Sequence record: PZ349761.1
DNA length: 45,774 nt
DNA from: a phage
Reading direction: 5' to 3' (one strand)
A model generated the notes under the pieces. That model did not search any database and had not been told where the DNA came from. It saw nothing but the letters and a program-made list of their open reading frames with translations. Positions 1 through 45,774 of this stretch are shown here, piece by piece. Positions within the stretch are counted from its first letter, which is position 1. Each line of letters begins with the position of its first letter. A program made the position numbers and the translations under genes.

Positions 1-480
1 CCATACAAGTTGATTTTGATTCTGGCTGGGATCGTTTTGCGCATACGCGTTATAAAAGTTATGCCGTGTGGATGAAATCACCCTCCGCAGGAATCGCGTA
101 CGTCTATAACGCAGAATTACGCAATGGTTACATAATAATATCTATATATATCAACCATTTAGTAATATTATTATTATTATTATTATATACGTGTATATAG
201 TGTAGATAGTGGATATTGGATATTGCGATAGTTTTCTATGATTTTTTCCTACACTTGTAGGAATGGTATTACATTGTAGGAATAAATAGGCATATATGGC
301 CCAATTCACCATGAAAGCTGGTGTACAAGCTGTACACGATTTTACATTGAGCTATATCTGGGGTTTGGAGCTGAAAAGCGTAAATAAATTGAATACAACC
401 ATAAATAACACTTGATAACATGTAACCTCAATGATATTATGCACCCATCTTAACGAGAGCAACCAATCAGGAGTATATCT
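1..480. repeat. AT-rich noncoding control region with (TTA)6 microsatellite (167-187), iteron-like short repeats (190-235), CCTACA-ct-TGTAGG palindrome (250-263) and ACGCGT-core palindromes (45-50, 95-100)
   Basis: No credible ORF; about 90 bp (115-200) is a direct repeat of 27207-27295. Confidence 0.6.
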
Positions 481-1002
481 ATGTCAAATCGCATTCAACC
501 AGTAAGCCTTGGTGATGTTATCCGCTACATGGCTAAGCAGGCACTTAAGGCCGACAACAGGACTTTTCATGTTCCAATAAATCTTATAGCTCGCCAGGTT
601 TACGGGCTAACGTCTGATGATATGGGCCGAATCAGCGCTGAAGATCTCGAGGCTGGCGGCAAATACAGTTTGGCAAAGTTGAAGGCTTCATATGTCTCTA
701 ACACAGTTGCCAGGATGTCAGAGATTCAGGAGGCGAACGTTCGGGCTAAGCTGTCAATCAAGGACGGCGACTTCGGTGATGATGTTGACGTTCGATGCGC
801 ATACATCACATTGGTTGATGGGGCAATACAGACAGGAAAGAGAGTTAAGGCCAATAATCAGGTTGCTGAGAATGCGGTGAGCGACTTCAAGGATAGAATC
901 CTTAAGCTAATGCCATCAGTTACTGATCTTGAAGGTGATGAGATTACAGGAGCCATCAAGGCAATCAAGATGTACCAGGAAATGATTAAGGAGGCAAAAT
1001 AA
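481..1002 (+). CDS. hypothetical protein (173 aa)
   Basis: Complete ORF directly after the control region; stop overlaps next start; no recognisable motif. Confidence 0.5.
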   Translation: MSNRIQPVSLGDVIRYMAKQALKADNRTFHVPINLIARQVYGLTSDDMGRISAEDLEAGGKYSLAKLKASYVSNTVARMSEIQEANVRAKLSIKDGDFGDDVDVRCAYITLVDGAIQTGKRVKANNQVAENAVSDFKDRILKLMPSVTDLEGDEITGAIKAIKMYQEMIKEAK

Positions 1003-1532
1003 TGGGGATGTTTGATTTTAACGAAGATAAGCTGACTAATGATGAGATTATGAAGATTTCCATGCGGGATGGACTTCCTCCGCTACGGGTTGCGATCAAT
1101 GCTAATGGATATCGGCAAACTCAACGCCTCTGGGGCAAGCCTGACGCGTCAGAGGTATACATAGATGAAGCGAAGGGCGTTCTGATTAAGCTGATCAGGA
1201 AAATGGCAATGAACGGAAATGGAGTATTGGGGGTGAGGTCTTTATACGAAACCGCACGAAAAGTTAAGCCATTTGAGGGTCGTAATGGAATCATGGTGCG
1301 CATTAAGGACGAGCTCATCCCAGCTCTAGAGGAAATGAATCTAGTTTGCCTCATTGGCGATAAAATTTATGTCCACCCGGCAATCATTGATGAGTATTGG
1401 CAGCCTAACTTCAAAACTTACGAAGGTGAACATGCTAGTAGACTACCATACCACTTGCGGTACAGCGAGGAAGAGGTTGAGGTGGCAATTGAGTTCTATA
1501 GGAAAGCTAAATCACTACTGAATGGTAAATAG
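1002..1532 (+). CDS. truncated paralogue of the 527-aa P-loop protein (N- and C-terminal segments only, ATPase core missing)
   Basis: N-terminus MFDFNEDKL..LPPLRVAINANGYRQ and C-terminal block G..RSLYE.ARKVKPFE..IKD..CLIGDK.Y..P match 42117-43700 (-) but the central ~370 aa with the Walker A motif are absent. Confidence 0.6.
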   Translation: MGMFDFNEDKLTNDEIMKISMRDGLPPLRVAINANGYRQTQRLWGKPDASEVYIDEAKGVLIKLIRKMAMNGNGVLGVRSLYETARKVKPFEGRNGIMVRIKDELIPALEEMNLVCLIGDKIYVHPAIIDEYWQPNFKTYEGEHASRLPYHLRYSEEEVEVAIEFYRKAKSLLNGK

Positions 1533-1546
1533 CACTTTTTGCCTAA
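1529..1546 (+). promoter_or_regulatory. conserved palindromic box (ATAGCACtttttGCCTAA) of promoter cassette
   Basis: TAG stop of 1002-1532 lies inside box; CATAAT at 1567-1572; CATCGAAACGAG at 1578-1589; ATG 1611. Confidence 0.6.
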
Positions 1547-1610
1547 CGCGGTAATGCCATGGATGGCATAATAGCCTCATCGAAACGAGATACGTAAATG
1601 AGGATTTAAA

Positions 1611-1829
1611 ATGAGCAAGGCAATCACACTGCAATGCCTTAAGACAAATAACCCAGAGTTCTTAAAAGGTCACAAATATGTAGCAACTCTGGTAGACGGT
1701 AAAACGTGGGCAGTTAAGGGGGGATTCCAGGATTACAAATTCCCACTCGAGCACATTCCTGGTGGAAATCTTGGTTTTGTTAGTAGCTGCCGCTCGGTTA
1801 AGTTCGTGTTTGAAGTGGTAATGAAATAG
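1611..1829 (+). CDS. hypothetical small protein (72 aa)
   Basis: ORF preceded by cassette promoter and RBS; stop TAG inside next box. Confidence 0.55.
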   Translation: MSKAITLQCLKTNNPEFLKGHKYVATLVDGKTWAVKGGFQDYKFPLEHIPGGNLGFVSSCRSVKFVFEVVMK

Positions 1830-1843
1830 CACGAATTGCTAAA
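1826..1843 (+). promoter_or_regulatory. conserved palindromic box ATAGCACgaattGCTAAA
   Basis: Overlaps TAG stop of 1611-1829; 22-nt spacer, TACGAT, CATCGACAACAACGAGG leader. Confidence 0.6.
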
Positions 1844-1893
1844 CAATGGATCGGGTAGTCGGCTACGATTACCCCATCGACAACAACGAGGAA

Positions 1894-2133
1894 ATGAAGA
1901 TGGAAAACAATTACGAAATGAAAACAGATCGCAAGCTCTTTAAAGACATGGAAGGCGACGACTGCTGGATTGACACGATGACAAATTTCGGAGATGTCAC
2001 TGTCGAGATTGTAATTGACGATGACTCTGGAACCTTTCCCGTGCAAGATGCGGATACCGTACGCGCAATGGGTGAGCACTTAATCAAGATGGCTGACTAC
2101 ATGGAGAGCCAGGGGAAATTAGCTGTAAATTAA
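1894..2133 (+). CDS. hypothetical small protein (MKMEN family, copy 1)
   Basis: Start moved from 1846 to in-frame ATG 1894 because 1846-1893 is occupied by the promoter cassette; N-terminus MKMEN and upstream ACAACGAGGAAATGAAGATGGAAAA duplicated at 2150-2180. Confidence 0.5.
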   Translation: MKMENNYEMKTDRKLFKDMEGDDCWIDTMTNFGDVTVEIVIDDDSGTFPVQDADTVRAMGEHLIKMADYMESQGKLAVN

Positions 2134-2165
2134 TCAAGATTCGCATTATCAATAACAACGAGGAA

Positions 2166-2375
2166 ATGAAGATGGAAAATATTCGTATTGAAGATGTTCA
2201 CTTTGACCAAGCTGAGGTCGGAATCACAAAAAGCGCTCGCGGAGACGTTGTATATCTGGACTTTAATCCGGATGACTACGGGGACGGCCAGATGCTGATG
2301 CACTACAGTCCTGATAAGGCGCGCAAATTGGCGGCAGCATTAATCCTGGCGGCGGACGAGGTGGAGAAGCAATGA
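2166..2375 (+). CDS. hypothetical small protein (MKMEN family, copy 2)
   Basis: Same leader and N-terminus as 1894 gene; tandem paralogue. Confidence 0.5.
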   Translation: MKMENIRIEDVHFDQAEVGITKSARGDVVYLDFNPDDYGDGQMLMHYSPDKARKLAAALILAADEVEKQ

Positions 2376-2632
2376 AACGTTTAATGAAATGCATGACCAT
2401 TATTGCGGCAATGATTGCTCTTACTGGTTGCGAGAAGGCACCAGAGGTTCAGATTCAGTCAGGTGAATTCAATGTGGAGCGTCTATTCACAGTGGATGGA
2501 TGTACCGCCTACAGATTCCGAGATAGCGATAGAGCCATCTACTACACAAATTGCAATGGCAGTACGCAGAGTGAGTACAGGCACGGCAGGGCCATGAAAC
2601 AAGAAACAGTTCAGACAGATCGCACGAATTGA
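2372..2632 (+). CDS. small lipoprotein (signal peptide with lipobox LTGC); possible superinfection-exclusion type protein
   Basis: N-terminus MKRLMKCMTIIAAMIALTGC is a classic lipoprotein signal; 4-nt overlap with upstream gene. Confidence 0.5.
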   Translation: MKRLMKCMTIIAAMIALTGCEKAPEVQIQSGEFNVERLFTVDGCTAYRFRDSDRAIYYTNCNGSTQSEYRHGRAMKQETVQTDRTN

Positions 2633-2815
2633 TAAAGGGGGATTCATCCTGACTGGTATAATCGCCAGCATCAACCACATGAATGGAAGTTAAGTGACGA
2701 TATACGAACATAAATTCAGTAGCAGGGGTATTGATATGCTCCTGCACTATGTAGACGAAAAATACGCAAAGCTCATGCTTAAGACGCATGGCGGCACAAT
2801 AACGAGGGTTGAGAT

Positions 2816-3145
2816 ATGAGTAAGTACGATCGTGAAATTATTGGAATTGATGGCACGGTAACAACAGTAGATGTTTATCGTGTTCTTGATGCGTTTGGCG
2901 TATCTGACCCGGCAACTCAGCACGCAATCAAGAAGCTATTGTGTCTTGGGCTTCGTGGCCACAAGGATTACCTTACCGACCTCAACGACTCGATTGATTC
3001 ATTACAGAAAGCTAAGGAGCTTTACGGGCAGAAGATGATTCATGAATCCGATAAAATCACTGATTCAATTTTAAATCCACCAAAAGAAGCGAGATTTAGT
3101 ACTGCTAATGGTTCAGAATTCACTTTCGGAAAGGTTAGAGTCTAA
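2816..3145 (+). CDS. hypothetical protein (109 aa)
   Basis: ORF with RBS GAGATATGAG context; stop TAA immediately followed by box. Confidence 0.55.
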   Translation: MSKYDREIIGIDGTVTTVDVYRVLDAFGVSDPATQHAIKKLLCLGLRGHKDYLTDLNDSIDSLQKAKELYGQKMIHESDKITDSILNPPKEARFSTANGSEFTFGKVRV

Positions 3146-3163
3146 ATAGCACGAATTGCTAAA
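3146..3163 (+). promoter_or_regulatory. conserved palindromic box ATAGCACgaattGCTAAA
   Basis: Directly after TAA stop; followed by terminator-like hairpin CCCGC-tcct-GCGGG-TTTT (3164-3180), TATAGT 3184-3189, leader CACCAATCGAGAGG. Confidence 0.6.
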
Positions 3164-3307
3164 CCCGCTCCTGCGGGTTTTGTTATAGTTAGTTCACACC
3201 AATCGAGAGGAAATGGAAATGAAGCAATACCCATCTAGCAATCACCATAACGGTCACATCATGCAGTTCTATCGCCACAATCTGAAGACGAAAGGAGTAT
3301 TTGGAAA

Positions 3308-3499
3308 ATGATTACAATTAACCTTTCAGAAGAAATGGCTGCTGACCTTATTGATTCACTAAGCCTGGTTAAAATTCGATACGGAACTTACCACATGAGC
3401 GAATCAGTAAAGGAAGTGGTAAAGCAAGTTAAGCAGCAGGTCGGAGCTGCCAAAATTGAATTGCAGAACACCCCGTGCGATTTTAATAAAGGTGAATAA
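3308..3499 (+). CDS. hypothetical small protein (MITINLS family, copy 1)
   Basis: ORF; N-terminus MITINLSEE shared with next gene. Confidence 0.5.
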
Positions 3500-3500
3500 G

Positions 3501-3728
3501 ATGATTACGATTAACCTGTCAGACAAGCAAGCGGCAGAACTCAAGTCCATGATGAACTCTTTCATGCCAACGCGCTGCGACGGTCAGCGTAATGTGGTAG
3601 ATGAGGTTAGAGACCAAATCAACAATCAGCAATTTGACGTATCAGACTTCGAGTCGTCACGGCAGTACGAAGCATTAAGCGTCAACGCTGCATACCTTAC
3701 TAACTGGGATAAGGCGACAAAGAAATGA
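3501..3728 (+). CDS. hypothetical small protein (MITINLS family, copy 2)
   Basis: In-frame ATG at 3501 right after stop of copy 1; N-terminus MITINLSDKQ. Confidence 0.5.
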   Translation: MITINLSDKQAAELKSMMNSFMPTRCDGQRNVVDEVRDQINNQQFDVSDFESSRQYEALSVNAAYLTNWDKATKK

Positions 3729-3898
3729 AGCTTGACAAAGAGGTATTAAGAGATAATTTCATAGCTCACGGAATTGATGATGAAGAGTTCCTAAATTGGT
3801 TCCTTGATAAAAAAGCCGATGAGCTTGGTTTGTACTGGTTCTCAACTGGCGCGACAATGTACGAGGCATGGATGGCAGCAATGGAGACTAAGAAATGA
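3725..3898 (+). CDS. hypothetical small protein (57 aa)
   Basis: Short ORF below track cutoff, read by eye; start overlaps upstream stop (ATGA); fits same-strand gene packing better than antisense ORF 3766-4035. Confidence 0.3.
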   Translation: MKLDKEVLRDNFIAHGIDDEEFLNWFLDKKADELGLYWFSTGATMYEAWMAAMETKK

Positions 3899-4032
3899 TT
3901 TACGTTCATACGTATTACACTGGCAAGTTTAACAGCGTTAAGCATGTACGTGTTCACGATACCTACGAGAGCGCAAAGGCTCAATGGTTGGTTCTTGGTG
4001 GTGATATTAATTATTATAAACTTGTTGAATAG
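3895..4032 (+). CDS. hypothetical small protein (45 aa)
   Basis: Short ORF with ATGA overlap; ends in TAG inside box at 4029. Confidence 0.3.
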   Translation: MIYVHTYYTGKFNSVKHVRVHDTYESAKAQWLVLGGDINYYKLVE

Positions 4033-4046
4033 CACTAATTGCTAAA
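4029..4046 (+). promoter_or_regulatory. conserved palindromic box ATAGCACtaattGCTAAA
   Basis: 22-nt spacer with hairpin GGGGTAA..TTACCCC, TATAGT 4067-4072, CATCGAAACGA 4078-4088, ATG 4103. Confidence 0.6.
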
Positions 4047-4102
4047 ACAGTACCGGGGTAATTTGTTATAGTTACCCCATCGAAACGAACGAGGAAGAAG
4101 AA

Positions 4103-4315
4103 ATGAAAATTGAAATTATCTACGTAGACTACAAGACAGAGACTGACATTCTCACACTGCGTGACTGTGGTTTCCAGGTTGGAGATGTAGTTGAAGTATC
4201 TGGCCTATACAAAGGAGGGGATCTTTCAATTCAAGCTATCCGTGAAACCGAGCTTGTGAATGTCGGGGATGAGATCAGTATTAGCGAGCATGAATACAAG
4301 GTGGTGGAAGAATGA
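4103..4315 (+). CDS. hypothetical small protein (70 aa)
   Basis: ORF with cassette promoter and RBS GAGGAAG. Confidence 0.5.
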   Translation: MKIEIIYVDYKTETDILTLRDCGFQVGDVVEVSGLYKGGDLSIQAIRETELVNVGDEISISEHEYKVVEE

Positions 4316-4491
4316 GATTTCAACAATCAGAGCCTAAACTCCAGATTAACCACTTCGACGGCTACGCAACATTCATCATTGCCCAGGCGTGCGGTATGCG
4401 AGACGAACCCCAGGTTCACACAATCCATATGACAGAAGAGCAGGCTCGAGAGTTGGCTTATGAAATTCTTGAGCAATTGAACCTAATTTAA
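4312..4491 (+). CDS. hypothetical small protein (59 aa)
   Basis: ATGA overlap with upstream gene; read by eye. Confidence 0.35.
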   Translation: MRFQQSEPKLQINHFDGYATFIIAQACGMRDEPQVHTIHMTEEQARELAYEILEQLNLI

Positions 4492-4542
4492 CGTGCCTAA
4501 AACGCATTCTAACGAACTATAATTTAAGTAAGGTGATTCATC

Positions 4543-4674
4543 ATGGTAGCGAAAGAAAGCCCCGCAGAGTGGTGTAAGCGAATGCAAGACGAAGCTAAAA
4601 CGGGCGAAGAGGCGATGGCTTACTACGAGCTTGCAAAAATTTGGATGGAACGGGAGAAAAAGAGAAATGACTAA
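4543..4674 (+). CDS. hypothetical small protein (43 aa)
   Basis: Short ORF with RBS AAGGTG upstream; read by eye. Confidence 0.3.
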   Translation: MVAKESPAEWCKRMQDEAKTGEEAMAYYELAKIWMEREKKRND

Positions 4675-4819
4675 CACTTGTGTATTTTTTTATGATGGTG
4701 AATTTATTGATGACTTAATCTACTTCAATGAAAAGTATGGCGACACATTCGAATGCGACGGTGACAATCTCGAGGTTCTAGCGACATTCAATAGGGGTGG
4801 CAAAAATGAGTTTCACTGA
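4667..4819 (+). CDS. hypothetical small protein (50 aa)
   Basis: In-frame ATG within track ORF 4631-4819, overlapping upstream stop. Confidence 0.4.
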   Translation: MTNTCVFFYDGEFIDDLIYFNEKYGDTFECDGDNLEVLATFNRGGKNEFH

Positions 4820-4949
4820 ATATGTTATCGCATGTGAACGACTGGTCTTTGATATGAAGACTTTTCACTGGTTCATAATTAAGGATTTAATAAAGCCTTA
4901 TAAGCAAGGCGTTACGCCAGAGACGTTTGTTGAGTCATTCTACAAATAG
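4806..4949 (+). CDS. hypothetical small protein (47 aa)
   Basis: Short ORF ending in TAG inside box at 4946. Confidence 0.3.
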   Translation: MSFTEYVIACERLVFDMKTFHWFIIKDLIKPYKQGVTPETFVESFYK

Positions 4950-4963
4950 CACTAAAAGCTAAA
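4946..4963 (+). promoter_or_regulatory. conserved box variant ATAGCACtaaaaGCTAAA
   Basis: 22-nt spacer, TATAAT 4984-4989, leader CTATCAATACAACGAGAGAG, ATG 5023. Confidence 0.55.
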
Positions 4964-5022
4964 CGCAGTCGCCACGGATGGCATATAATTACCCTATCAA
5001 TACAACGAGAGAGATAAAGCAA

Positions 5023-5220
5023 ATGAACAAAAAATCAAATAAAGTTACCAAAGTTAAATCACATATCGCAGAAAATAATTATGAGGAGCCTTTGGATTTA
5101 GGTTTCAATTCAAGAAAAGTGGTTGTTAACGGAATCATGGGTTTTCATTCTCGCTGCGTTATAGCTAAACCAGTTATTGGCTTTGAGTCTCGATGCGTCT
5201 TTGTTGGTGGGGTCTTATAA
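5023..5220 (+). CDS. hypothetical small protein (65 aa)
   Basis: In-frame ATG downstream of cassette inside track ORF 4978-5220. Confidence 0.45.
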   Translation: MNKKSNKVTKVKSHIAENNYEEPLDLGFNSRKVVVNGIMGFHSRCVIAKPVIGFESRCVFVGGVL

Positions 5221-5459
5221 TGTTCGGATTATCAGAAGCACACTTTAACGCAGTTAAACGTCAGGCTGCAAAGTTGAACGAAGAGTACAGCAAGTTATCG
5301 CCAAAGCAGCGTAAGGACGATAAGCAGGTCGCGGCATTGATTTCAAAGATGTGGGAGCCAGTTTTCACAATCATCAGTCGAGATCGCTTTGTTTGGACTA
5401 GCGGTTATCTTAAGGGTCGCGTTGGTCACGACGAGAATGGGAATAGCCTTTATGAGTGA
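5220..5459 (+). CDS. hypothetical protein (about 80 aa)
   Basis: ATG overlapping upstream TAA (TAATG) inside track ORF 5193-5459. Confidence 0.45.
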   Translation: MFGLSEAHFNAVKRQAAKLNEEYSKLSPKQRKDDKQVAALISKMWEPVFTIISRDRFVWTSGYLKGRVGHDENGNSLYE

Positions 5460-5516
5460 GTTAACAATCTGGTTTATCGCAGGTATGATTACTTGGGCTT
5501 ACTTTATGGTGGCAGC

Positions 5517-5741
5517 ATGAGAACATTGAGGCAGATTTTACACGGCTGCAAGAAGCATCACTACGTTTACTATCGTGATATTAAATGGTTCGAGGAGGCT
5601 CATTGCAAAGGTGGTTACAAGACGAAGTTGATATGTAAGAAATGCAGGCACGTGACCAACAGCAAGGTTGATATGATGATTTGCCGTAGCACTCTTGATT
5701 ATATGCGTTACGGGCTCATAAAACCGCCAGTTAAGCCTTAA
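5517..5741 (+). CDS. small Cys/His-rich protein, possible zinc-ribbon
   Basis: CKKHH..HCKGG..CKKCRH..C pattern; in-frame ATG inside track ORF 5493-5741. Confidence 0.4.
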   Translation: MRTLRQILHGCKKHHYVYYRDIKWFEEAHCKGGYKTKLICKKCRHVTNSKVDMMICRSTLDYMRYGLIKPPVKP

Positions 5742-5950
5742 TTGTTAAAAATAGCTTGCACCACTGACCGGAATTATCTAATATTAACCACGTAGACAAA
5801 CGAGCCATCCAAGATGGAACGGCGCACGGAGTGCAACTACTAAGTCCGTTGCTCATTAAGTAGCGCATGCGGCATTAAGACCTAGCGCAAATAGGCAGAT
5901 TAACCGGCTGTATCAGGCAGCCCCGGAGCCGTAACCGGGACTCATTCAAG

Positions 5951-6028
5951 GCTCCGCTAGCTCAATTGGACAGAAGCAACGACCTTCTAAGTCGCAGGTT
6001 ACTGGTTCGAATCCAGTGCGGAGCGCCA
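5951..6028 (+). tRNA. tRNA-Arg (anticodon UCU), CCA encoded
   Basis: Cloverleaf read by eye: 7-bp acceptor GCTCCGC/GCGGAGC, T8, anticodon loop CTTCTAA with TCT at 5986-5988, T-arm ACTGG-TTCGAAT-CCAGT, discriminator G, CCA 6026-6028. Confidence 0.8.
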
Positions 6029-6055
6029 AACTTAACCAATAATCCTGGGGGATTT

Positions 6056-6268
6056 ATGAAGAAAGTAACAATAATTGTAAAGGATATTGAAAGCGGCACA
6101 AGTCAGAAGTTCAATGCCACACTTGATCTAGAGCATAAATGCTTAAAAGGTGTAATTGGCGGTGTGTCTGTTAGCGCAGATATTAATGCATATCTTGAAA
6201 TGGACCGTAAGGTATCAGAATTTAGCAAGCAGAAAGCGAAAATTAAAAATGCAATTATGGGACGTTAA
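6056..6268 (+). CDS. hypothetical small protein (70 aa)
   Basis: In-frame ATG with RBS GGGGGA just after tRNA, inside track ORF 5966-6268. Confidence 0.45.
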   Translation: MKKVTIIVKDIESGTSQKFNATLDLEHKCLKGVIGGVSVSADINAYLEMDRKVSEFSKQKAKIKNAIMGR

Positions 6269-6437
6269 ACTTTCTATCAGATTAATGGGCCGCTCGTGCA
6301 AGAGCTGCACCCAAGATTATGTAGCGTCAGTTGCCGCAATCAGCGCTGAGGATGCGGTAGCGAAAGTAAAGGAGATGTCAGGCGCTGACCCTGACACTCA
6401 CAAATTCCTGGTAGCTTACGTTCGTGAGCGAAAGTAA
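6249..6437 (+). CDS. hypothetical small protein (62 aa)
   Basis: In-frame ATG inside track ORF 6156-6437. Confidence 0.4.
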   Translation: MQLWDVKLSIRLMGRSCKSCTQDYVASVAAISAEDAVAKVKEMSGADPDTHKFLVAYVRERK

Positions 6438-6481
6438 AAAGTGTTATACCCTCGTTAAGTTTCGTTTCTCTCGTTGTTTTT

Positions 6482-6505
6482 AGCCCTCGCTTGAGGGCTT
6501 TTTTT
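6482..6505 (+). terminator. rho-independent terminator
   Basis: AGCCCTC-gctt-GAGGGCT hairpin followed by T6. Confidence 0.7.
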
Positions 6506-6548
6506 CGTCTGTAATATGGTATAATCTGACATCAACAAAGGAGGATTT

Positions 6549-7055
6549 ATGAGCAAAGCGGCATTAAAGATGGGTGAGGGAAATTTCAAGGCGCTCTACA
6601 ACAAGAAGTATGGCGATATTGCTATGGTGGCAATTAACCGCAAGTACACGCCTGAGGAAGTTTTTGATTTCGCTGTTCGATACTTCTCATGGGCAGAGAG
6701 TGAGGCAATCAAAGCTACTGAGACAGCAGCATTCCAGGGCGTGGTTAGCGAAAGTCTGGTGCACAAGCCTCGAGTGTTCACATTAACTGGCCTGGCGCTC
6801 TTCATGGGTGTTAACATCAATAGATTCGCTAAATGGCGCACTGAGGCTGGGTACTCTGATGTGATGGAATTCATTGATAACGTAATCTACGAGCAGAAGT
6901 ATCAGCTTGGCGTTGCAGGTATTATCAACTCCACAATCGTTGGTAAAGAGCTAGGCATTGATAAGCCGCAGGAGATTAAGATTAGCAACAACTCCACAGC
7001 TAACGACGTTGATAGCATGAAGGAAGCTCTGGAATCTGTGATTAGTAAGCTATAA
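6549..7055 (+). CDS. putative terminase small subunit
   Basis: 168-aa gene immediately upstream of large terminase, first gene of late block after terminator and extended -10 TGgTATAAT; assignment by position and size only. Confidence 0.5.
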   Translation: MSKAALKMGEGNFKALYNKKYGDIAMVAINRKYTPEEVFDFAVRYFSWAESEAIKATETAAFQGVVSESLVHKPRVFTLTGLALFMGVNINRFAKWRTEAGYSDVMEFIDNVIYEQKYQLGVAGIINSTIVGKELGIDKPQEIKISNNSTANDVDSMKEALESVISKL

Positions 7056-7164
7056 CAATAAGAGGGTATAACATGGTTATTTGCACATTTCTTGGTTGGT
7101 GGATGATGACCAGGAATCTTAACGCAGGACTGCTATATATAGTTATTAATATGGGGGTTTCTCA

Positions 7165-8730
7165 ATGTCTTTAGTGTGGGAAGAAATGACCATTCAGGAA
7201 AAGATGGCTGTCAAAGCGATATCAGAGCATAGCTTCGAGGGTTTTCTGCGCTGCTGGTTCCAAATAACACAAGGTGAGCGATACATCCCTAACTGGCATC
7301 ACAAGTACTTGTGCAGAATCATTGACGAGATTATCGCAGGGGAACGCAAGGACACCATCATTAACATAGCTCCGGGCAGCGGAAAGACGGAAATCACATC
7401 AATTCACTTCCCTGTATACTCTATGTTGAAGCTGAAGAAGGTTCGAAACCTTAATATCTCTTTCGCCGACTCAAACGTAAAGCGCAACTCAAAACGAGTG
7501 CGTGACTTAATATCATCAAAGGAGTTCCAGGAACTCTGGCCTTGCAAGTTCGGGACAAATAAGGATGACGAGATTCAGATCGTTGACGACAGCGGAAAGG
7601 TTAGATTCGAGTCCATATCAGCATCAAAAGGAGGCAGGATTACTGGCACGCGTGGTGGTTATATCACCGACACATACAGCGGCGCGGTAATGCTGGATGA
7701 CTTCGATAAACCAGACGAGATGTTTTCATCCGTATACAGGGCAAAGAGTCACACGCTGCTTGGCAATACCATTCGCTCACGCCGCGCTAGCTCGGTAAAA
7801 GGGAAGGCAACTCCAATTATCCAGATTCAGCAGCGACTTCACGTCAATGACTCAACGTGGTTCATGCTTAGCGGTGGTATGGGCATTGATTTTGATTTGG
7901 TGAAGATACCAGCACTGGTTACTGAAGATTACGTTGATACATTACCTGACTGGATTAAACAGCAATTCATTGATGACGTATTATCAAGCGAAAATATCGA
8001 GCGTGACGGAGTGAAGTATTACAGCTACTTCCCAGGGAAAGAGTCCGTGCATGACCTGGTTGCGATGTGGGATAGTGACCCGTACACATTCCTTAGCCAG
8101 TATCAACAAGAACCTGTAGCATTGGGCGGAAATCTTATTAACGTAGACTGGTTCCAGCGTCTTAGTGATACATTCAGGCCTCCAGTTAAGTATGATTACA
8201 GATTCATCACATGCGATACCGCGATGACTACAAAGAGTTATAGTGACTTCTCTGTACTTCAGTTGTGGGGATACAAGGATGCTAAGATTTACCTGATAGA
8301 CCAGCTCAGAGGAAAATGGGAAGCGCCGGAGTTGGAGGCTGAACTACTGGACTTCGAGAAGAAATCAAGGGCAACCAGTCAATCAGATGGCATACTCCGA
8401 AAGATCATCATCGAGAAGAAAGCCTCTGGTATCGGCCTGATTCAATCGGCAGGTAGAGTTATGCGAACACCGATAGAGCCATACGTTCCGGATAACGACA
8501 AGCTGACTCGCGTAATGAGCGCATTGCCACAGATTAAGGCTGGTAATGTCGTTCTTCCAGAGTCTGCGCCGTGGCTAAACGGATTGCTTACTGAGGTTGC
8601 TGCTTTTACGGCAGATGATAGCCACAAACACGACGACCAGATTGACTGTCTAACAATGGCAGTAAACCTTGTACTTAACATTGCGGACGACCCAAAAGCG
8701 CGACTAATGCGCATAGCGGGAATTAAATAG
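7165..8730 (+). CDS. terminase large subunit
   Basis: 521 aa; P-loop-like APGSGKTE near N-terminus, acidic nuclease-type C-terminal half; canonical position before portal. Confidence 0.85.
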   Translation: MSLVWEEMTIQEKMAVKAISEHSFEGFLRCWFQITQGERYIPNWHHKYLCRIIDEIIAGERKDTIINIAPGSGKTEITSIHFPVYSMLKLKKVRNLNISFADSNVKRNSKRVRDLISSKEFQELWPCKFGTNKDDEIQIVDDSGKVRFESISASKGGRITGTRGGYITDTYSGAVMLDDFDKPDEMFSSVYRAKSHTLLGNTIRSRRASSVKGKATPIIQIQQRLHVNDSTWFMLSGGMGIDFDLVKIPALVTEDYVDTLPDWIKQQFIDDVLSSENIERDGVKYYSYFPGKESVHDLVAMWDSDPYTFLSQYQQEPVALGGNLINVDWFQRLSDTFRPPVKYDYRFITCDTAMTTKSYSDFSVLQLWGYKDAKIYLIDQLRGKWEAPELEAELLDFEKKSRATSQSDGILRKIIIEKKASGIGLIQSAGRVMRTPIEPYVPDNDKLTRVMSALPQIKAGNVVLPESAPWLNGLLTEVAAFTADDSHKHDDQIDCLTMAVNLVLNIADDPKARLMRIAGIK

Positions 8731-8744
8731 CACGAATTGCTAAA
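8727..8744 (+). promoter_or_regulatory. conserved palindromic box ATAGCACgaattGCTAAA
   Basis: TAG stop of terminase gene inside box; TATAGT 8765-8770; leader CACACCAACGAGAGG; ATG 8802. Confidence 0.6.
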
Positions 8745-8801
8745 CGCTAGAGCCACGGATGGCGTATAGTTACTTCACACCAACGAGAGGAGAAAAGACA
8801 A

Positions 8802-9176
8802 ATGAAAAACAAATCAAAGGCTTTATATCTTGGAAACACCTATGACGAGTGTTGTGAATTCACTCCGGGAAGAGAGTACGATTTTTACGATCTTGGTGAT
8901 GGATTTATTGGTCTTTGCGATGATAATGATACTGAACGTTGCATTAAAAACGGAACGTTCTACAAGTTTAAACTAATCAATGAGGATCATTTTGTAACTG
9001 AAACTGAGTGCGCATCCATGCAGCCTGGCGCCGATAAAAAACCCGAGTTTAGATATTACATCAATGGCGAAGTGGTTACTAAGGTAAAGTTCGACGATAC
9101 GCTATTATGCGTCAAGGACTTTGAATCTAGTGGGGTTGATACATCATCAATCAAGTTCGAAGTAAAATTCGAGTAA
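8802..9176 (+). CDS. hypothetical Cys-containing protein (124 aa), moron-like insert between terminase and portal
   Basis: Own cassette promoter upstream and own terminator downstream. Confidence 0.55.
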   Translation: MKNKSKALYLGNTYDECCEFTPGREYDFYDLGDGFIGLCDDNDTERCIKNGTFYKFKLINEDHFVTETECASMQPGADKKPEFRYYINGEVVTKVKFDDTLLCVKDFESSGVDTSSIKFEVKFE

Positions 9177-9197
9177 TCAAAAACCGTGTGATAAACT

Positions 9198-9219
9198 AGC
9201 CCCCACATGGGGCTTTTTT
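9198..9219 (+). terminator. rho-independent terminator
   Basis: AGCCCCC-acat-GGGGCT hairpin plus T5. Confidence 0.65.
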
Positions 9220-9232
9220 ATTGGAGAAAAAC

Positions 9233-10486
9233 ATGGTCAAGACAGACAGCTACGCCAATATCTTTCTAGGCGGCAGTGATGGTAGTGAGATTTACGGGAG
9301 CTTACAGAATCAGGAGCCTACAATCCTGGCTTCTCTTTATGCGAATAATGCGCTGGTACGTAGAATTATCGACACAATCCCTGAGACAGCATTAGCGGCA
9401 GGATTCCACATTGATGGTATTGATGATGAGCCAGCATTTTGGTCGCGATGGGATGACCTGGAAATGACGCAGAATATTAACGACGCTTGGTCGTGGGCCA
9501 GATTGTTCGGTGGAGCCGCAATTGTCGCTATCGTTAAGGACAATAGAGCACTAACAAGTCCGGTCAGGGAGGGTGCTGAACTTGAAACTGTTAGAGTTTA
9601 CGATCGCACGCAAGTAAAAGTACAAACTCGCGAGGAGAATCCACGTAACGCACGTTTTGGTAAGCCACTAACCTATCGCATCACCACAAATGAGAGCGAT
9701 ATGTTCTATGATGTGCACTACAGCCGAATTCACATCATTGACGGAGAGCGAATTCCTAACGTAATGCGTCGGCAAAATGATGGCTGGGGCCGTAGCGTTC
9801 TATCCAGTGACATTCTTGACTCAATTAAGGATTACACCAACTGTGAACGACTTGCTACGCAGTTACTGAAGCGCAAGCAGCAGGCGGTGTGGAAGGCGAA
9901 AGGTCTGGCTGAGTTATGTGATGATAGCGAAGGATTTGGTGCAGCTCGATTGAGACTTGCACAGGTTGACAACAATAGCGGCGTAGGCCAGGCGATTGGT
10001 ATCGATGCGGAATCTGAAGAATACAGCATTCTCAACTCCGATATTGGCGGGATCGATGCGTTCCTGGATAAGAAGTTCGATAGAATCGTTGCCCTGAGCG
10101 GTATCCATGAAATCATCCTGAAAAACAAGAACGTTGGTGGTGTGTCATCAAGCCAGAATACAGCCCTTGAGACATTCCATAAGCTAGTTGACCGCAAACG
10201 TAACTCTGAGTTGCTTCCTATTCTTGGGTTCTTAATCCCGTTCATCGTAAATGTAGAAGAGTGGTCAGTTGAGTTTTATCCTTTAGCTCAGGAATCAAGC
10301 AAGGATAAGGCTGAGATTCTGGAGAAGAACGTAAACAGCATTGCATCACTAATTGAATCTGGCGCTATGAATGCTAACGAGGCACGTGATACACTACGAG
10401 CCATCGCACCAGAGATTAAGATTGGTGATGGTGATATTGAAGCTCAACAACAAGAACCAGAAGAGGAGGTTGTAATTAATGAGTAA
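9233..10486 (+). CDS. portal protein
   Basis: About 417 aa directly after terminase; start set to ATG 9233 with RBS GGAG (track start 9221 is TTG). Confidence 0.7.
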   Translation: MVKTDSYANIFLGGSDGSEIYGSLQNQEPTILASLYANNALVRRIIDTIPETALAAGFHIDGIDDEPAFWSRWDDLEMTQNINDAWSWARLFGGAAIVAIVKDNRALTSPVREGAELETVRVYDRTQVKVQTREENPRNARFGKPLTYRITTNESDMFYDVHYSRIHIIDGERIPNVMRRQNDGWGRSVLSSDILDSIKDYTNCERLATQLLKRKQQAVWKAKGLAELCDDSEGFGAARLRLAQVDNNSGVGQAIGIDAESEEYSILNSDIGGIDAFLDKKFDRIVALSGIHEIILKNKNVGGVSSSQNTALETFHKLVDRKRNSELLPILGFLIPFIVNVEEWSVEFYPLAQESSKDKAEILEKNVNSIASLIESGAMNANEARDTLRAIAPEIKIGDGDIEAQQQEPEEEVVINE

Positions 10487-11567
10487 AATCCGCTATGACA
10501 GCGCAAAGTTTAAGGCAACAATCGACGAGAATGGATTCTTAGTCGACACGCCAGTAGTCGCACGTCTAGGCGTGCAGGTCTACTACATGGAGGACGGCCG
10601 CACTGTTCGAGAGTTTCGCCCAGCAGAGGAAGTTTTCAAGGATGAATCCCTCGCGAGCTACCAGGGTAAGCCAATGACTCTGGACCATGTTTTCGTTAAC
10701 TCAGAGAACGCCAAGGAGGTAGTGGTAGGTTCAGTTACTGGCAAGGCTGAACCATTGGGTAGCTCAGTGGTTGCTCCTATTGTTGTTTACGACAACACAG
10801 CCATTCAGGAAGCTATGGCAGGTAACGCTAAAGAGTTATCCGTTGGATACTCATCAGTTATTGATTACACCCCCGGCTGGGGCGACCCTGTTACTGGCGA
10901 GTACTTCCTCAAGTCTGAAAGTGAGCTATTCGACGTACCAGAAGGATGGCAGGAGTTCGACGCAATTCAGCGTGACATTAAAGTGAACCATCTGGCAATG
11001 GTGTATCGCGGTCGCGCAGGTATTGCCAAATTGAATATGGACGGTGAGCAGGAAAACCCGTATACTACTGACGTTGATATCAATAAAGAGGATAAACAGG
11101 AAATGACAGTTAAAATTAAACTCGACGGCGCGCAGGAATTTGAGGTCGCCCCGGAAATCGCCTCTCACATCGAAGCACTGAACGCAAAGGCTGACACCGC
11201 AATCGCAGAGCGCGATTCTCTGAAAGCTAAAGTTGATGCAATGCCTGCTGAAATCGAGGCCGCAGTTGCTAAAGCGAAAGCTGATGCTGATGCCCTGGCT
11301 GCTCTGGTTGCTGTTGCTGCTGAGGCTGGTGTAAAGGCTGATGGACTGGATGCTAAAGGCATTAAAGTAGCTTACGTTAAGGAAGTCTCAGGCCTGGATG
11401 TTTCCGAGAAGTCCGACGCGTACATCGACGCAGCGTTCGACATTGCCAAAGAATCTGATAAAATGGCTGAAGTACGTAAAGCGACTACCGCTTCCGACAA
11501 ATCTGACAGCGCCGATGAGCCTAAGAAATTAGACCCACGTGCTCGTTTAGCTAAAATTAAGAAATAA
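10479..11567 (+). CDS. putative prohead protease/scaffolding protein
   Basis: Globular N-terminal half then Ala/Lys/Glu-rich predicted coiled coil; between portal and capsid genes. Confidence 0.5.
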   Translation: MSKIRYDSAKFKATIDENGFLVDTPVVARLGVQVYYMEDGRTVREFRPAEEVFKDESLASYQGKPMTLDHVFVNSENAKEVVVGSVTGKAEPLGSSVVAPIVVYDNTAIQEAMAGNAKELSVGYSSVIDYTPGWGDPVTGEYFLKSESELFDVPEGWQEFDAIQRDIKVNHLAMVYRGRAGIAKLNMDGEQENPYTTDVDINKEDKQEMTVKIKLDGAQEFEVAPEIASHIEALNAKADTAIAERDSLKAKVDAMPAEIEAAVAKAKADADALAALVAVAAEAGVKADGLDAKGIKVAYVKEVSGLDVSEKSDAYIDAAFDIAKESDKMAEVRKATTASDKSDSADEPKKLDPRARLAKIKK

Positions 11568-11579
11568 GGAGTTATAAAC

Positions 11580-12101
11580 ATGGCAATTCGTTCCGTAGCA
11601 CTGGCTGGTATGGTTTCTGATACTTCTCTGTACAACATCGACGGCGCTTGCGTAGTTGGCGGCGCAGCAGCCATTCCGGTTGGCACTTTTGTTGGAGTTA
11701 CATCCGCTCAGCCTGTAGATGGTCACAAGGTTGTTGGGCTTCCTGCTGTGACTGGCACACCAGTTAAACCTTACGGTGTTGTTGTTAAATCTCATTATGA
11801 GACTCCAGATGGCACTGCTCGCGTAAATGAAGCGGTTAACGTGATGACACACGGTCGAATCTGGGTTCGTACAACTCTAGCGGCTGCGCCAGTTTTTGGT
11901 AGTAAGGTTTACGTAAACGCGAGTGGCGTTGTTGCTGCTGAGGCTGCTACCACTACCTGGGAAACTGGTTTTACATTTGCTGGTGGCTATGTGTCGGCTT
12001 ACGCTGGCGGCGCTGACCCAATTAAGCAAGGTGAAAGCGTTGATGGTGCAATGGTTGAGGTTCAGTTGATTCAATCAGCAGACTCAACTGTCGCTGCTTA
12101 A
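11580..12101 (+). CDS. capsid-associated structural protein (possible decoration protein)
   Basis: Gly/Ala/Val-rich 173-aa protein immediately upstream of major capsid gene. Confidence 0.4.
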   Translation: MAIRSVALAGMVSDTSLYNIDGACVVGGAAAIPVGTFVGVTSAQPVDGHKVVGLPAVTGTPVKPYGVVVKSHYETPDGTARVNEAVNVMTHGRIWVRTTLAAAPVFGSKVYVNASGVVAAEAATTTWETGFTFAGGYVSAYAGGADPIKQGESVDGAMVEVQLIQSADSTVAA

Positions 12102-12118
12102 TAATTAAGATATATAAA

Positions 12119-12140
12119 GCCTCCTTCGGGAGGTTTTTTT
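12119..12140 (+). terminator. rho-independent terminator
   Basis: CCTCC-ttcg-GGAGG hairpin plus T7. Confidence 0.7.
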
Positions 12141-12146
12141 ATACCA

Positions 12147-12174
12147 TTGCGTGGGCTAAAAACTAGTGTATAAT
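12147..12174 (+). promoter_or_regulatory. sigma70-like promoter (TTGCGT-N16-TATAAT) for major capsid gene
   Basis: -35-like 12147-12152 and consensus -10 12169-12174. Confidence 0.55.
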
Positions 12175-12212
12175 GAACCCGTAGACACCTAACTGAAAAG
12201 GAACAATAAAGA

Positions 12213-13154
12213 ATGGCCATTAAATTTGATGCAGAACAAGCAAAAATCACCGCTCACCTCGAGCAAATGGGCGTAGAGAGAGCGGATGCCGCTGGTATCT
12301 GGACCGTAAAGCAGCTTACCGCAGCACTTAATCGTGCTTACGAAAAAGAATACGCAGAAAACTCTGTTGTTAATATCTTCCCCGTAACCAATGAAATACC
12401 TGGTCATGCGAAGTATTTCGAATATCCAGAATTTGATGGTGTTGGCATTGCTCAGATTATCGCTGATTACTCTGACGACCTGCCGCTGGTTGATGCTTTC
12501 ATGACAGAGAAGCAAGGTAAAGTGTTCCGTTTCGGTAACGCATTCCTGATTTCCACTGATGAAATTAAAGCAGGTGCAGCTACCGGTCAGCCACTGTCAA
12601 CTCGCAAACAGGCACTTGCTTTCGAAGCGCACGACAACCTGTTGGACAAATTGGTTTGGTCTGGTTCCGCTCCGCACGGAATTCCTAGCGTATTCAACCA
12701 TCCTAACATCAACAACGTTGTTGCTGGTACGTGGAACTCCGCAGCTGCCGCCATGACCAATATCACAGCACTTATTGACGCAATCGAGACTTCGACTAAT
12801 GGCACTCACACCGCAACTGATATTTTGCTGCCTGCTTCCGCTCGCCGCCTGATGCAAGAGCTGGTTCCTAACACCTCCATCAGTTACGCGCAACTGTTCG
12901 CCACCAACAACTCTGGCATCAATCTGCGTTATCTTCAGTTCCTGGATAACTACGATGGCGCAGGCGGCAAGGCTGCCCTGGCTTTTGAGAAGGATCCGCT
13001 GAACGCTAGCATCGAGATTCCAGAAGCTACCAACGTACTTCCTGGTCAACCGAAAGATTTGCACTTTAAGTACCCGGTAACTTCTAAAGCGACAGGTTTG
13101 ATTTTATATCGTCCTCTGACGATGGCAGTAATGAAAGGCATTACCTACGAGTAA
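12213..13154 (+). CDS. major capsid protein
   Basis: 313 aa; insulated by terminators on both sides with a near-consensus promoter; position after scaffold. Confidence 0.7.
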   Translation: MAIKFDAEQAKITAHLEQMGVERADAAGIWTVKQLTAALNRAYEKEYAENSVVNIFPVTNEIPGHAKYFEYPEFDGVGIAQIIADYSDDLPLVDAFMTEKQGKVFRFGNAFLISTDEIKAGAATGQPLSTRKQALAFEAHDNLLDKLVWSGSAPHGIPSVFNHPNINNVVAGTWNSAAAAMTNITALIDAIETSTNGTHTATDILLPASARRLMQELVPNTSISYAQLFATNNSGINLRYLQFLDNYDGAGGKAALAFEKDPLNASIEIPEATNVLPGQPKDLHFKYPVTSKATGLILYRPLTMAVMKGITYE

Positions 13155-13160
13155 TAAATG

Positions 13161-13182
13161 GCCCTCTTCGGAGGGCTTTTTT
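13161..13182 (+). terminator. rho-independent terminator
   Basis: GCCCTC-ttcg-GAGGGC hairpin plus T6. Confidence 0.7.
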
Positions 13183-13246
13183 ACGTCTGTACCAAATGGA
13201 TTTGTTGAGTTATAATCACTCAATCAGATAAACAAAGGAGACAAAA

Positions 13247-13492
13247 ATGATTCGTTTAGAACACACTGGCGCTTGCCTTATCGTTTATAAGGGTGAGAAA
13301 TATCTGCCTGGTGACACTTTCGAGGTTGATGTAATTTGCGACGGACTCAAGCGTTTAATTGCAGAGGGTAAGCTAACCATTGAGGGTGACGCAAAAACAA
13401 CCAAACAGATCGCGCAAGAAATTGTTAGCAAGAAAAAGCGCAAAGAACCGAAAACCATCTCCGAAGCTGAGACTGGCAACGAGTACAAATAA
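13247..13492 (+). CDS. hypothetical head/connector-region protein (81 aa)
   Basis: ORF with RBS AAGGAG; between capsid and tail genes. Confidence 0.45.
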   Translation: MIRLEHTGACLIVYKGEKYLPGDTFEVDVICDGLKRLIAEGKLTIEGDAKTTKQIAQEIVSKKKRKEPKTISEAETGNEYK

Positions 13493-13518
13493 CAAACAGG
13501 GCGCTTCGGCGTCCTTTA

Positions 13519-13935
13519 TTGTATGGAGTTAATATGAATGATGCAATTTTGGCGTTTATGCGCTCACTTGTTCCTGCGCTCAAGGCAGTGGATGACGAAT
13601 CAATTAATGTGTGGATCGATTTGGCACGTCTCTACGTATGTGAGAGTAAGTTTGGTAATGATGCAGATCGCGCTGTGGGCCTTTATGCATTACACCTGAT
13701 GCTTTCTGATGGCGCTTTTAAGGGTGAGAATGAAGGCCTTGAGACATACAGCCGTAGAATGGCAAGTTATGCACTGAGCGGTGAATTCTCTATCACCTAT
13801 GATAACCAATCAGCAATCCAAGGTGATTTATCATCTTCCTCCTGGGGCCGTATGTACAAAGCACTTCTCCGCAAGAAAGGTGGCGGCTTTGGACTGATTA
13901 CTTCCGCTCGTGGCGGTGGGTGCGGTTGCCGATGA
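13519..13935 (+). CDS. putative head-tail connector/adaptor protein
   Basis: Position in head-tail joining block; no specific motif. Confidence 0.4.
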   Translation: MYGVNMNDAILAFMRSLVPALKAVDDESINVWIDLARLYVCESKFGNDADRAVGLYALHLMLSDGAFKGENEGLETYSRRMASYALSGEFSITYDNQSAIQGDLSSSSWGRMYKALLRKKGGGFGLITSARGGGCGCR

Positions 13936-14303
13936 ACTACAACGAAATTGAATCAATCACTCGCGCTGGAATTAACTTCTTTAGTGATGCCAATGGCGTC
14001 TACGAGATGAGCACTGGTGCTGGATATGTTAAAATCGTCAATGGCGTTGAAGTAGAAGTGCCAGCGCAAACATTCCAGCTAAAAGGCTTAGTGCGAGAAA
14101 TCAAGACGCGAGATATTGATGGCGAGTTTATCCAGTTTGGCGATAAGCGCGGAATCTTCACAGCACAGGCGGAAATTAAGCAGGGTTATCAGATTAAAGT
14201 TGATGGCGAGACTTTCGTTGTTGTTGACCCTCGGCCTGTAAAACCAACCGGCACAGTTGTTGGTTATAGACCGATTCTTCGTAGGGTGGCTACTTATGGC
14301 TAG
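13932..14303 (+). CDS. putative head-tail joining protein
   Basis: ATG overlapping upstream TGA (ATGA). Confidence 0.4.
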   Translation: MNYNEIESITRAGINFFSDANGVYEMSTGAGYVKIVNGVEVEVPAQTFQLKGLVREIKTRDIDGEFIQFGDKRGIFTAQAEIKQGYQIKVDGETFVVVDPRPVKPTGTVVGYRPILRRVATYG

Positions 14304-14733
14304 AAATATTGGAAGTGTCGCTACGTTTGAGAAATCTATTGCTGACTGGATTAACAGAGCAGATAAGGGATTTGAAATTGTAGTCGCCAACACGGTTACC
14401 AAGACAGCCAACGCAATTGTGGACCTTTCCCCTGTCGACACTGGTAGATTCAAGGCTAACTGGCAAATTACCGCAAACTCACCAGCCCAGCAGTCTCTGA
14501 ATGAGTACGATCAGACTGGCGGGCAGACAAAAACATATCTCGCCAGACAAGCCAGAGCAGTAGCCAATTCAAAAGCCACTAGTGTTATTTATATCACCAA
14601 CCGACTTGATTACGCAGCCGACCTTGAGTATGGAGCTTCAAATCAGGCTCCGTCTGGTGTTTTGGGCGTGGTGCAAGCGAGGCTTGGCAGGTATTTTCAA
14701 GAAGCAGTGGAGGAGGCTCGTCGTGCAATATGA
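14296..14733 (+). CDS. putative tail completion/neck protein
   Basis: ATG overlapping upstream stop; position only. Confidence 0.4.
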   Translation: MARNIGSVATFEKSIADWINRADKGFEIVVANTVTKTANAIVDLSPVDTGRFKANWQITANSPAQQSLNEYDQTGGQTKTYLARQARAVANSKATSVIYITNRLDYAADLEYGASNQAPSGVLGVVQARLGRYFQEAVEEARRAI

Positions 14734-15124
14734 ATTATCATTAGCAGCAAGGAAATTCGTCAACGATTTGTTGGTAAATGAATTTCCGGTCAGATATCCA
14801 GTTGCGTGGGAGAATGCTGCATTCACCCCTCCTGCGGATGGATCAATCTGGCTTAAGTACGACTACACGGAAGTTGATACTGTAACCTACGGATTAAGCA
14901 GGAAGTGCAAATACTACGTAGGCATGGTGCAGATTTCTGTTTTCTTCAGCCCTGGCACTGGAATTGATAGACCCAGACAAATCGCTAATCAATTGGCAGA
15001 ATCTATCGTTGATGGTACAATGCTTGACAGCGGGACCATTTATGAGTCTGGAGTTGTTAACCCGGTTATCAAATCCAAATCTGGGTGGTTTATCCCGGTT
15101 CGTTTTTATGTTCGTCTAGACTAA
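14723..15124 (+). CDS. putative tail terminator-type protein
   Basis: GTG start 9 nt after GGAGGA, overlapping upstream stop. Confidence 0.4.
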   Translation: MQYELSLAARKFVNDLLVNEFPVRYPVAWENAAFTPPADGSIWLKYDYTEVDTVTYGLSRKCKYYVGMVQISVFFSPGTGIDRPRQIANQLAESIVDGTMLDSGTIYESGVVNPVIKSKSGWFIPVRFYVRLD

Positions 15125-15139
15125 CAAAAGGAAAAATAC

Positions 15140-15796
15140 ATGGCTCATTTATCAAACGGCACTCAGGTGTTCGTAGAAGGCTCTCGCGGTGATGCGATTG
15201 ACGTAACTGCAATTTCTAACGCAGTTACCCCTGTTTTAACTGTATCTGACGCTTCTGGTTTGGTCGTTGGTGATTACCTGCTTTTCACCTCTTCTGCTTC
15301 AACGCTTCTGGCTGACAAGCAAGTTCGAGTGACTGCAATCACTGGTACGTCAGTAACTGTTGAAGGTATTGACACCTCCAGCACCACCAAGTTCCCGGCC
15401 GGTTTGACTGGTGAAGTCGTTAAGATCACCTCCTGGTTCGAAGTTCCGTGTGTTCGGGATGTTTCTACTGACGGCGGCGAACAGCAGTTCGTTAACTTCC
15501 AGTGTCTTTCTGATGACCGTGAACAGCAGATTCCGACTTATAAATCTGCGGTAACAAACACCTTTACCTTTGCTCATGAGTACACTAACCCGGTCTATCC
15601 GGTTCTGCGTAACTACGATGAGTCGGGCCAGGTTGTTGCGATTCGCCTGTTCGTACCTCGCGCCCAGGAAATGCGCTTGCAGTCCGGCACTATCGCTTTC
15701 AACGACACCCCTACCATTGGTGTTAACGAAATCGAAACGGTATCCATCGCGGTATCCATTCGTGGTCGACTGTCCTCTGTGGCAGCGGAAGTTTAA
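15140..15796 (+). CDS. major tail (tube) protein
   Basis: 218 aa directly upstream of chaperones and tape measure; followed by strong terminator. Confidence 0.6.
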   Translation: MAHLSNGTQVFVEGSRGDAIDVTAISNAVTPVLTVSDASGLVVGDYLLFTSSASTLLADKQVRVTAITGTSVTVEGIDTSSTTKFPAGLTGEVVKITSWFEVPCVRDVSTDGGEQQFVNFQCLSDDREQQIPTYKSAVTNTFTFAHEYTNPVYPVLRNYDESGQVVAIRLFVPRAQEMRLQSGTIAFNDTPTIGVNEIETVSIAVSIRGRLSSVAAEV

Positions 15797-15802
15797 AACA
15801 CA

Positions 15803-15824
15803 AACCCTCTCCGGAGGGTTTTTT
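15803..15824 (+). terminator. rho-independent terminator
   Basis: CCCTC-tccg-GAGGG hairpin plus T6. Confidence 0.7.
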
Positions 15825-15829
15825 ATTGC

Positions 15830-15847
15830 ATAGCACTTTTTGATAAA
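15830..15847 (+). promoter_or_regulatory. conserved box variant ATAGCACtttttGATAAA
   Basis: 22-nt spacer, TATAGT 15868-15873, CATCGAAACGA 15879-15889, ATG 15907. Confidence 0.55.
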
Positions 15848-15906
15848 GCGCTCATTCAACTTTGATGTATAGTTAACTCATCGAAACGAAATGAGAGATT
15901 AAAGAA

Positions 15907-16155
15907 ATGAATAACGTTAAAAACATCATCAAGATTGCTGCGGTTCTGTTTGCTTTTTATGCGGTAGTTCAGATTATAAACCCAACAGGTGAGGCTGATG
16001 CCAATAGCAAGGCAAACAAATATACTGTTGAATTTGCTAAGGCTGAGCGAGCATGTCAGGAGCTTGTAGGTGGCAAAGTTGACCAAATCATGAAATACGG
16101 CAAAGAGGTTTGTAAGGACTCGGCTGCTAAGATTGCAAAAGAAAACACTAAGTAA
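15907..16155 (+). CDS. small exported/membrane-anchored protein (82 aa), moron-like insert in tail gene cluster
   Basis: N-terminal hydrophobic segment IIKIAAVLFAFYAVVQII; own cassette promoter. Confidence 0.5.
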   Translation: MNNVKNIIKIAAVLFAFYAVVQIINPTGEADANSKANKYTVEFAKAERACQELVGGKVDQIMKYGKEVCKDSAAKIAKENTK

Positions 16156-16193
16156 TAGAATACATACTCACAAACAATAAGAGGATTAACAAA

Positions 16194-16508
16194 ATGGCAA
16201 AGTTCAAACTTTCACTGGCGGCACTCCCAGACTTTAAGCTACCAGTAAAATTTAAGCTGGCTAACGACCAGGATGTAGAGGTTATCTTTACAGTCAAGCA
16301 CAAGAAAACATCTGAGTTGCAGGGGCTGCTTAGCAAGGAAGACTTGAGCACAAAAGAGCTTATTATGGCAATTGCCTCTGATTGGGATCTGGAAGAAGAA
16401 TACAACGAAGATAACGTTAATGAGTTCTCAGACCTTTTCCCGGCCTCAACTGTTGCGCTGACAACTGCTTACATGCAAGCGCTTGCTGGTCAGCGAGTAA
16501 AAAACTAA
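16194..16508 (+). CDS. tail assembly chaperone (gpG-like)
   Basis: 104-aa acidic protein just upstream of tape measure; slippery heptamer A-AAA-AAC at its 3' end. Confidence 0.65.
   Translation: MAKFKLSLAALPDFKLPVKFKLANDQDVEVIFTVKHKKTSELQGLLSKEDLSTKELIMAIASDWDLEEEYNEDNVNEFSDLFPASTVALTTAYMQALAGQRVKN
16499..16505 (+). other. programmed -1 ribosomal frameshift slippery site A AAA AAC
   Basis: Heptamer sits in zero frame 2 codons before the G stop; -1 frame reads directly into ORF 16517-16828. Confidence 0.6.
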
Positions 16509-16516
16509 AACGAGCG

Positions 16517-16828
16517 GTGTATCTACAGTACCAGTCAGAGCCAACTGATGCCGAGCTGGAAGCTATTGGGATGCGCCGCTCTGATTACGAAGATGAAGAG
16601 CCTGAAGTTTTGCACTTCGACGACAACATGATGAAGGCGTGGGACATTTACTGTTCAATGGCTACACAATGGAGAGTCGGGGCTAACGGAGCTACAGGGT
16701 TAGATTACAACGTGCTAAATTTCCTCTTTAGAGTGTATAATGTTTCTGAAGAAGAATTGGTACTCAGCGATTTACGCATCCTTGAAGCTAAGGCTCTTGA
16801 GATGATGGATAACCTGAGAAAAAAATAA
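16517..16828 (+). CDS. tail assembly chaperone T-frame (probably made only as G-T fusion)
   Basis: ORF has no ATG (track start is GTG) and is in the -1 frame relative to G. Confidence 0.55.
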   Translation: MYLQYQSEPTDAELEAIGMRRSDYEDEEPEVLHFDDNMMKAWDIYCSMATQWRVGANGATGLDYNVLNFLFRVYNVSEEELVLSDLRILEAKALEMMDNLRKK

Positions 16829-16846
16829 CCCGCTTCGGCGGGTTTT
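16829..16846 (+). terminator. terminator-like hairpin
   Basis: CCCGC-ttcg-GCGGG plus T4. Confidence 0.5.
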
Positions 16847-16863
16847 CTATTGTGGAGGCTTAG

Positions 16864-19842
16864 ATGGCAACAAATGAATTAGCCGGAATCACACTAGCCG
16901 TAGATGTCTCGCAAGTAGACAGGGGAACGCAATCCCTGCAAAAGTTCAGACAGGCAAACCAGCAAGCCGCTTCAGGTATTAGTGAATTCGTCAACGCTGA
17001 GCAGGTTGCTAAAAACCAGGCGAGAGATACGGCTCGTGCACTTTCTGAGCAGCAAGCGTCACTAGCTAAATTGCAAACAGCTATCGACCCAACTGCTGCA
17101 AAGTTCCGCAAGCTGCAAGAGGCAGCAGTGGGTCTTGATAAGGCATTCGCGGCTGGCGTAGTTCCTGATGAGGAGTTTTTCCGCTTAGGCGAGGCGCTTG
17201 AAACTCAGAATGCAAAACTTGCTCGTTCACGCGCAGCTCTCACAGAAGAGGGAAGAGCGGCGGCGCAGGCTGCAAAAGATAAGGCAAGGGCAAAGGCCGA
17301 GGCGGATAGATTCATTGCATCACTTGAGCGTCAGGCTCAGGCTGCAACATTGACGCGCGAGGAGTACTTAAAATTACAGGCGGCCCAGCTTGGCGTTAGT
17401 TCTCAGGCAGCACCCATCATTGACAGAATCGCCGACGCATCACAGAAGGCAAACACCCAGTTAATTGCTCAGAGTAAGGCTTTTCAGAAATCAGGATTAA
17501 GCGCCGGGCAATACAAGAATGCCATATCTCAACTACCAGCGCAGATTACTGATATTGGCACGTCGCTTGCTGGCGGCATTCCGATTTGGCTTATTGCAAT
17601 TCAGCAAGGTGGGCAGATCAAGGATGCATTTGGCGGCATTGGTAACACCTTTAGATTCGCACTTGCAGCCTTAAACCCATTCAATGTAGCTGTTGGTGTT
17701 TTGGGTGGGGTACTTGTAGCTCTTGGTGTTGGTGCGGCTCAGGCTGAAAGTGAATTCAGGGCGTTAAACTCTGCTATTGCATTCTCCAACAACTCAACAA
17801 TTACATCAATCTCGCAAGTTAGAGAGTTGGTTAGCTCCGTCTCTGATGCAACGGGTGCCACCAGGGGGCTTGTGACTAGCATCGCAACAAGCCTTGTGGA
17901 ACAAGGAAACCTTACGCTAACGCAGATTGACAAGATTACTAAATCGACAGCAAGATGGGCGCAGTTGACAGGCAAGGACGCGAAGGAAATTACTGGTTAC
18001 TATAACCAGATTGCGAGCGACCCAATACAGGGATTGGTTGATTTGGATAAGCGCTTTAACTTCCTCACGCAGGGGCAGTTGACAACAATCGAAAACCTGA
18101 GAAAGACAAAGGGGGAAGTAGAGGCCGTTACCGCCGCGATAGATATTTTCAGCAAGTCACAGGAAGCTAACCTTAACGATATTGCGGCTCAATTGACACC
18201 ACTTGAGCTAGCCTGGAATGATTTCAGAAAGTACATCTCTGATATCTGGGATGCAATTAGTCGCAGAACAGTTGGGGCTCTAAACCTTTTCGTTGACGTT
18301 ATAGCTGGAACAATTGAACAGATTAGAGTCTTCCTTAATCAGGGTGATGTACTGATTGGTGAATTCGTAATTAGCGCAACTCAGGCATTGCAGAACATTC
18401 CTGGTCTTGATGGGGTTGGTGATGATGTTATCAAGGGCCAGCAGAAGATTATCGATGCCGCCAAGAAGCAAAACCTTGAGCTAGAGAAGTCTATCAGGGA
18501 GCGTGATGCCAGAATCAGAGAGGGAGAACTCGGTTACGTTACTCGCAGAGAGAATCAGAATACCAATGAGCAATCCGGTACTGATGAGGAATTCGCAAAA
18601 AGGAAGAAGGCACTTAAGGATGAGCTTGATGCGATCAAGAAAAACAGAGCTGAGGAAAAAGGAAGAGTTAAAGAGCAAAGGGACCTTACCATAGGATATG
18701 AATCTGGCGTGCTGGCACTTCAGGCTCAACTCAAGGTTCTTCAGGAAAACAGGGATATCGGTGCGGTAATAAGCAATGAGCGCAAGCAGTATCTTCAGGA
18801 AGAGGCTAAATTCAGGATCCTTGAGCAGAGGCAACTTGATGGCTCAATTACCAAAGAACAAGCAAGACTCCTCATTGAAAAGGATAAAGTTCTTGAGTTG
18901 GCCAAACAGAAGGCTGAGCTAGGCGATCAGATTGTTTTGCAGGAGCGCGCTAATAAGTTAGCTGAAGATAACCGCAAGAAGATTCTTCAGATTAACAATG
19001 AGGCTGCCAACATAGATATTGGTTCTGGATTATCATCTCGCGAGCAGCAAAGAGCTAAAGAGTTGCAGGCTCTTCAGTCCAATCAGGTTAACGCTGGCGG
19101 CTCTCTTGATGATGTTGATTTTCAGCAATTGCTGGAAGCAAGAAAGGAATACTACAAACAGGAGGATAATCTTAGGTCAGACTGGCAATCAGGCGTAACA
19201 TCCACTCTCGCCGACTTGACAGAGAAGTACACTGATTACAACCAGATTGCTAAGGACTTGACAGTTGCGGCATTCGATGGAATTACAGACCAGATTACAA
19301 ACCTTGTGACCACTGGTGAGACTAATTTCAGAGATTTCACGGCAAGCATCCTCAAAATGATTGCGAAGATTGCAACTCAGTTACTTTTGGTTAAGGCTAT
19401 AGAATCAACATTAACTAGCTTTGGCGGTGGAGGAGGTAATGCGTTTGCCTCTTTTGCTTCTGCTATAGGTTTCGCCGGTGGCGGCTATACTGGTGATGGC
19501 GGGAAGTATCAGCCAGCAGGAACTGTACACCGTGGTGAGTTTGTATTCACAAAAGAAGCAACAAGCCGCATTGGTGTTAAGAACCTTTACGCGCTAATGA
19601 AAGGTTATGCAAACGGCGGCGCTGTTGGTGGTCCTTCTGGTTATGCAAATGGCGGCTTGGTTTCTGGTGGCCCTAATGTTGATATTAGTGGTATCACTGT
19701 TAACGTAAACTCCGGGGTTGGTAGCGACCCAGAGCAAGCTAAGGCGTTGCAAAACGGAGTTAAGGCAATCGTAGCGGAAGAGATTGCTCAGTCCTTCCAG
19801 CAGGGTGGCAGAGCTTATCAGTATCTTCGAGGATTTAACTAA
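16864..19842 (+). CDS. tail tape measure protein
   Basis: 992 aa; long Ala/Gln/Glu-rich helical regions, hydrophobic central segment, Gly-rich C-terminus; follows G/T. Confidence 0.85.
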   Translation: MATNELAGITLAVDVSQVDRGTQSLQKFRQANQQAASGISEFVNAEQVAKNQARDTARALSEQQASLAKLQTAIDPTAAKFRKLQEAAVGLDKAFAAGVVPDEEFFRLGEALETQNAKLARSRAALTEEGRAAAQAAKDKARAKAEADRFIASLERQAQAATLTREEYLKLQAAQLGVSSQAAPIIDRIADASQKANTQLIAQSKAFQKSGLSAGQYKNAISQLPAQITDIGTSLAGGIPIWLIAIQQGGQIKDAFGGIGNTFRFALAALNPFNVAVGVLGGVLVALGVGAAQAESEFRALNSAIAFSNNSTITSISQVRELVSSVSDATGATRGLVTSIATSLVEQGNLTLTQIDKITKSTARWAQLTGKDAKEITGYYNQIASDPIQGLVDLDKRFNFLTQGQLTTIENLRKTKGEVEAVTAAIDIFSKSQEANLNDIAAQLTPLELAWNDFRKYISDIWDAISRRTVGALNLFVDVIAGTIEQIRVFLNQGDVLIGEFVISATQALQNIPGLDGVGDDVIKGQQKIIDAAKKQNLELEKSIRERDARIREGELGYVTRRENQNTNEQSGTDEEFAKRKKALKDELDAIKKNRAEEKGRVKEQRDLTIGYESGVLALQAQLKVLQENRDIGAVISNERKQYLQEEAKFRILEQRQLDGSITKEQARLLIEKDKVLELAKQKAELGDQIVLQERANKLAEDNRKKILQINNEAANIDIGSGLSSREQQRAKELQALQSNQVNAGGSLDDVDFQQLLEARKEYYKQEDNLRSDWQSGVTSTLADLTEKYTDYNQIAKDLTVAAFDGITDQITNLVTTGETNFRDFTASILKMIAKIATQLLLVKAIESTLTSFGGGGGNAFASFASAIGFAGGGYTGDGGKYQPAGTVHRGEFVFTKEATSRIGVKNLYALMKGYANGGAVGGPSGYANGGLVSGGPNVDISGITVNVNSGVGSDPEQAKALQNGVKAIVAEEIAQSFQQGGRAYQYLRGFN

Positions 19843-19872
19843 TTGACGGGGCTTCGGCCCCTAAGGATTTTT

Positions 19873-20223
19873 ATGGCTATTGATACTTTTAACTGGTGCA
19901 CGCAAATCCAGGGTGGATCAGCTTCATTCAGTAACACAAACAACGTGCGAATTGTTAGCTTCGGCAATGGTTACGAGCAGCGCGGTACGGGTGGCTATCG
20001 CAGCAACAAACGCAGTTACCATATGACCTACACCAATAAGGACTGGCGTGAGGTGATGGATTTTTGCTTCAACCACATCATCACTCCATTCTTCTGGACA
20101 ACTCCACAGGGTGATACATCAATGTTTGTTATCCAGCAGGACAGCATTAGTGTCACACCACTCAGTAAGGAAGTTCAGACTGTAAACATGCAATTCGTAG
20201 AAGTATTTAGCTCAATGAGTTAA
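19873..20223 (+). CDS. minor tail protein (gpM-like)
   Basis: About 116 aa directly after tape measure; start set to ATG 19873 (track start 19843 is TTG inside hairpin). Confidence 0.5.
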   Translation: MAIDTFNWCTQIQGGSASFSNTNNVRIVSFGNGYEQRGTGGYRSNKRSYHMTYTNKDWREVMDFCFNHIITPFFWTTPQGDTSMFVIQQDSISVTPLSKEVQTVNMQFVEVFSSMS

Positions 20224-20227
20224 ACTA

Positions 20228-20251
20228 AGCCCCATTAGGGGCTTTTTTTTT
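20228..20251 (+). terminator. rho-independent terminator
   Basis: AGCCCC-atta-GGGGCT hairpin plus T8. Confidence 0.65.
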
Positions 20252-20264
20252 ATTGGAGAAAATC

Positions 20265-21020
20265 ATGTTAAGTCCAAAGTTTGAAAATCAGTTGCAAAGC
20301 CTTTTCCCCGGAGAGATTGTTACTCTAATCCAGGTTGATGGAACCTCCTTTGGAAGTCTCGTTTACAACTTCCACAATGAGAACATTTCATACACGCCAG
20401 AAGAAATCATGCTAGCCCAAATGAATGGCGAGCCACTACCAGAGAAGACGATTACATTTCGCGGTGAAGAGTACGGGCCTCGACCATTTGGTATCTCGGG
20501 TATCAACATGACGTCTGACGGCAAGGCCAACAAAGTTACGCTAACAGTATCAAACGTAGACCAGCGCATTAGCGCATTGATCCGTACCTATAATGGATTG
20601 GTTAAGGCAAAGGTCACCATCTGGATTACTACGCGAGATAACATCAATGAAGACGGAAGCATTGCTGACGGGGACTATCGCAGATTCGTTTACTTCATTG
20701 AGCGACCAAAGCAGGTTGACTACAAAACGGCATCATTTGAGCTAAGCAGCCCTATGGATATGGATGGCATTTACATTCCAGCGAGACTTGTTCAGTCTGT
20801 TTGCTATTGGGCTTCCAGGGGGTGGTATCGTAGCGGGAATGGTTGCGACTATGCTGGCAATCGTTATTTTGACAAGGATGACAATCCAGTTGATGACCCC
20901 TCTTTAGACTTCTGCTCTGGAACAGTAAACAGCTGTAAGATTAGGTTTGGTGAGAATAATCAGCTTTCATTTGGCGGATGCGCGGCAGCAAGCCTTCAGG
21001 CCAAAGCCAATCAGAGTTAA
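20265..21020 (+). CDS. minor tail protein (gpL-like)
   Basis: About 251 aa; C-terminal Cys cluster C..C..C..C as in tail tip L proteins; ATG 20265 with RBS GGAG. Confidence 0.6.
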   Translation: MLSPKFENQLQSLFPGEIVTLIQVDGTSFGSLVYNFHNENISYTPEEIMLAQMNGEPLPEKTITFRGEEYGPRPFGISGINMTSDGKANKVTLTVSNVDQRISALIRTYNGLVKAKVTIWITTRDNINEDGSIADGDYRRFVYFIERPKQVDYKTASFELSSPMDMDGIYIPARLVQSVCYWASRGWYRSGNGCDYAGNRYFDKDDNPVDDPSLDFCSGTVNSCKIRFGENNQLSFGGCAAASLQAKANQS

Positions 21021-21029
21021 GGGGTATAT

Positions 21030-21788
21030 ATGTTAACACCAAAGGTTAAACTAGAGATCTTCCAGCATGCAAAAGAGGTTTACCCTCAGGAATGCTGCGG
21101 GGTTGTCACACAGAAGGGTAGGGCGCAGAAGTACCACAGAATCACAAATGCAAGCAAGGACCCAGAAAATGAGTTTGTGCTTGATTCAAACGAGTATGCA
21201 GATGTTCTCTTTGAATTGGCTCACAACGAGTCAATTGTTTATGTAGTTCACTCTCATACGGGTGATGGAGCGACAACGAGGCCTAGCCCAGCAGATATCT
21301 GTAGCTGTAATGAATGCGAGATTCCTTACGTTATTGTAAGCATCCCAGAGGGTGATATGCGAATTCTTGAGCCATCAACCATGCCTCTGATTGGTCGACC
21401 ATGGGGTCTTGGTAGCTTTGATTGCTGGGAGTTAGTGATGAGTTTCCACAAGAAATACGGCGTCAAACTGAATGACTACCGCGTCAATTACCAGTGGTGG
21501 GAGAAACGGTACAATGAAAATATCTATGACGACAATTGGGTTAAGGAAGGATTTGAGCCGGTAAAAAATTCAGACATTCCGATTGGCTCGATGATTATGA
21601 TGCAGGTGCAAAGTGAGGTGACAAACCACGCCGGAATATACATTGGCAACAACAGATTCATCCACCACCTCTATGGTAAAATGAGTTCTGTTGATATCTA
21701 CTCCGATTATTGGCGCGAGCGCACTGTGCGAATCGTTCGCCATAAGGATTTACCAGAGGATGTAATTTATGACCCAGAAACTGATTGA
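21030..21788 (+). CDS. tail assembly protein (gpK-like, MPN/JAMM plus NlpC/P60-type)
   Basis: N-terminal HSHTGDG..SP.D metalloprotease-like motif, later Cys and His; position after L. Confidence 0.65.
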   Translation: MLTPKVKLEIFQHAKEVYPQECCGVVTQKGRAQKYHRITNASKDPENEFVLDSNEYADVLFELAHNESIVYVVHSHTGDGATTRPSPADICSCNECEIPYVIVSIPEGDMRILEPSTMPLIGRPWGLGSFDCWELVMSFHKKYGVKLNDYRVNYQWWEKRYNENIYDDNWVKEGFEPVKNSDIPIGSMIMMQVQSEVTNHAGIYIGNNRFIHHLYGKMSSVDIYSDYWRERTVRIVRHKDLPEDVIYDPETD

Positions 21789-22341
21789 TATTAAGTTAGG
21801 ATTATCACTAGGCCGTAAATTTGGAAAGATTCACCAAATGGCAGTGAGTAGCGTGCCAGAGGCAATGCGAGCGCTGTGTTCACAGATTCCTGCTTTCAAG
21901 GAGTTCATGAATAGCCATGTCGGTCAGAACACAAAGTACGCCGTGTTCGTTGATGGCAAAAATGTGAACGAGCATAGAATCTCTGATTTTAGTGCCGTTC
22001 AGGAGATACGCATCTTACCAATCCCTCAAGGTCGCAAGTCCGGCGGGTTGTTTCAGACAATTTTAGGCGCCGCGCTTATCGTGGTTGGTTACTTCACTGG
22101 CCAGATTTATCTTGTTGGGGCTGGTATATCGCTAGCGGCTGGCGGCGTTGCGCAGCTACTTTCACCACAGGCAACAGGATTGAAGACTCAGAGCAACCAA
22201 ACAAGCAACAGGGCATCATACGCATTCGGCTCAGCCGTAAACACAGTGGCTGCTGGTTATCCAGTTTGTCTTCCGTATGGATATCGAACGGTTGGCGGTT
22301 CTGTGTTTAGTGCGGGTTCATATAGTGAAGACATTGCTTAA
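21769..22341 (+). CDS. tail assembly protein (gpI-like)
   Basis: 190 aa with hydrophobic Gly-rich segment; between K and J. Confidence 0.5.
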   Translation: MTQKLIDIKLGLSLGRKFGKIHQMAVSSVPEAMRALCSQIPAFKEFMNSHVGQNTKYAVFVDGKNVNEHRISDFSAVQEIRILPIPQGRKSGGLFQTILGAALIVVGYFTGQIYLVGAGISLAAGGVAQLLSPQATGLKTQSNQTSNRASYAFGSAVNTVAAGYPVCLPYGYRTVGGSVFSAGSYSEDIA

Positions 22342-22349
22342 ATATCATA

Positions 22350-22370
22350 CCCGCCTAGTGCGGGTTTTTT
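22350..22370 (+). terminator. rho-independent terminator
   Basis: CCCGC-ctagt-GCGGG hairpin plus T6. Confidence 0.7.
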
Positions 22371-22382
22371 ATTTAGTGTAGA

Positions 22383-25300
22383 ATGGCACAAATGATCAAA
22401 ACAAACATGAGGCTTTGTGATATGGCTGAAGATATTAAGATTTATGGTGCTAAGGGTGGTAGCCAGAAGCAGCATCAACCAGTGGAGCAGGAAGATAACC
22501 TCATTTCACTAAACAAGGTTAAGGTTCTTTTGGCTGTTGCTGATGGTGAGGTTGACCCCAATTTCTCAATGAAAGATTTATACCTTGCCGACGTTCCGGT
22601 GCAAAACCAGGATGGTAGCTACAACTACGAAGGTGTTCGCGCTGAGTTCCGTGCCGGCACGCAGTATCAGGATTATATCGCCGGGCTTGACGGTGCTAAC
22701 TCAGAGATTCAGGCATCCAGAGAAATCACGAACGATACCCCGTACATCATTGCGGTTAACAATACTCAGCTATCAGCGATTCGTGTAAAGCTATATTGGC
22801 CTAGACTGGTTAAGCAAGAAAGCAATGGAGACCTGAACGGAACAACTTGTGAGTACGCAATTGACCTGTCTGTTAATGGTGGAGCATATCAGGAATACAC
22901 TCGCGGAGTTGCTAACGGCAAGACAACTACAGGTTATGACCGCAGCATTCGCGTGAACCTTCCGGCTGAATTTGATAGCGCACTGGTTCGAATCCGCAAG
23001 ATTACACCCGATTCAACAAGCAGTACGCTGGTCAATGGTATGCAGATTACAACCTATCAGGAAGTAATCGACGCCAAATTCCGCTACCCGCTTACGGCTC
23101 TGGTCTATGTTGAGTTTGGTTCTGACTTGTTCCCTAACGGCATCCCGACAATCTCAATAAAGAAGCGTTGGAAGCTAATTCAGGTACCGACAAACTACGA
23201 CCCGGAGACAAGGACTTACAGCGGGACATGGAATGGCTTATTCAAGATGGCATGGTCGAATAACCCGGCATGGGTTCTCTATGACCTGGTGACAAACCGA
23301 CGCTATGGGCTTGACCAGCGAGAGTTGGGTGTAGAGATTGATAAATGGGGATTGTATGAAGCCGCGCAATTCTGTGACCAGATGGTTCCGGATGGTAAGG
23401 GTGGTTTAGAGCCGCGTTACCTTTGCGATATGGTTGTGCAAAACAAGGTTGAGGCCTACACGCTAATTCGTGATATCTGCTCAATCTTCCGTGGTCTGAC
23501 TTTCTATGACGGTGAAAATATTGGTATCGTGGTTGATAAGCCTCGCAACCCATCTTACATCTTCACCAATGATAACGTTGTAAACGGATTGTTCAGTCGA
23601 ACCTTTGCCAGTGATAAAAGCCTTTACACCACGGCAAACGTCCAGTTTGATGATGTAGAGAACAACTATCAACAGGATGTTGAGCCGGTATTTGAATTAG
23701 AGGCAACTCGTCGTTTTGGATTTAACCCTGTAGATTTAACTGCGATTGGATGCACTCGCAGAAGTGAAGCAAACAGACGTGGAAGATGGCTCCTGAAAAC
23801 AAACCTGAGAAGCGAAACTATCAGCTTCACTACAGGGTTGGAAGGTATGATTCCGATGATTGGCGAGGTAATTGCGGTCAATGACGCCGCATGGTCTAGC
23901 AACTATCAGTTAAACCTTTCCGGTCGTATTGAGTCAGTTCAGGGGTTGCAGGTTTTTACCCCTTTTAAAGTTGACGCAGCGCCTGGTGACAGAATTCTTC
24001 TGAACAAGCCAGACGGAAGTCCAGAGGCAAGAACTATTGCCAGCGTTTCGGAGGATGGAAGAACAATCAACCTTAACACTGCTTTTAGTTTTGTAGCTCA
24101 ACCTGACACTGTTTTCGCAATCGATAAGGATAATCTCGCGCTTCAACAGTATGTTGTGACCGGTATTCAAAAAGCAGATTCTGATGGCTCTGATTCATTC
24201 CAGTATACGATTACCGCAGTAGAGTATGACCCGAACAAGTATGACGAGATTGACTACGGCGTTAACATTGTTGACCGCCCGACTTCAATCGTGGAGCCTG
24301 ACAGATTGTCGCCGCCTGAGAACTTAACAGTGTCAAGCTACAGTAAGGTTGTTCAGGGATTGTCAGTTGAGACAATGGTTATCGGATGGGATAAAGCGCC
24401 ATACGCCAAAACCTACAATGTTCAGTGGAGGAAAGAAAATGGTAACTGGATTAACGTACCCAGAACAGCTAGCACAGAGGTTGATATCGAAGGTATTTAC
24501 GCAGGAATCTATGACGTTAGGGTTCGTAGCGTATCAGATACTGAAAACGTGTCTGCCTGGTCTGACATTGTAACGGTATCGCTAACTGGCAAGATTGGTA
24601 GGCCATCTGCACCTACGGTTGTCACGGCTTCAACTGATGAGGTATTTGGCATCCGTGTTAAGTGGGGTTTCCCTGATGGATCCGGTGACACTGCTTACAC
24701 TGAACTTCAGCAGGTTCCTGATAATGGTGACGGTACTTACAATCCTGATAACGCAAGTCTGTTGACCTTACTTCCGTACCCAGCTTATGAATACTGGCAC
24801 ACGCCGATTCAGTCAGGCAAGGTTATCTGGTATCGCGCAAGATTGATTGACAGAATCGGCAACACTTCTGACTGGTCTGATTTTGCTAGAGGCATGAGTA
24901 CTGACGATGCCAATATTATCAACGAATACATCAAGGTTGATATTGAGGGTTCGGAAGGATTTAAATACCTTGAGCAGAATGCGATTCAAAAGAATCAGGA
25001 CATTCAGAATCAGGCTGAGGCAATTATCGAGAACGCACTGGCTAACGATACTGACGTTCGTCGCATGACAAGGGAAAACGGCGCCAGAAAGGCTGAATAT
25101 GTTCAAGCAGTGAATCTGATAGCTGATGAAACTCAGGCGCGTGTAGAGGCACTAACGCAGCTTAAAGCGCAGATTGATGATGAGGTTGTGGCATCAATTA
25201 CTGAAGTTCAGACGGCGCTAGCTACAGAGGAGCAAGCAAGAACTACTGCCGACACTCAGCTATCAGCAAGGATTGGCGATAACGAGGCGGCGCTAAATCA

Positions 25301-25808
25301 GAAGTTAGACGCTTTTGCTAACGCTGAGTCAACTGGTGTGCAGTACGGCATCAGTTTGGGTCTTAACTATAATGGGCAGACATATTCATCTGGCATGAGC
25401 ATGGAGCTTGTTGGAGCTGGTGATAATGTTCGCAGTCAATTCATTTTTGACGCAAACAGATTCGCAATCAGTAACGGCATTGGTTCTGGATCCGGTCAGT
25501 GGAAACTCCCCTTCGTTGTCGAGAACGGAAACGTAATCATCCAAAGCGCAGTAATCGGCGATGGCTCAATTACTAACGCTAAGATTGGTAATATAATTTC
25601 ATCAAATGATTATGTAGCAGGCTCTCAGGGGTGGGCGATACTGAAAAGTGGTGCGTCAGAGTTCAATAACACAACTGTAAGGGGCAATCTTTACGCTAAC
25701 AATGGTAACTTTGCTTTTAACGGAACCAATAACACGGTTCAGATTAACAATAACGGAATCACTGTAAACTTACCGAACGGAGGAAGAGTGGTAGTTGGAG
25801 TGTGGTAA
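22383..25808 (+). CDS. central tail fibre / tail tip protein (gpJ-like)
   Basis: 1141 aa, largest tail gene after I; repetitive beta-rich middle region. Confidence 0.8.
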   Translation: MAQMIKTNMRLCDMAEDIKIYGAKGGSQKQHQPVEQEDNLISLNKVKVLLAVADGEVDPNFSMKDLYLADVPVQNQDGSYNYEGVRAEFRAGTQYQDYIAGLDGANSEIQASREITNDTPYIIAVNNTQLSAIRVKLYWPRLVKQESNGDLNGTTCEYAIDLSVNGGAYQEYTRGVANGKTTTGYDRSIRVNLPAEFDSALVRIRKITPDSTSSTLVNGMQITTYQEVIDAKFRYPLTALVYVEFGSDLFPNGIPTISIKKRWKLIQVPTNYDPETRTYSGTWNGLFKMAWSNNPAWVLYDLVTNRRYGLDQRELGVEIDKWGLYEAAQFCDQMVPDGKGGLEPRYLCDMVVQNKVEAYTLIRDICSIFRGLTFYDGENIGIVVDKPRNPSYIFTNDNVVNGLFSRTFASDKSLYTTANVQFDDVENNYQQDVEPVFELEATRRFGFNPVDLTAIGCTRRSEANRRGRWLLKTNLRSETISFTTGLEGMIPMIGEVIAVNDAAWSSNYQLNLSGRIESVQGLQVFTPFKVDAAPGDRILLNKPDGSPEARTIASVSEDGRTINLNTAFSFVAQPDTVFAIDKDNLALQQYVVTGIQKADSDGSDSFQYTITAVEYDPNKYDEIDYGVNIVDRPTSIVEPDRLSPPENLTVSSYSKVVQGLSVETMVIGWDKAPYAKTYNVQWRKENGNWINVPRTASTEVDIEGIYAGIYDVRVRSVSDTENVSAWSDIVTVSLTGKIGRPSAPTVVTASTDEVFGIRVKWGFPDGSGDTAYTELQQVPDNGDGTYNPDNASLLTLLPYPAYEYWHTPIQSGKVIWYRARLIDRIGNTSDWSDFARGMSTDDANIINEYIKVDIEGSEGFKYLEQNAIQKNQDIQNQAEAIIENALANDTDVRRMTRENGARKAEYVQAVNLIADETQARVEALTQLKAQIDDEVVASITEVQTALATEEQARTTADTQLSARIGDNEAALNQKLDAFANAESTGVQYGISLGLNYNGQTYSSGMSMELVGAGDNVRSQFIFDANRFAISNGIGSGSGQWKLPFVVENGNVIIQSAVIGDGSITNAKIGNIISSNDYVAGSQGWAILKSGASEFNNTTVRGNLYANNGNFAFNGTNNTVQINNNGITVNLPNGGRVVVGVW

Positions 25809-25812
25809 TAAA

Positions 25813-25840
25813 TAAAGCCCCTTAATTGGGGCTTTTCTTT
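25813..25840. terminator. bidirectional terminator between convergent J and RBP genes
   Basis: AGCCCC-ttaatt-GGGGCT hairpin, T-rich on both sides. Confidence 0.6.
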
Positions 25841-26802
25841 TAGTAGAAGTTTGGGATAAATGGAAGTGCCATTGATATGTTCGTGTCGAAAGGAAACTGA
25901 GCGCCTGTCTGAGTTGAGTAGTTACCTATTACAGATCCAGGAACAGCCCTAACGGAGCCTCCAGACATGCAAACACCCTTGTATCGTAAGTTGTTATACC
26001 CTCCGGTAACTCTAGTTGTAGCGCCGCACCTAAGCAGCGGGAAGAAACCACCATTTATTGACTGATATCCATTGCTTATTTGTATAAATCCACCAAGAAC
26101 GAATGGGCGGCGAACACTTGAAAAAACAATCTGACCAGAACTATTTGACATTGTGAGTCCAGGCCCGGCCGTTGGTGGTTCATTCCTGAATATCACCAGC
26201 TGAACATGGGTACTTGCCGCAACATCATCTGTACCTCCGTAGGTTATATCCCTGCACCATATTGTTGATCCATCTGATTCAAGTGATACGTTTGGATTAT
26301 CCCACTTGCCGAATGGTATTCCGCTAACTGGTAGCGATGCTGCACCGTTAACCTGTATGCCACCAACCCAGGCCGCAGACATTAGCCGCGAGTTGCTTGA
26401 TATAGCAAGGAAATCAGTTGAGTTCTCAACAAGTATTCCAGGACTTGATGAGGATGAAGCCGGTAGTATCTCAAAGCAATTACCAGCAAAGTCAATTATT
26501 CGACCATTAGCACCATTGAAGTTGCTGAGAGTTATCCTGCCAGTTCCGTCATTTACCTTTTGAAACCCGTTCATGTAATAAACTTCGGGTATAACATCGT
26601 AAGCGTCTACGTGTACGGCCTTTGTTGGTAGGCAGAAGACCGTAGAGCCAGGTGACATTGTCAATCCAAAATCCCAAAAACTCGCCGGGGTTGAAAGTCC
26701 ATTAGTATTTATCGAGCCAGTCACCGCAGGCGCCCTTAACCCTGCCGTAATCTCCATAGCTGGCCTTCCATCATTCAGGTCAATCAATATACCTTGTGGC
26801 AT
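25840..26802 (-). CDS. candidate receptor-binding protein (tail tip accessory)
   Basis: About 320 aa Gly/Ser/Asn-rich beta-type protein; ATG overlaps stop of upstream lipoprotein gene (TAATG); position next to J. Confidence 0.45.
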   Translation of the reverse strand: MPQGILIDLNDGRPAMEITAGLRAPAVTGSINTNGLSTPASFWDFGLTMSPGSTVFCLPTKAVHVDAYDVIPEVYYMNGFQKVNDGTGRITLSNFNGANGRIIDFAGNCFEILPASSSSSPGILVENSTDFLAISSNSRLMSAAWVGGIQVNGAASLPVSGIPFGKWDNPNVSLESDGSTIWCRDITYGGTDDVAASTHVQLVIFRNEPPTAGPGLTMSNSSGQIVFSSVRRPFVLGGFIQISNGYQSINGGFFPLLRCGATTRVTGGYNNLRYKGVCMSGGSVRAVPGSVIGNYSTQTGAQFPFDTNISMALPFIPNFY

Positions 26803-27047
26803 TATTTCCACTCCTTACTTCCGTGATCAGCTACTGAGCCACCATAACCGCCGCCAGCCTTGCTTTCAATGCCAGCGTAGCGAATATCAACCTCACCAGC
26901 CGGAACAACTACACCGCCTTTCCACTTAGCTACGCACACGCCGTTTGCTTGTGTTGCACACCACCCATCAGGTCGAGGACCAGAAGAACAACCTACTGTC
27001 ATGATTACTGCTGCGGCGATGATTGAAAGTTTGATTAGGTTAGTCAT
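26802..27047 (-). CDS. small lipoprotein, candidate superinfection-exclusion protein
   Basis: [22 protein letters not shown] signal peptide with lipobox; start set to ATG 27047 downstream of minus-strand cassette. Confidence 0.55.
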
Positions 27048-27095
27048 TTTGTATTCCTCATTAAGTTGTTTCGTTTCGATGGAGTAATAGTACAA

Positions 27096-27593
27096 CCGTC
27101 TAGCCTGAATGTCTTTAGCTATTCGTGCTAATGTTTACGCGTAACCGATGTAACTCGATGTATACAATCTCATCCGCGGAAAATGATATACGCACTGTTA
27201 CGCCAACTTACGCATTTGTTACATTAAAATATCTATATATATCAACCTTTTACTCTTATTATTATTATTATATATATTACTGTGTATATCATGTAACTAC
27301 TTCTATAGAGTGTTCCGGTTATAATTTTAATATCATGTGATTTTATACAGTATTGCACGGCAGCTATACCAATGCACCATCAGCAATAAATGATATACAC
27401 GATATACACGCCGGTTACATTGAGCTATAGATGGGCTGAGATGCCAAAAAACGTAACTAATGGCAATGCCTACACGGAATTACAAGGATTTACGCGTAAA
27501 CTTAAATCAACGATTGGCAAAACCAATTGGACTGGCTACGGTGCTGAATATATAGTTACCTCATCGAAATCAAAAAACCAGAGAGATACATAA
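27096..27593. repeat. second AT-rich repeat-laden control region: (TTA)5 at about 27256-27271, TTTACGCGTAAA palindromes (27134-27144, 27489-27500), GATATACAC direct repeat (27400-27418)
   Basis: 27207-27295 is a roughly 85 percent identical direct repeat of 115-200; track ORFs here look spurious. Confidence 0.6.
27114..27132 (-). promoter_or_regulatory. conserved box variant (minus strand reads ATTAGCACgaataGCTAAA)
   Basis: Downstream on minus strand: TACTAT, CCATCGAAACGAAAC (27071-27082), ATG 27047. Confidence 0.55.
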
Positions 27594-27788
27594 ATGACCT
27601 ACTACATTATCAAAGAGAAAAACAACGCACTGTTCGGCGACTGCTACTTTGGAGGTGAAGCCGGTTACACTACAGATAAAAATGAGGCAGACCGATTCGA
27701 AACTAAAGAAGATGCCAAATCTTTACTGATCGGATACTTTACAGAGGAAGAGTTGAAGTCTATTAAGATTGTTAAGGTTAAGGAGTGA
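27594..27788 (+). CDS. hypothetical small protein (64 aa)
   Basis: ORF preceded by TTGGAC-N18-TATAGT and leader CCTCATCGAAATC. Confidence 0.45.
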   Translation: MTYYIIKEKNNALFGDCYFGGEAGYTTDKNEADRFETKEDAKSLLIGYFTEEELKSIKIVKVKE

Positions 27789-27791
27789 AAT

Positions 27792-27953
27792 ATGAAGATC
27801 AAGGTTTTTATAAATAGAGAAGAGATGGAGCAACTAGGTGCGAACACTGATGTTGAAGTTGCTAAAGTAATAACCTATGACCTAAAAAATAGTGATTGCT
27901 ATGACGAGTTTCCATATCCTGATTTTCAAGTTATTGTTAATGTAGAGGATTGA
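27792..27953 (+). CDS. hypothetical small protein (53 aa)
   Basis: Short ORF with RBS AAGGAG; read by eye. Confidence 0.35.
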   Translation: MKIKVFINREEMEQLGANTDVEVAKVITYDLKNSDCYDEFPYPDFQVIVNVED

Positions 27954-27956
27954 GTA

Positions 27957-28922
27957 ATGACATTTAAAGTCTACACGCGAGAAGAGTTAAGCAACGAGGC
28001 TTACCACTCAGAGACTGACCACATCTCAGGCTCCTCACTTGTCGAGATTATTCAGGGTTCACCAGCTAAGTGGAAATTCAAACAGCGCAATAGCGACAGC
28101 AAGGCTCTTAAGTTTGGAACGCTGAGTCACACGTACATCCTAGAAGGTGACATGTTTGACAAAGAATACCTTCGAGCCACAGACATTGACGCGATTGAAG
28201 GCTTAATTACAAGCCAGACTGGATTATCAGCAGCACTTAAAAAAGTTGGTGTGTCCGGCACATCCGGGAAGGGCTATAGCGAACTCGTAGAGATGATGTA
28301 TCGCTCAGGAGAGGATTGGCCTGTTAAGTGGCTAATTGAGCAGCAAGAGAGCTCTCAGGCGCTCGTGGAGGGTAAGGAGCTAGTTAGTGCAGCTGACTAT
28401 GACAAAGTTGTGGCTATGCGTGAGGTTCTTTGCAATATTCCGGCATACAATGCAATCGTGAATAGTGAGACGGCGCAGAAAGAGCTATCAATCTTCGGTG
28501 AGATTCTCTGTGTCGGCGTGAAGATTCGAATAGACCACGTTGATGTTGTTGATGGAGTAGTTCGGATCACAGATTACAAAACGACAGCAGACGCAAGCCC
28601 TGAAGGATTCGGAAAGTCTGCATTCAATCACGGATACCTTGCAAAAATGGCATTACAGCGTGATCTGTTTGTGAAGGCGTTCAACGAAAAGCGCAAGGTT
28701 GTTGTAGGATTGCTGGCGCAGGAGAAGGTTGAGCCATACCTCCCAATGCTTTATACATTGACGGACGAACAGCTAAGAATTGGTCGCCTTCAGTATCTTG
28801 AGGCTCTTGCCACATACAAGAAGTGTAAGGAGCTAGATAGCTGGCCAGGTTATTCGAATGGCATTACAGAGCAAGAGCTATTAGTTCCTGAGTGGGCTAT
28901 TAAACAATACAGAGAGATATAA
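27957..28922 (+). CDS. putative PD-(D/E)XK-type recombination nuclease
   Basis: IRIDHVD...VRITDYKTT resembles the RecB-like D..D/E.K core; sits in a module with Erf and SSB. Confidence 0.5.
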   Translation: MTFKVYTREELSNEAYHSETDHISGSSLVEIIQGSPAKWKFKQRNSDSKALKFGTLSHTYILEGDMFDKEYLRATDIDAIEGLITSQTGLSAALKKVGVSGTSGKGYSELVEMMYRSGEDWPVKWLIEQQESSQALVEGKELVSAADYDKVVAMREVLCNIPAYNAIVNSETAQKELSIFGEILCVGVKIRIDHVDVVDGVVRITDYKTTADASPEGFGKSAFNHGYLAKMALQRDLFVKAFNEKRKVVVGLLAQEKVEPYLPMLYTLTDEQLRIGRLQYLEALATYKKCKELDSWPGYSNGITEQELLVPEWAIKQYREI

Positions 28923-28923
28923 A

Positions 28924-29388
28924 ATGAACAAAGATAGCTGGCAGACTCCTTTAGAGTTATTCAAACAACTAGATGATAAATACAATTTTGAGGTTGACGT
29001 ATGCGCCAGTCCAGACAATGCTCTTTGTGAATATTTTTGGACTGAAGATGATGACTGCCTACAACAGGACTGGGGTGATGGCAACGGTTTCGTCTGGTGT
29101 AATCCTCCATATAGCAATCCATTGCCATTTGTCGAAAAGTGCCAAGAATATGGTTATGCAGTCATGCTATTGAATCAGGACACATCAACAAAATGGGCTA
29201 AGGTAGTCTTTGAGAAAGCTTCAAAGGTTATACTTTTATCAGATAGGGTTAGGTTTATAAATCCATTAACATTGGAGGTTGGAAAGTCAAACCCTAAATG
29301 TCAGATGATTGTGGTTTTCGACAAGCTCAGTAACCCTGGTGTTGATATGCGCTGGTGCTCAATAAAGGATATTCATAAGCACATATAA
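28924..29388 (+). CDS. dam: DNA N6-adenine methyltransferase (phage Dam-type)
   Basis: Catalytic motif IV NPPY present as WCNPPYS; small single-domain size typical of phage Dam. Confidence 0.75.
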   Translation: MNKDSWQTPLELFKQLDDKYNFEVDVCASPDNALCEYFWTEDDDCLQQDWGDGNGFVWCNPPYSNPLPFVEKCQEYGYAVMLLNQDTSTKWAKVVFEKASKVILLSDRVRFINPLTLEVGKSNPKCQMIVVFDKLSNPGVDMRWCSIKDIHKHI

Positions 29389-29406
29389 ATAGCACGAATT
29401 GCTAAA
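29389..29406 (+). promoter_or_regulatory. conserved palindromic box ATAGCACgaattGCTAAA
   Basis: Directly after TAA stop of dam; hairpin GGGGTA..TACCCC, TATGAT 29427-29432, leader CCATAAACAACGAACGAGG, ATG 29462. Confidence 0.6.
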
Positions 29407-29461
29407 GACAAAATTAAAAGGTGGGGTATGATTACCCCATAAACAACGAACGAGGTTAAAG

Positions 29462-30112
29462 ATGCAAATTTCAGAGTCATGCAAATCAATTTTAAACGCG
29501 CTACACACTGCCAAATCGCTATTTGCGAAGGCTGAAAAGTCAAAGCAGAACTCGCACCTTAAGAATAAATACGCTACCTTAGAAGACGTTTTGGCGGCTG
29601 TTGAGCCAGGGCTTGATGAGTGCGGCCTGGTAATGTTCCAGAGCGTTCTTGATGATGAACAAACTAATCGTATGAAGGTTGAGACAAAACTGTTCCACGC
29701 AGAATCTGGAGAATGGGTTAGCTTCTTAATGATAGTCCCAATCAGCAAGAATGATGCACAAGGTTACGGCTCAGCTTTAACATACGCTCGACGTTACGGT
29801 ATTACGGCAGCTTTAGGACTTAGCCAGGCTGATGATGATGGTAATCTTGCAACTAAGGGTGTTAAGGACTTTAAACGAGAGCTTGAGAAGTGCAGCACGC
29901 TCGATGATCTTCGTAACATATGGAAAGAGGCTAAGCAATCACTCGACGCGGCAGGATGGAAGGTTTTCGAACCACATATCATCGAGCGCAAAGCAGAGAT
30001 TGAAGCAAATGCAATGACAGGTTTTAACCCGGCAACACCAAAGAAAGTTGCAGAAAAAAGTAGTGCTGAAGAAAAAGTTGAAGTAGAATCTCAACAAATC
30101 GACACATTCTAA
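29462..30112 (+). CDS. erf: Erf-like single-strand annealing protein
   Basis: N-terminal region with ...KYATLEDVL.AVEP.L.ECGL... pattern; adjacent to SSB and nuclease. Confidence 0.55.
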   Translation: MQISESCKSILNALHTAKSLFAKAEKSKQNSHLKNKYATLEDVLAAVEPGLDECGLVMFQSVLDDEQTNRMKVETKLFHAESGEWVSFLMIVPISKNDAQGYGSALTYARRYGITAALGLSQADDDGNLATKGVKDFKRELEKCSTLDDLRNIWKEAKQSLDAAGWKVFEPHIIERKAEIEANAMTGFNPATPKKVAEKSSAEEKVEVESQQIDTF

Positions 30113-30152
30113 ATTAAACGTGGCTTCAGCCCCAATAAAAGAGAGATAAAGC

Positions 30153-30581
30153 ATGCACGTAATTACTGGTCAGATTCGCCGCGCTCCATTCACTAAAGAA
30201 GGTCAAAACGCAAATGGTAACTGGAAAATGTTTGCAGTTGATTTGAGCGAGCGATACAAGGATAAAGATGGGCAATCACAGTACACAAACTATCGAGCAG
30301 TCTTCTTCGCTAAAGAGTCAATGCTAGATTGGTACAATGAGGCATTTCAAGAAGGTAAAGTTGTTAGCGTTAGCGCAGAGACTCTTTCTGTTGATGTTAG
30401 GGATAAAGATGGCAAGACTTACGTTACTGTCAACATGAACAATCCTAGACTTGAGTTTAGTCAGCGCGGTGAAGGTGGCGTGCAGCAGCAGAATCAACAG
30501 AAGCCACAACAACAGCAACAACAACAGCAACAGCAACAACCGAAGCAACAACAGAACTTTGAGGATGACATCCCGTTCTGA
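30153..30581 (+). CDS. ssb: single-stranded DNA-binding protein
   Basis: OB-fold-sized N-domain, Gln/Pro-rich linker and acidic C-terminal tail ending DDIPF. Confidence 0.85.
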   Translation: MHVITGQIRRAPFTKEGQNANGNWKMFAVDLSERYKDKDGQSQYTNYRAVFFAKESMLDWYNEAFQEGKVVSVSAETLSVDVRDKDGKTYVTVNMNNPRLEFSQRGEGGVQQQNQQKPQQQQQQQQQQQPKQQQNFEDDIPF

Positions 30582-30592
30582 TATAAAAGATA

Positions 30593-30615
30593 AGGCCCCT
30601 TTCGGGGCCTTTTTT
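30593..30615. terminator. bidirectional rho-independent terminator between SSB and tail fibre genes
   Basis: AGGCCCC-tttc-GGGGCCT hairpin plus T6. Confidence 0.7.
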
Positions 30616-30616
30616 A

Positions 30617-33199
30617 TTAACCTATTTTAGTGTAAGTCCATTGGTATGTTGCAGCTCCCTTGGCAGTTATCCCGACAGCTCTTCCACTTACATCCATTGA
30701 AGTGAAAGCGCCAGTTTTTGTAATTGTTATTGATGATGTGGAACCATCAAAAAGTACGTCAGCAATTACACTATAGTTAGGTCCAGCACCAGTAACCCAG
30801 GTCGAAACCTTGTATAAACCAGCGTTGTTTGGCAACTCAAAAAGACCAGTTGAAACATTCGCCTGAACAGCCATCGCGCCCTTTCCGGTGTACACACCGT
30901 CAGTTTTAAGACCTAATGATGAATATGTTTGCTTATAGCCACCAATGATGGCACCACCCATAGGTTCAGTAAACCAGTTCACATTACCCTGACTAACAAC
31001 AGATATCGCTGGAGACCCCCCTTTAGCTGACTGAAACCTACCGCTTAAAATGTCAATTCTAGATGCTGAATCCTGGGCGTAGATAGTTACAGGATACCCA
31101 CCAGAACCAGTGTAAACCAAGCCGTTATCATTAATGTCATCTTCAGACGAGTCAATGATTACATGGGAAGTTCCAGACGCCTTGATGAACGAAACAACAC
31201 CGCTAGAACCAGCACCTGTTGTTCTAACTTCATTCTTCCATGATGTTAGGCCTGAAATTCTGCCATTTGAGTTATTAAACCTAATCAGGCAACAATCTTG
31301 CGATCCGTTGGTGTCAATAATGTTACCTTCAACGTCCATCCCTAGTATGTTTACGCTATGGCTGTTGATGAAGTTAATCCCAGCACCACCGTAAGAACCA
31401 GATGTTGATGATATATTACTGGCATCCATTGCGCAGTTAATCATTGTAACGCTCATTACCGAACCAAATTCATAAGGTGAAATGCAATCTGATGCGTAAC
31501 AAGTCTCAAGCAATATTGTCGTTCCCGTCGCCTTTATGAATCCAGTCCTGCAATTCCTGGCCCAAACATTCTGTAGCTTAGTCTGGTATGTTCCAGTGGT
31601 GTCCGTGTAGCAACCCCATGCTCCATGGACTGTGCAATCTTTGATACATGAATTTTCTAGCCCTGTTGCAGAACCAACATTAGAAACGAAGTTAAATGCT
31701 ATCTTTTGATCATTCCCTGATGCTGAGGTAGGTGTAGTGCCTGGGTTATAAAAAATGTAAAGTCCCTCAATAAACACTTGATACATTCTTATGTTTTGCG
31801 CATCACCCTGAACCAGGGCGAATAGGTTTATGTTCCCATCAACTGAGATAAATGTTTGCGCCCTGTTAATTTGGTTTGTTCCCTCGCCAATAATTCTTGT
31901 ACTGTTGCCAATCCTCACCGTCCTGTTAATGAACATAAAACCTTTTGGTATGTATACAGTTTTACCGGTATTAACTGCCGCCTGAAGCGCAACTGCGTCA
32001 AGTGACTCGTTAAGGTTTGATGCAAATGGATAAACAAACCGCGCATCCTCAATTGTCGAGAATTTAGATGAAAGAGGAACTAAAGTACCATTGTTTGTAG
32101 CACCAAAATCCATGACGTTAACAAAGTCACCAAGTTTACTATCCTTACTCCTTTCTACAAATGAGGCCAATGTAGATTTGTAATTCATCGAACTGAATTG
32201 TGATTGAGCCTCTATCTTTGAATAAACATCTGATCTTGGGTAAACCTCTGATTTTGAATAAACATCAAGCAAACCCCTAGCTCTTTCAGCAGTAGCGCCG
32301 CCAACCGACTTCCCGCCTTCAACCATAATGTATTCGCGTAAGTAGAAGTTTCTTGATCCTTTAGCGCCCGCCATCCTGAGGTGAGTAGCCCTATATGATG
32401 AATCAGAATTCAATGCCGGATATATATCAATCTCATAAGAGCCTTGAGCTCCACTTGTGCCCCTAACACATATAAAAAGCGTAGCGTTGGCTGTAGTGTA
32501 TGTCGCAGCTAGTGATGCTGGAACGTTTGTCATGTTAGATACTACAACTCGATAATTACCACCACTTTTAAATTCAACTTGCTGCCAATCCAATGATGGC
32601 ATAGCTATTGTCGATGTGCTTGCGATACCCTCATTGGCTAGAGTAACCAAAGTTGCAGCATCACCAGCGTTGGCAATGACATTAACTGTGTTGTTGTATG
32701 CCTCCTGCGCACTACTTGCGCTTGATTCAGCCTGAGCCTTGCTTGTAGCGGCAGCTTGCTGGCTGGCAGATGCAGCCGATTCGCTTGAAGCCGCATTTGT
32801 TTCGCTTGCCTTCGCCTCATCAACTAATCGTTGTAACTTATCGAAATCAAAATCACCAGATTCAGCCAACTCAACAAGTGACGCAACCTCAGTTTCACGT
32901 GACTGATAGTAACGAAGAGTTTCCGCAACATCCTGAGCTAGCCCCTGAACGGTAATTCCATCATGCGCAAGGATAGCGTAACCAGTTCCAGCAGGAACAG
33001 TTTCGGAGTTAGGGTTGTAAACATTAATCTGCGTATCGCTGATAATTTCTGAGATGGTGTAAATCTGTACTGGTTCAGTTTTAAATACAATGGTTGCACC
33101 TACGCGAATCAGTGTAAGAGGTGCTTTCCATGTTGTCCCGACGCCAGTCACCTCACCACTTGCTGCTAGAGAAGCTGTTCCTGAGTCATAAATTGCCAT
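30617..33199 (-). CDS. lateral tail fibre / tailspike with predicted right-handed beta-helix
   Basis: About 860 aa; Ala/Ser-rich N-terminal linker, long Gly/Asn/Thr/Ser-rich repetitive region; start set to ATG 33199 with RBS GGAG (track start is GTG 33229). Confidence 0.65.
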   Translation of the reverse strand: MAIYDSGTASLAASGEVTGVGTTWKAPLTLIRVGATIVFKTEPVQIYTISEIISDTQINVYNPNSETVPAGTGYAILAHDGITVQGLAQDVAETLRYYQSRETEVASLVELAESGDFDFDKLQRLVDEAKASETNAASSESAASASQQAAATSKAQAESSASSAQEAYNNTVNVIANAGDAATLVTLANEGIASTSTIAMPSLDWQQVEFKSGGNYRVVVSNMTNVPASLAATYTTANATLFICVRGTSGAQGSYEIDIYPALNSDSSYRATHLRMAGAKGSRNFYLREYIMVEGGKSVGGATAERARGLLDVYSKSEVYPRSDVYSKIEAQSQFSSMNYKSTLASFVERSKDSKLGDFVNVMDFGATNNGTLVPLSSKFSTIEDARFVYPFASNLNESLDAVALQAAVNTGKTVYIPKGFMFINRTVRIGNSTRIIGEGTNQINRAQTFISVDGNINLFALVQGDAQNIRMYQVFIEGLYIFYNPGTTPTSASGNDQKIAFNFVSNVGSATGLENSCIKDCTVHGAWGCYTDTTGTYQTKLQNVWARNCRTGFIKATGTTILLETCYASDCISPYEFGSVMSVTMINCAMDASNISSTSGSYGGAGINFINSHSVNILGMDVEGNIIDTNGSQDCCLIRFNNSNGRISGLTSWKNEVRTTGAGSSGVVSFIKASGTSHVIIDSSEDDINDNGLVYTGSGGYPVTIYAQDSASRIDILSGRFQSAKGGSPAISVVSQGNVNWFTEPMGGAIIGGYKQTYSSLGLKTDGVYTGKGAMAVQANVSTGLFELPNNAGLYKVSTWVTGAGPNYSVIADVLFDGSTSSITITKTGAFTSMDVSGRAVGITAKGAATYQWTYTKIG

Positions 33200-33222
33200 T
33201 GTGTAGAGTCTCCATTTGTAAA

Positions 33223-33240
33223 ATAGCACGAATTGCTAAA
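33223..33240 (+). promoter_or_regulatory. conserved palindromic box ATAGCACgaattGCTAAA with no plus-strand gene downstream
   Basis: Lies about 24 nt upstream of the minus-strand tail fibre ATG and lacks the downstream -10 and leader. Confidence 0.5.
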
Positions 33241-33264
33241 GTGGATTGTAGCATCTTTGAGTCA

Positions 33265-33287
33265 TAAAAAAACCTCCCGAAGGAGGT
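33265..33287 (-). terminator. rho-independent terminator of the minus-strand primase operon
   Basis: Minus strand reads CCTCC-ttcg-GGAGG followed by T7. Confidence 0.65.
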
Positions 33288-34213
33288 TAGTCTAGTAATT
33301 CGCTCGCCTTGTATATTCGCTTTCTTATTCCTGATTTGAAGTGGTTATCATTATTTGGCATTACAACATCAAGATTGCGATCGTCAGCAACGGCGAGTAA
33401 ATCAAAATCGCTGCGAGTACAAGCGATGCGTAACTTGTAGTTTCTAAGCGCGTAAGCAACCATTTCCATGTTGTAACTGGAGTGGCAAACAAGCACACAG
33501 CGGTTCCCAGTAGCAATGTGAACGCGATAGCCATCAATGAAATTATCGACCAGATAAGCGTACTCATCATCCTTAAAGGAACCAATAACAGAAACAGACT
33601 GGCGAGTATAATCTTTTGCAGCATAACTAACATCTCCCTCTTCATTGATAAACATTACGTTGCACATCTCTTCTGATATGCCGTCACTATAAGCCATAAA
33701 GCACGGAACTGCGTGGATTAATTCACCTGATTTCGTCCTGCCAACATCAAAACCGAACTCGCTATAGATACCCTCGTATGTACTGAGAGGAGTTGATTCT
33801 ACTCTTTCCGTCCTTTCCATTATCTCTAAGCATCTTTCGTGATCAATCTGAGCGCCCATTTTGTATGGTGATGTTCTTGAAGCTCTTTTGTTTGCTTTTG
33901 ATATAACCTCTACTGGAACGAGATTCAGCCAATCACCAAGCGTATCTATTGTTTCACTATAACTCATTCCAGAACACTTCATTACCCAACCAACACCAGA
34001 ATCATTTCCACACTGGTTGCATATTGCTGCGCCATTTCCCTTTTCTTGACCTAACTCATCAGTGAAGCGAAACCTATCCTTGCCAAAGCAGTAAGGGCAC
34101 GGACCATGCTTCTTGTTGAGATTCTCCTTTGTCCATCCCAGGTGCGACGAGTAGAAAGCACTCCACATTCCCTTCATTTTTGCTATCACTTCATTTTTAT
34201 CATGGTGACTCAT
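33287..34213 (-). CDS. putative DNA primase (zinc-binding plus Toprim-like)
   Basis: CPYCFGKDRFRF...CNQCG zinc-ribbon-like N-terminus; start set to ATG 34213 with RBS GGAGG; adjacent to helicase. Confidence 0.5.
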   Translation of the reverse strand: MSHHDKNEVIAKMKGMWSAFYSSHLGWTKENLNKKHGPCPYCFGKDRFRFTDELGQEKGNGAAICNQCGNDSGVGWVMKCSGMSYSETIDTLGDWLNLVPVEVISKANKRASRTSPYKMGAQIDHERCLEIMERTERVESTPLSTYEGIYSEFGFDVGRTKSGELIHAVPCFMAYSDGISEEMCNVMFINEEGDVSYAAKDYTRQSVSVIGSFKDDEYAYLVDNFIDGYRVHIATGNRCVLVCHSSYNMEMVAYALRNYKLRIACTRSDFDLLAVADDRNLDVVMPNNDNHFKSGIRKRIYKASELLD

Positions 34214-34268
34214 AGTTACCTCCGCAAACAATAAAGGCACTATACATAATGCACAGTGCCATTGTTTA

Positions 34269-34748
34269 TCAAATCGTGCTGTTTTTCTCTTTCTTCTTCT
34301 GGTTCTCTAATTTAATTTTGCGCCAGGAGCGACATTCAGGCTTTGTGGCTAGTTCAGCCTCAGTAACTACGCGCAGCATGTGACGTTTTTTGCAACGAAG
34401 CGTCAATGGCTTTCCGTTACCGTCGAATTGCAGGTCTGGCCTGCAGAATGTAGCGCGAAAACCTTCTCCATTTCGCTTATAGTAGTTGTGCGAAAGTTGA
34501 GCTCCACGTGCAGAAATCATACCACGCTTAAACCATTCCTCTACAGCCTGTGGCGTTACCTTTAACTGCTTCGCTATATTCGCCTTTGTGCCGAAGAAAT
34601 CAAGAACCATCTCCAGCCGTGCTCGTAAGCCAGCCCTTACTTCATCTTTTAATACGTAGTAGCCTGAAGGTCGTTTACGTTGTTTTTTGTCTTTGGTGCG
34701 GACGGTTCCGTTATTACCGTTAATTGTTCGTTTGTCGACTGAACTCAT
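34269..34748 (-). CDS. putative HTH DNA-binding protein (transcriptional regulator candidate)
   Basis: Basic N-terminus, helix-turn-helix-like IAKQLKVTPQAVEEWFKRG; first gene of minus operon at a divergent control region. Confidence 0.5.
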   Translation of the reverse strand: MSSVDKRTINGNNGTVRTKDKKQRKRPSGYYVLKDEVRAGLRARLEMVLDFFGTKANIAKQLKVTPQAVEEWFKRGMISARGAQLSHNYYKRNGEGFRATFCRPDLQFDGNGKPLTLRCKKRHMLRVVTEAELATKPECRSWRKIKLENQKKKEKNSTI

Positions 34749-34760
34749 TTGATCACCTCA

Positions 34761-34778
34761 ATAGCATTTTTTGTTAAA
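34761..34778 (+). promoter_or_regulatory. conserved box variant ATAGCATtttttGTTAAA in divergent control region
   Basis: Between divergent HTH gene and helicase gene; leader CTCAATTAAACGC; ATG 34850. Confidence 0.5.
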
Positions 34779-34849
34779 AGTCATCCTTATTTGATGGTAG
34801 TATTGTACTCAATTAAACGCTACAAGACAATTTTTATAGGAATTTAGAT

Positions 34850-36844
34850 ATGTTGCCTATCGAGAAGCTGGTTGCCAACTTCGATAAAGAAAGAATCAAA
34901 CAGATTCAGAAAGACTATCAGTTTGGAGAGATAACCCCTTACGAATTCCAGTGCGTGACATTTGATGCAATCGGAAAGGCTATTGGCAAGTACGAGGCAC
35001 CATTTATCGCAGACCTTTCAGTATCTGCGGGTAAGACAATCATCCTGGCTATGATTGGTAAGCGCATGGAGCAGCTTGGGCTTCCTTATATGGTTCTTTC
35101 TCGCCAGTCAGAGATAATTAGCCAGAACTCAGAAGAGCTTCGTAATTTCGGCATCCGTAATAGCGTCTATTGCGCTGGCCTTAACGTCAAATCAGTTTAC
35201 TACCCAACTATAGTGGCCAGTGAGGGTACGGCAGCCAACGGCTTGTTTAAGGGGCTTGGTGACTATGTTCCGGCAGTTATCGCTATAGATGAGTGTCACA
35301 TGGTCGATCACATGGATATCGTGGAGGCTGAAGAGAATGAAGAAACATTTGAGCAAATGAGCACAAAGAAAGGCGATATGGTTTTTAAGGATGGCGTAAA
35401 CACAGGATTGCTTGGTACTGGTCGTGCGCAGTACACGCTAATTATCACCGAGATGAAACGTCGTTGTCGTGAGAAGTACGGGCGTGAGCTTCGTATATTC
35501 GGTCTTACTGGCAGCCCGTATCGTAACAACGATCATATCGTCGTTAGCAACCCAAACATCCGTGGATTCTGGCGCAAAACAGTGATTCAGGTGCCAACAA
35601 ATTATCTGGTTGATTTGGGCTTCGTGGTTCCTACTGTTTATGGTGAAGTTGGTGACCTGGGTTATGACCTTAGTGAGTTTGCGCCAGACGGAAGCGATGG
35701 CGTTAAAGACTTCAGCAAGAAAGAAATGGATGCAATGGCTGCAAAGATTCACGACAACCAATCAATGACCCAAAAGATAATGGGTTTTGTTGTGAAAATA
35801 CTCGAGACTCGTAACGCTGCATTGGTAACATGCGCTGGCAAACTCCATTGTGATGAGGCTGCTGCGGCACTACCAGATGGATACCCTTACGCCATCATCA
35901 CAGACTCTACGAGAGAGAGGAAGCGCAGGGAGATTCTGGCTGATTGCCAGACAGGTAAGTACAAAATAATATTCCAGATTGGTTGTCTTACTACGGGCGT
36001 AAACCAGCCGCTGTGGGATACTAGCGTCATACTACGCAAGATTGGCAGCCTAACGCTTATGATTCAGCTTCTTGGTAGGGGGATGCGCAAACTTAAGAGA
36101 TCTCATATTGATGCTGGTTTTCATAAAGAAGATCACCTTGTGCTGGATTTTGCTGGCGCACTTGATGATATGGCTGAGCTTTACTTTGACCCAATTATTG
36201 AAGAGATTCAGGCTGAGAAGTTTAAATCCTCAAGAAAAGGTGGCGATGAGGTTCGTCAGTGTCCGCAATGTGGATATGAAAATTCCCCATTCGCTCGTCG
36301 ATGTAGCAATAAGATTGATGGCGTTAGATGCGATTACTTTTTCCAGTTCACAACATGTGAGGATATCACGGACCCTCAGACGAAAGCTATTATTAAAAAG
36401 GGTTGTGGCGCTCGCAATGACATAGCAGCAAAGGTTTGCAGGGAATGCGGCGAGATGCTTAAAGACCCAAATGCTAACCTGACTGGCAAAATGTATCGTC
36501 GTGGTGATTACCTTCGTGTTTATGATTTTCAAGTTGGGTTAAGTAAGAATCAGACAGGAATTGTAGTTAAGTACAATATAATGGCTCATAACGGAGAGAG
36601 ATTTAACGCTTGGGAGTTCTTTAATCCAGAATCAGACCATCGAGTTTGCAGTGTGCTCTGGAAGAACTTTTGCTTAGCTCATATTGAGAATCGCACGGAA
36701 GCGGCACGAATTGGCAGGCTTAAAAATGCCAGAATGATTATGACTAACGTAGATAAGTTCCGTGCGCCAGTTCAGGTTACGCATCGCCGGAATGCAAAAG
36801 GAAAGGACGTGATAGCGTTTAAGAATTTTGGAGAATTATTATGA
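34850..36844 (+). CDS. SF2 DNA helicase with C-terminal zinc ribbon
   Basis: Walker A SAGKT, DECH box (AIDECHM), Cys pairs CPQCGY..C..C near C-terminus. Confidence 0.8.
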   Translation: MLPIEKLVANFDKERIKQIQKDYQFGEITPYEFQCVTFDAIGKAIGKYEAPFIADLSVSAGKTIILAMIGKRMEQLGLPYMVLSRQSEIISQNSEELRNFGIRNSVYCAGLNVKSVYYPTIVASEGTAANGLFKGLGDYVPAVIAIDECHMVDHMDIVEAEENEETFEQMSTKKGDMVFKDGVNTGLLGTGRAQYTLIITEMKRRCREKYGRELRIFGLTGSPYRNNDHIVVSNPNIRGFWRKTVIQVPTNYLVDLGFVVPTVYGEVGDLGYDLSEFAPDGSDGVKDFSKKEMDAMAAKIHDNQSMTQKIMGFVVKILETRNAALVTCAGKLHCDEAAAALPDGYPYAIITDSTRERKRREILADCQTGKYKIIFQIGCLTTGVNQPLWDTSVILRKIGSLTLMIQLLGRGMRKLKRSHIDAGFHKEDHLVLDFAGALDDMAELYFDPIIEEIQAEKFKSSRKGGDEVRQCPQCGYENSPFARRCSNKIDGVRCDYFFQFTTCEDITDPQTKAIIKKGCGARNDIAAKVCRECGEMLKDPNANLTGKMYRRGDYLRVYDFQVGLSKNQTGIVVKYNIMAHNGERFNAWEFFNPESDHRVCSVLWKNFCLAHIENRTEAARIGRLKNARMIMTNVDKFRAPVQVTHRRNAKGKDVIAFKNFGELL

Positions 36845-37260
36845 AGATTACAGATAAAGAAGATTACATTGAGTTTTACCCTGGTCCGGTTAAGTCATGC
36901 CCTAAAGAGGATGACGAACAAATCTTTTGCTCTGATTGGGTTAAGTATAACTACCCAGATATGGTATTTTTCCATTGCGTGAATGAGGGAAAGAAAACCA
37001 TTGGTCAAGCAAGAAAAGACCAGGCTAAGGGGCTTCTAAAAGGCGTATCAGACTGTATGTTTCTTATTCCTGAATCACTTCGAGGTAAGTATCCTTTCGG
37101 AGCTATAGAGCTAAAGAGGGCTGGCAAAACTCAAGCAAGTCCAGTCAGCGAAGAACAGAAGGCATTCCTGAAAAGTGTAATGGAATCAGGCGGTTTCTCG
37201 GCAGTCGCCTACGGACGCGAGGGTTTTCTGGCAGCATTTAAAGAAATGATTTCAAAATAG
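36841..37260 (+). CDS. VRR-NUC-type nuclease domain protein
   Basis: D..E.K pattern (SDCMF..GAIELKRAGK); ATGA overlap with helicase. Confidence 0.55.
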   Translation: MKITDKEDYIEFYPGPVKSCPKEDDEQIFCSDWVKYNYPDMVFFHCVNEGKKTIGQARKDQAKGLLKGVSDCMFLIPESLRGKYPFGAIELKRAGKTQASPVSEEQKAFLKSVMESGGFSAVAYGREGFLAAFKEMISK

Positions 37261-37274
37261 CACGAATTGCTAAA
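37257..37274 (+). promoter_or_regulatory. conserved palindromic box ATAGCACgaattGCTAAA
   Basis: TAG stop inside box; TATTAT 37295-37300; CATCGAAACGA 37306-37316; ATG 37339. Confidence 0.6.
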
Positions 37275-37338
37275 GACGAATCGGTGAGGTGGTGTATTAT
37301 CACTTCATCGAAACGAAACAGAAAGAGAGAGAAACAAA

Positions 37339-37542
37339 ATGGCTACTATCTACACTGGAAAATTCTACGAATCACGCAAAACTGGTTATATGTATGAACT
37401 GGCAATAACAACAAGCGTTGGATATATACTGATTGATGTTGATGATAAGTCTTACGCATTCGAAGTTAGTCCAACCTACAAAGATGATTTAGAAACTGTT
37501 AAAAACGCATTTGGCGAAAAATTTGATGAGGTGTCAGAATGA
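37339..37542 (+). CDS. hypothetical small protein (67 aa)
   Basis: ORF with cassette promoter. Confidence 0.45.
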   Translation: MATIYTGKFYESRKTGYMYELAITTSVGYILIDVDDKSYAFEVSPTYKDDLETVKNAFGEKFDEVSE

Positions 37543-37697
37543 GAGAGGCAATCGTAAACTGGAAAACTGGAGAGGATTCAAAATTCCTCTTCAATACATT
37601 CACGCAATACATTGACAAGTTTGTTTTCGTAATTGATGGTGGATGTGAGGTTGTTGTGCCTATTAAGCTAATTGATGGATTGGGGGTTACGGAGTAA
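37539..37697 (+). CDS. hypothetical small protein (52 aa)
   Basis: ATGA overlap; read by eye. Confidence 0.35.
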   Translation: MREAIVNWKTGEDSKFLFNTFTQYIDKFVFVIDGGCEVVVPIKLIDGLGVTE

Positions 37698-37918
37698 TGA
37701 AAAAATTAACTTTTGATAAGCAATGGGAGCTATTTCAGGCAATGGCAGCTCAGGAGTTGACTAAGGCTGGATATAAACATGATGTTTGGGATTTGGCGTG
37801 GTGCCTTGATTATAGTTTTGAAGAAGACTACCTGAACACTGATATTGAAACATGGCGCGACCGCATGGTTGCTGATATCGAAGAAATGAAGAAAGATTGC
37901 CAGGAGGATTTCTTATGA
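37697..37918 (+). CDS. hypothetical small protein (73 aa)
   Basis: ORF overlapping upstream stop (TAATG). Confidence 0.45.
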   Translation: MKKLTFDKQWELFQAMAAQELTKAGYKHDVWDLAWCLDYSFEEDYLNTDIETWRDRMVADIEEMKKDCQEDFL

Positions 37919-38115
37919 TTAATAATAGACCGTTCGTTGTTACGTTTAAGCCAAGAAACAACACCCCACGGATGGATATTGATGAGTACCTTCTGAAACG
38001 AGGAAATAGCTATTTTGTTCTTGAAATTTCCGCAGACTCAGATAGGTATATAGTCAAAAACGATGCGGGTATTGTTGTTAGTGTTTCAAAATTGGATGTG
38101 GAGATTGTGAGATGA
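37915..38115 (+). CDS. hypothetical small protein (66 aa)
   Basis: In-frame ATG with ATGA overlap inside track ORF 37897-38115. Confidence 0.45.
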   Translation: MINNRPFVVTFKPRNNTPRMDIDEYLLKRGNSYFVLEISADSDRYIVKNDAGIVVSVSKLDVEIVR

Positions 38116-38306
38116 TTAATGCAACTTGTGTAAAAGCAAATGGTTCCTTTACTCTACTTGAAGATTACGAAATTATCTTTAATTCAGATGGTGCAATAAC
38201 AGTATTAAGCGATGATGGATGCTATTGGTTCGTTAGTTATCAAGGTGATGGGTATTACGGGTGTAGAGATTCGAATGGAAAAGAAGTTAGCTTCTTAGTT
38301 GAATAG
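38112..38306 (+). CDS. hypothetical small protein (64 aa)
   Basis: ATGA overlap; stop TAG in box. Confidence 0.45.
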   Translation: MINATCVKANGSFTLLEDYEIIFNSDGAITVLSDDGCYWFVSYQGDGYYGCRDSNGKEVSFLVE

Positions 38307-38320
38307 CACTTTTTGTTAAA
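38303..38320 (+). promoter_or_regulatory. conserved box variant ATAGCACtttttGTTAAA
   Basis: TAG stop inside box; AT-rich -10 about 38341-38347; ATG 38377. Confidence 0.5.
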
Positions 38321-38376
38321 ACTCAAATCCACGTATGGATTATATTAAGCACATCAACAACACATAGGATTAAGAG

Positions 38377-38502
38377 ATGAAAATTGTAGACAGAGAGATG
38401 TTTGAGATCGCACAGATATACGCAAATGATGCTGTAAAAACTGGCTCTTATTATTGCTGGATGTGCGCTAAAGAATACCTGAAAATGGCCTACGGCTTAT
38501 GA
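38377..38502 (+). CDS. hypothetical micro-protein (41 aa)
   Basis: Short ORF with RBS AAGAG; stop overlaps next ATG. Confidence 0.3.
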   Translation: MKIVDREMFEIAQIYANDAVKTGSYYCWMCAKEYLKMAYGL

Positions 38503-38747
38503 TAGTTGAAACTGGGCGAGCAGCAGTATGGGCGCATTGTGGAGAGGCTGGATTGCAGGATGACATTAAGCAGATATCACGATTCTTTGACATAAAAGAT
38601 ATCAGCGTTGTTTTCAATGGTAAATTCTCATACATGGATGAGCGACCAAGAAAATACGTAAGAGTTAAGCCAGGTGTCAGGATTGATGTTAATGAATTCC
38701 TTAAATCTGAGGGATTCAAGTTTAAGATAACGAAGCCTAAGGATTAA
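38499..38747 (+). CDS. hypothetical small protein (82 aa)
   Basis: ORF from track. Confidence 0.45.
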   Translation: MIVETGRAAVWAHCGEAGLQDDIKQISRFFDIKDISVVFNGKFSYMDERPRKYVRVKPGVRIDVNEFLKSEGFKFKITKPKD

Positions 38748-38749
38748 GT

Positions 38750-39001
38750 ATGTTGGGTTTAGATTTTCAGCCAGAGCATTACGATTTAGTATATGGACAA
38801 AGTGGATCTAAGTTTAGAACGATACCTATTGCTGACTGGTTCCCTCCTGACTATGTTGATGTGAATGCAAAAACTAAAGACGGCAAGTGGGTGCAGATTT
38901 ACTACTCCCCAGCATGCGGAAGCCTTTGCATGGCTGACCTTGATCAGAAATTAGCAATTAGTGCGGAAGTGATAGACTACTGGTTGAAAGAAGTTGAATG
39001 A
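38750..39001 (+). CDS. hypothetical small protein (83 aa)
   Basis: ORF from track. Confidence 0.45.
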   Translation: MLGLDFQPEHYDLVYGQSGSKFRTIPIADWFPPDYVDVNAKTKDGKWVQIYYSPACGSLCMADLDQKLAISAEVIDYWLKEVE

Positions 39002-39084
39002 CGAGCCTAATACTAGTAGCATCGTTACCACTGTTTAGCTTTACCATCTTATACTTTATCGTAATGAATTAAGGAACTTCTATA

Positions 39085-40215
39085 ATGGCAACCGCAAAAA
39101 TCACCAACGAACAATTGCGCGAAGAGTTAGCAAATGGCATGACCAACAAGGCAATCGCAGAGAAGTACGGAATGAACATTCGCAACGTTGAATTGCGTCG
39201 CAGTAAATTAGCTAAACAAGGCGAAGGGCATGGTCGCGATGTAAGCAACTTAATCCCTCAGGGCTATGCAGTTAAAGGCGTCTCCAGCTTAATTGGTGCT
39301 GATGGCGAGATTAAGCAACAGTGGGTTAAATCAGATATCGACAAGGAGAAGCAAGAAGAGATGATGCTTCAGGCAATTCAGGCCCTAACTGATGAGTTGC
39401 CGCGTGAGAAAGTTAAAGCCTTAAGGGTTGGTTTGTTTGAGGACACTTTAAGCCTTTACCCCGTATTCGACCTTCACATTGGCGCAATGGCTCATCATGC
39501 TGAGTGCGGAGAGAATTATAGCACCGAAATCGCTGAACGAGTCCTTAATGACTACTTTGATTATGCGGTTGCAAAAGCCCCTAACTCAAAGAGGGCTGTA
39601 TTGCTGATTGGTGGTGACTTCCTTCACTCTGACGGAATGGAAGCTGTAACTCCAACGAGTAGACATATTCTTGACCAAGATAGCCGCTATCACAAACTTG
39701 TTTACGTAGCAGTGCGAGCAACTCGCCGAGCAATTAGTAGAATGCTTGATAAGCACGCCGAGGTTGAAGTTCAGATTATCCCAGGAAATCACGATCTCTC
39801 AGGTATGATTTGGCTTCGTGCTGCAATGGCAGCTTTCTATATGGATGAGCCTCGAGTTAGTGTTGATACGTCCCCAGCTGCGCTTCACGTAACGCAATTT
39901 GGGAAGACGCTGCTTGGTTACTGCCATGGGCACGAACTCAAAAAGCCTGATACACGACTATCAGCACTGGCTCGTGACCATCGAAAAGCATTTGGTGAAT
40001 CAGAGTATGTTTACACCCATTCAGGCCACTACCACCATCAAACTATTACGGAAGGAAATCTGGGTATTGATGAATCACACGGCCAGCTTGGAGCGAAAGA
40101 TGCGTACAGTGCTAACGGAGGTTATCGCTCTTACCGACAGGCTTCGGTGATAATTTATAGTCCTGAGTTTGGTGAGATTGGACGATTTACTTGCCGACCT
40201 GAAATGTTTAGTTAA
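39085..40215 (+). CDS. calcineurin-like metallophosphoesterase with N-terminal HTH-like domain
   Basis: Ordered motifs DLHIG, GGDFLHSDG, PGNHDL, CHGHE, HSGHYHH match the metallophosphatase signature; N-terminus has helix-turn-helix-like NKAIAEKYGMNIRNV. Confidence 0.6.
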   Translation: MATAKITNEQLREELANGMTNKAIAEKYGMNIRNVELRRSKLAKQGEGHGRDVSNLIPQGYAVKGVSSLIGADGEIKQQWVKSDIDKEKQEEMMLQAIQALTDELPREKVKALRVGLFEDTLSLYPVFDLHIGAMAHHAECGENYSTEIAERVLNDYFDYAVAKAPNSKRAVLLIGGDFLHSDGMEAVTPTSRHILDQDSRYHKLVYVAVRATRRAISRMLDKHAEVEVQIIPGNHDLSGMIWLRAAMAAFYMDEPRVSVDTSPAALHVTQFGKTLLGYCHGHELKKPDTRLSALARDHRKAFGESEYVYTHSGHYHHQTITEGNLGIDESHGQLGAKDAYSANGGYRSYRQASVIIYSPEFGEIGRFTCRPEMFS

Positions 40216-40232
40216 TAGCACTTTTTGCCTAA
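40215..40232 (+). promoter_or_regulatory. conserved box variant ATAGCACtttttGCCTAA
   Basis: Directly after TAA stop; hairpin ATGCCGCA-gaaa-TGCGGCAT, CATAAT 40253-40258, CATCGAAACGAG 40264-40275, ATG 40300. Confidence 0.6.
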
Positions 40233-40299
40233 CGCATGCCGCAGAAATGCGGCATAATTACCACATCGAAACGAGATGAACTAAACGAGGAAACACAAA

Positions 40300-40476
40300 A
40301 TGACTAAAATGATTTATTGCACCAAGAACAACTCCAAGACACTGCCATTTACAGTTAACCAACCGTACAATGCAGAGTACCAGGGTGACGGATACTACAA
40401 GATTTACGGCGACGATATGACGTGGATTTTAGCGCCGATTGATGGTTCGCTGGTTGAATTTATTATCGCAGACTAG
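40300..40476 (+). CDS. hypothetical small protein (58 aa)
   Basis: Short ORF with cassette promoter and RBS ACGAGG; read by eye. Confidence 0.4.
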   Translation: MTKMIYCTKNNSKTLPFTVNQPYNAEYQGDGYYKIYGDDMTWILAPIDGSLVEFIIAD

Positions 40477-40502
40477 CGCATCTAAAACATAGCTTTACAA
40501 GT

Positions 40503-40528
40503 GGGGGGCCTTTTGGCTCCCCTTTTTT
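40503..40528 (+). terminator. rho-independent terminator
   Basis: G-rich/C-rich hairpin followed by T6. Confidence 0.55.
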
Positions 40529-40580
40529 GTGCTTCTTTTCCGAGCAGGGCTGCTGTATCATTCTTTTACTAACTTAAACA

Positions 40581-40823
40581 TTGACAGATAGACAAATGGA
40601 GGATCACATGAGGGAAGTAATCAACGCCGCTACGGCGTCAACTGGAGGGGCAGCGGTAACTGGAGCGGCAACTGGTCAGATGACTATAGCAATAATCAGC
40701 CTTATCGCTTTAATCATTTTTGGTGCGTGGGGTGCTTACTGGAAGTTTAAGGATAGCCAGGCGATTCGGCGCGCTCTTGAATCAGGAGACTTAAAAACAG
40801 CAATCAAGATAAGGAGTAAGTAA
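40581..40823 (+). CDS. holin (pinholin-like, two predicted TMDs)
   Basis: 80 aa; weakly hydrophobic Gly/Ala-rich segment then strongly hydrophobic MTIAIISLIALIIFGAWGAY, charged C-terminus; immediately upstream of endolysin. Confidence 0.55.
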   Translation: MTDRQMEDHMREVINAATASTGGAAVTGAATGQMTIAIISLIALIIFGAWGAYWKFKDSQAIRRALESGDLKTAIKIRSK

Positions 40824-41309
40824 ATGAAGCAGAAGCTGCTAATTAGCGCGGCTACGGCTGCGGCAATATACATCGCAGCGCCGCTTATTGAGCTCGTTGA
40901 GGGTGTGGAGAACAAGCCTTACATGGACATTGCCGGAATCCCTACAGTTTGTTCTGGTATTACTGGTCCTGACGTTGTTTGGGGTAAGACTTACAGCAAT
41001 AGTGAGTGCCGTAACCTGCTGGAGAAACACATCCAGATTCATGCTAAGTATGTTCAGGATGCAGTTACCTACCCAATTGCACCACAGACAAGAGCTGCAT
41101 TAATCAGCTTTAGCTATAACGTTGGCGGCAATGCAATGAGGAAGTCTACCGCTGTAAGGCTAATCAACCAGGGTAAAGTTGAGAAGGGTTGCAACGCTCT
41201 CGGGATGTGGAACAAAGCAAGAGTTAACGGAAAGCTGAAGGTAGTTAAAGGCTTGGTGAATCGCAGGAATGAGGAGATTAAGTTATGTTTAAGTGGATTG
41301 CAGCGTTAG
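40824..41309 (+). CDS. GH24 lysozyme endolysin with N-terminal signal-anchor-release (SAR)-like segment
   Basis: Catalytic triad spacing E-x8-D-x5-T in EGVENKPYMDIAGIPT; N-terminus LLISAATAAAIYIAAPL is Ala/Gly-rich and weakly hydrophobic. Confidence 0.7.
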   Translation: MKQKLLISAATAAAIYIAAPLIELVEGVENKPYMDIAGIPTVCSGITGPDVVWGKTYSNSECRNLLEKHIQIHAKYVQDAVTYPIAPQTRAALISFSYNVGGNAMRKSTAVRLINQGKVEKGCNALGMWNKARVNGKLKVVKGLVNRRNEEIKLCLSGLQR

Positions 41310-41674
41310 TAGTGTGCGTAGCTTTATCTGGATGTTCGGCAACTGATGCACTGACTGGATTGATTGGAAGCAAGCCGGAAGTTACAGCTCAGGTCGGGGC
41401 TGAGAACAACAAGGTTGGCGTTGGGTTAACGAATAAGGTCGATTCCAGCAGCTCCAGTGAAGCCACGGTTAAAGATTCTAAAGTTGGGTCACTTGATAGC
41501 TCAAGCGGGAAAAAGACTGCTGACAACTCTATTAAGGCATCTACAATCACTGCCGAAAAGATTGAGATTACCAACAACGACTCATCCGCGCCTCCATGGA
41601 TTGTAATGGGAGCTATGGGGTTGCTGTTTTTTGTTCCACTTACCGCAATCTTAAGACGCAAAAAAGCCTCCTAA
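41285..41674 (+). CDS. unimolecular spanin (N-terminal lipoprotein signal plus C-terminal TMD)
   Basis: Lipobox LSGC after signal peptide; C-terminal WIVMGAMGLLFFVPLTAIL then RRKKAS; last gene of lysis cassette. Confidence 0.65.
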   Translation: MFKWIAALVVCVALSGCSATDALTGLIGSKPEVTAQVGAENNKVGVGLTNKVDSSSSSEATVKDSKVGSLDSSSGKKTADNSIKASTITAEKIEITNNDSSAPPWIVMGAMGLLFFVPLTAILRRKKAS

Positions 41675-41690
41675 TGGAGGCTATATTTTT
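41661..41690. terminator. bidirectional terminator between lysis cassette and minus-strand genes
   Basis: GCCTCC-taat-GGAGGC hairpin flanked by A-run and T-run. Confidence 0.65.
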
Positions 41691-42024
41691 AGCTAAATAA
41701 CTCGTCGTCAGTCATTGTTCCTATATTCATCATCTCTTTTATGTACTTGCTTTGATACCCGTTAAGCGCCTCGAAGTTAAACTCAAATGGCCTCTTCAAG
41801 CTACCATTGCTAGCAAACTCACCGCACTTACCATCAATGTATCCCATGCTAAGCATCTTCGCGCAGAACTCCTTTGAAGCCGCGCTGCAAAACTCCCTAT
41901 GCGATAATCCTGCCGCCTTACTGAATCTCTGAGAGTCCTTATGCTGGTAGATGAATCGCGCCAAATGCTGTCGCGTGAAAAAGCTGTAAGATTCGCAGAA
42001 CCGGTACAAGTCAAGGATGAACAT
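41689..42024 (-). CDS. hypothetical protein (111 aa)
   Basis: ORF from track with ATG start. Confidence 0.45.
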   Translation of the reverse strand: MFILDLYRFCESYSFFTRQHLARFIYQHKDSQRFSKAAGLSHREFCSAASKEFCAKMLSMGYIDGKCGEFASNGSLKRPFEFNFEALNGYQSKYIKEMMNIGTMTDDELFS

Positions 42025-42116
42025 AATTAACTCCTGAGCACTGCCAAAACAAATAGAAGCATCGAAATTGTTACAACAAAACCAAGTATTATCAGTAGTA
42101 TCGATTCAATCATAAA

Positions 42117-43700
42117 TCACCCCAGCAATCTCGGATTAATGTAAACTTTATCACCAATCAGGCACGTATAGTTTTTCTCATCAAGCATTGGCAGTAAGTG
42201 ATCTTTAATCTTCGTCATCACTCCAGCCTGAGCCTCGAACGGCTTAACCTTTCGCGCCGCTTCATACAGTGAACGAATACCAACTACGCCTTTACCGTTC
42301 TTACCTTGCTTGATTAGTATATCAATCAACTTGTTCATCTCGGCATTGTCTCCAGCGTGACCGGCGGCGTTAGCGGATGACAGGTAAGTCTTGCTAAGTT
42401 CCTGGAAGATAATGACGGCTTCTTGCATCGTATCTAACTCAATTTCTCTCGACTTCTGCGGACTACCACCGTTAGGGTTGAACCAGTTACGCACAGTGTG
42501 AAGTACCGCTGCAATCCTTATTGCCTGTTTATCAAACTTACCCAAAGCGCCGCGCAACATTGTGTGTGAATACTTTCCTCCGTCAGCAAGGTGAGGCTCC
42601 ATCTCCTGGCGTGCTCGGTTGAGATATTTCATTGCAGAGTTACTCACTGTCAGCTTAACATCTTGCTCATTCATTATTTCGTGAACCAAGCGGAAGTAGT
42701 CAGCCTTCAGGCCACCATCAATTGGCTCGTATGTTGAATCTCCATTCTCATCAACAAAAACACGCTCACCCAGGAATGACTTCTCGCGTACAAGCAGAAA
42801 ACGTTCCGACACGCCGATTCCACGAGCGCCCGCGTTCATGATCGCATTTATTGTTTCATCCTGCGCAATTACCGAGATGCAACCCATAGCAACGAAGCTC
42901 ATGTTGTTCTCTGCGTTTGCACGCGCGATAGATACGTTACCCGCATCCCATGCCTTCAGTACAAGCTCGCTGTTCGTTTTCTTTGAGCCATCACCATAGG
43001 TCATGCCCAGAAGTGAGTTCACGCTCGTTGCCTCGTCAGAGATAACAGCGAAGTTTCCCTGGCGATTGTTGATTCTGGCTAGACCTTCAGGTGTTGTATC
43101 GGACACGGGGAATACTATGTCACAAAGTTTCTCTAGCTTTTCCTCAAGTTCCTCTTTCTCCTCAAAAAGTGAGGCCATCTCTGATGGTGACTTTTCCTGC
43201 TTCATCTCCTTGGATAATGCAGATAGTTTAGCCATTATTTTCTTGCGCTCGCGCTTTCGCACTTCATTAAGCCGCTCAGTCTCAGCGATCATTGGAGCAA
43301 TAGAAAGTGAGTTGATTGCTGATTTACCAGTCGATGGCGGCTGGCTTGTTACGACGTACAGCGAGGTTGGTTGCTGAGTCCCGTGATATTCAACAGTAAA
43401 TCGTCCAAGCATGGCGGCAGAAATACACCCCAGAAAGTGCATGTATGCGGATGACTCTGGAAACTGGACCGAACGAGCAATATTGGCTGAAAGTTTGCCA
43501 ACAACATCAATATCATTACCGAGTGAGATTACTGGATACTTGTCATTTGCCGCATCAATCTCGACAGGAGCTTTCCAGAATGATTGAGACTGACGATAGC
43601 CATTAGCATTAATAGCCACTCGCAGGGGTGGGAGGTTGTCTGCGGCAGCAATTGCCATAACCTGTTCAACAGATAGTTTATCTTCGTTGAAATCAAACAT
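42117..43700 (-). CDS. P-loop NTPase of unknown function (full-length paralogue of 1002-1532)
   Basis: Walker A-like PPSTGKS; N- and C-terminal segments shared with the 176-aa protein at 1002-1532. Confidence 0.6.
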   Translation of the reverse strand: MFDFNEDKLSVEQVMAIAAADNLPPLRVAINANGYRQSQSFWKAPVEIDAANDKYPVISLGNDIDVVGKLSANIARSVQFPESSAYMHFLGCISAAMLGRFTVEYHGTQQPTSLYVVTSQPPSTGKSAINSLSIAPMIAETERLNEVRKRERKKIMAKLSALSKEMKQEKSPSEMASLFEEKEELEEKLEKLCDIVFPVSDTTPEGLARINNRQGNFAVISDEATSVNSLLGMTYGDGSKKTNSELVLKAWDAGNVSIARANAENNMSFVAMGCISVIAQDETINAIMNAGARGIGVSERFLLVREKSFLGERVFVDENGDSTYEPIDGGLKADYFRLVHEIMNEQDVKLTVSNSAMKYLNRARQEMEPHLADGGKYSHTMLRGALGKFDKQAIRIAAVLHTVRNWFNPNGGSPQKSREIELDTMQEAVIIFQELSKTYLSSANAAGHAGDNAEMNKLIDILIKQGKNGKGVVGIRSLYEAARKVKPFEAQAGVMTKIKDHLLPMLDEKNYTCLIGDKVYINPRLLG

Positions 43701-43756
43701 TACTTCTCTCCGTGTTGTTTCTGAGCGGCCATTATAACAACGACCGCTTATAAAGC

Positions 43757-43774
43757 ATTATCAATTTGTGCTAT
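43757..43774 (-). promoter_or_regulatory. conserved box variant (minus strand reads ATAGCACaaattGATAAT)
   Basis: Follows TAA stop of upstream micro-ORF; about 20-nt spacer then TATAAT (plus 43731-43736); ATG of P-loop gene at 43700. Confidence 0.5.
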
Positions 43775-43890
43775 TAATTGTTCTTAATCCACTTTAAACA
43801 CATCCACAATGCAGCCCCATAGAATGCAATCTTAAGAACTTCAGCTAAGACAAGGATAATAAAGTATCCACCACCAAGTAAATCAATCAT
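43774..43890 (-). CDS. hydrophobic micro-protein (38 aa, single predicted TMD)
   Basis: Short ORF with ATGA overlap to upstream gene; read by eye. Confidence 0.3.
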   Translation of the reverse strand: MIDLLGGGYFIILVLAEVLKIAFYGAALWMCLKWIKNN

Positions 43891-44126
43891 TTTTTAATCT
43901 CCATTTCCACAATTTCATAACTTATGTAATTATTTATCATTCCAATAAGTGATTTTGGGTATGTCTTCATATGCTTCTTGGCGGAATCTTCATCAAGATG
44001 TGCTGATATGTTGTGAAAATTGTATTCATAATCCATGCCAATTAGTATGTATATCTTATCGTGAGCATTAATGAAGTTATTTGATTTTATTTCCCCAAGC
44101 GACCAGTCCTTTCCTTTTCTAATCAT
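43887..44126 (-). CDS. hypothetical small protein (79 aa)
   Basis: ORF from track. Confidence 0.45.
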   Translation of the reverse strand: MIRKGKDWSLGEIKSNNFINAHDKIYILIGMDYEYNFHNISAHLDEDSAKKHMKTYPKSLIGMINNYISYEIVEMEIKK

Positions 44127-44476
44127 TTGTATTGAGCCTCAAAGCGATAGTCGCCGCAAACTGTAACAAAGCCAACATCTTCGTCGCGATATAGCTGCCA
44201 TGCGCTGCCATCTTTATCGTAAATGTACCCAGCGCGCTTACCAAGTCCAGCATGGAGATCTACTTGATATCTCTTCCCTTCAGTGAAGTATTTACGAATG
44301 GATGAGCGATGATTAACCTTTGTGCAGTAAATGGTCTTGGTCTTGATATATTTGCCGCGCTCTTCCAGATTAATCCATTTACCATATTTCTTGATTTGCT
44401 CTACGCTATCTTTTACTCTGGCTTTGTATAATACGTTTTCGTTGCTGATCCAGTTTTTGGTAATCGTAGTGGTCAT
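44123..44476 (-). CDS. hypothetical protein (117 aa)
   Basis: ORF preceded on minus strand by cassette (leader CTCATAGAAACGAAAC). Confidence 0.5.
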   Translation of the reverse strand: MTTTITKNWISNENVLYKARVKDSVEQIKKYGKWINLEERGKYIKTKTIYCTKVNHRSSIRKYFTEGKRYQVDLHAGLGKRAGYIYDKDGSAWQLYRDEDVGFVTVCGDYRFEAQYK

Positions 44477-44538
44477 TTTGCTTTCCTTTGTGTGTTTCGT
44501 TTCTATGAGCTGAATATACAGTAGAAGCCCAGAAGGGC

Positions 44539-44557
44539 TTTAGCAATTAGTGCTATT
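44539..44557 (-). promoter_or_regulatory. conserved palindromic box (minus strand reads AATAGCACtaattGCTAAA)
   Basis: Upstream ORF 44540-44791 reads through the box and stops at the TAA of GCTAAA; hairpin AAGCCC-ttct-GGGCTT follows. Confidence 0.55.
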
Positions 44558-44791
44558 TATTGCCTTTCGCCCAAGTGGTGTTATCGCTACCTTATACCAA
44601 GTTCCAATTTCTGGATTATTTACATTATATGCCAGATCTACATAGCCTAGCCGAAATAGTTTTGGTATACACCTGGATGAATTGCCTGAGTCTCGAATCC
44701 TGCCTCGATTAAAGTCATAGCTTATTTGATGAATCTCTCCATTATGAATGCGGTGGAGGGTTTTTATTGCGGATTCAGAAATTTTAATCAT
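44540..44791 (-). CDS. hypothetical small protein (83 aa)
   Basis: ORF from track; C-terminal 5 codons encoded by the box. Confidence 0.45.
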   Translation of the reverse strand: MIKISESAIKTLHRIHNGEIHQISYDFNRGRIRDSGNSSRCIPKLFRLGYVDLAYNVNNPEIGTWYKVAITPLGRKAINSTNC

Positions 44792-44958
44792 TTACTTTCA
44801 CCGTTAATATTATTTGCTTTTTCTATCGCCTTGAGCATAATTTCATGACTCTCAAGCAAGTCTTCGCGGAACCAATCACCGCAAGGCCAACCCTTACCGC
44901 TGTAGGCGCTTATGACCTCAAGATCGAAATAATTTATCTCAGATGGCAGTAGCATCAT
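44788..44958 (-). CDS. hypothetical small protein (56 aa)
   Basis: Short ORF with overlapping start/stop on both sides; read by eye. Confidence 0.35.
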   Translation of the reverse strand: MMLLPSEINYFDLEVISAYSGKGWPCGDWFREDLLESHEIMLKAIEKANNINGESK

Positions 44959-45194
44959 TTCACCTCGTCAAAAGTTGCAATCCCAGGAATAAACATCCCA
45001 ACCTTCCAGCCTGCAATGGCAATCCATCCAGAATCGTGCTTATGCGGTCGCTCAGCGCCATTAATAACCCACTCGTTCGGGATTACCTTGCCGTTAATGA
45101 TTAGCGGCTCAGCGTCGTATACAGAGCCTTTTACGAATGGTGTAAGAACCTTTTTGTCGGTGCTTGTAATAACGTTAGTGCAGCGAATTTTCAT
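44955..45194 (-). CDS. hypothetical small protein (79 aa)
   Basis: ORF from track. Confidence 0.45.
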   Translation of the reverse strand: MKIRCTNVITSTDKKVLTPFVKGSVYDAEPLIINGKVIPNEWVINGAERPHKHDSGWIAIAGWKVGMFIPGIATFDEVK

Positions 45195-45364
45195 TCTACC
45201 ACCTCAAACTCACCATGGTGAATAACAAGCGGCTTAGATGTGCCATCCATTATTACAACCCTTCCATCTCCGCAATCCATGAGCACATCGTGAACTTCGC
45301 CAATCTCAATGCCGTAATAATCTGGCGTGTAAATCGTGTCAAACTTAACAATCTTAATTTTCAT
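45191..45364 (-). CDS. hypothetical small protein (57 aa)
   Basis: ATGA overlap; RBS GAGG; read by eye. Confidence 0.35.
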   Translation of the reverse strand: MKIKIVKFDTIYTPDYYGIEIGEVHDVLMDCGDGRVVIMDGTSKPLVIHHGEFEVVE

Positions 45365-45374
45365 TTCTCAATCC

Positions 45375-45554
45375 TCAAATAAATGGCAGACATTCGGCGC
45401 AGCCAAGTCCATCGCAGCACAGGAATTCATCTTCTGACTGGAGTTGCTTGGCTAAGTCTATATCCAACTTTCCGCGCAACACAAAGTTAGTGTAATCTTC
45501 GTTAAGCCCAATCAGTGCGCATTCGTGGCGTAACTCATCTTTATCAATCTTCAT
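45375..45554 (-). CDS. small Cys-rich protein (59 aa)
   Basis: ORF directly downstream of minus-strand cassette; CCDGLGCAEC cluster. Confidence 0.4.
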   Translation of the reverse strand: MKIDKDELRHECALIGLNEDYTNFVLRGKLDIDLAKQLQSEDEFLCCDGLGCAECLPFI

Positions 45555-45607
45555 ATCTATCTCCTCGTTTTGATGAGTTAACTATATCCTCCATGACCAC
45601 TAATGTC

Positions 45608-45625
45608 TTTAGCAAAAAGTGCTAT
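45608..45625 (-). promoter_or_regulatory. conserved palindromic box (minus strand reads ATAGCACtttttGCTAAA)
   Basis: Minus strand downstream: TATAGT, CATCAAAACGAGGAG, ATG 45554. Confidence 0.55.
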
Positions 45626-45774
45626 TCGTTAGATTTATGTATTGTTGCAGATATTGCAATGATTCTCATGACTATTGCACATATAGCAATATTGCTTCAG
45701 ATGCAATGATGTTTTTGATTGTTGCGAAAAGTGAAATGAAGTTGGGAGTGAGCGAATGAAAGATGGATGGACTA

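Follow-up and report, generated by a model that had tools for sequence, protein, structure and literature searches.

The virulent pac-type Bacillus siphovirus SPP1 has two related, distant origins, oriL and oriR, in which short boxes lie beside an AT-rich region. The boxes are bound by the initiator gp38, and oriL is located inside the gp38 gene. The satellite phage P4 has two cis sites, ori and crr, that contain the same short repeats, iterons with the form of TGTTCACC octamers; crr by itself plays no part in unwinding. In the P4 replication protein, primase and helicase are joined to an origin-binding winged-helix domain at the C terminus. The lambda origin and the origins of iteron plasmids contain repeats, a bend site, and an AT-rich unwinding tract, and flanking transcription is thought to aid their opening. 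The primary and secondary origins of T7 and oriF and oriG of T4 consist of a promoter plus an AT-rich unwinding element; they occur at several sites, including sites near the genome ends, and operate without a dedicated initiator. Paralogous operator regions at two early operons are also a known arrangement. T1 belongs to the seven classical T phages; phages of its type often contaminate laboratories and fermenters and are candidates for therapy. To our knowledge, their replication origin, early promoters, and exact pac signal have not been defined. We found no replication origin or transcription-start data in the literature on T1-like phages, and a 2024 re-annotation of TLS found no origin-type repeats and no lambda-type iterons in T1-like genomes.

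The window analyzed here, the whole of record PZ349761.1 (45,774 nt), is a complete Rtp-like Drexlerviridae genome from a T1-like coliphage. Its first 2 kb are ~90% identical to the Rtp-like coliphages Msk/OzMSK, FP, and JulesPiccard, and each of two intergenic queries matched 78–135 Drexlerviridae records. Because positions 45685–45774 are identical to nt 1–90 in both the Rtp and OzMSK records, the 45,774 nt represent the whole genome in another circular permutation. Rtp and T1 share its gene order: small genes, tRNA-Arg, terminase, head and tail genes, minus-strand cor, and recE-dam-erf-ssb, followed by tail fibre, primase and HTH protein (minus), SF2 helicase, lysis genes, and a minus-strand block that includes a DUF3987 helicase. 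Positions 1–480 are the right portion of a ~700-bp divergent intergenic region that wraps around to 45555–45774; the last minus-strand gene starts at 45554, with a copy of the family 21-nt repeat (45608–45625) and TATAGT upstream of it. The initial annotation could see neither the circular continuity of positions 1–480 with the genome end nor the identity of nt 1 as a packaging terminus. The anatomy of this junction was compared in 16 genomes of the Braunvirinae and Nouzillyvirus.

The results support the assignment of positions 1–480 as a non-coding cis-acting control region. The region is modular, with a pac cut zone (1 to ~20), a cis element (41–390), and the promoter, Shine-Dalgarno sequence, and start of gene 1 (412–483). 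The initial annotation had read it as an AT-rich candidate origin or early regulatory hub with no credible open reading frame (ORF), and that reading is partly supported. The AT-richness is beyond chance, the GC content being 0.346 as compared to 0.443 genome-wide, in the lowest 0.5% of 480-nt windows. The cis control region and the origin-type layout were borne out, and a strong predicted promoter for gene 1 is present; the repeats at 190–235 that had been cited in its favor proved to be partly lineage-specific. Sequence comparison establishes a conserved, duplicated cis element that appears to act at the DNA level, with an origin-type layout, between predicted divergent promoters and beside the pac end. 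Features of this element and its surroundings are given in Table 1.

Table 1. Coordinates of features in and around the two copies of the element
Feature	Position	Strand	Remarks
pac cleavage zone, start of rightward headful packaging	1–20	+	nt 1 = Msk nt 36862; SU57 start = nt ~19
Copy A, duplicated non-coding element	41–390		Paralogue of 27133–27460
Conserved block CATACGCGTTAT	43–53		16-genome comparison
Four phased hexamers GTACGT, TAACGC, TTACGC, TTACAT	98–133	+	xAC triplets at 99, 108, 118, 129
Least stable duplex segment of the genome, candidate DNA unwinding element	123–190		Includes (TTA)6 at 168–185
Perfect IHF consensus TATCAACCATTTA	149–161	+	Within conserved AATATCTATATATATCAACCATTTA
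Two TGTAnATAG repeats, 9 nt apart	192–209	+	TGTA fixed at both sites in every A and B copy
GATATTG x3.6 tandem repeat, lineage-specific	205–230	+	TRF period 7, score 36 (below default)
Palindrome TTCCTACA-ct-TGTAGGAA plus second TGTAGGAAT	246–283		Arms 246–253/256–263
TGTACA x2 (322, 331) and block TTTACATTGAGCTATATCTGGG common to copy B	322–362	+	A/B comparison
Conserved block TTTACATTGAGCTATA	341–356		16-genome comparison
Predicted sigma-70 promoter TTGATA-17-TATTAT, upstream TG	412–440	+	Drives gene 1 (DUF7174) and gene 2
Shine-Dalgarno AGGAG and ATG of gene 1	469–483	+	Gene 1 = 481–1002
Leftward 21-nt repeat abutting copy B	27114–27131	−	Repeat scan
Copy B	27133–27460		Between cor (minus strand) and recE operon
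Predicted copy-B proximal promoter TGGACT-17-TATAGT	27528–27556	+	Drives two small genes, recE, dam; weight-matrix rank 18
Cro/YdaS-like HTH protein	34269–34748	−	Possible phage regulator
DUF3987 (MCM-like) replicative helicase, 527 aa, C-terminal winged helix	42117–43700	−	Candidate element binder (inferred)
Leftward promoter-type element, last minus-strand operon	45581–45631	−	21-nt repeat ATAGCACTTTTTGCTAAA (45608–45625) and TATAGT
TTGCA-type motif array	45640–45726		Candidate terminase recognition part of pac; contiguous with 1–480 on the circular map

When compared with the described systems, the locus resembles SPP1 in having two far-apart related sites, each with short repeats and an AT-rich region. 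In contrast to SPP1, both copies here are intergenic, there is no sequence similarity to the SPP1 origins, and only SPP1 has a known initiator. As in P4, there are two cis sites with the same repeats, and a phage helicase ends in a winged helix; here, however, the DUF3987/MCM-like helicase is separate from the primase, and its binding to the element is putative. The order of repeats, bend site, and AT tract is that of lambda and the iteron plasmids, but the repeats are 6-mers 9–11 nt apart instead of 17–22-bp iterons, there are no DnaA boxes, and the element lies outside an initiator gene. With T7 and T4 the locus shares a virulent phage host, a promoter with an AT-rich element, and multiple sites, including one near an end. 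In T7 and T4, the promoter reads into the AT tract. The strong promoters of the present locus point away from the tract, and the matches that run through it are only moderate.

The direct repeat that had been noticed at 27.2 kb is real and is larger than claimed. Pairwise alignment of 1–500 with 27080–27620 gave 74% mean column identity between copies A and B, with homology from ~41 to 390 and from 27133 to 27460; identity was 78% for 104–204 versus 27195–27295 and 76% for 342–387 versus 27415–27460. A profile search found exactly two copies of the core in the genome (E 1e-31 and 2e-29). No core was found in the E. coli genomes or plasmids searched, and species-representative genomes (GTDB) yielded chance matches only, plus one T1-like contaminant contig. 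That contig, NZ_VSMK01000220.1 (46,669 bp, in the "Nitratidesulfovibrio liaohensis XJ01" assembly), matches the core pattern twice and is the size of a T1-like genome; phage contamination is its probable source.

Conservation differed between the copies. The ~220 nt from 27133 to 27355 were almost invariant in 15 genomes, the whole-genome DNA identity of these relatives to this genome being ~85–92% (measured for three genomes). In a ranking of conservation relative to Rtp, Msk, and T145P1, copy B fell in the 98.7th percentile, within the top 1–2% of the genome, and copy A as a whole in the 27th–34th percentile. The initial annotation had named a poorly conserved spacer as the finding that would refute its reading; what we found was a moderately conserved copy A with invariant islands and a highly conserved copy B. 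When 13 A-type and 7 B-type sequences were aligned together, the invariant columns comprised the TAC hexamers, GTTACA, AATATC, AACCnTTTA, (ATT)4, and the two TGTA repeats. Because copy B and its own leftward 21-nt repeat are immediate neighbours, copy A looks like the same module with a pac unit of ~185 nt inserted between repeat and element. Several relatives have 0.8–1.25 kb of extra DNA between cor and copy B (at genome positions ~27095–27135); the insertions sit just to the left of the conserved element and mark a hotspot at the module boundary.

The better-conserved phased repeats within the element are the TAC-type hexamers, which are spaced 9–11 nt apart and conserved in all A and B copies; in copy B the TAC triplets start at 27189, 27199, 27209, and 27220. 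T1 has AATTACGCC twice, 10 nt apart, adjoining its AT tract. These direct repeats at helical phasing, present in both copies, form a putative initiator-binding array. Perfect IHF consensus sites occur three times in the genome, and two of the three are the homologous sites in A and B; the consensus core of copy A varies in some relatives. The adjacent (TTA)6 run, originally placed at 167–187, is perfect and lies at 168–185 (TRF: 166–186, period 3, 7 copies, 100%). Because the (ATT)4 core within (TTA)4–6 was invariant in all 16 A-type and 15 B-type sequences aligned, the run is not a hypervariable microsatellite.

Other repeats required more correction. The two TGTAnATAG copies co-vary within genomes, and TRF reported 184–216 (period 9, 3.6 copies, score 43) below its default score. 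The GATATTG repeats are present in this genome, Msk, JulesPiccard, FP, and the Nouzillyvirus group, with some copies altered, and are replaced by other sequence in Rtp, G8, ES, IME542, RobRod40, and the T145P1 group. Thus, the tandem short repeats at 190–235 that had been called iterons are present, but they are detected by TRF only below default score and are partly lineage-specific, and the better-conserved phased repeats lie elsewhere, at 98–133. The CCTACA-ct-TGTAGG palindrome and its second copy are both real but occupy 246–283, not 250–287; TTGTAGGAAT is found at 255–264 and again at 274–283. The palindrome has undergone a compensatory two-position change to CTGACA..TGTCAG in T145P1 and in relatives' contigs of 44219 and 48262 bp, and both copy B and the Rtp/G8/ES/IME542 group lack it. 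It is probably a copy-A-specific site for a dimeric protein. An ACGCGT palindrome is present at 45–50, as claimed; its supposed counterpart at 95–100 reads CGCGTA and is the inverted partner of TACGCG at 44–49. By eye only, some of the repeats gave an impression of LexA- and OmpR-like sequences.

Duplex stability was determined from nearest-neighbour free energies with window sizes of 30, 60, 100, and 200 nt. At all four sizes, the segment in copy A (123–190; z 4.5–5.5) ranked first for instability in the genome, and the segment in copy B (27213–27280) ranked second, with z values of 4.2–5.5 for the two copies together. In T1, Rtp, Msk, and T145P1, the top two places likewise went to the syntenic loci (z 4.3–5.9, with third place at 3.8 or less). 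T1 retains this two-locus instability although its sequence is barely alignable to the core. An AT-rich candidate unwinding element therefore adjoins the repeats in each copy, the two copies being the two least stable duplexes in five genomes.

Several simpler accounts of the element were rejected. The small ORFs in 1–480, two of which are annotated in OzMSK, are not conserved; the four longest contain stops or frameshifts in most of 15 relatives, consistent with the original statement that no ORF was credible. The only long ORF in copy B is broken by a 1-nt length difference in the T145P1 repeat tract. A structured RNA was also rejected, since the conserved core of copy B had fold z values of only 0.06 and 0.79 relative to shuffles. 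An Rfam scan of the genome found tRNA only. There was one weak Trp_leader match at 22287–22373 (29.4 bits, with a gathering score of 41; E 0.048), which overlaps a terminator-like hairpin and is probably spurious. A DnaA/oriC-type origin was rejected because neither A nor B has a perfect DnaA box and there is no GATC cluster: 69 DnaA boxes were found genome-wide versus 107 expected, and GATC occurs once in 1–480 (30–33) and not at all in the copy-B core. In the genome as a whole GATC is depleted (68 sites versus 168 expected), despite a phage Dam-type methyltransferase (dam, 28924–29388). A switch in GC-skew sign, proposed as a check on the origin, is present at this region. The change at the genome junction tracks the switch in gene orientation, with coding-strand skew ~+0.1 everywhere; because the two switches coincide, the skew is uninformative and does not provide independent evidence for an origin.

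Considering these results together, we propose that the two copies form a pair of origin-type sites for unwinding and assembly, each set between divergent promoters, and we assign this reading a probability of roughly 0.4. Protein binding, unwinding, and initiation are the steps that we infer for the element. An array of protein bound to the four phased TAC-type hexamers would line one face of the helix, next to a bend that IHF introduces at its consensus site. Opening would occur at the neighbouring (TTA)n/(TA)n tract, where the duplex is weaker than anywhere else in the genome, and would be aided by negative supercoiling from the divergent flanking promoters; the MCM-like DUF3987 helicase and a DnaG-type primase would then be loaded for host Pol III. 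Four observations put an origin role first: extreme instability throughout the family, phased repeats, an IHF site, and a copy B that hardly varies. Also counted in its favor were the limitation to two copies, their first and second places among the stability minima, the invariant columns, the non-coding and non-RNA character of the element, the divergent promoters, and the encoded helicase and primase. Counted against it were the lack of DnaA and GATC clusters, a skew that equals gene orientation, the low percentile of copy A, a position upstream of two repeat-less transcription units that fits a transcriptional role equally well, and the moderate promoter-like matches inside both cores.

The phage encodes proteins that could serve such an origin. 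The MCM-like SF6 replicative helicase family that includes DUF3987 has been reported to end in a winged helix. Two of the phage proteins are candidate initiators by predicted fold: the DUF3987 helicase, through its winged helix, and the Cro-like HTH protein. The primase matches the N-terminal half of the 667-position DNA primase profile phrog_510, which we infer to represent P4-alpha-type primase-helicases; the T1 record notes similarity to the prophage alpha replication protein and the phi-R73 primase.

On one side of each copy stands a repeat-type promoter reading leftward, and on the other a sigma-70 promoter reading rightward, both predicted. The match at 412–440 has 10 of 12 consensus bases, is conserved in relatives, is located 41 nt upstream of the ATG at 481, and ranked 2 among 92,686 sites in a weight-matrix scan; these features support its prediction as a strong promoter of gene 1. 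Directly upstream of the −35 hexamer of the copy-B promoter, and overlapping it, is a palindrome, ATTGG-CAAAA-CCAAT (27513–27527), which is kept in most relatives and may be an operator. Moderate promoter-like matches were found inside both cores, TTTAGT-17-TATTAT (158–186) in A and TTTACT-18-TATATT (27249–27278) in B. These matches read through the AT tract and ranked only 203 in A and 69 in B, whereas the strong promoters read away from it. In both copies the homologous moderate match shares bases with the IHF site and with the (TTA)n tract.

A 21-nt direct repeat of the T1 family, aaATAGCACnnnTTGnTAAAA, has been described for TLS, T1, and Rtp (PMC11447400). In this genome the repeat, ATAGCACnnnTTGnTAAA, occurs in 19 copies versus 0.56 expected (for example, at 1826–1843, 8727–8744, 29389–29406, and, on the minus strand, 45608–45625); a GC hairpin and a hexamer resembling TATAGT come after most copies. 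One copy, at 33223–33240, is on the plus strand between two minus-strand genes. None of the 19 copies lies in 1–480, the nearest being 45608–45625 (minus) and 1529 (plus). Like the element, the 21-nt repeat is a conserved intergenic non-coding repeat of this phage family; it differs in sequence and in number, 19 copies versus two copies of a ~350-bp element. It is missing upstream of exactly two operon starts, those downstream of A and B, which head the units {gene 1 DUF7174, gene 2} and {two small genes, recE, dam}.

An alternative explanation is that the duplicated element is the upstream regulatory module of two immediate-early promoters that lack the 21-nt repeat. It might act as an enhancer that depends on IHF, or as an array of operators for a phage regulator, of which the Cro-like HTH protein is an example, and would set the strength or timing of the two repeat-less units, as OL and OR do in lambda. 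We ranked this role a close second because the association with those two units is exclusive: no other operon start lacks the repeat, and the copies are located 50–350 nt upstream of these two. The explanation also gains from the second-best sigma-70 match at 412–440 and the eighteenth-best at the B-proximal promoter, from the IHF consensus, from the homologous moderate promoter match over the IHF site and (TTA)n in both copies, from the presence of a Cro/YdaS-like HTH protein, and from the precedent of paralogous operators at two early operons. However, in-core promoter matches are no commoner than in shuffles (3 found in 1–700 versus 2.9 expected), the phased repeats do not overlap the strong promoters, and near-invariance over 220 nt together with extreme family-wide instability exceeds what promoters usually need. 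We regard a regulatory module as a plausible, if tentative, explanation, and the origin and early-promoter-regulation readings are not mutually exclusive.

A more elaborate version of the origin reading involves gene 2 (1002–1532, +), which encodes a motor-less mini-paralogue of the DUF3987 helicase that lacks the ATPase core. The N-terminal 55 aa of the two proteins are 62% identical and their winged helices 57% identical. Because gene 2, although found in Msk, is absent from Rtp, T145P1, and T1, it is accessory. An AlphaFold model of the whole gene 2 protein was too poor to use (pLDDT 49), and a profile search of PDB sequences with this protein gave no match. According to this version, the phages of the T1 family would have a pair of paralogous origins, the first next to pac and the second next to the genes for recombination. 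Each would be opened at its (TTA)n/(TA)n tract by an array of DUF3987 winged helices bound to the phased TAC hexamers, with help from IHF and divergent transcription; in lineages such as this genome and Msk, the product of gene 2, which directly neighbours copy A, would compete for the sites and tune initiation. We consider it doubtful as a whole; if true, it would define an initiator-free, helicase-guided type of origin with a built-in decoy regulator.

Copy A lies close to the packaging terminus. Position 1 aligns to Msk nt 36862, the PhageTerm start of forward-strand headful packaging in that phage (p 1.6e-9; PMC8421802). The same analysis gave a single forward-strand terminus (PMC8421802), which maps to the copy A end and not to copy B. 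For SU57, the first base of the record was set at a PhageTerm end where coverage changes abruptly; several possible ends were reported. The record ends ...GGACTACCATACAAGTTGATTTTA, so that its start is nt ~19 of this genome. The T1 record opens with a 2.8-kb terminal repeat at the syntenic place. Because of these mapped Msk, SU57, and T1 ends, we conclude that 1–480 begins at the pac cut; thus the physical terminus of the first headful maps to the start of 1–480 on the published terminus data of relatives.

The best-conserved part of the whole junction is the leftward repeat plus the TTGCA array. The motifs of the array have a mirror-like order, ATTGTTGC, TGCAATGAT, TATTGCAC / GCAATATTGC, TGCAATGAT, ATTGTTGC, and are nearly invariant across the 16 genomes of Braunvirinae and Nouzillyvirus; the same motifs occur in T1 nt 1–55. 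The mapped terminus sits 30–130 nt downstream of the array, and the cut-site block (45755–25) is kept in the Braunvirinae and replaced in Nouzillyvirus. The array at 45640–45726 is a candidate for the terminase recognition site. The T1 left-end palindrome GTTGCATGGTGTGCAAC (T1 nt 1–17) has matches of 13/13 (39898–39910) and 14/15 (42840–42854) in the lambda P-Q interval, to which classical genetics assigned a start site for T1 packaging. These matches are not significant (E ~0.5), and this lambda "esp" lead for T1 packaging was rejected.

Could the AT-rich core of copy A itself be part of a terminase-recognised pac, with copy B a recombination-derived relic or a secondary packaging site? Copy A begins ~40 nt from the mapped terminus, an ATATA-repeat pac was once predicted in T1 (Wietzorrek 2006, as cited in PMC8421802), and PhageTerm gave several possible ends for SU57. 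Copy B, however, is the better conserved, yet the one forward terminus of Msk falls at copy A; it is the TTGCA array, missing from copy B, that is conserved next to the cut from genus to genus; and Nouzillyvirus keeps the core though its terminus block has been replaced. Because the better-conserved copy is not a terminus, we consider a packaging role for the AT-rich core unlikely. Least probable is a functionless AT-rich spacer, in which a slippage-prone microsatellite and chance repeats were duplicated by illegitimate recombination: the below-median conservation of 1–480 and the lineage-specific GATATTG repeats and palindrome would suit it, but it is already contradicted by the conservation data, namely the invariant islands shared by A and B across three taxa, the fixed (ATT)4 core, and the near-invariance of copy B, and by the same two-locus thermodynamic signature in T1.

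For the T1-like phages, the origin reading that we favor yields two precise, conserved, candidate origin sites per genome, set apart from both the terminus and the 21-nt repeats. If confirmed, these sites would make possible minimal replicons, rational engineering, and targeted inhibition of the T1-like family.

Follow-up and report, generated by a model that had tools for sequence, protein, structure and literature searches.

The class II promoters activated by MarA, SoxS or Rob (RamA) in enteric hosts are described in the literature as carrying a forward-oriented marbox that overlaps the -35 position, with sites clustering around -41; their -10 is canonical, and their -35 match averages 1.9/6. 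At micF, the RamA site lies at about -41 and has the pattern CACT-7X-AAA, and the fumC marbox is listed at -39. Within the E. coli K-12 sequence, the layout at micF is ACAGCACTGAATGTCAAAAC, 18 nt, TAGAAT and 7 nt up to the micF 5' end; the marbox is followed after 18 nt by TATAAT at sodA, and after 17 nt by AATAAT at fumC.

Comparable arrangements are found in phages. The middle and late promoters of Mu have no -35; host sigma70 RNA polymerase is brought in by Mor or C, phage-encoded dimers acting on dyads, from a site that overlaps about -43. T4 middle promoters, where MotA/AsiA appropriates sigma, keep a normal -10 but have, instead of a -35, a TGCT-containing MotA box centred at -30, at a distance of 11-13 bp from that -10. 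Arbiol et al., in 2010, reportedly described promoter/stem-loop (PeSL) cassettes lying between small accessory genes of T4-type phages; PeSLs carry ordinary sigma70 early promoters. For phage Rtp, Wietzorrek et al. are said to have described in 2006 'inverted repeats' which are the element analyzed here, and the Rtp authors reportedly proposed the Rtp52 protein as its binder. In phage TLS, a 21-nt intergenic direct repeat, aaATAGCACnnnTTGnTAAAA, is oriented along transcription, about 76 nt before start codons; its function was left open, a stoperator, an enhancer or an UP element being considered (German et al. 2024, PMC11447400).

The TLS repeat and the Rtp repeats correspond to an 18-bp box, ATAGCAC-N5-GCTAAA, found throughout the window, i.e. 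the whole 45,774-nt stretch of phage DNA analyzed (PZ349761.1), which belongs to an Rtp-like Drexlerviridae coliphage. The marbox identity and the fixed -10 described below are not known to have been reported in the TLS and Rtp papers, in which the function of the repeat was left open. All 17 box positions listed in an earlier note on this DNA were present. By allowing up to 2 mismatches, 20 matches were found against 1.5 expected, a number reached in none of 100 shuffles. Two genuine copies (2619, plus strand; 34265, minus strand) had been overlooked, and a match at 10815, intragenic, was dropped as a chance occurrence. The resulting 18 complete cassettes and one orphan box are reported in Table 1. 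In the complete cassettes, a 20-nt spacer separates the 18-bp box from a -10 hexamer, which is followed by a conserved CA as predicted start site and by a short leader rich in A and C, and 18 of the 19 boxes are oriented toward the downstream gene. The packing of the upstream stop codon into or against the box, also previously noticed, was seen at about 12 junctions (ORF ends at 1532, 1829, 2632, 3145, 4032, 4949, 8730, 29388, 37260, 38306, 40215 and 44540). The orphan box is kept in Rtp (33762) and in T1 (34902).

Table 1. Cassettes and associated features in the window. Start sites (+1) are predicted.
Feature	Position	Strand	Marbox	-10	Predicted +1	Downstream gene and remarks
Cassette 1	1529-1579	+	1529-1548	CATAAT 1567-1572	A1579	gene 1611-1829
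Cassette 2	1826-1876	+	1826-1845, 0 mismatches to AYNGCACNNWNNRYYAAAYN	TACGAT 1864-1869	A1876	
Cassette 3	2619-2669	+	ATCGCACGAATTGATAAAGG	TATAAT 2657-2662		overlooked in the earlier note
Cassette 4	3146-3196	+	3146-3165	TATAGT 3184-3189	A3196	30-aa peptide gene 3219-3311; terminator-like hairpin in spacer, cccgc tcct gcggg tttt
Cassette 5	4029-4079	+	4029-4048	TATAGT 4067-4072	A4079	gene 4103-4315; hairpin arms GGGGTAATT/AGTTACCCC either side of -10
Cassette 6	4946-4996	+	4946-4965, 0 mismatches	TATAAT 4984-4989	A4996	
Cassette 7	8727-8777	+	holds large terminase stop codon (ORF end 8730)	TATAGT 8765-8770	A8777	gene 8802-9176
Cassette 8	15830-15880	+		TATAGT 15868-15873	A15880	gene 15907-16155; after major tail gene and its terminator
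Cassette 9	27080-27131	-	27112-27131	TACTAT 27087-27092, 19 bp from 20-mer	A27080	lipoprotein gene ending at 26802
Cassette 10	29389-29439	+		TATGAT 29427-29432	A29439	Erf-like gene 29462-30112
Orphan marbox	33223-33242	+	33223-33242	none at right distance		between tail-fibre and primase genes, both minus strand
Cassette 11	34232-34282	-	ACAGCACGATTTGATAAACA, within 3' end of gene 34269-34748	TATAGT 34239-34244		primase gene; overlooked in the earlier note
Cro-type HTH protein	34269-34748	-				orthologue of Rtp52 and T1 gp23; single HTH
Cassette 12	34761-34810	+	ATAGCATTTTTTGTTAAAAG	TAGTAT 34798-34803		divergent region between Cro-like gene and helicase gene
Cassette 13	37257-37307	+		TATTAT 37295-37300	A37307	gene 37339-37542
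Cassette 14	38303-38353	+		TATATT 38341-38346	A38353	gene 38377-38502
Cassette 15	40215-40265	+		CATAAT 40253-40258	A40265	gene 40300-40476 and lysis genes; after phosphoesterase gene; hairpin GCCGCA gaaa TGCGGC
Cassette 16	43724-43774	-	weaker, ATAGCACAAATTGATAAT	TATAAT 43731-43736		helicase-like gene 42117-43700
Cassette 17	44506-44556	-	44537-44556; TAA of GCTAAA is stop codon of gene 44540-44791	TATATT 44513-44518	A44506	
Cassette 18	45574-45625	-	45606-45625	TATAGT 45581-45586, 19 bp from 20-mer	A45574	gene 45375-45554

By sequence comparison, the phage box is a position-for-position match to the E. coli marbox (GCAHWWWWTGYYAAA; AYnGCACnnWnnRYYAAAY). The published consensus GCAHWWWWTGYYAAA, if no more than 1 mismatch is allowed, matches the window 17 times where 1.5 matches are expected, and the consensus AYNGCACNNWNNRYYAAAY 16 times, against 1.0 expected; the mar marbox ATGCCACGTTTTGCTAAATC and the phage variant ATAGCACGTTTTGCTAAA differ at two positions. 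Conservation along the box is asymmetric, as it is in a marbox: GCAC and AAA never vary, position 14 accepts either pyrimidine (Y; C48/T16), and W is found at positions 9-10. The palindrome pointed out in the earlier note largely follows from the marbox consensus, since G4 is invariant and its symmetry partner, position 14, is merely Y.

The spacing was surveyed on 94 boxes from five genomes. In 71 of them, exactly 20 nt lie between the box and the start of a -10-like hexamer; in 6 the interval is 21 nt and in 5 it is 19 nt, corresponding to 18, 19 and 17 nt from the end of the phage 20-mer; the 20-22 nt spacer previously proposed, mostly of 22, is recovered at the latter length only by counting from TTGCTA, the distance after GCTAAA being 20 nt. 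The statement that TTGCTA is not a -35 was upheld. The -35 match in phage cassettes is 1.28/6. The putative start, 7 nt past the -10, is an A in 15 of the 18 cassettes, and the box centre falls at -40.5 relative to the conserved CA at the expected +1, in agreement with the proposal that the box belongs to a promoter and is placed like a class II activator site, formerly estimated near -42. The shared leader holds for eight cassettes, CATCGAAACGA being exact in 6 and carrying one mismatch in 2 more, whereas the others only contain a looser CAYCRAAAC.

The phage cassettes share with E. coli and Salmonella class II promoters such as micF, fumC and sodA the consensus, the forward orientation, a distance of 17-19 bp (mostly 18 in the phages) from the 20-bp marbox to the -10, a centre near -40, a canonical -10 and the lack of a -35; the architecture, not recognised as described in the earlier note, matches a well-known site in class II geometry, in addition to having been published as a repeat in 2024. 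Differences are also evident. About 18 promoters, all near-consensus, are packed in a 46-kb virulent genome, whereas host marboxes are degenerate; the stop codon embedded in the box, the spacer hairpin varying in a compensatory manner and the shared leader also set the phage cassettes apart.

It seems rather likely that the cassettes are class II marbox promoters, activated by host Rob, MarA or SoxS together with sigma70 RNA polymerase. Because the box matches the MarA/SoxS/Rob site and is placed as in host promoters, the phage probably has most of its genes transcribed through an antibiotic-stress regulator borrowed from the host. A monomer of one of these AraC-family proteins (RamA in Klebsiella) would bind the asymmetric site of about 20 bp, which stands where a -35 hexamer would be and whose end is 18 bp upstream of a good -10. 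Centred near -40 and touching region 4 of sigma70 and an alpha C-terminal domain, the activator would recruit host RNA polymerase. With the conserved A as its first nucleotide, the mRNA would open with a short leader rich in A and C (AUCGAAACGA...), and a Shine-Dalgarno sequence would come next. Rob, constitutive and abundant, would be the most plausible activator, MarA and SoxS adding to it under stress. The roughly 18 marbox promoters stand at the head of almost all transcription units, and the window shows no excess of canonical sigma70 promoters (11 against 21.3 expected; 41 against 43.1 expected), so that the phage appears to rely on the host stress activator; only three canonical sigma70 promoters were found by the TLS authors, in accord with these counts (PMC11447400). 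A search of the six-frame ORFs from five genomes detected no MarA homologue (best E 1.1), and 24 window ORFs gave no AraC/HTH_18 Pfam match: the phage does not encode an AraC-type protein. Against activation by the host, RamA and MarA are reported to stimulate host promoters only 2-4 fold, which is modest for a virulent phage, and Rob to be largely aggregated and inactive in unstressed cells.

The cassettes resemble Mu promoters in having a putative activator site and no -35, but the site is a host marbox of the monomer type, and no phage protein like Mor or C was found. Unlike the T4 MotA box, the TGCT of the window lies 22 bp from the -10, and no MotA- or AsiA-like Pfam match was present among the ORFs scanned.

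The presence of the box in related Drexlerviridae, suggested as a check, was confirmed: the cassette recurs in T1, Rtp, Klebsiella phage Sweeny, Pantoea phage AAS23, Vc1 and Motto, and the marbox architecture is kept unchanged in five further genera or lineages. Vc1 and Motto are deposited as phages of Vibrio cholerae and Pseudomonas aeruginosa, respectively. MarA and SoxS are not known outside enterics, and another factor must serve in these hosts if they are genuine. No start-site maps or binding data for any Drexlerviridae were found in the searchable literature.

The inverted repeats noticed in the spacers proved real by folding analysis of 82 cassettes, with a mean z-score of -2.65 and 61% below -2. 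They vary in sequence with compensatory changes, and the fixed distance runs from the box to the -10, not to the hairpin. Many units do unite hairpin and promoter, as had been suggested. The hairpins probably end or stabilise upstream transcripts: they would act on read-through RNA arriving from the upstream gene, as terminators where a T-rich -10 follows and as 3' stabilisers elsewhere.

Both binders proposed in the earlier note seem unlikely. For the HTH-phosphoesterase (39085-40215), only a noise-level GerE match was obtained. A dimer of the Cro-type protein, acting on the TAGCA-N5-TGCTA dyad as class II activator or temporal repressor, is the least improbable alternative, though a doubtful one. 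Its gene is present in 825 Drexlerviridae records, the fold is Cro-like, and half-sites 10 bp apart would fit an HTH dimer. At A3 and T11, conservation is higher than the marbox consensus demands, which leaves room for a second reader. The box of cassette 12 is the sole element of the region upstream of the gene conserved across five genera; the adjacency of Cro-like gene and box in all genomes examined also counts against the host-activator model. However, no segment of the protein is less conserved than its predicted recognition helix (VTPQAVEEWFK in the window, VCCVRLTNAYRL in Vc1), yet the box is identical across genera. Conservation of the box is asymmetric and reaches past the dyad into AAA(A); the protein does not imitate the two HTH motifs of MarA, and strict single orientation and marbox identity would both be coincidences. 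The Cro-type protein is probably not the box reader.

Somewhat less probable is a double use, in which Rob/MarA/SoxS activates the cassettes and the Cro-like protein later competes for the boxes, shutting them down or retiming them. This would merge the evidence for both models, and the box at 34761 lies inside the predicted leader of the Cro-like gene (candidate promoter TTGTCT-17-TACAAT, 34830-34802, minus strand), an arrangement that would give autoregulation; but the objection of the variable helix holds here too, and no sequence feature distinguishes early from late cassettes. The options of the TLS authors, a box working without activator as an UP-like or enhancer element for RNA polymerase alpha, or as a stoperator-type roadblock, are improbable: the box is A/T-rich around -40, and orientation-specific and intergenic like phage L5 stoperators, but its invariant GCAC and TGC are unlike an UP element, the rigid 20-nt distance to the -10 is unexpected for roadblocks, and these phages are virulent, with no repressor or lysogeny module seen. 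Very improbable, finally, is a box acting as RNA: the upstream message would fold at its 3' end, like lambda boxB, into a 5-bp stem with pentaloop, and an antiterminator or a processing factor would be recruited there, just before the spacer hairpin. UAGCA-N5-UGCUA can pair, GTTAAA variants of GCTAAA retain a G-U pair and a hairpin follows in most copies, but GATAAA and GCCTAA variants break the stem, the invariant left arm shows no compensating change, boxes of first genes in divergent units (27114, minus; 34761, plus) have no upstream message, and spacing is fixed to the -10.

As short repeated units of promoter and hairpin, the cassettes resemble PeSLs, which differ in carrying ordinary sigma70 early promoters. 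Homology breakpoints fall at cassettes in 4 cases against 1.8 expected, a weak indication that they may serve as recombination joints.

The window was searched for ATAGCAC-N5-GCTAAA, allowing up to two mismatches: 20 matches were found against 1.5 expected, a number reached in none of 100 dinucleotide-preserving shuffles. They include all 17 positions reported in an earlier note on this sequence, two further copies that are genuine cassettes, and a chance match lying within a gene (Table). Alignment of the flanks bears out the layout described in that note, in which box, spacer, -10-like hexamer, leader and Shine-Dalgarno sequence follow each other and the stop codon of the upstream gene lies at the box; about 12 upstream ORFs end within the box or flush against it. 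The spacer measures 20 nt after GCTAAA, the 22 nt originally given being the distance counted from TTGCTA. The shared leader was also recovered: CATCGAAACGA is exact in 6 cassettes and carries one mismatch in 2 others. The window belongs to an Rtp-like phage of the Drexlerviridae, and the nearest record to it is that of Escherichia phage SU57, with 88% identity.

The architecture had been taken as not previously described, which proved incorrect. In phage TLS, a 21-nt direct repeat, aaATAGCACnnnTTGnTAAAA, is found at 18 intergenic sites (German et al. 2024, PMC11447400). The same authors report similar repeats in T1, Rtp and Rogue1, suggest that they could be stoperators, enhancer sites or UP elements, find only three sigma70-like intergenic promoters in TLS, and regard the function of the repeat as an open question for T1-like phages (PMC11447400). 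The element itself is already published, with its function left open, and what is added here is its reading as a marbox, the site recognized by MarA, SoxS and Rob. The interest of a class II marbox lies in the link between host and phage, and such a reading makes the stated question directly testable.

Every constrained position of the marbox is satisfied by the phage consensus. A longer form, AYnGCACnnWnnRYYAAAY(n), is said to have been proposed by Martin et al. 1999; AYnGCACnnWnnRYYAAAY has 16 sites in the window, against 1.0 expected. The marbox is given as 5'-GCAHWWWWTGYYAAA-3' by Kettles et al., who describe MarA binding as monomeric, and hence the complex as oriented. With at most one mismatch, GCAHWWWWTGYYAAA matches the window at 17 sites where chance would give 1.5, and these sites are the phage boxes. 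In the phage box, GCAC and AAA are invariant (G4, C5, A6 and A17), and the degeneracy of the marbox recurs at its own positions, with C48/T16/A5 at position 14 and nothing but A or T at positions 9-10; conservation of A3 and T11 goes further than the marbox consensus demands. The box has the form of an asymmetric, monomer-type site, with GCAC and YAAA elements and a degenerate YY. The dyad TAGCA-N5-TGCTA, on which the box had been described as palindromic, is present, but its conservation is not symmetric and it is largely the marbox consensus itself (GCA...TGY).

For the analysis of spacing, 94 boxes were pooled from the window, Rtp, T1, Klebsiella phage Sweeny (Webervirus) and Pantoea phage AAS23 (Sauletekiovirus). 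In 71 of them the interval between the 18-bp box and a -10-like hexamer is exactly 20 nt; it is 21 nt in 6 and 19 nt in 5, and hexamers at other offsets occur at background level. The -10 consensus is TATAGT/TATAAT. Within the 71 cassettes with 20-nt spacing, G is found at -14 in 54, and position 7 past the hexamer is occupied by A in 61, with C in front of it in 50; CA is the usual start-site dinucleotide. Relative to this conserved A, taken as the putative +1, the marbox is centred at -40.5 and overlaps the place of the -35, in keeping with the class II activator position proposed earlier. Since an 18-bp box with 20 nt behind it covers the same stretch as a 20-bp marbox with 18 nt, the distance from marbox to -10 is 18 bp in 71 of the 94 boxes, and the phage layout is the same as that of host class II promoters. 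By an orientation convention checked on mar (reverse) and micF (forward), 18 of the 19 window boxes face their -10 and the downstream gene. TTGCTA cannot act as a -35, as the earlier note had already held, because the spacer would be 22 bp; at 17 bp the mean -35 match of the cassettes is 1.28/6.

Published class II sites cluster near -41, in forward orientation and with a canonical -10; the mean -35 match of Salmonella class II promoters is 1.9/6, and cryo-EM of RamA at micF shows its site at about -41, with the pattern CACT-7X-AAA. The centre, the -35 match and the orientation of the phage sites agree with these maps. Host promoters were also read directly from the E. coli K-12 sequence. At micF the order is ACAGCACTGAATGTCAAAAC, 18 nt, TAGAAT and 7 nt to the first base of MicF, and sodA shows ACGGCATTGATAATCATTTT, 18 nt and TATAAT; in fumC, ATGGCACGAAAGACCAAACA is followed by 17 nt and AATAAT, and the site is listed at -39 (supplements of PMC12052159). 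In the fumA-fumC region, the fumC marbox comes directly after the fumA terminator hairpin, an order of terminator and marbox resembling that of the phage junctions. At the mar promoter, ATGCCACGTTTTGCTAAATC is reversed, which fits class I; this marbox differs at only two positions from a variant found in Sweeny, ATAGCACGTTTTGCTAAA. There is thus a good probability, higher than for the full mechanism discussed below, that the phage cassette is a class II marbox promoter in sequence and geometry.

Orthologous junctions were compared in the window, Rtp, T1, Sweeny, AAS23, Vibrio phage Vc1 and Pseudomonas phage Motto, the last two having the same cassettes as the other family members. Cassettes are located before the helicase, erf and primase genes, and after the VRR-NUC and phosphoesterase genes. 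Absence of the box from such junctions, which the earlier note would have counted against its proposal, was looked for, and the cassette was found to be kept there in all the genomes compared.

As for the factor that binds, two phage proteins had been put forward. The HTH-phosphoesterase gave only a noise-level GerE match and is an unlikely binder. The other, a Cro-like protein, is the orthologue of Rtp52 and of T1 gp23, and the box could be the operator of a dimeric Cro/CI-type HTH protein of this kind. The 2006 Rtp genome paper reportedly mentions ten inverted repeats as possible Rtp52 sites, and in the Rtp record the syntenic rtp52 is annotated as an HTH regulator. The window protein shows a weak P22-Cro/YdaS match and, in the PDB, a weak match to P22 Cro; its predicted structure (pLDDT 88.7, with the N-terminal 20 residues at low confidence) matches only Cro/CI domains, weakly, resembles Xfaso-1 and N15 Cro in its core, and contains a single HTH, unlike the dual HTH of MarA. 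Such an operator is unlikely, as the half-sites are not symmetric, the left one being invariant and the right one degenerate at 14-15, with conservation running on into AAA(A). Moreover, among 30 aligned homologues no part of the protein varies more than the recognition helix, the second of the HTH, yet the phages concerned have identical boxes; so variable a helix is unlikely to read a site identical in all of them, which speaks against this candidate too. The N-terminal motif DKRxxNGNNGxxRxxDxxxR...EVxAxL (residues 4-43) is invariant in the same homologues, far more conserved than the HTH, and may be the functional core of the protein.

Other readings of the box were rejected. In a sigma54 promoter (TGGCAC-N5-TTGCW), GG and GC are 10 bp apart and the start lies about 12 bp after GC; the box has AG-N8-GC, with AG for GG and a spacing 2 bp short, and a sigma70-type -10 located 20 nt further downstream also contradicts this possibility. 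In a T4 MotA middle promoter the centre of the box is at -30 and its distance to the -10 is 11-13 bp, and here TGCTAAA is 20-22 nt from the -10. A boxB-like RNA hairpin was discarded, as compensatory changes are missing and some boxes have no upstream message.

A phmmer search for MarA homologues among the six-frame ORFs of five genomes gave none (best E = 1.1), nor was any HTH_18/AraC domain found when 24 window ORFs were scanned with Pfam. The host activators MarA, SoxS and Rob share their binding sequences; of the three, Rob has the tightest hold on DNA, though it is largely aggregated in unstressed cells. The failure to detect a phage AraC-type protein, the site shared by the three activators and the tight binding of Rob together favour a host activator. 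The reader of the box would probably be Rob, supplemented by MarA and SoxS, and a genome-wide class II marbox promoter activated by host Rob, MarA or SoxS is the best explanation, somewhat likelier than not. The searchable literature yielded neither start-site or transcriptome data for Drexlerviridae nor a paper linking marboxes with T1-like phages. Vc1 and Motto, deposited as phages of V. cholerae and P. aeruginosa, have a G+C content of 44-45% and retain enteric-type marbox cassettes: either the hosts on record are doubtful, or a different factor serves the cassette. If these hosts are genuine and devoid of MarA/SoxS/Rob, the host-factor model needs another protein there. Since both phages keep the cassette, a host-range comparison with the 'Vibrio' and 'Pseudomonas' members does not discriminate.

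The window shows no excess of canonical sigma70 promoters, with 11 against 21.3 expected in 1-10000 and 41 against 43.1 expected in 26000-45774, and the cassettes are thus probably the main promoters of the phage. It is conceivable, at slightly less than even chances, that Drexlerviridae, whose member T1 is one of the seven classic T phages, run nearly their whole transcription programme through host MarA/SoxS/Rob. If so, infection efficiency would be tied to the antibiotic, oxidative and bile-salt responses of the host, loss of rob, marA and soxS would be a route to phage resistance, and phage yield would be altered by salicylate, paraquat, dipyridyl or bile salts. Confirmation would reveal a virulent phage family using a host multidrug-resistance/oxidative-stress activator as general promoter-specificity factor, with about 18 compact, near-consensus MarA/SoxS/Rob-responsive promoters gained, and would bear on phage-antibiotic combinations, infection in the bile-rich gut and control of T1 contamination in fermenters.

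The ability of the spacer to fold was evaluated in 82 cassettes, over the stretch that follows the box and runs slightly beyond the -10. The mean folding z-score is -2.65 with respect to shuffled sequences, and is below -2 in 61% of the cases. An intrinsic terminator has a U tract right behind a G+C-rich stem. In this respect 21 hairpins, which stop before (12) or overlap (9) the T-rich -10, look like terminators, and several T1 hairpins are marked as such by the T1 annotators. In 50 cassettes the arms flank the -10 and are followed by AUCGAAAC; these arms differ between copies with pairing kept (GGGGTAA/TTACCCC, AAGGCCA/TGGCCTT, AGCGGTC/GGCCGCT). The hairpin would act on the read-through RNA of the upstream gene, by terminating it or guarding its 3' end, and the proposal that each small gene is a terminator-promoter unit is in this way partly supported.

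The leader, counted from the putative +1 (AUCGAAACGA...), is 17-40 nt long and A/C-rich; function and copying between cassettes may both underlie its conservation across genera. In some leaders the start can pair with the Shine-Dalgarno region (Table), and this pairing might limit translation initiation.

Table. Location of individual elements, in the window unless another phage is named.
Element	Position	Strand	Remarks
Additional box	2619	+	Genuine cassette
Additional box	34265	-	Genuine cassette
Box match	10815		Within a gene; chance
Cassette 4	3146-3196	+
ORF of 30 aa	3219-3311	+	Directly behind cassette 4; identical to Rtp rtp6
Starts of homology with several relatives	1824, 2634, 3143		Within a few bases of a box
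Best sigma70 match	412-440		TTGATA-17-TATTAT with TG; ahead of first gene at left end
Leader pairing, cassette 1529	1574-1606		CCUCAU...AUGAGG
Leader pairing, cassette 15830	15875-15896		CUCAU cgaaacgaa AUGAG
Bidirectional terminator hairpins	30592-30611, 41665-41682		Strong; at meeting of convergent gene blocks
Cro-like protein gene	34269-34748	-
Orphan marbox	33223-33242	+	Reverse orientation; no -10 at right distance
Orphan marbox, Rtp	33762
Orphan marbox, T1	34902
Reverse box, T1	15069-15086	-	Late operon
Reverse box, T1	18833-18850	-	Late operon

The comparison with Rtp places 4 homology breakpoints (ends of blast segments) within cassettes against an expectation of 1.8, which hints weakly at a role of the cassettes as joints for swapping small genes. 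In the Rtp annotation, rtp6 is given as similar to T4 Stp, which activates the PrrC anticodon nuclease of the host.

The orphan marbox, kept in Rtp and T1, lies between the minus-strand tail-fibre and primase genes and overlaps the tail-fibre start region. The two reverse boxes of T1, which closely precede the major head and tail-chaperone genes, are oriented against the structural genes; on the minus strand, a -10-like hexamer (TATACA, TAAGAT) follows each box at a distance of 20 nt, and they may be antisense promoters.

Follow-up and report, generated by a model that had tools for sequence, protein, structure and literature searches.

Gene content in the hypervariable left arm of a T1-like coliphage probably changes mainly through cassette swaps rather than gene duplication

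The left end of T1-like coliphages is already well known as a hypervariable block of tiny accessory genes, and the array considered here, positions 1611-5741 of the window (the whole analysed stretch of 45,774 nucleotides, record PZ349761.1, a complete T1-like coliphage genome belonging to Drexlerviridae, Braunvirinae), is such a block. Its intergenic cassettes contain the 21-nt Drexlerviridae repeat known from published work on phage TLS; T1 has cassettes of the same anatomy and an annotated terminator at the place equivalent to 6482-6506; exchange of these cassettes resembles PeSL-mediated shuffling in T4-like phages. Genome identity reaches ~93% with Veterinaerplatzvirus T145P1 and SU57. 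We consider it likely that the region 1611-5741 is an accessory ("hyperplastic") left arm remodelled by cassette exchange, and that its gene content probably changes mainly via swaps at the conserved intergenic repeat, not via gene duplication. The preliminary description had presented a dense array of tiny genes as a host-takeover or anti-defence locus diversifying by duplication; its observations were partly confirmed and its interpretation found partial support.

The arm would start at a canonical promoter and end at a terminator ahead of the packaging genes, its 20 small protein genes being laid out in about seven co-directional units with translational coupling inside the units and with transcription probably boosted anew at every conserved cassette between genes, acting as a putative promoter. 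Outside the array, the following elements frame the arm, the last of them being its sole strong terminator:
412-440, plus strand: sigma-70-like canonical promoter, TTGATA-17-TATTAT with TG, top score in the promoter scan (10/12 matches), located where the rightward arm begins, before g01 and g02
5756-5784, plus strand: promoter-like site with canonical spacing, TTGCAC-17-TAATAT, read from the sequence, kept in relatives, preceding the tRNA leader
5951-6028, plus strand: tRNA-Arg(TCT), conserved, anchoring the variable region on its right-hand side
6482-6506, plus strand: intrinsic-terminator-like strong hairpin and T-run, closing the arm directly ahead of the promoter of TerS

Four elements make up a cassette: the 21-nt repeat, a hairpin that varies, a -10 hexamer and the leader CATCGAAACGA. 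The 18-base core of the repeat, ATAGCACNNNTTGCTAAA, has 20 matches genome-wide versus 2.2 expected, and 18 of them display the cassette geometry, with TTGCTA separated from the -10 hexamer by 22 nt in 15 copies and by 21-23 nt in the others. Since a gap of 22 nt is too long for standard sigma-70, TTGCTA of the cassette is not a canonical -35 element. Hairpins in the cassette spacers are more stable than background (-8.5 vs -4.2 kcal/mol, p=5e-5). Some copies precede portal and tail genes, so that the cassette is not special to 1611-5741 and does not mark an early class. The assertion that most array genes have their own cassette promoter failed, as a full cassette stands before only six genes (starts 1611, 1894, 2694, 3213, 4103 and 5023) and a degenerate one before the gene at 4543. 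The individual copies are as follows:
1527-1610, plus strand: cassette 1, ATAGCAC 1529-1535 (which contains the TAG stop codon of the preceding gene), TTGCCT 1539-1544, 22-nt spacer with hairpin, -10 CATAAT 1567-1572, leader CATCGAAACGA
1824-1893, plus strand: cassette 2, ATAGCAC 1826-1832, TTGCTA 1836-1841, -10 TACGAT 1864-1869, leader CCCCATCGACAACAACGAGG
2617-2693, plus strand: cassette 3, degenerate, ATCGCAC 2619-2625, TTGATA 2629-2634, TGG-TATAAT with hexamer 2657-2662; its repeat sits within the end of g06
3144-3212, plus strand: cassette 4, ATAGCAC 3146-3152, TTGCTA 3156-3161, TGT-TATAGT with hexamer 3184-3189; terminator-like hairpin at 3161-3180
4027-4102, plus strand: cassette 5, ATAGCAC 4029-4035, TTGCTA 4039-4044, TGT-TATAGT with hexamer 4067-4072, leader CCCCATCGAAACGAACGAGG; hairpin arms GGGGTAA/TTACCCC surround the -10
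4493-4523, plus strand: degenerate cassette-like promoter read from the sequence, GTGCCT, 19 nt, TATAAT 4518-4523, without ATAGCAC
4944-5022, plus strand: cassette 6, ATAGCAC 4946-4952, AAGCTA 4956-4961, TATAAT 4984-4989

About 20 genes of 32-110 aa had been proposed between these elements, and 20 tightly packed genes of 22-109 aa (g03 to g22), all on the plus strand, are indeed present:
1611-1829, plus strand: g03, 72 aa, phrog_27558, in SU57 and T145P1 only, dN/dS 0.05
1894-2133, plus strand: g04, 79 aa, acidic, phrog_16871; its 5' end, MKMENNYEMK, appears to be a recombinant add-on
2166-2375, plus strand: g05, 69 aa, acidic, four beta strands then a C-terminal helix, widespread motif Y(T/S)PxxARxLAAALIxAAxEAE
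2372-2632, plus strand: g06, 86 aa, predicted lipoprotein, phrog_6360, signal peptide, lipobox LTGC, Glu at +2
2694-2819, plus strand: g07, 41 aa, GTG start, phrog_12148 (E=3e-30), in 9/10 relatives
2816-3145, plus strand: g08, 109 aa, residues 1-82 matching the C-terminal part of longer phage proteins (phrog_2452 positions 151-228 of 235; phrog_17613 positions 172-243 of 246), tail after about 3048 common to T145P1 only
3213-3311, plus strand: g09, stp homologue, 32 aa, PF08133 at 52.3 bits vs cutoff 25, phrog_6763, dN/dS 0.03
3308-3499, plus strand: g10, 63 aa, DUF7180 paralogue with a differing C-terminus, PF23805 at 32.1 bits vs cutoff 27
3501-3728, plus strand: g11, 75 aa, full-length DUF7180, PF23805 at 80 bits, hypervariable middle and conserved C-terminus
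3725-3898, plus strand: g12, 57 aa, homologue of T-even gp55.3, ~45% identity to T2 55.3 (tblastn), 434 mostly T4-like records
3895-4032, plus strand: g13, 45 aa, phrog_3955, in 9/10 relatives
4103-4315, plus strand: g14, 70 aa, phrog_5684, in 1/10 close relatives
4312-4491, plus strand: g15, 59 aa, phrog_7411, in 9/10 relatives, dN/dS 0.07
4543-4674, plus strand: g16, 43 aa, PHROG family phrog_1312
4667-4819, plus strand: g17, 50 aa, no family, tblastn matches in 5/10 relatives, dN/dS 0.15
4806-4949, plus strand: g18, 47 aa, phrog_22596, in 9/10 relatives
5023-5220, plus strand: g19, 65 aa, no family, in 3/10 relatives
5220-5459, plus strand: g20, 79 aa, phrog_303, a core arm gene, in 10/10 relatives, T1 homologue ST59
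5452-5520, plus strand: g21, hydrophobic peptide of 22 aa, conserved in 10/10 relatives, dN/dS 0.24
5517-5741, plus strand: g22, 74 aa, Cys/His-rich, candidate zinc site C11...C40-x2-C43...C56

Such very short reading frames, four of them without a PHROG family and called differently in published annotations of close relatives, could be mostly non-genes, chance ORFs scattered over a long structured leader or regulatory spacer. This reading is extremely improbable, because homologues were found for all 20 (PHROG families for 16, and tblastn matches in close relatives for g17, g19, g21 and g22) and dN/dS in the called frame, which could be estimated for 18 genes, lies at 0.03-0.55, from which it follows that the ORFs are real genes. 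They are also packed end to end on a single strand, have Shine-Dalgarno sequences and overlap by ATGA or TAATG, which argues in the same direction; apart from the tRNA, no Rfam family was matched. Twelve genes start on, or a few bases from, the preceding stop codon; array genes devoid of their own cassette are translationally coupled.

Comparison with ten relatives, whose TerS is 93-99% identical to that of the window, shows the presence-absence variation of a hypervariable accessory locus: the relatives contain from 4 to 20 genes in this slot and share with the window from 4 to 18 of the 20 array genes (tblastn; two of the 18 only partial). By a rough layout based on ATG-only ORFs, the slot holds 35 gene families across the window and ten relatives, 14 of them in one genome only. 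The term "fast-evolving" is appropriate for gene content, but not for sequence, as dN/dS is 0.03-0.17 in 10 genes versus 0.05-0.07 in the terminase subunits; the other eight measured genes have higher values (0.21-0.55), g06 being the maximum. Occupying 12.8% of the sequence, cassettes nevertheless hold 15 of the 42 distinct homology endpoints (binomial p=1.3e-4, a statistic that rests on BLAST segment ends from ten related, non-independent genomes), and the remaining endpoints are mostly at gene junctions. Homology to six relatives stops at 1535-1541 in cassette 1, breakpoints cluster at 4023-4029 and 4086-4120 around cassette 5 and occur at 4944, 5012 and 5025 at cassette 6, while cassette 4 is kept alone in five relatives. 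In four relatives g02 is joined directly to cassette 2, which drives the homologue of g05, and this arrangement marks g03 and g04 as additional modules with repeats at their borders (a 21-mer at 1529/1826 and a 26-mer at 1882/2154). Whole-gene modules would then be swapped, inserted and lost between related phages, with cassettes and overlapping stop/start junctions serving as joints. Breakpoints at gene boundaries are also expected from selection acting on random illegitimate recombination.

The alternative, contained in the preliminary description, is that the locus diversifies mainly by tandem duplication and rapid divergence, with the genes at 1894/2166 and 3308/3501 as recent examples. 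Both observations behind it are correct. Genes g04 and g05 have a common leader and MKMEN, and g10 and g11 both carry MITINLS. The first similarity is an exact direct repeat flanking the g04 module:
1882-1907, plus strand: 26-nt repeat, copy 1, leader plus ATGAAGATGGAAAA, start-to-start spacing 272 nt
2154-2179, plus strand: 26-nt repeat, copy 2, a partial cassette before g05 without the 21-nt repeat
Only the second pair, however, withstands comparison as paralogous (BLASTP E=3e-5, both members above the PF23805 threshold), whereas g04 and g05 yield E=1.6 by BLASTP and, with the shared cassette read-through trimmed, E=0.0086 at 4.7% probability in profile comparison (hhalign). The weak similarity of their C-terminal helices (HMM matches at E ~0.003-0.006 in a 56-sequence set), the tandem homology of g10 and g11 and the presence in T145P1 of two nearby g05-superfamily members (38% identity, E=8e-10) do speak for duplication. 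Nevertheless, beyond the exact 26 nt the two genes are unalignable, the T145P1 orthologue of g04 starts with MITDRK and wholly lacks that leader and 5' end (homology breakpoint at 1918), and in other phages each family is found as a single copy behind the same cassette. The leader-plus-start repeat looks like a recombination joint, similarity beyond it being marginal. As for g10 and g11, they are 30% identical, each being conserved at 97-99% in phage JeanPiccard, which implies either an old pair or two imports; g10 at 97% is restricted to JeanPiccard among the ten relatives, while g11 is conserved as far as T1 (ST60) and has 354 homologues on contigs of T1-like size where long enough to judge. 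BLASTP of the array genes versus every ORF in the genome revealed no recent duplicates at E<0.01, and the existing trend in the g04, g05 and DUF7180 families is for same-genome copies not to be each other's closest relatives. Duplication as the main source of diversity is therefore unlikely, and cassette exchange is preferred.

The locus includes at least one counter-defence gene. The ORF 3213-3311, correctly described as His-rich, is by homology a previously missed copy of Stp, the anti-restriction peptide of T4, having 19/24 residues identical to RB3 Stp (79% to annotated T-even Stp) and differing by five substitutions and an N-terminal extension; an alternative, better spaced ATG at 3219 gives 30 aa. 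The gene is located behind differing cassettes in Sf12 and XT34 and behind another promoter in Kagunavirus K1ind3. According to the literature, Stp acts as an inhibitor of EcoprrI and EcoR124I and as an activator of PrrC, the latter being countered in T4 by Pnk and Rnl1 (PMC3014915). From its homology to T4 Stp, g09 is predicted to bind type Ic restriction enzymes of the host and to inhibit them. Neither a T1-type Pnk homologue (in the window, including the larger ORFs scanned) nor an unassigned ORF of sufficient length for an Rnl1-type ligase was found in the phage, so PrrC suicide is a probable consequence of g09 in prr+ hosts.

Extension of the anti-defence label from Stp to the whole locus is extrapolation, given a homology-assigned function for 1/20 genes; the others are best treated as candidates for interaction with the host or with defence. 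Among the candidates are the lipoprotein, the Cys/His protein, the 22-aa membrane peptide, the DUF7180 pair, the gp55.3 homologue and a PC4/Pur-like acidic domain. One might instead assume a coherent host-takeover module, e.g., for host shut-off or degradation of host DNA as in T1 physiology, rather than a counter-defence grab-bag: host DNA is degraded by T1-like phages through early genes that have yet to be identified (PMC11447400), and DUF7180, g20 and g24, conserved as far as T1, could be core functions. We find this quite unlikely, since close relatives can do without most of the genes (one retains about four to six), the sole gene with an assigned function is for counter-defence, and no nuclease, kinase or other enzymatic domains were detected among array genes. 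Gene g12 is absent from 10/10 close relatives by tblastn, and the family of g14 is widespread in T1-like phages of Klebsiella and E. coli. Two further assignments of the preliminary description proved accurate: g06 has a signal peptide and a lipobox (A-L-T-G-C) conserved in 6/6 homologues, and g22, lacking family and PDB matches, contains 5 Cys and 5 His, of which C11, H14, H15, C40, C43, H45 and C56 are invariant in 5/5 homologues.

Megablast comparison of positions 1400-6000 matched 112 phage records, nearly all of them E. coli siphophages, with the best matches found for Veterinaerplatzvirus T145P1 (79% covered, 93.5% identity) and vB_EcoD_SU57 (65%, 93.8%), both assigned to Drexlerviridae, subfamily Braunvirinae. 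The 45.8-kb window behaves as a whole genome, with recombination, primase, and helicase genes located further along, and the array at 1611-5741 thus represents the left arm of T1-like phage, framed by the following elements.

412-440, the arm's own canonical promoter
5951-6028, tRNA-Arg(TCT)
6482, strong terminator closing the arm before the small terminase gene (TerS)
6549, small terminase in the window
7165, large terminase (TerL) in the window

Expression of the arm probably precedes that of packaging genes, judging by its own promoter and the closing terminator; the literature was searched for a T1-like transcriptome or transcription timing, and none was found. The T1 record has the same layout, 23 annotated and mostly small genes being followed by terminator and TerS. 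Small-ORF left arms of T1 (ST55-ST77), SU57 (genes 3-19), and other Drexlerviridae extend over the same place, from the genome end or divergent intergenic region to TerS, on the same strand, with the same terminator directly ahead of TerS and the same 21-nt repeat. Gene content of the T1 arm is, however, largely unlike, with only 3-4 families in common: only DUF7180, g20 (5220-5459), and g24 (numbering along the arm) are shared, in the same order, and they look like its conserved core, whereas pnk and an HNH gene of T1 are replaced here by stp, a gp55.3 homologue, and a lipoprotein gene. This type of region, the 21-nt repeat, and Stp are already known, and the region is ordinary for T1-like phage; new, if modest, are the presence of Stp and the gp55.3 homologue in such a phage, the fixed repeat geometry, and the link between repeat and mosaic joints. 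Despite wide use of the phage family (BASEL Bas01-13), its annotation is poor.

The preliminary description portrayed this stretch as about 20 tiny genes of what looked like a fast-evolving host-takeover or anti-defence locus diversifying by duplication; as to the features present it proved largely right. Sequence reading and the ORF list place 20 plus-strand genes of 22 to 109 aa within 1611-5741. PHROG families are matched by 16 of them, and the remaining four (g17, g19, g21, and g22) have tblastn homologues in close relatives, while the Nei-Gojobori count against close relatives, which yielded an estimate for 18 genes, put their dN/dS at 0.03-0.55. Homologues for all 20 genes together with this range imply that the ORFs are real genes. 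The same count yields 0.05 for TerS and 0.07 for TerL; array genes as a group are not unusually fast in their sequence evolution, and this part of the portrayal holds for gene content rather than sequence. Translational coupling is indicated for 12 of the 20 genes, which begin on or beside the preceding stop (ATGA, TAATG, or 8-14 nt overlaps).

Variability of gene content, on the other hand, is borne out by comparison: ten relatives with 93-99% identical TerS have from 4 to 18 of the 20 genes in common with the window (tblastn), and a rough ATG-only ORF layout of all these genomes distributes the slot between 35 gene families, 14 of them confined to a single genome. The mosaicism is seen directly, the best match for successive genes switching among at least seven genomes, as are the positions of the joints. 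Cassettes built around the 21-nt repeat, which make up 12.8% of the stretch, contain 15 of 42 distinct BLASTN segment endpoints (p=1.3e-4), most others falling at stop/start junctions; modules of g03 (1611-1829) and g04 (1894-2133) are flanked by repeats. No recent duplicates were found among the array genes, and duplication, contrary to the initial proposal, has a minor part in the change of the locus. Varying content between conserved flanks of genomes that are otherwise near-identical, together with a known counter-defence gene (stp), agrees with phage accessory regions and counter-defence clusters, which likewise form a variable small-gene hotspot between conserved anchors (Silas et al., bioRxiv 10.1101/2023.04.06.535777); in the locus described here, by comparison, only one gene is of known function. 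The initial reading as a variable accessory locus with counter-defence content is upheld, an extension of the anti-defence label to the whole locus being an extrapolation. The arm nevertheless provides a short and concrete list of candidates for counter-defence screens.

Matches to the repeat ATAGCACNNNTTGCTAAA, which is not specific to 1611-5741, number 20 over the genome, where 2.2 would be expected. Eighteen aligned copies reveal one common anatomy: aaATAGCAC-N3-TTG(C/A/T)TA is followed by a 22-nt spacer, a TAnnnT hexamer (mostly TATAGT or TATAAT), the leader TAcCCCATCGAAACGA, and then Shine-Dalgarno sequence and start codon situated 67-89 nt from the repeat, the TAG within ATAGCAC often being the stop codon of the upstream gene. 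In 15 of 18 copies TTGCTA and the -10 hexamer are 22 nt apart, the remaining copies ranging over 21-23 nt, and copies from T1 have the same geometry; lying 22 nt rather than 16-18 nt from the hexamer, TTGCTA is ruled out as a normal -35 element. The sigma-54 consensus is TGGCAC-N5-TTGC. Inspected by eye, ATAGCAC-N3-TTGC is two bases short of this spacing and has AG where GG is expected, so that a sigma-54 promoter was rejected as well. Within the repeat lies TAGCA-N5-TGCTA, an inverted repeat with its centre near -41; in four copies with TTGATA a G-C pair of the putative RNA hairpin or palindrome is broken without compensation. The spacer hairpin is variable in sequence, often flanks the -10 hexamer, and is more stable (mean MFE of -8.5 kcal/mol) than random 36-mers taken from the genome (-4.2 kcal/mol; p=5e-5); one cassette hairpin scores as a terminator, and several are annotated as terminators in the T1 record.

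The array holds only six full cassettes, at 1529, 1826, 2619, 3146, 4029, and 4946, and one further site, which is listed below with a regulator gene from elsewhere in the genome.

About 4493-4523, degenerate cassette site
34272-34748, minus strand, conserved 159-aa "transcriptional regulator" (phrog_2856, E=1e-82)

By this layout the array would consist of about seven units for 20 genes, and the suggestion that most genes have their own cassette promoter was not upheld. Six of the 18 copies lie within 1527-5022, or about 8% of the genome, which means enrichment in the hypervariable region, and copies are present in structural and replication modules too. We infer that the cassettes are promoters, possibly dependent on an activator. 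The regulator at 34272-34748, homologous to T1 ST23 and having a sub-threshold match to Cro-like HTH (27.4 bits versus the cutoff of 30.2), is a candidate activator that may bind TAGCA-N5-TGCTA in the repeat. A perfect 21-nt repeat devoid of both -10 hexamer and downstream gene was observed at 33223-33240, at the convergent end of an 870-aa minus-strand gene and beside a terminator-like hairpin; this copy could represent a cassette remnant or an orphan.

A 21-base intergenic direct repeat with consensus aaATAGCACnnnTTGnTAAAA was described in phage TLS, its function being regarded by the authors as an open question (PMC11447400). Copies found here conform to the same consensus, are intergenic and co-oriented with transcription, and precede the start codon by 67-89 nt; the motif, its orientation to transcription, the distance of ~76 nt to the start codon, and A/T/G sub-types of the central triplet are the same, nothing essential differs, and we are dealing with the same element. 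The 22-nt distance to TAnnnT (in this phage and T1), the spacer hairpin, the conserved leader, the stop codon inside ATAGCAC, and the link to mosaic breakpoints are additions to its description. Cassette geometry and its tie to mosaic joints thus offer a handle on the published question.

The clustering of joints is the behaviour described for promoter-early stem-loops (PeSLs) of T4-like phages, mobile regulatory cassettes mediating modular shuffling (PMC2839356, PMC4122927). Both types of element combine a repeated promoter-like sequence with a stem-loop between small non-essential genes (18 copies here), and the joints of insertions, deletions, and replacements that distinguish close relatives lie in these elements (15 of 42 endpoints in our case). 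Differences concern the phage family, the sequence, and the promoter geometry: a PeSL possesses a consensus sigma-70 promoter with -35 and -10 separated by 16-18 nt and an AT-rich UP region, has promoter and terminator activity that has been measured, and forms mini-circles, whereas the 18 copies analyzed here have the 21-mer with TAGCA-N5-TGCTA at 21-23 nt, typically 22 nt, from the -10, and the hairpin, unlike that of PeSLs, lies within or around the -10 region. Also unlike PeSLs, the cassettes are found within the structural and replication modules as well. In recombination, then, the cassette behaves as PeSLs do, yet it is a different element. One may go further and regard the 21-mer/hairpin/-10/leader cassettes of Drexlerviridae as a siphovirus counterpart of T4 PeSLs, combining activator-read non-canonical promoters with portable recombination sites, which we put forward tentatively and consider rather unlikely. 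The palindromic TAGCA-N5-TGCTA near -41 would then be read by an activator, for which the Cro-like regulator is the candidate, and the cassettes would act as recombination sites allowing single-gene modules, including stp, 55.3, and similar T-even counter-defence genes, to enter and leave the arm. If true, this reading would answer the question posed for TLS on the role of the 21-base repeat.

Two tandem paralogue pairs were initially proposed in the array, and one of them was confirmed. Products of 3308-3499 and 3501-3728 both exceed the cutoff of 27 for Pfam DUF7180 (PF23805), with 32.1 and 80 bits, respectively, and share 30% identity in BLASTP (E=3e-5), the match of the shorter copy (3308) being limited to its N-terminal 45 residues. 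JeanPiccard has both copies, at 97-99%, and other relatives a single one. The assignment of 3308/3501 as a true tandem paralogue pair is sound. Structure prediction for DUF7180 was unusable (pLDDT 62, pTM 0.28). In the longer copy, the N-terminal seven and C-terminal 40 residues are almost invariant, residues ~13-35 are hypervariable, and a recurrent homology breakpoint occurs at 3615, a pattern that suggests intragenic mosaicism or diversifying selection.

For the second pair, g04 at 1894 and g05 at 2166, what the two genes share is a 26-nt direct repeat without mismatch (1882-1907 and 2154-2179), spanning the leader and ATGAAGATGGAAAA, past which BLASTP detected no similarity between the two proteins (E=1.6). 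The two genes may have a remote ancestor in common. Comparison of the g04 and g05 families by hhalign gave 98% probability, but this value is an artefact arising from ORF-calling read-through of the cassette (MDRVVSYDYPIDNNEEMKMEN) in members of both alignments; comparison of trimmed profiles left E=0.0086 and a probability of 4.7% over 27 columns of the C-terminal helix. In T145P1 the orthologue of g04 begins with MITDRK, has neither leader nor MKMEN, and is preceded by a 75-aa gene, which is a clear relative of g05 (E=8e-10) without similarity to g04. In four relatives the end of g02 is fused directly to cassette 2 (the second in the array), which drives a g05 homologue. The most economical interpretation takes g03 and g04 for inserted modules with repeated cassette sequence at their boundaries, in which case the identity over MKMEN would be a recombination joint. 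The predicted fold of g05 resembles Pur-alpha/PC4, but this is an acidic protein (net charge -6), the search gave no annotated viral match, and no function was assigned on this basis. Beside these modules, g02 itself (1002-1532, 176 aa) matches the first 51 residues (62%) and residues 458-526 (57%) of a 527-aa helicase-like protein encoded in the opposite arm (42117-43700, minus strand), apparently being a paralogue with an internal deletion.

The only array member with a function assigned by homology is the ORF at 3213-3311, singled out at the start as His-rich. It matches PF08133 (Nuclease_act) with 52.3 bits, twice the threshold (cutoff of 25), residues 9-32 aligning with positions 2-25 of the 26-position model, and phrog_6763 (E=2e-14); by these matches it is a member of the Stp family. 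Tblastn with this peptide retrieved 569 phage records, mostly of Tequatrovirus, with 79% identity over residues 9-32, some of them annotated as "stp" or "type IC restriction inhibitor". Aligned with Stp of RB3, the peptide agrees at 19 of 24 residues, among them a 15-residue core, and the nucleotide identity of 72% implies that the transfer of stp was not recent. The aligned part is preceded by MEMKQYPS; ATG at 3219 has better Shine-Dalgarno spacing and is the start used in relatives. With 30-32 aa and dN/dS of 0.03, the product is, like T4 Stp (~26 aa), a very short stand-alone peptide with a conserved N-proximal region, to which loss-of-function mutations map in T4 (PMC3014915). As in T4, the gene is a tiny stand-alone unit amid other small accessory genes; it differs in 4-6 extra N-terminal residues, in its siphovirus host phage, and in the neighbours, which are not ndd and ac of T4.

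In Sf12, stp follows another cassette; in XT34 it comes after a gene of the g05 family, and in Kagunavirus K1ind3 it is preceded by a canonical promoter and the same CCATCGACAACGA leader. At the site of the match, Sf12 and 2725-N35 have a "hypothetical protein", and no CDS is annotated in K1ind3 and XT34. In K1ind3 (Guernseyvirinae) the uncalled gene at 560-775 follows a terminator and the promoter TTGACT-17-TATATT, its leader TACTCCATCGACAACGAG being closely like that of Drexlerviridae cassettes. Classically a T4 curiosity, Stp thus proves to be scattered over three Drexlerviridae lineages (Braunvirinae, Rogunavirinae, and Nouzillyvirus) and a Kagunavirus, mostly unannotated.

In T4, the Stp peptide inhibits type Ic restriction (EcoprrI and EcoR124I) and activates PrrC (PMC3014915). 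By analogy, the peptide found here would bind type Ic restriction complexes, block restriction, and unmask PrrC. The window was searched for a T1-type Pnk homologue, tRNA repair genes, and any unassigned ORF large enough for an Rnl1-type ligase, and none was found; given the lack of T1-type Pnk and of an ORF of Rnl1 size, the peptide would be helpful on EcoR124I-type hosts and self-defeating on prr+ hosts. The prediction is accordingly that restriction is evaded on type Ic hosts and that infection aborts on prr+ hosts, which makes Stp without T1-type Pnk or evident Rnl1 a testable host-range determinant.

Among the other genes, g12 (3725-3895) is about 45% identical to T-even gp55.3. The predicted lipoprotein at 2372-2632, noticed at the outset, has an N-terminal signal peptide with basic and hydrophobic parts and a lipobox (MKRLMKCMTIIAAMIALTG ahead of C), satisfying by eye the rule [LVI][ASTVI][GAS]C and kept in six of six homologues. 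PHROG and Pfam comparison found no sequence relationship to superinfection-exclusion lipoproteins Llp of T5 and Cor of T1, phi80, and N15; matches comprise only phrog_6360, 902, 1754, and 8372 ("unknown function") and a sub-threshold DUF4884, and cor of T1 is located elsewhere, beside tail genes. The Cys/His-rich character of g22 (5517-5741) was likewise confirmed: all five homologues keep C11, H14, H15, C40, C43, H45, and C56, suggesting a zinc site. No meaningful match came from searching PDB sequences with g08, g11, g20, and g22. The preceding 22-aa hydrophobic ORF at 5452-5520 (MSELTIWFIAGMITWAYFMVAA) overlaps both neighbours, occurs in all ten relatives with dN/dS of 0.24, and is uncalled in the annotated records examined; the preliminary description had not mentioned it separately. 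Similarity of g08 (2816-3145) to longer phage proteins is confined to their C-terminal 80 residues, and at the g08 position JeanPiccard (3856-4473) encodes a 205-aa "putative P-loop NTPase" without Pfam match; the latter was rejected as a relative of g08, there being no tblastn link or detectable similarity, and the slot appears to hold alternative, unrelated genes.

Past the array, about 160 nt of conserved non-coding sequence (5790-5950) separate a promoter-like site TTGCAC-17-TAATAT (5756-5784) from tRNA-Arg. Rfam search over 1-7200 returned tRNA only and no match for this segment, its folding z-score is -0.69, and homology search brought no new sequences. In nine relatives it contains two hairpins with compensatory double changes (in three and two pairs, respectively), and it may be a structured tRNA leader or small RNA.

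Follow-up and report, generated by a model that had tools for sequence, protein, structure and literature searches.

A phage tRNA-Arg(UCU) gene and the conserved, probably folded leader RNA that precedes it upstream of the terminase genes in T1-like coliphages

Positions 5951-6028 of the 45,774-bp stretch of phage DNA analysed here (the window, meaning that whole stretch) carry an apparent tRNA gene, and the locus raises the questions of whether the tRNA is genuine, what it would do for the phage and why it lies immediately behind a long block of noncoding DNA. The window comes from a T1-like coliphage, a siphovirus in the Rtp group (Braunvirinae, Drexlerviridae); its nearest record, vB_EcoD_SU57, aligns with 86% of the first 25 kb at ~89% identity. 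ARAGORN identified one tRNA only in the window, a tRNA-Arg with anticodon tct at 5951-6028 (+), and a scan of the whole window with Rfam at gathering thresholds returned RF00005 (tRNA) as its single match, covering 5951-6025 at full length (model positions 1-71) with 55.6 bits versus a gathering threshold of 29 (E = 2e-9). The two programs agree with an earlier note on this DNA, which had proposed a tRNA-Arg beginning at 5951 with a UCU anticodon and an encoded CCA, and the coordinates it gave were exact. The gene is 78 nt long, i.e. 75 nt plus the CCA at 6026-6028, with the anticodon at 5986-5988 and the discriminator G at 6025; the acceptor stem has 7 bp, the anticodon loop is CUUCUAA and the T-loop UUCGAAU. 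The arginine identity elements used by E. coli ArgRS are A20, C35, U36/G36 and A/G73, all of which are present, the phage tRNA having G18 G19 A20, U34 C35 U36 and G73 before the CCA. To call the cloverleaf clean, as had been done, was slightly generous: it scores well above the RF00005 threshold, but two pairs in the Rfam alignment are non-standard, C13.A22 and A27.C43. The latter, which leaves the top pair of the anticodon stem mismatched, occurs in the window only (C43 is position 5995), every sampled relative having U43. Compensatory changes across relatives keep all four stems, including C-G to U-A at acceptor pair 7:66 in MM01 and IME542, C-G to U-A at acceptor pair 2:71 in TR2 and ES, and double changes in the T stem and anticodon stem in MM01. 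Positions 5951-6028 thus encode a genuine phage tRNA-Arg(UCU), which would probably be made at the 3' end of a precursor transcript of its own.

Single tRNA-Arg genes are the commonest of phage tRNAs, and the gene described here is no exception. A tRNA-Arg is annotated at the same locus in dozens of relatives, among them SU57, CEB_EC3a, MSK/OzMSK, BASEL Bas01-03 and MM01; the tRNA itself is therefore already known and ordinary for Rtp-like T1-like coliphages. The literature has noted a single 78-nt tRNA-Arg in Braunvirinae coliphages, with Rtp and DTL stated to be without it (PMC8421802). That published absence is an annotation artefact, in that ARAGORN finds the gene both in Rtp (L003:1915-1991) and in DTL (L011:9978-10055), the GenBank/RefSeq records of which leave it unannotated. 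The tRNA-Arg(UCU) genes of Braunvirinae coliphages share locus and leader with the window and are 92-97% identical to its tRNA; the window copy, with its C43, has no identical record, the best match being 97.4%. Host argU is ~80% identical. The two tRNAs have the same anticodon loop, nearly the same anticodon and D arms (a single stem base differs in the anticodon stem-loop), GGA after the D-stem, discriminator G and an encoded CCA, whereas the acceptor and T stems have diverged, the D region carries a one-base insertion and the DNA upstream of the phage gene bears no likeness to that upstream of argU. Rare-codon Arg (and Ile) tRNAs are likewise encoded by the ileZ-argN-argO cluster of Stx-converting lambdoid phages, and argO-type tRNAs are among the distant matches to the window tRNA; these are, however, only ~76% identical to it and come from a different phage family.

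The ORF that precedes the tRNA stops at 5741, and the DNA from there to 5950 had been described in the earlier note as an unusually long (~210 bp), GC-richer noncoding stretch. That description is real as to composition (GC 0.54 in 5791-5950 versus 0.44 for the genome) and as to the lack of coding character, but the stretch is not empty, since it holds a promoter and a structured leader. Among relatives 5742-5950 is conserved at 92-98%, far above the flanking coding DNA; in several of them the upstream coding DNA is not even alignable. Coding within 5742-5950 was considered and rejected, because the lengths of the indels in relatives (4, 22 and 58 nt) cannot be divided by three and because the hairpins have changed in a compensatory way. 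A 45-aa ORF on the minus strand (5731-5868) does overlap the stretch, and a few records annotate a CDS over the leader, with inconsistent strands (minus in ESCO41, plus in Rogue1, a 'transcriptional repressor' in TR2); none of the feature tables inspected has an RNA feature there.

The promoter is a sigma70-like site at 5756-5784 (+), recognised from its sequence and conserved in relatives, with a -35 hexamer TTGCAC (5756-5761), a 17-nt spacer and a -10 hexamer TAATAT (5779-5784); an A-rich tract lies before the site, and transcription is predicted to start at ~5790-5792. In the window it scores 7/12, below the cut-off of a simple scanner. The hexamers differ in ES, TR2, the Rogunavirinae (Rogue1), Nouzillyvirus (ESCO41) and T1, being TTGACA/TTGACG/TTGACC-17-TAGTAT/TACATT in ES, Rogue1, ESCO41 and T1, with the distance from the promoter to the motif CGTAGAC unchanged throughout. 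This fixed distance places the 5' end of the RNA near 5790-5792. The assignment of the gene to the early region was not established, because the gene is served by a promoter of its own and lies where a small-ORF block gives way to the packaging genes, with terS ~520 nt downstream.

The RNA predicted to start there begins with a 160-nt leader (5791-5950, +), for which RNAalifold on 12 diverse Braunvirinae leaders predicts 30 pairs in six helices; at 10 of these pairs both partners have changed in a compensatory way. The hairpins that concern us are H1 (5801-5821, core 5805-5817), H2 (5822-5834), H3 (5844-5873), H5 (5907-5921) and H6 (5922-5939, loop AGCCGUAA), all on the + strand and the last two also supported by family-wide covariation; a linker, ACUCAUUCAAG (5940-5950, +), separates H6 from the tRNA. 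In the alignment 98.3% of cells are paired, compared with 88.2% in column shuffles, and 10 pairs are double-changed compared with 6.2, with none of 500 shuffles reaching as high; when the partners were slid by 1-3 columns as a control, only 0-2 compensatory pairs remained. The covariation signal comes from H1, H5 and H6, H2 being invariant and H3 little varied. Frequent G-U pairs point to RNA of the + strand, and ~10 nt at the 5' end of the leader are unpaired yet conserved. The folding energy of the single sequence is no better than that of shuffles (z = 0.14), so that the case for structure rests on covariation only, among fairly close relatives. On that evidence, 5791-5950 very likely is a conserved folded RNA.

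At two sites in the leader, relatives carry additional hairpins (4, 22, 58 or more nt), which is how a modular RNA, and not a gene, would be expected to vary. The H5-H6 module is tandemly duplicated in JulesPiccard (L017:790-910), and AugustePiccard and Rtp have extra hairpin insertions of at least 58 nt in the middle of the leader. No family in Rfam 15 matched 5742-5950 by covariance model even at E<=10, and 5,426 E. coli genomes contained no match to the leader, which led us to reject a host origin for it; so far as could be found, the leader RNA is undescribed. Several smaller proposals were also set aside. The motif CGGAGC recurs in H2, in the H6 loop and in the 3' acceptor strand of the tRNA, but by eye the leader copies do not covary with the acceptor change of TR2 and ES, as pairing between leader and tRNA, or descent from decayed tRNA remnants, would have predicted. 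A pseudoknot of 2 bp, in which the CG that precedes H5 would pair with the CG of the H6 loop, is backed by a single double change (in the e4/1c clade), which is too weak, and comparison of the linker with boxA and of GGA loops with CsrA sites gave partial matches by eye only.

The leader extends well beyond the nearest relatives. It was found in 89 phage records, and a leader covariance model and similarity searches recovered diverged copies in T1, Nouzillyvirus, the Rogunavirinae and Pantoea phage AAS23, so that it occupies one and the same genomic position throughout the Drexlerviridae. Within H5-H6, pairing is kept in 179/180 cells (20 distinct sequences from five lineages); two positions of H5 show all four types of Watson-Crick pair and three positions of H6 vary, and the loops are conserved, as ..C(C/G)GUAA in H6 and, outside the Braunvirinae, as AUUGUGAAA in H5. 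Short-word searches added little: the 18-mer AACGGCGCRCGKAGCGMA gave mostly chance matches in metagenome and genome contigs, from GC-rich genomes, of which nhmmer retained only L093, L098, L132 and L139 together with the viral contigs L027 and L031, and the 15-mer GGATTCCGTAACCGG gave mostly chance matches in viral contigs, a handful of which passed a structure filter. An H6 hairpin identical to that of the window (GCCGGAUUCCGUAACCGGC) is present in two contigs (L300:6206-6259, - strand, and L304:1594-1647, - strand) related to Plesiomonas phage phiP4-7 (L377), which is not T1-like. In these phiP4-7-like contigs H6 follows a TTGCAC-17-TAGTAT promoter and lies ~290 nt before a terminator and downstream of recombination genes, with a different H5.

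What follows the leader varies. In the window the tRNA starts right after ...CUCAUUCAAG, the last leader motif being UUCAAG. In TR2, ES and the Rogunavirinae the slot holds tRNA-Arg(CCU) instead of UCU, a diverged leader standing directly upstream of it in the Rogunavirinae. Shigella phage Sd1 (L276:651-805) has the leader, then tRNA-Trp(CCA), then tRNA-Arg(CCU), and in Nouzillyvirus ESCO41 the leader is upstream of tRNA-Arg(UCU) and of a second, class-II-like tRNA with anticodon UAU. Such a second tRNA of ~100 nt follows tRNA-Arg in PCEc3 (L001:2324-2425), EC3a, ESCO41 (L280, ~674-775) and Phleasolo (L273:778-870); it has a long variable arm, would read the rare Ile codon AUA, and scores 39.4 bits with Rfam, above threshold, although ARAGORN misses it or calls it 'tRNA-???'. 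The window lacks it. The pairing of a UAU tRNA with an Arg tRNA in these relatives is comparable to ileZ-argN-argO.

Nouzillyvirus 50EP, Pantoea phage AAS23 and T1 have the leader without any tRNA. In T1 it lies at L282 7623-7743 (30.6 bits, E = 1e-8), and its end, ...AACAAUUCAAG, is followed directly by AGGAUUGCAUAAUG, where gene 57 starts; in the tRNA-less phages nothing separates the leader from the ribosome-binding site of whichever small ORF comes next. The occurrence of the leader in phages without the tRNA marks it as the older element and the tRNA as an insertion into it, and it means that the leader cannot exist only to process the window tRNA. The range of tRNAs found at the junction after the leader likewise makes it appear a recurrent insertion point for tRNA genes.

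As to what the tRNA contributes, the earlier note had offered compensation for phage codon usage or protection against host defences that target tRNAs. Codons were counted with one ORF heuristic for all phages and from annotated genes for a 50-kb sample of E. coli K-12 (70 genes). In the window, with its UCU tRNA, AGA and AGG occur 9.8 and 7.0 times per 1000 codons and together make up 36% of Arg codons; in the K-12 sample the corresponding values are 2.1, 1.2 and 5%, so the two codons are 4.6x and 5.8x commoner in the phage, and the phage tRNA does read a codon that is rare in the host, as had been claimed. Rogue1, with a CCU tRNA at the slot, has 7.4 AGA and 12.0 AGG per 1000 (40% of Arg codons), and T1, with no tRNA at the slot, 7.6 and 5.3 (26%). 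Within the window AGA peaks at 11.3 per 1000 in the packaging and virion genes (6549-25808). The anticodon carried follows the AGA:AGG balance, as a decoding supplement predicts, in the three phages (UCU, CCU and none), which amount to a small natural experiment on the anticodon carried against the AGA:AGG ratio used. Compensation for codon usage is supported: AGA and AGG are enriched relative to the host, the AGG-rich relative has CCU and T1 is lower, but T1 still uses many AGR codons without the tRNA, and the 128 AGA codons observed in the window do not exceed the 166 expected from its own base composition, so the bias may be compositional rather than selected. Overall, the codon data, from three genomes and a heuristic ORF set, fit a role as a decoding supplement.

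The other proposal, that the phage tRNA-Arg replaces or shields host tRNA-Arg when a tRNA-cleaving defence fires (an anticodon nuclease, a retron effector or a colicin-D-like enzyme), appears decidedly unlikely. Precedents exist: PMC12916289 cites Burman 2024 and Azam 2024 for phage tRNAs that neutralise PARIS and tRNases linked to retrons, and retron Eco2 is reported to nick the acceptor stems of several host tRNAs, tRNA-Arg being one of them. The differences from argU are mainly in the acceptor and T stems. The anticodon arm tells the other way, its loop being identical to that of argU and nearly the whole arm the same, one stem base apart; an anticodon-loop nuclease would therefore cut the phage tRNA too, and neither the loop-mutation signature described for evading tRNAs nor any defence-evading variant of the CUUCUAA loop was met with in the phage gene. 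Moreover, sister lineages swap to CCU or add Trp or UAU tRNAs, which tracks codon usage instead, and our search of the literature found no defence specific to tRNA-Arg(UCU). For nucleases that recognise the acceptor stem such protection is still conceivable, but the suggestion that the gene counters host tRNA-targeting defences found no support here.

The genes beyond the tRNA give the leader its context. The first ORF after the tRNA (6056-6268, +) encodes 70 aa (phrog_16862) and is followed by a 62-aa ORF (6249-6437, +; phrog_2919), a homologue of T1 ST56 and the constant downstream partner of the leader; the ORFs beside the tRNA match only PHROGs of unknown function and gave no Pfam match above threshold. 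A terminator scan places a strong intrinsic terminator (AGCCCTC-GCTT-GAGGGCT followed by T7) at 6482-6506 (+), and the terminase small subunit gene terS (6549-7055, +) then starts the packaging/virion operon. The same order, of promoter, leader, optional tRNAs, one to three small ORFs, strong terminator and terS, is found in the five lineages checked; the terminator before terS is annotated in T1, EC3a and MM01, and is found by the scan in Rogue1 and in the AAS23-like L328. No promoter-like site was detected by the scan between the 6482 terminator and terS. In 6000-25999 there are 37 terminator-like sites compared with 16.4 expected, and 23 sigma70-like sites compared with 30, i.e. the latter are not enriched. 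Strong terminators on the + strand of the packaging/virion operon lie at 6482, 9198, 13160, 13498, 15802, 16827, 20227, 22349 and 25814, and the annotation of T1 is similar.

The window also contains a promoter-like repeat of ~55 nt, in which AAATAGCACGAATTGCTAAA is followed after ~20 nt by TATAGT and then by TACCCCATCGAAACGA. It has at least 12 copies on the + strand (1824, 2616, 3144, 4027, 4944, 8725, 15828, 29387, 33220, 37255, 38298 and 40213) and reverse-complement copies near 27108, 44533 and 45602; the first copy beyond the 6482 terminator lies after terL, at 8725. Phage TLS has the same element, described there as a direct repeat of 21 nt (PMC11447400). The repeat has the look of a promoter class peculiar to the phage, with an operator or UP-like box upstream. 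The tRNA promoter was compared with this class (AAATAGCAC...TTGCTAAA) and is not a member of it. Two further direct repeats were noted, 104-204 versus 27195-27295 (101 nt, 78%) and 342-387 versus 27415-27460 (46 nt, 76%), in regions both of which precede small ORFs.

With respect to the role of the leader, it is quite possible, if short of probable, that it is a promoter-proximal, cis-acting RNA that sets how much transcription or expression gets past the small ORFs and the strong terminator to reach terS and terL. One specific form of such control would be processive antitermination or anti-pausing like that of HK022 put, in which the nascent H5-H6, with the 5' module, would modify E. coli RNA polymerase and let it pass the 6482 terminator, and perhaps later ones, on its way to terS, terL and the virion genes, the tRNA riding along in a heavily transcribed leader. 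We regard this form as rather unlikely, even though much of the layout is what it would predict: the leader is promoter-proximal at a fixed distance from the start, H5 and H6 abut, covary and have conserved loops, a strong terminator stands between leader and terS in five of the five lineages checked, no promoter-like site intervenes before terS, terminator-like sites are in excess in the late region, and H6 lies behind a promoter and before a terminator in the unrelated phiP4-7-like phages as well. Release of the tRNA would not be an obstacle, because put acts without an RNA tether (PMC9378689), so that excision by RNase P would be tolerated. The likeness to put is, however, one of layout only (promoter-proximal position, two stem-loops, terminators following). 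We found no similarity in sequence or structure to the HK022 immunity region, the R1 model reaching 4.9 bits at best in the part of that genome taken as PL/putL and PR/putR (put sites are unannotated in the record), and the leader hairpins are about half the size, H5-H6 covering ~35 nt compared with ~70 nt for put. The phage also has its own repeated promoters (8725, 15828) after several late terminators, which fits the older 'transcripton' model (PMC11447400), so special read-through is not required for most late genes. In the Stx-converting phages the ileZ-argN-argO tRNAs likewise lie within a promoter-proximal leader, after the late promoter and ahead of the late genes; the antiterminator of those phages is a known protein, Q.

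The leader might instead have no regulatory or trans-acting role, serving as a scaffold for processing and stability that protects an untranslated 5' region of 270 nt from Rho and RNase E and offers the tRNA for cleavage by RNase P. Its position directly 5' of the RNase P site, its high structure and GC content and the insertion and loss of mid-leader hairpins without harm are all in keeping with this; the persistence of the leader in T1, 50EP and AAS23, which have no tRNA to process, is not, and a generic scaffold needs neither the unpaired but conserved 5' nucleotides nor loops conserved across subfamilies (..CCGUAA in H6 and the H5 loop given above) and even in an unrelated phage group. On balance we also consider a scaffold unlikely. 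A stable, trans-acting small RNA released by RNase P would have a precedent in T4, where two stable RNAs, rnaC and rnaD (120-140 nt), adjoin the phage tRNA-Arg within one transcription unit, and wherever a tRNA follows, the leader would come free with defined ends. The T4 RNAs lie 3' of the tRNA, whereas the window leader lies 5' of it; the R1 model scored no more than 2.8 bits anywhere in the tRNA region of T4, in the tRNA-less phages the leader has no defined 3' end and no terminator follows H6, and no target complementarity was identified. Such a small RNA is very unlikely in our estimation. Returning to cis-acting control of the terminase genes, a wider version holds that the leader, and chiefly its H5-H6 part, represents an undescribed family of cis-acting RNAs that T1-like phages share with one or more unrelated groups of enterobacterial phages and that controls how transcription elongates or terminates on the way to the terminase and late genes, in a put-like but non-homologous manner, with the junction after it serving as a landing site for tRNAs; in that breadth the proposal is doubtful.

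The events at the locus can be outlined with due reservation. Host RNA polymerase would start near 5790-5792 from the promoter at 5756-5784, RNase P would cut at 5950/5951 and free the tRNA, and host ArgRS would charge it; the anticodon arm is essentially that of argU, so the same host modification enzymes that act on argU should act on the phage tRNA. The charged tRNA-Arg would add decoding capacity for AGA and, by wobble, for AGG, codons whose use in the phage is ~5x that in the host and is highest in the packaging and virion genes.

The tRNA adds little by itself, and the leader is the part worth following up. To our knowledge, the control of late transcription in T1-like phages has never been worked out. 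The leader lies at the entry to the terminase genes and, if it regulates transcription, would offer both a way into late gene control in T1 and a second example of elongation controlled by RNA only.

Follow-up and report, generated by a model that had tools for sequence, protein, structure and literature searches.

Gene order at the terL–portal junction

Between the genes for the terminase large subunit (terL) and the portal protein of a T1-like phage lies an open reading frame (ORF) for a 124-residue protein of the phrog_14592 family, located on the + strand and flanked by these two genes as had been described in the original prediction (Table 1). The stretch of DNA analysed as a whole (sequence record PZ349761.1, 45,774 nucleotides; hereafter 'the window') matches T1/Rtp-like siphophages of the Drexlerviridae when compared at the nucleotide level with a phage collection. 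The records closest to the region are Veterinaerplatzvirus T145P1 genomes (∼91% nucleotide identity), followed by dozens of Escherichia phages, e.g. Rtp, CEB_EC3a, ACG-M12, DTL and the BASEL 'Piccard' phages. T1-like phages have a virulent lifestyle, and an integrase gene was not seen. The GC content of the ORF is 38.1%, compared with 46.4% for terL and 46.3% for the portal gene. The terL stop codon TAG (8728–8730) constitutes the first three bases of a palindromic box, which is followed by a −10-like hexamer, a leader with a strong SD, the ORF, an intrinsic terminator and the portal gene with its own SD.

Table 1. Features in and around the terL–portal junction, and one further gene of the window (window coordinates)
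Feature	Position	Strand	Basis or remark
terS	6549–7055		left of terL
terL, terminase large subunit	7165–8730	+	left neighbour of ORF; Pfam Terminase_6C; phrog_38, E=1e-106
Box TAGCACGAATTGCTAAA, inverted repeat TAGCA-N5-TGCTA	8728–8744	+	14 copies in window, fixed spacing to −10-like hexamer
Segment missing from close empty relatives, ∼452 bp	8732–9183	+	alignment with L005, L009, L011 (DTL)
−10-like hexamer TATAGT	8765–8770	+	exactly 22 nt past TTGCTA of the box
Conserved leader TACTTCACACCAACGAGAGGAG, SD included	8771–8801	+	common to other window cassettes and family members
SD of ORF, AGGAG	8788–8792		9 nt 5′ of ATG
124-aa ORF, phrog_14592 family	8802–9176	+	between terL and portal
N-domain, variable SH3-like β-barrel	8802–8981		residues 1–60
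Disordered linker	8982–9044		residues 61–81
C-domain, conserved β-β-α-β	9045–9173		residues 82–124
Intrinsic terminator: A-tract (9190–9197), hairpin (9198–9214), T-run	9190–9222	+	terminator scan
SD of portal, GGAG	9223–9226		
Portal	9233–10486	+	right neighbour of ORF; Pfam Phage_portal_3, E=1e-66; phrog_146
Prohead protease	10479–11567		right of portal
DUF7244 gene	40285–40473		genuine member

Filled and empty junctions among relatives

It had been proposed that the ORF is inserted between two packaging genes that are normally adjacent, and that comparison of synteny with related phages would reveal whether the insert is variable. We retrieved 57 IMG/VR loci via portal homology, along with several annotated records, and could place both TerL and portal in 55 of them. 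The two genes adjoin each other (gap of 52–102 bp) in about 44 of the 55 loci and also in phage T1, which supports the proposed insertion. The junction is indeed variable: in addition to the empty state, the gap may hold a gene for an HNH endonuclease (4/55 loci) or a member of the phrog_14592 family (5/55 loci, i.e. phiEB49, Rtp, IME253, CEB_EC3a and Sd1), while two loci with gaps of 237 and 369 bp (L053 and L054, respectively) exhibit an incomplete TerL or portal match and were treated as alignment artefacts. Conservation of the gene at this position in all relatives was not observed, the family being absent from most Drexlerviridae loci. Among close relatives, L005, L009 and DTL are empty despite 91–93% portal identity, whereas others at 90–96% are filled, and the two states thus interleave. 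Of 110 phage-collection records matching the TerL–portal DNA, 34 also match the ORF protein. Metagenomes contain more family copies at this junction, every one with the cassette described below; the metagenome scan conducted with a 15-sequence alignment yielded four loci only.

Alignment with the close empty relatives reveals a clean indel of ∼452 bp, which takes in the remainder of the box along with spacer, −10-like hexamer, leader and ORF. In these empty sites (L005, L009 and L011, i.e. DTL), GGAATTAAATAGC is directly followed by CGTGATAAACTAGCCCC, and the junction reads TAGC at the end of terL, then CGTGATAAACTAGCCCCTACATGGGGCTTTTTTATTGGAGAAA..ATG of the portal gene, with a hairpin identical to that at 9198–9214. 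The natural empty junction is TAGC joined to CGTGATAAACT. A solo box is located right after TerL in 27 of the 44 empty junctions, mostly those of distant relatives.

A terminator belonging to the phage backbone

The hairpin and T-run downstream of the ORF fold at −15 kcal/mol (z = −2.7). The hairpin is likewise present directly after TerL in the empty-site relatives, phage T1 included, and a terminator is annotated at the equivalent place of the T1 genome. Because the empty sites carry the identical hairpin, the terminator appears to be a backbone element located outside of the insert. The scan detected no terminator between terL and the ORF, so that co-transcription of the ORF with terL is possible. 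By sequence, the ORF would be insulated from the portal side only, and it constitutes the 3′ end of the terS–terL unit, 5′ of that unit's own terminator. Insulation by a terminator (placed at 9198–9219) had been part of the original prediction; it holds for the portal side, but the terminator is not the insert's own and the terL side is open. We also considered GATAAACT (TATAAT in distant relatives), located 5′ of the hairpin, as a portal promoter, and dropped the idea of a −10 element for the portal gene because the A-tract pairs with the U-tract in the fold, as in a terminator of the bidirectional type.

A repeated promoter-like cassette

The ORF had been predicted to be driven by a complete upstream cassette of box (at 8727), TATAGT and leader, and all three elements are present, with the box one position further downstream than originally given. 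The box recurs in the window 10–14 times, compared with 0.05–0.15 copies expected (the count of 14 allows for up to three mismatches, with 0.15 expected), and phage T1 contains 13 copies versus 0.10 expected. TAnnnT is found exactly 22 nt after TTGCTA for 11 of the 14 boxes in the window and for 9 of 12 in T1, where the background rate at any one position is ∼1.6%. At the locus, 20 nt separate the end of the box from TATAGT, and the inferred transcription start lies ∼42 nt downstream of the box centre. Downstream of the −10-like hexamer, the leader follows the pattern TACyyCAyC..AACGAGAGGAG, then ATG. The hexamer is kept in every homologue-bearing locus, and the leader is common to all family members at the three insertion sites described below. 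The excess of boxes, the fixed offset of the hexamer and the conserved leader together argue that the cassette is real and family-wide.

A generic σ70 scan called no promoter at the cassette because the box is located 5 nt too far upstream for a −35 element. The geometry of the box, that is, an inverted repeat near −42, suggests instead a site for an activator or appropriator. Three further assignments were considered and rejected: (i) TTGCTA as an ordinary −35 element, for which the 22-nt spacer is too long; (ii) a σ54 promoter (consensus TGGCACG-N4-TTGCW), in view of a spacing that is 2 nt short, AG in place of GG, and a −10 hexamer at fixed distance; and (iii) a T4 MotA box, with which the TGCT core is shared, but which sits at about −30 rather than at about −37 to −42.

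Elsewhere in the window, cassettes precede the genes for the Erf recombinase and SSB (29390), a helicase operon (44555, minus strand), a gene that follows the one for an HTH regulator and corresponds to the primase position in the T1 annotation (34281, minus strand), the gene for a membrane/host-takeover protein (27130, minus strand), and clusters of small ORFs. The HTH protein is encoded at 34269–34748 on the minus strand and is the counterpart of T1 ST23, a 'transcriptional regulator'. None of the structural genes of the window other than the 124-aa ORF has such a cassette. 'Early-type', as the cassette had been called, is hence a fair label, which we infer from the genes that share it. Transcription data for T1-like phages were not encountered in the literature searched, and the one candidate paper concerns a T5-like phage.

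The unit recurs at other late-operon junctions

A profile search among 1.84 billion representatives recovered 35 clusters of the family, and the unit of box, −10-like hexamer, leader, ORF and terminator was identified at three junctions. At TerL–portal it is found in the window, CEB_EC3a, Rtp, Sd1, L076 and L080–L082; between the tail genes M and L in L071; and between the tail genes L and K in AugustePiccard (L070), as phiEB49 gp37 (L078) and in L072–L075. Of the divergent family members, P0035 and P0037 map to M–L, and P0041, P0048 and P0028 to L–K. P0041 is a second copy within AugustePiccard. Several isolates possess two family copies, and in ACG-M12, JulesPiccard and BEK6 the second one is located outside TerL–portal. 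Wherever the DNA could be read at the three junctions (P0037 comes without DNA), the order of the elements is the same: an upstream stop codon fused to the box, a 20-nt spacer, TATAGT or TATAAT, the leader, an ORF of 105–127 aa, the hairpin, and TTTTTTATTGGAG..ATG.

The window itself provides empty versions of the two tail junctions. Its M–L junction carries a near-twin of the terminator and SD, while its L–K junction is a mere 12 nt long, with neither terminator nor box. Empty TerL–portal and M–L sites thus already possess the terminator. The empty L–K junction of the window has none, so that here terminator and new SD evidently arrived together with the unit. A moron, in the sense of Juhala and Hendrix, is a promoter–gene–terminator unit that separates two late genes which adjoin each other in related phages. 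As terminator and SD came along with it, the L–K unit would represent a complete moron on sequence grounds. For the unit at TerL–portal, the original moron-like reading is supported by the insertion, the cassette and the lower GC content, but not by the terminator, which belongs to the backbone, nor by the terL side, which is open.

The family reaches beyond these junctions. A member with 38% identity is encoded in an rV5-like myovirus contig of 140 kb, in a cluster of small ORFs that adjoins the DNA polymerase gene; a perfect TTGACA-N17-TATAAT promoter is located upstream of it and a box-type cassette downstream. An HNH gene adjoins one of the M–L copies. Since the unit occupies three different junctions in related phages, the ORF is best regarded as a movable 'extra' gene.

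The same comparisons bear on the possibility that the distribution reflects loss instead of gain, i.e. that an ancestral gene between TerL and portal was lost by most lineages and the box is an old feature of the junction. The solo boxes at 27 of the 44 empty junctions might then be relics of lost cargo, and the terminator common to all states of the junction fits equally well. Such a history does not, however, account for the units at two other junctions, for an empty L–K site having neither box nor terminator, for a family member in an unrelated myovirus, for the low GC content of the ORF, or for filled and empty states that interleave among close relatives, and we thus regard it as quite unlikely. 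Under either history, insertion or ancestral loss, the gene is dispensable.

A variable barrel joined to a conserved C-terminal domain

Sequence searches of Pfam, NCBIfam, PADLOC and the PDB with the 124-aa protein yielded no match, and phrog_14592 is the only matching profile (E=1.1e-31; residues 5–124 versus profile positions 2–116 of 116). It contains as homologues Rtp22, phiEB49 gp57 and gp37, and JK_35P. Structure prediction, which had been suggested as a check, was performed with AlphaFold2 and 39 sequences (mean pLDDT 78.5) and yielded a two-domain architecture: a five-stranded SH3-like barrel (residues 5–59), a disordered segment (62–78) serving as linker, and a β-β-α-β domain (83–123) at pLDDT 89–97. 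The family alignment agrees with this partition in that the N-terminal half is variable, the linker varies in length, and the last 43 residues are conserved with the pattern (K/R)YxING..V....F....l.......GV...sIKFEVKFE. Only Y26, N88 and F97 are invariant in the family, and no match of the C-domain fold to known structures was found.

The two domains have dissimilar histories. Compared with CEB_EC3a, identity amounts to 29% in the N-domain and 86% in the C-domain; compared with Rtp, the values are 47% and 44%, with TerL and portal being 83–95% identical across these comparisons. The two domains thus appear, from their sequences, to recombine independently. Within one sequence type, pN/pS of the C-domain is 0.12–0.31 (the estimate covers the C-domain, synonymous sites of the N-domain being saturated at 30–50% amino-acid identity). 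This indicates purifying selection and hence a real, constrained coding sequence. C-domain types are independent of the insertion site: P0037 from the M–L junction, for example, resembles Sd1 from TerL–portal. That the types do not track the site argues against docking of the domain to the product of a neighbouring gene. The emphasis that the original prediction placed on cysteines applies to the window copy, which has six, but not to the family, whose members have between zero and seven, none of them invariant; as they are not conserved across the family, the cysteines are probably irrelevant. The family is acidic (pI mostly 4.4–5.7) and hydrophilic and lacks a hydrophobic N-terminus, and neither a signal peptide nor a membrane segment was detected in the protein.

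Superposition of the N-domain with DUF7244 proteins gives TM 0.69–0.78 and r.m.s.d. 1.7–1.9, sub-threshold DUF7244 matches occur in 5 of the 39 family members (best E=0.005), and the window harbours a genuine DUF7244 gene. A stand-alone DUF7244 gene located beside the lysis cassette of T1-like phages has been proposed to have a lysis-related role (PMC13164509), which might invite the view that the ORF encodes a cell-wall or lysis-associated SH3 protein. Yet the protein of the window does not match the DUF7244 profile even at E ≤ 1, it has neither the signal peptide nor the membrane segment needed to enter the periplasm, the family gene is never found near lysis genes, and a role of DUF7244 in lysis is still hypothetical; we consider this explanation highly improbable. 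Among the 584 ORFs of the window the protein has no significant paralogue, and the DUF7244 gene is similar at a weak E=0.04 only.

One may further ask if the gene is a selfish mobile element, that is, a homing-type nuclease or a cofactor of HNH proteins from which the phage gains nothing. Sporadic presence, insertion between conserved essential genes, an own promoter, low GC content and paralogues at several junctions are hallmarks of homing endonucleases. Moreover, the free-standing HNH genes of Drexlerviridae likewise occupy the TerL–portal junction, are equally sporadic and sometimes carry the same box cassette (L006, L017), and an HNH gene is located beside an M–L copy. The phrog_14592 family differs from them in having no HNH or other nuclease motif: there is no match to Pfam or NCBIfam, no HNH, GIY-YIG, LAGLIDADG or PD-(D/E)xK motif, nor is any His, Cys or acidic triad conserved; the E-x-K of the last strand varies, and proteins of 105–127 residues, composed of an SH3-like barrel plus a domain of 43 aa, are small for a site-specific nuclease. 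These features render a selfish element improbable. A reading of the C-terminal F-E-V-K-F as part of a PD-(D/E)xK motif was rejected, the Lys becoming Ser, Gly or Arg in the family. Purifying selection on the C-domain is compatible with an accessory as well as with a selfish gene.

The 'virion structural protein' label

RefSeq and PHROGs use the name 'virion structural protein' for the family, the category assigned to phrog_14592 is head and packaging, and in one record a homologue goes by the name 'putative minor outer capsid protein'. Taken at face value, these names would point to a minor virion or assembly accessory, e.g. a decoration, head-completion or tail-assembly helper protein, expressed with the late operon. 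The location of all Drexlerviridae copies within the structural operon (TerL–portal, M–L and L–K) and the lack of a terminator separating terL from the ORF are in accord with such a role. The source of the label could not be traced in the literature searched, to which the phiEB49 and Rtp genome papers did not belong, and the label appears to be loosely applied because a portal fragment of JK06 bears it as well. What also weighs against a virion protein is that most relatives that build the same virion, T1 and DTL included, lack the gene, that the cassette is of the type preceding non-structural genes, that the rV5-like member adjoins a DNA polymerase gene, and that C-domain types are independent of the insertion site.

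No proteomic evidence for the family protein was found in two studies of T1-like virions. Gel-band mass spectrometry of four phages identified seven structural proteins, with the family protein not among them (Niu et al. 2014; PMC4070988), a result that is uninformative for AHS24, one of the four, because the TerL–portal junction of this phage is empty (L014). Only three gel bands were analysed in another study (Kropinski et al. 2012; PMC3496638), which is therefore without bearing on the question, and the paper on ACG-M12 is silent on promoters and on proteomics. Taken together, we deem a virion or assembly role unlikely.

A probable portable accessory gene in a virulent phage

Our analysis suggests, with a probability of roughly 60%, that the 124-aa ORF and its flanking signals form a portable cassette for an accessory gene, structurally speaking a moron, which a virulent siphophage of the T1 type carries in its late operon, and that the ORF product is a dispensable cytoplasmic binder and not part of the virion. 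Judged by its structure, it has the appearance of a dispensable, horizontally shuffled unit of low GC content which brings a promoter module of non-structural type to a late-operon junction. The palindromic box, fused to the upstream stop codon, would together with spacer, TATAGT and leader/SD drive the ORF, and transcription would cease at the intrinsic terminator just ahead of the next late gene. Since the module precedes the genes for Erf/SSB, helicase and primase as well as clusters of small genes, and no other structural gene, the protein would most likely be made on a non-structural (early or middle) schedule, before the late genes and independently of them; as nothing blocks read-through from terL, it would probably also be the last cistron of terS–terL transcripts. 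The product would be a soluble, acidic, predicted cytoplasmic and non-enzymatic binder whose variable SH3-like barrel may recognise a variable target in the host or in a defence system, with the conserved C-domain possibly serving for oligomerisation or for docking to a constant partner. Of the conceivable roles, we infer host takeover or anti-defence as the most plausible. No link between the family protein and any defence system was found.

Comparison with known systems helps to define what kind of unit this is. Like the morons of lambdoid and HK97-like phages, it is inserted between adjacent genes, carries a promoter-like element, is followed by a 3′ intrinsic terminator, differs in GC content and occurs sporadically. 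Unlike those, it resides in a virulent phage, so that expression from a repressed prophage to the benefit of a lysogen probably does not apply, it uses the phage's own repeated cassette of non-structural type instead of a host-type promoter, and at TerL–portal the terminator is already present in empty sites. A second parallel is offered by the PeSL (promoter-early stem-loop) elements, mobile regulatory cassettes which Arbiol et al. reportedly described in 2010 for T4-type phages. There, too, a repeated promoter motif flanks small accessory ORFs and could be a source of expression signals as well as of homology through which ORFs are shuffled between positions; the sequence motif is a different one, however, and the present cassettes enter a late structural operon whereas PeSL elements populate hyperplastic early regions.

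The nearest experimentally studied analogue within the phage family, by way of resemblance and not of membership, appears to be Gp54 of phage Bas11, a non-essential protein with SH3-like barrel (PDB 9axb) that acts as trigger of CapRelSJ46 and is suspected by the authors of that study to inhibit another defence system (PMC11578894). DUF7244 proteins and Gp54 share with the present protein that they are small SH3-like β-barrels from the same phage family; they differ from it in that the present protein has two domains, including an extra conserved C-domain, and is encoded at a different genomic position, and its sequence has no significant similarity to either of them.

It is tempting to extend this picture and to speculate that the units of box, promoter, ORF and terminator are actively shuffled 'plug-and-play' modules. 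Cargo (members of the phrog_14592 family or HNH genes) would enter and leave late-operon junctions, and even pass to unrelated coliphages, by recombination via the more than ten boxes and the near-identical junctions of terminator and SD. The cargo protein would be an arms-race binder whose hypervariable SH3-like domain neutralises host immunity, or is sensed by it as Gp54 is sensed by CapRel. We offer this wider scheme tentatively and consider it possible but doubtful.

To our knowledge, the transcription programme and the accessory genes of T1-like phages, which are in common therapeutic and laboratory use, are almost unstudied. What is new here is the architecture of a portable cassette and a family-wide promoter-like box that had not been described, while the gene itself is of a known kind. 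The label 'virion structural protein' in the databases is misleading for a family that behaves as a dispensable, portable gene with a promoter of non-structural type. The module of box, −10-like hexamer, leader and terminator/SD could serve to predict other accessory cargo in Drexlerviridae, and it could allow payloads to be engineered into late-operon junctions with the neighbouring genes left undisturbed. Finally, should the protein bind a target in host defence or takeover, it would lend itself to use as a reagent and could affect host range.

Promoter-like box motif

A bipartite promoter-like motif occurs family-wide, in which a palindromic box, TAGCACGAATTGCTAAA, is followed after 20 nt by TAnnnT and then by a conserved leader. 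Copies are found on both strands of the window (see table), and phage T1 likewise carries 12-13 of them. Its spacing is at odds with the -35 and -10 elements of a sigma-70 promoter, and the literature that could be searched yielded no account of it. A 159-aa protein which gives weak helix-turn-helix matches of the RacR/DicC-like type (E 0.01-0.02), and whose gene occupies the same position as T1 ST23, annotated ‘transcriptional regulator’, is a candidate for reading the box.

Coordinates of features in the window and in loci of related phages
Feature	Locus	Position	Strand	Remark
Box motif	window	1827, 2620, 3147, 4030, 4947, 8728, 29390, 33224, 37258	+	
Box motif	window	27130, 34281, 43773, 44555, 45624	-	
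159-aa protein	window	34269-34748	-	candidate box reader
tRNA-Arg(tct) gene	window	5951-6028	+	upstream of terS
Terminator and SD	window	20224-20266		tail M–L junction
DUF7244 gene, 63 aa	window	40285-40473	+	E=1.7e-29
Three-ORF run	window	40581-41674		putative lysis genes
Solo-box TerL–portal junctions	L018-L037, L040, L043, L047-L049, L051, L056-L058			
HNH endonuclease gene	L006	2868-3501		TerL–portal junction
HNH endonuclease gene	L017	2175-2764		TerL–portal junction
HNH endonuclease gene	L032	2907-3501		TerL–portal junction
HNH endonuclease gene	L055	2902-3501		TerL–portal junction
phiEB49 gp57	L002/L004	2811-3142		annotated as 68 aa
phiEB49 gp37	L078	1444-1809		second family member, intact; between tail genes L and K
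JK06 TerL and portal	L062	2894-3499		broken into fragments
phrog_14592 family member	L068 (IMGVR_UViG_3300045988_159287, 140.6 kb)	2498-2950		38% identity; rV5-like myovirus contig

Insertion sites in related phages

At the TerL–portal junction the box is also encountered on its own: in 27 of the 44 junctions devoid of a cargo gene, a ‘solo box’ lies directly 3' of the TerL stop codon, 8-9 nt upstream of a TATAAT-like A-tract and the terminator hairpin. It may be left over from a cargo gene since lost, or it may serve as a landing pad. In other relatives this junction holds HNH endonuclease genes, of ∼170 aa in loci L006, L032 and L055; the ORF in L017 is without clean limits. The genes of L006 and L017 are preceded by a box/-10 cassette of their own, and those of L032 and L055 are positioned upstream of a solo box. 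The junction of tail genes M and L in the window has a terminator and Shine-Dalgarno sequence, TAAACTAAGCCCCATTAGGGGCTTTTTTTTTATTGGAGAAAATCATG, nearly identical to those between TerL and portal; in other phages a member of phrog_14592, the family of the 124-aa protein, occupies this site. The tRNA gene upstream of terS is an arrangement that the window shares with CEB_EC3a and SU57.

Annotation of family members

Phage phiEB49 encodes two family members. The conserved C-terminal 45 residues of gp57 carry on in a different frame, an indication that a frameshift has occurred or that the sequence is in error. RefSeq labels both gp57 and gp37 ‘virion structural protein’; since the identical label is borne by JK_34, a portal fragment of JK06, it is evidently applied loosely.

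The bona fide DUF7244 gene of the window, the ‘stand-alone SH3’ treated in PMC13164509, is flanked by a DNA-repair exonuclease gene on one side and, on the other, by three ORFs taken as putative lysis genes. Its product structurally resembles the predicted N-domain of the 124-aa protein.

Occurrence beyond T1-like phages

The family member of the rV5-like contig resides amid small ORFs adjoining the DNA polymerase gene. By eye these ORFs have an SH3-like appearance; a Pfam scan of three of them returned zero matches. Immediately 3' of the family member lies a box-type cassette, consisting of TAGCACTTTTTGCTAAA, 20 nt, TATATT and the leader. Since this contig carries the family member together with such a cassette, both the gene and the regulatory module cross phage families.

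Follow-up and report, generated by a model that had tools for sequence, protein, structure and literature searches.

The 45,774-nucleotide stretch of phage DNA analysed here (sequence record PZ349761.1, hereafter the window) carries a small open reading frame of 82 codons plus stop, ORF82 (15907-16155), between its major tail gene and its two tail assembly chaperone genes, all on the plus strand. The major tail (tail-tube) gene (15140-15796; Pfam Phage_tail_3, 8.6e-68) is followed by a Rho-independent terminator, located by terminator scan at 15802-15829 and made up of an 8-bp stem with its loop (15802-15821) and a T-run reaching to about 15829, which is conserved at all orthologous loci. The cassette in front of ORF82 comprises a copy of the Drexlerviridae direct-repeat box, ATAGCACTTTTTGATAAA (15830-15847), with no mismatches to ATAGCACNNNTTGNTAAA; a spacer of variable sequence and fixed length (15848-15867; 22 nt from TTGNTA to the −10); a −10 element, TATAGT (15868-15873), recovered by motif search and from the orthologous slots; and a conserved downstream motif, CATCGAAACGA (15879-15889), supported by motif counts and again by the orthologous slots. 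A Shine-Dalgarno-like GAGAG (15893-15897) can be read 9 nt 5′ of the ATG. Beyond ORF82 lie the genes for chaperone G (16194-16508; Pfam Phage_TAC_4) and chaperone T (16517-16828; Pfam DUF1799), after which a further terminator (16827-16844, terminator scan) closes the ORF82-G-T group 5′ of the tape measure gene. An earlier note on this DNA had described this arrangement, from the terminator, box, TATAGT and downstream motif to the 82-aa frame and the G/T chaperones, and each of these elements was found where it had been placed.

The terminator scan detected no terminator-like site between ORF82 and chaperone G (16156-16193), the next one being that at 16827-16844. Because no terminator follows ORF82, the putative transcription unit is read as ORF82-G-T, with the three genes co-transcribed. 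A weak sigma-70-like sequence, TTGCAA-17-TAGAAT, overlapping the 3′ end of ORF82 (16133-16161; 9/12 matches in the promoter scan), may contribute added transcription of G and T, and in the EC3a record a promoter annotated by its authors falls at the corresponding position. A minus-strand reading frame at 15856-16086 was rejected as a real gene, since both the signature of selection and the profile matches fall on the plus-strand frame.

A 1.8-kb query around the ORF82 slot matched 89 phage records, the best of which, with 91-97% identity, come from Veterinaerplatzvirus and Guelphvirus coliphages. The annotated relatives are classified as Drexlerviridae, Braunvirinae, which form the Rtp-like branch of the T1-like phages, and the gene order of the whole window runs parallel to that of Rtp. 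On these comparisons the window is assigned to a virulent T1-like coliphage of the Rtp group (Drexlerviridae/Braunvirinae), and related Drexlerviridae are named as virulent in the titles of two publications (PMC8421802, PMC7718038). None of 5,426 complete E. coli genomes contained a match to the slot DNA, a result which, together with the virulent lifestyle, speaks against a moron of the prophage type.

ORF82 matches phrog_22925, a family of unknown function, over its full length (residues 1-82 of 82, E = 3.6e-54). Homologues were found by tblastn in 82 phage records, as against 1,141 records with homologues of the major tail protein, and pairwise dN/dS values range from 0.07 to 0.28; ORF82 is a real gene under purifying selection. 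Searches for more distant relatives returned little. Pfam at E ≤ 0.1, including YebO, gave no family for ORF82, and PADLOC and NCBIfam gave nothing meaningful. Word-indexed searches with the single sequence and with a profile recovered only 37-47 close clusters (47 in a set of 5.8 billion proteins). When 1.84 billion representatives were searched exhaustively by HMM, the hits were limited to a single representative, from the ORF82 family itself, and one spurious hydrophobic match. Nothing relevant emerged when a profile was run against every PDB chain sequence up to E = 10, and Foldseek against BFVD and PDB retrieved only generic helical hairpins at E > 1. By all these searches, the ORF82 family is an apparent orphan confined to these phages.

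The cassette upstream of ORF82 belongs to a much wider set. The box occurs in 19 copies in the window against 0.56 expected, and the string TATAGT-N4-TCATCGAAACGA, with up to three mismatches allowed, in eight copies against 0.01 expected. The box consensus, ATAGCACnnnTTGnTAAA, is oriented in the direction of transcription about 76 nt 5′ of the start codon; the copy considered here has no mismatches to it and stands 77 nt from the ATG. A −10-like hexamer follows TTGNTA at a fixed 22 nt in 18 of the 19 window boxes, and in many of them the hexamer is succeeded by a C(A/C)TCGAAACGA-like sequence. Rtp, ACG-M12 and T1 share the same architecture of box, 22 nt and −10, with a looser start motif in T1. 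All 14 of the 14 orthologous slots share box, −10 and start motif as well as a spacing of exactly 22 nt, although the spacer differs in sequence. Judged from the distance to the −10, the predicted transcription start is A15880, from which it follows that CATCGAAACGA would supply the first 10 nt of the mRNA.

TTGNTA was considered as a normal −35 element and rejected, given its fixed 22 nt to the −10 and the lack of a conserved −10 at 17 nt downstream; the fixed geometry supports the interpretation of the whole as a candidate promoter module rather than a promoter with a normal −35. The box itself contains a dyad, TAGCA-N5-TG(C/A)TA (TAGCA-N5-TGCTA in the ORF82 box), centred some 42 nt 5′ of the predicted start; a centre near −42 is usual for activator sites overlapping the −35 region. 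The cassette is a putative family-wide promoter module of the Drexlerviridae. The box corresponds to the direct repeat aaATAGCACnnnTTGnTAAAA of phage TLS, also present in T1, Rtp and Rogue1, the function of which was left open with a stoperator, an enhancer or an UP-like element as suggestions (PMC11447400); to that description the present analysis adds the constant distance of 22 nt from the box to a −10, and the conserved start region beyond it. A search of the literature found no transcriptome or start-site map for any member of the Drexlerviridae.

The earlier note had called the cassette early-type. In favour of this label, the 19-kb structural block contains only two of the 19 boxes, the other 17 lying elsewhere. 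Against it, the same module stands 5′ of replication, lysis and other genes, with boxes also preceding the recombination, helicase and lysis gene groups, and the sequence supports no more than a general Drexlerviridae module. The two boxes inside the structural block precede its two most variable genes, the ORF at 8802-9176 and ORF82. The proposal that ORF82 is driven by its own cassette holds in so far as a promoter module lies directly upstream; promoter, gene and terminator do not form a self-contained unit.

The N-terminal segment of ORF82 was claimed to be a signal or anchor, and its n-, h- and c-regions together with the −3/−1 rule fit a Sec signal peptide. The n-region, MNNVKNIIK, contributes two lysines (K5 and K9); the h-region comprises 15 residues, IAAVLFAFYAVVQII; and the c-region contains an invariant NPT as helix breaker followed by A-D-A|N, which fits the −3/−1 rule, with A32 and N33 invariant in 17 aligned homologues. 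ORF82 thus probably carries a Sec-type signal peptide (residues 1-32, 15907-16002) with predicted cleavage after Ala32. The SignalP and TMHMM predictions that had been proposed as a check are available for an orthologue: in phage MSK, the 82-aa product of MSK_000011 (5578-5826) is positive in SignalP 4.1 and in TMHMM, and only one other protein of that phage is listed as SignalP-positive (PMC8421802). MSK_000011 lies directly after the major tail gene, and the orthologues in the OzMSK/Msk records are 95% identical to that of the window. A rough Hessa-scale sum over a 19-residue window came to +3 kcal/mol, a value more in keeping with a cleavable signal than with stable anchoring in the membrane. 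An uncleaved anchor is possible, the hydrophobic segment being better conserved than many signal peptides.

The predicted mature periplasmic domain (16003-16152) would consist of 50 aa with a mass of 5.5 kDa, a pI of 9.2 and two invariant cysteines, C50 and C69. AlphaFold2 models this domain with moderate confidence (pLDDT 72.9) as two helices in a helix-turn-helix hairpin, the full-length protein being modelled poorly (pLDDT 60). In the hairpin model the two cysteines are not adjacent, standing about 16 Å apart, so an intramolecular disulfide is not obvious and the periplasmic fold is uncertain. No lipobox of the form [LVI][ASTVI][GAS]C was found in ORF82, whose residues 1-49 are free of cysteine; among the 17 aligned alleles, three do have a cysteine in the hydrophobic segment, but in no case in a lipobox context.

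Comparison with relatives, which the earlier note had likewise recommended, revealed ORF82 to be extra DNA. The slot is empty in T1 and pSf-2 (Tunavirinae), vojen (Tempevirinae), Sweeny (Webervirus), and Phleasolo and phiKP26 (Rogunavirinae), where only 70-115 nt separate the major tail gene from the chaperone gene and the order is major tail gene, terminator and chaperone gene; this straight order from major tail to chaperone is found in five other Drexlerviridae lineages. In alignments with Phleasolo and Sweeny, the TAGAAT and the leader ACAAACAATAAGAGGA that follow the ORF82 stop are homologous to the insert-less gap between the major tail and chaperone genes. As shown by this alignment, the insertion lies between the major-tail terminator and the old chaperone −10 and leader, and the retention of this ancestral −10 and leader 3′ of ORF82 implies that the inserted unit was box promoter, 5′UTR and ORF.

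The contents of the slot are interchangeable. Rtp has the same terminator, box, −10 and CATCGAAACGA-like start, and an identical 5′UTR (aatgagagattaaagaa), but these stand upstream of a different cargo, rtp34, which encodes a 128-aa lipoprotein with the lipobox LAGC. The products of both genes are envelope-targeted; their sequences, however, are unrelated (15% in a forced global alignment), and only rtp34 encodes a lipoprotein. The rtp34 type was found in four phages only, namely Rtp, RobRod40, MM01 and AugustePiccard. In Rao1 an extra 46-aa ORF with two transmembrane segments lies between the promoter and the ORF82 homologue, and a divergent metagenomic allele, P0046, occurs in the same context; slot variants in IMG/VR amounted to only eight loci, mostly from the same GenBank phages. 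Between the window and ACG-M12, the major tail protein (96%), chaperone G (95%) and chaperone T (99%) are nearly identical as against 47% for ORF82, and between the window and Rtp the corresponding values are 94%, 93% and 98% around a slot gene that is unrelated. The synonymous divergence of ORF82 against ACG-M12 (dS 2.1) likewise exceeds that of the flanks (0.24-0.82), and such a high dS between similar flanks indicates that the slot alleles are old lineages moved by recombination rather than copies of one fast-evolving gene. These comparisons show a slot whose exchange by recombination among phages has delivered either an old ORF82 allele or an unrelated lipoprotein as cargo, and the site is, as far as the compared genomes indicate, a Braunvirinae-specific cargo slot for envelope proteins.

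That ORF82 encodes a component of tail assembly or of the virion is suggested by its position in the tail gene cluster and by the lack of a terminator before G and T. This reading is hardly credible in view of the export signal, the absence of ORF82 from subfamilies with homologous tails, and its replacement in Rtp by an unrelated lipoprotein while the neighbouring tail proteins remain 93-98% identical. In addition, the ORF82 orthologue of MSK is not among the proteins named from SDS-PAGE of that phage, an assignment made by band size only. It is highly probable, on the other hand, that ORF82 is an inserted, exported and non-structural cargo gene in a swappable slot.

The window already contains a locus with a role in exclusion. 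The gene for its receptor-binding protein (RBP; 25840-26811, minus strand) has beside it a gene for a lipobox-bearing homologue, 82% identical, of the Rtp exclusion lipoprotein Rtp45 (26802-27095, minus strand); how Rtp45 acts on LptDE has been worked out (PMC12685063). If ORF82 masked the receptor in the manner of Cor, Llp and Rtp45, its product would reach the outer-membrane receptor from the periplasmic side and bind it there, so that further phages could not adsorb and progeny would not be lost on debris. A role of this kind for ORF82 is suggested by analogy, its product being small, exported, cysteine-containing and lytic-phase like Llp and Rtp45 (PMC12685063). Rtp45, T5 Llp and T1 Cor, which similarly come from virulent siphophages, are however lipoproteins that match the receptor and whose genes adjoin the one for the receptor-binding protein (PMC12685063, PMC8594841), and none of this applies to ORF82, which has no lipobox and sits 10 kb from the RBP locus in a genome that already encodes an Rtp45 homologue there. 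Its alleles are moreover uncoupled from the type of RBP. The window and ACG-M12 share an RBP that is 97% identical at the ORF82 identity of 47%, while the Vienna Veterinaerplatzvirus isolates have an RBP only 40% identical to that of the window and an ORF82 that is 78% identical. Near-identical ORF82 proteins (94% and 91.5% identity to that of the window) are found in IME253 and JeanPiccard, for which FepA and LptD, respectively, have been reported as receptors (PMC8594841), and LptD users are split between the two cargos, JeanPiccard carrying ORF82 and Rtp and AugustePiccard carrying rtp34. As the alleles do not follow the RBP and a dedicated Rtp45-like lipoprotein is present, a receptor-masking function is very improbable, and the receptor-modifying role put forward in the earlier note is disfavoured with it.

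The lysis cassette offers another possible partner. In size and topology ORF82 resembles the antiholin T4 RI, in which a short hydrophobic N-terminal segment precedes a small, helical domain in the periplasm; by analogy, ORF82 could regulate the timing of lysis by pairing, in the periplasm or tethered to the membrane, with the holin or with a SAR-type endolysin. Candidate partners exist in the window, namely a holin with one transmembrane segment (40581-40823) and an endolysin bearing a hydrophobic segment at its N terminus (40824-41309). ORF82 lies outside this cassette, however; homologous lysis genes occur in T1 and in other subfamilies that lack ORF82, and Rtp has the unrelated lipoprotein in its place and yet a holin that is 99% identical. 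Lysis timing is for these reasons improbable, and a weaker alternative to a periplasmic accessory factor for exclusion, competition or counter-defence.

Among known systems, HK97 gp15 is the closest analogue by position and logic, being a small envelope protein expressed from its own promoter within the tail operon (PMC3594210). Its gene, like ORF82, adjoins chaperone and tape measure genes and is absent from close relatives (PMC3594210). The differences are considerable. HK97 gp15 is a YebO-like inner-membrane superinfection exclusion protein to which ORF82 is unrelated in sequence; HK97 is temperate and expresses gp15 from the prophage, whereas the phage carrying ORF82 is virulent; and gp15 has its own terminator, which ORF82 lacks. 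Sensitivity to gp15 maps to the tail, in contrast to ORF82, the alleles of which track neither the tape measure (97% identical between the window and ACG-M12) nor J (96%). The absence of such tracking argues against a factor tuned to the entry machinery of the phage itself in the manner of gp15. Of the five criteria by which Juhala and Hendrix recognise morons, as given in PMC3594210, two clearly apply to ORF82 and two do not. The description of the gene as a moron consequently stands for the extra DNA and for the own promoter (predicted from sequence, in all 14 slots), and fails for the own terminator and for expression from a prophage. A Tail-assembly-interference (Tai) system was also considered and rejected, being located elsewhere and not exported.

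T4 Spackle and Imm are small exported proteins of a virulent phage that block a post-adsorption step of entry during lytic growth. Their likeness to ORF82 is one of functional analogy only, and the profile search of PDB chains found no similarity between them; no T1-like phage is known to have a tail lysozyme of the kind that Spackle inhibits. Against this background, ORF82 is an uncharacterised accessory envelope protein in a phage hot-spot, and as such of a familiar kind.

In the proposed mechanism, the 82-aa precursor would be exported by Sec and probably cleaved after Ala32 to release a 5.5-kDa basic, two-cysteine helical hairpin into the periplasm of the infected cell, where it would most likely act on a component of the host envelope during the lytic cycle to the benefit of the phage. 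In the preferred version, superinfecting or competing phages would be excluded at a receptor-independent step, namely passage through the periplasm or the inner membrane, and ORF82 would thereby complement the receptor-masking Rtp45-like lipoprotein. The whole of this explanation, with its anatomy and its functional guess, is put forward tentatively, with a likelihood that falls somewhat short of even; exclusion as the mechanism, taken by itself, is possible and on the unlikely side. A possible target is some conserved step in the entry of siphophage DNA, either in the periplasm or at the inner membrane. Purifying selection on ORF82 in a strictly virulent lineage, combined with its exchange between genomes that otherwise barely differ, makes it a concrete candidate for a new activity that blocks entry or conditions the envelope.

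The same observations can be viewed as those of a counter-defence or host-takeover factor directed against a host or prophage system located in the envelope. Old alleles swapped between near-identical backbones, together with the unrelated envelope cargo, would fit selection by a variable host factor, as would the retention of ORF82 in a strictly virulent lineage; the lack of any resemblance to entries in PADLOC, Pfam, NCBIfam or PDB tells against it. We regard counter-defence as rather unlikely; sequence data do not separate it from the preferred exclusion reading.

A broader proposal, to which we would give only a low probability, joins the slot and the promoter. The slot would be an effector locus providing a second, receptor-independent layer of exclusion or competition through interchangeable cargos, whether periplasmic or lipid-anchored (ORF82 alleles, rtp34 and the two-TM peptide of Rao1), and the promoter module would be activator-dependent, so that about 19 transcription units could be regulated in common through it. 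This layer would be distinct from the receptor-masking lipoprotein. Activator dependence is proposed because the dyad box near −42 replaces a −35 and the first 10 nt of the predicted transcripts are near-identical. A regulator resembling T1 gp23/Rtp52, encoded in the window at 34269-34748 (minus strand), is a candidate for binding the box.

The new points are that one slot holds interchangeable envelope cargos and that its predicted promoter belongs to a family-wide module. Rtp-like phages are common contaminants of laboratories and fermentations as well as candidates for phage therapy, and the only exclusion function characterised in them is the receptor-masking lipoprotein. The long-noted direct repeat of the Drexlerviridae is now tied to a defined promoter geometry, which renders the transcription programme of T1-like phages directly testable.

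Base composition, the remaining moron criterion, gives a mixed picture. The GC content of ORF82 (40.2%) compares with 49.9% for the major tail gene, 44.1% for chaperone G and 46.2% for the structural block; relative to windows of this size across the genome, it falls short of the mean by only about 1 SD. The ORF at 8802-9176 (38%) and ORF82 (40%) have the lowest GC among the ORFs of the structural block, aside from a 50-aa antisense ORF of still lower GC that is probably not a gene.

The Drexlerviridae direct repeat (hereafter, the box) was found at 19 sites in the window, including 1529, 4029, 8727, 15830, 37257, and 40215, as well as 44539 and 45608 on the minus strand. Within the box lies the dyad TAGCA-N5-TGCTA, centred approximately 42 nucleotides upstream of the predicted transcription start, and the box itself stands at a fixed distance of 22 nucleotides from the -10 element, because of which it could not serve as a normal -35 element. 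The first ten or so nucleotides predicted to be transcribed (ATCGAAACGA) are likewise conserved between the units, and also in phages Rtp, ACG-M12, and T1. Taken together, the position of the dyad near -42, the invariant spacing, and the conserved ATCGAAACGA suggest, from sequence, that the box modules constitute an activator- or regulator-dependent class of promoters with an mRNA 5' end in common. A candidate for the protein binding the box is the helix-turn-helix regulator resembling T1 gp23 and Rtp52, encoded at 34269-34748 on the minus strand.

Besides the unit carrying ORF82 (the 82-residue, predicted Sec-exported protein encoded downstream of the major tail gene and upstream of the chaperone genes), the structural block of the window holds a second inserted unit at 8727-9222. 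In contrast to ORF82, this is a complete promoter-gene-terminator unit, comprising a box (8727-8744) with its -10 element, a gene (8802-9176; GC 38%) for a Cys-rich protein of 124 residues without an export signal, and a terminator of its own at about 9200-9222. T1 lacks any gene between the terminase large subunit and the portal, the Rtp counterpart, Rtp22, is only 42% identical, and only a third of the protein is matched by ACG-M12.

In phage Rao1, an additional ORF of 46 residues with two predicted membrane helices (MILIGMLTAFFYYATGLTFWVSLGAAIGAYFVSALLALIVIALRNR) is located at about 1045-1185 of the locus, downstream of the promoter module and upstream of the ORF82 homologue. Showing a weak match to phrog_16572, it is a third envelope cargo of the ORF82 slot.

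A promoter-like site, TTGCAA-17-TAGAAT (16133-16161), overlaps the codons of a conserved I-A-K stretch close to the ORF82 C-terminus, so the conservation of these residues may be due in part to a promoter that serves the chaperone genes; ES-type alleles of ORF82 carry TTGTAA in place of TTGCAA. In T1 (18850, minus strand), and likewise in pSf-2 and vojen, a reversed box is found in the interval that separates the major tail gene from the chaperone genes, lying some 15 nucleotides upstream of the chaperone start codon and facing into the major tail terminator. It may act there as an antisense promoter or a roadblock.

Coliphage genomes that are nearly identical have been deposited with improbable host assignments (MG065688 and PP134917; e.g. 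Campylobacter phage A110b and Pseudomonas phage PsgS01F), and PsgS01F equals E. coli phage UALMA_PCEc3 in length and in identity to the window. Such records, and also an ORF82 homologue (P0036) on a 46.7-kb contig attributed to Nitratidesulfovibrio liaohensis, probably represent contamination or mislabelling.

Lastly, of the two proteins encoded at 25840-27095 on the minus strand, the receptor-binding protein shares only 39% identity with Rtp44, whilst the adjoining exclusion lipoprotein shares 82% with Rtp45, a mismatch that is unexpected if both are supposedly matched to one receptor.
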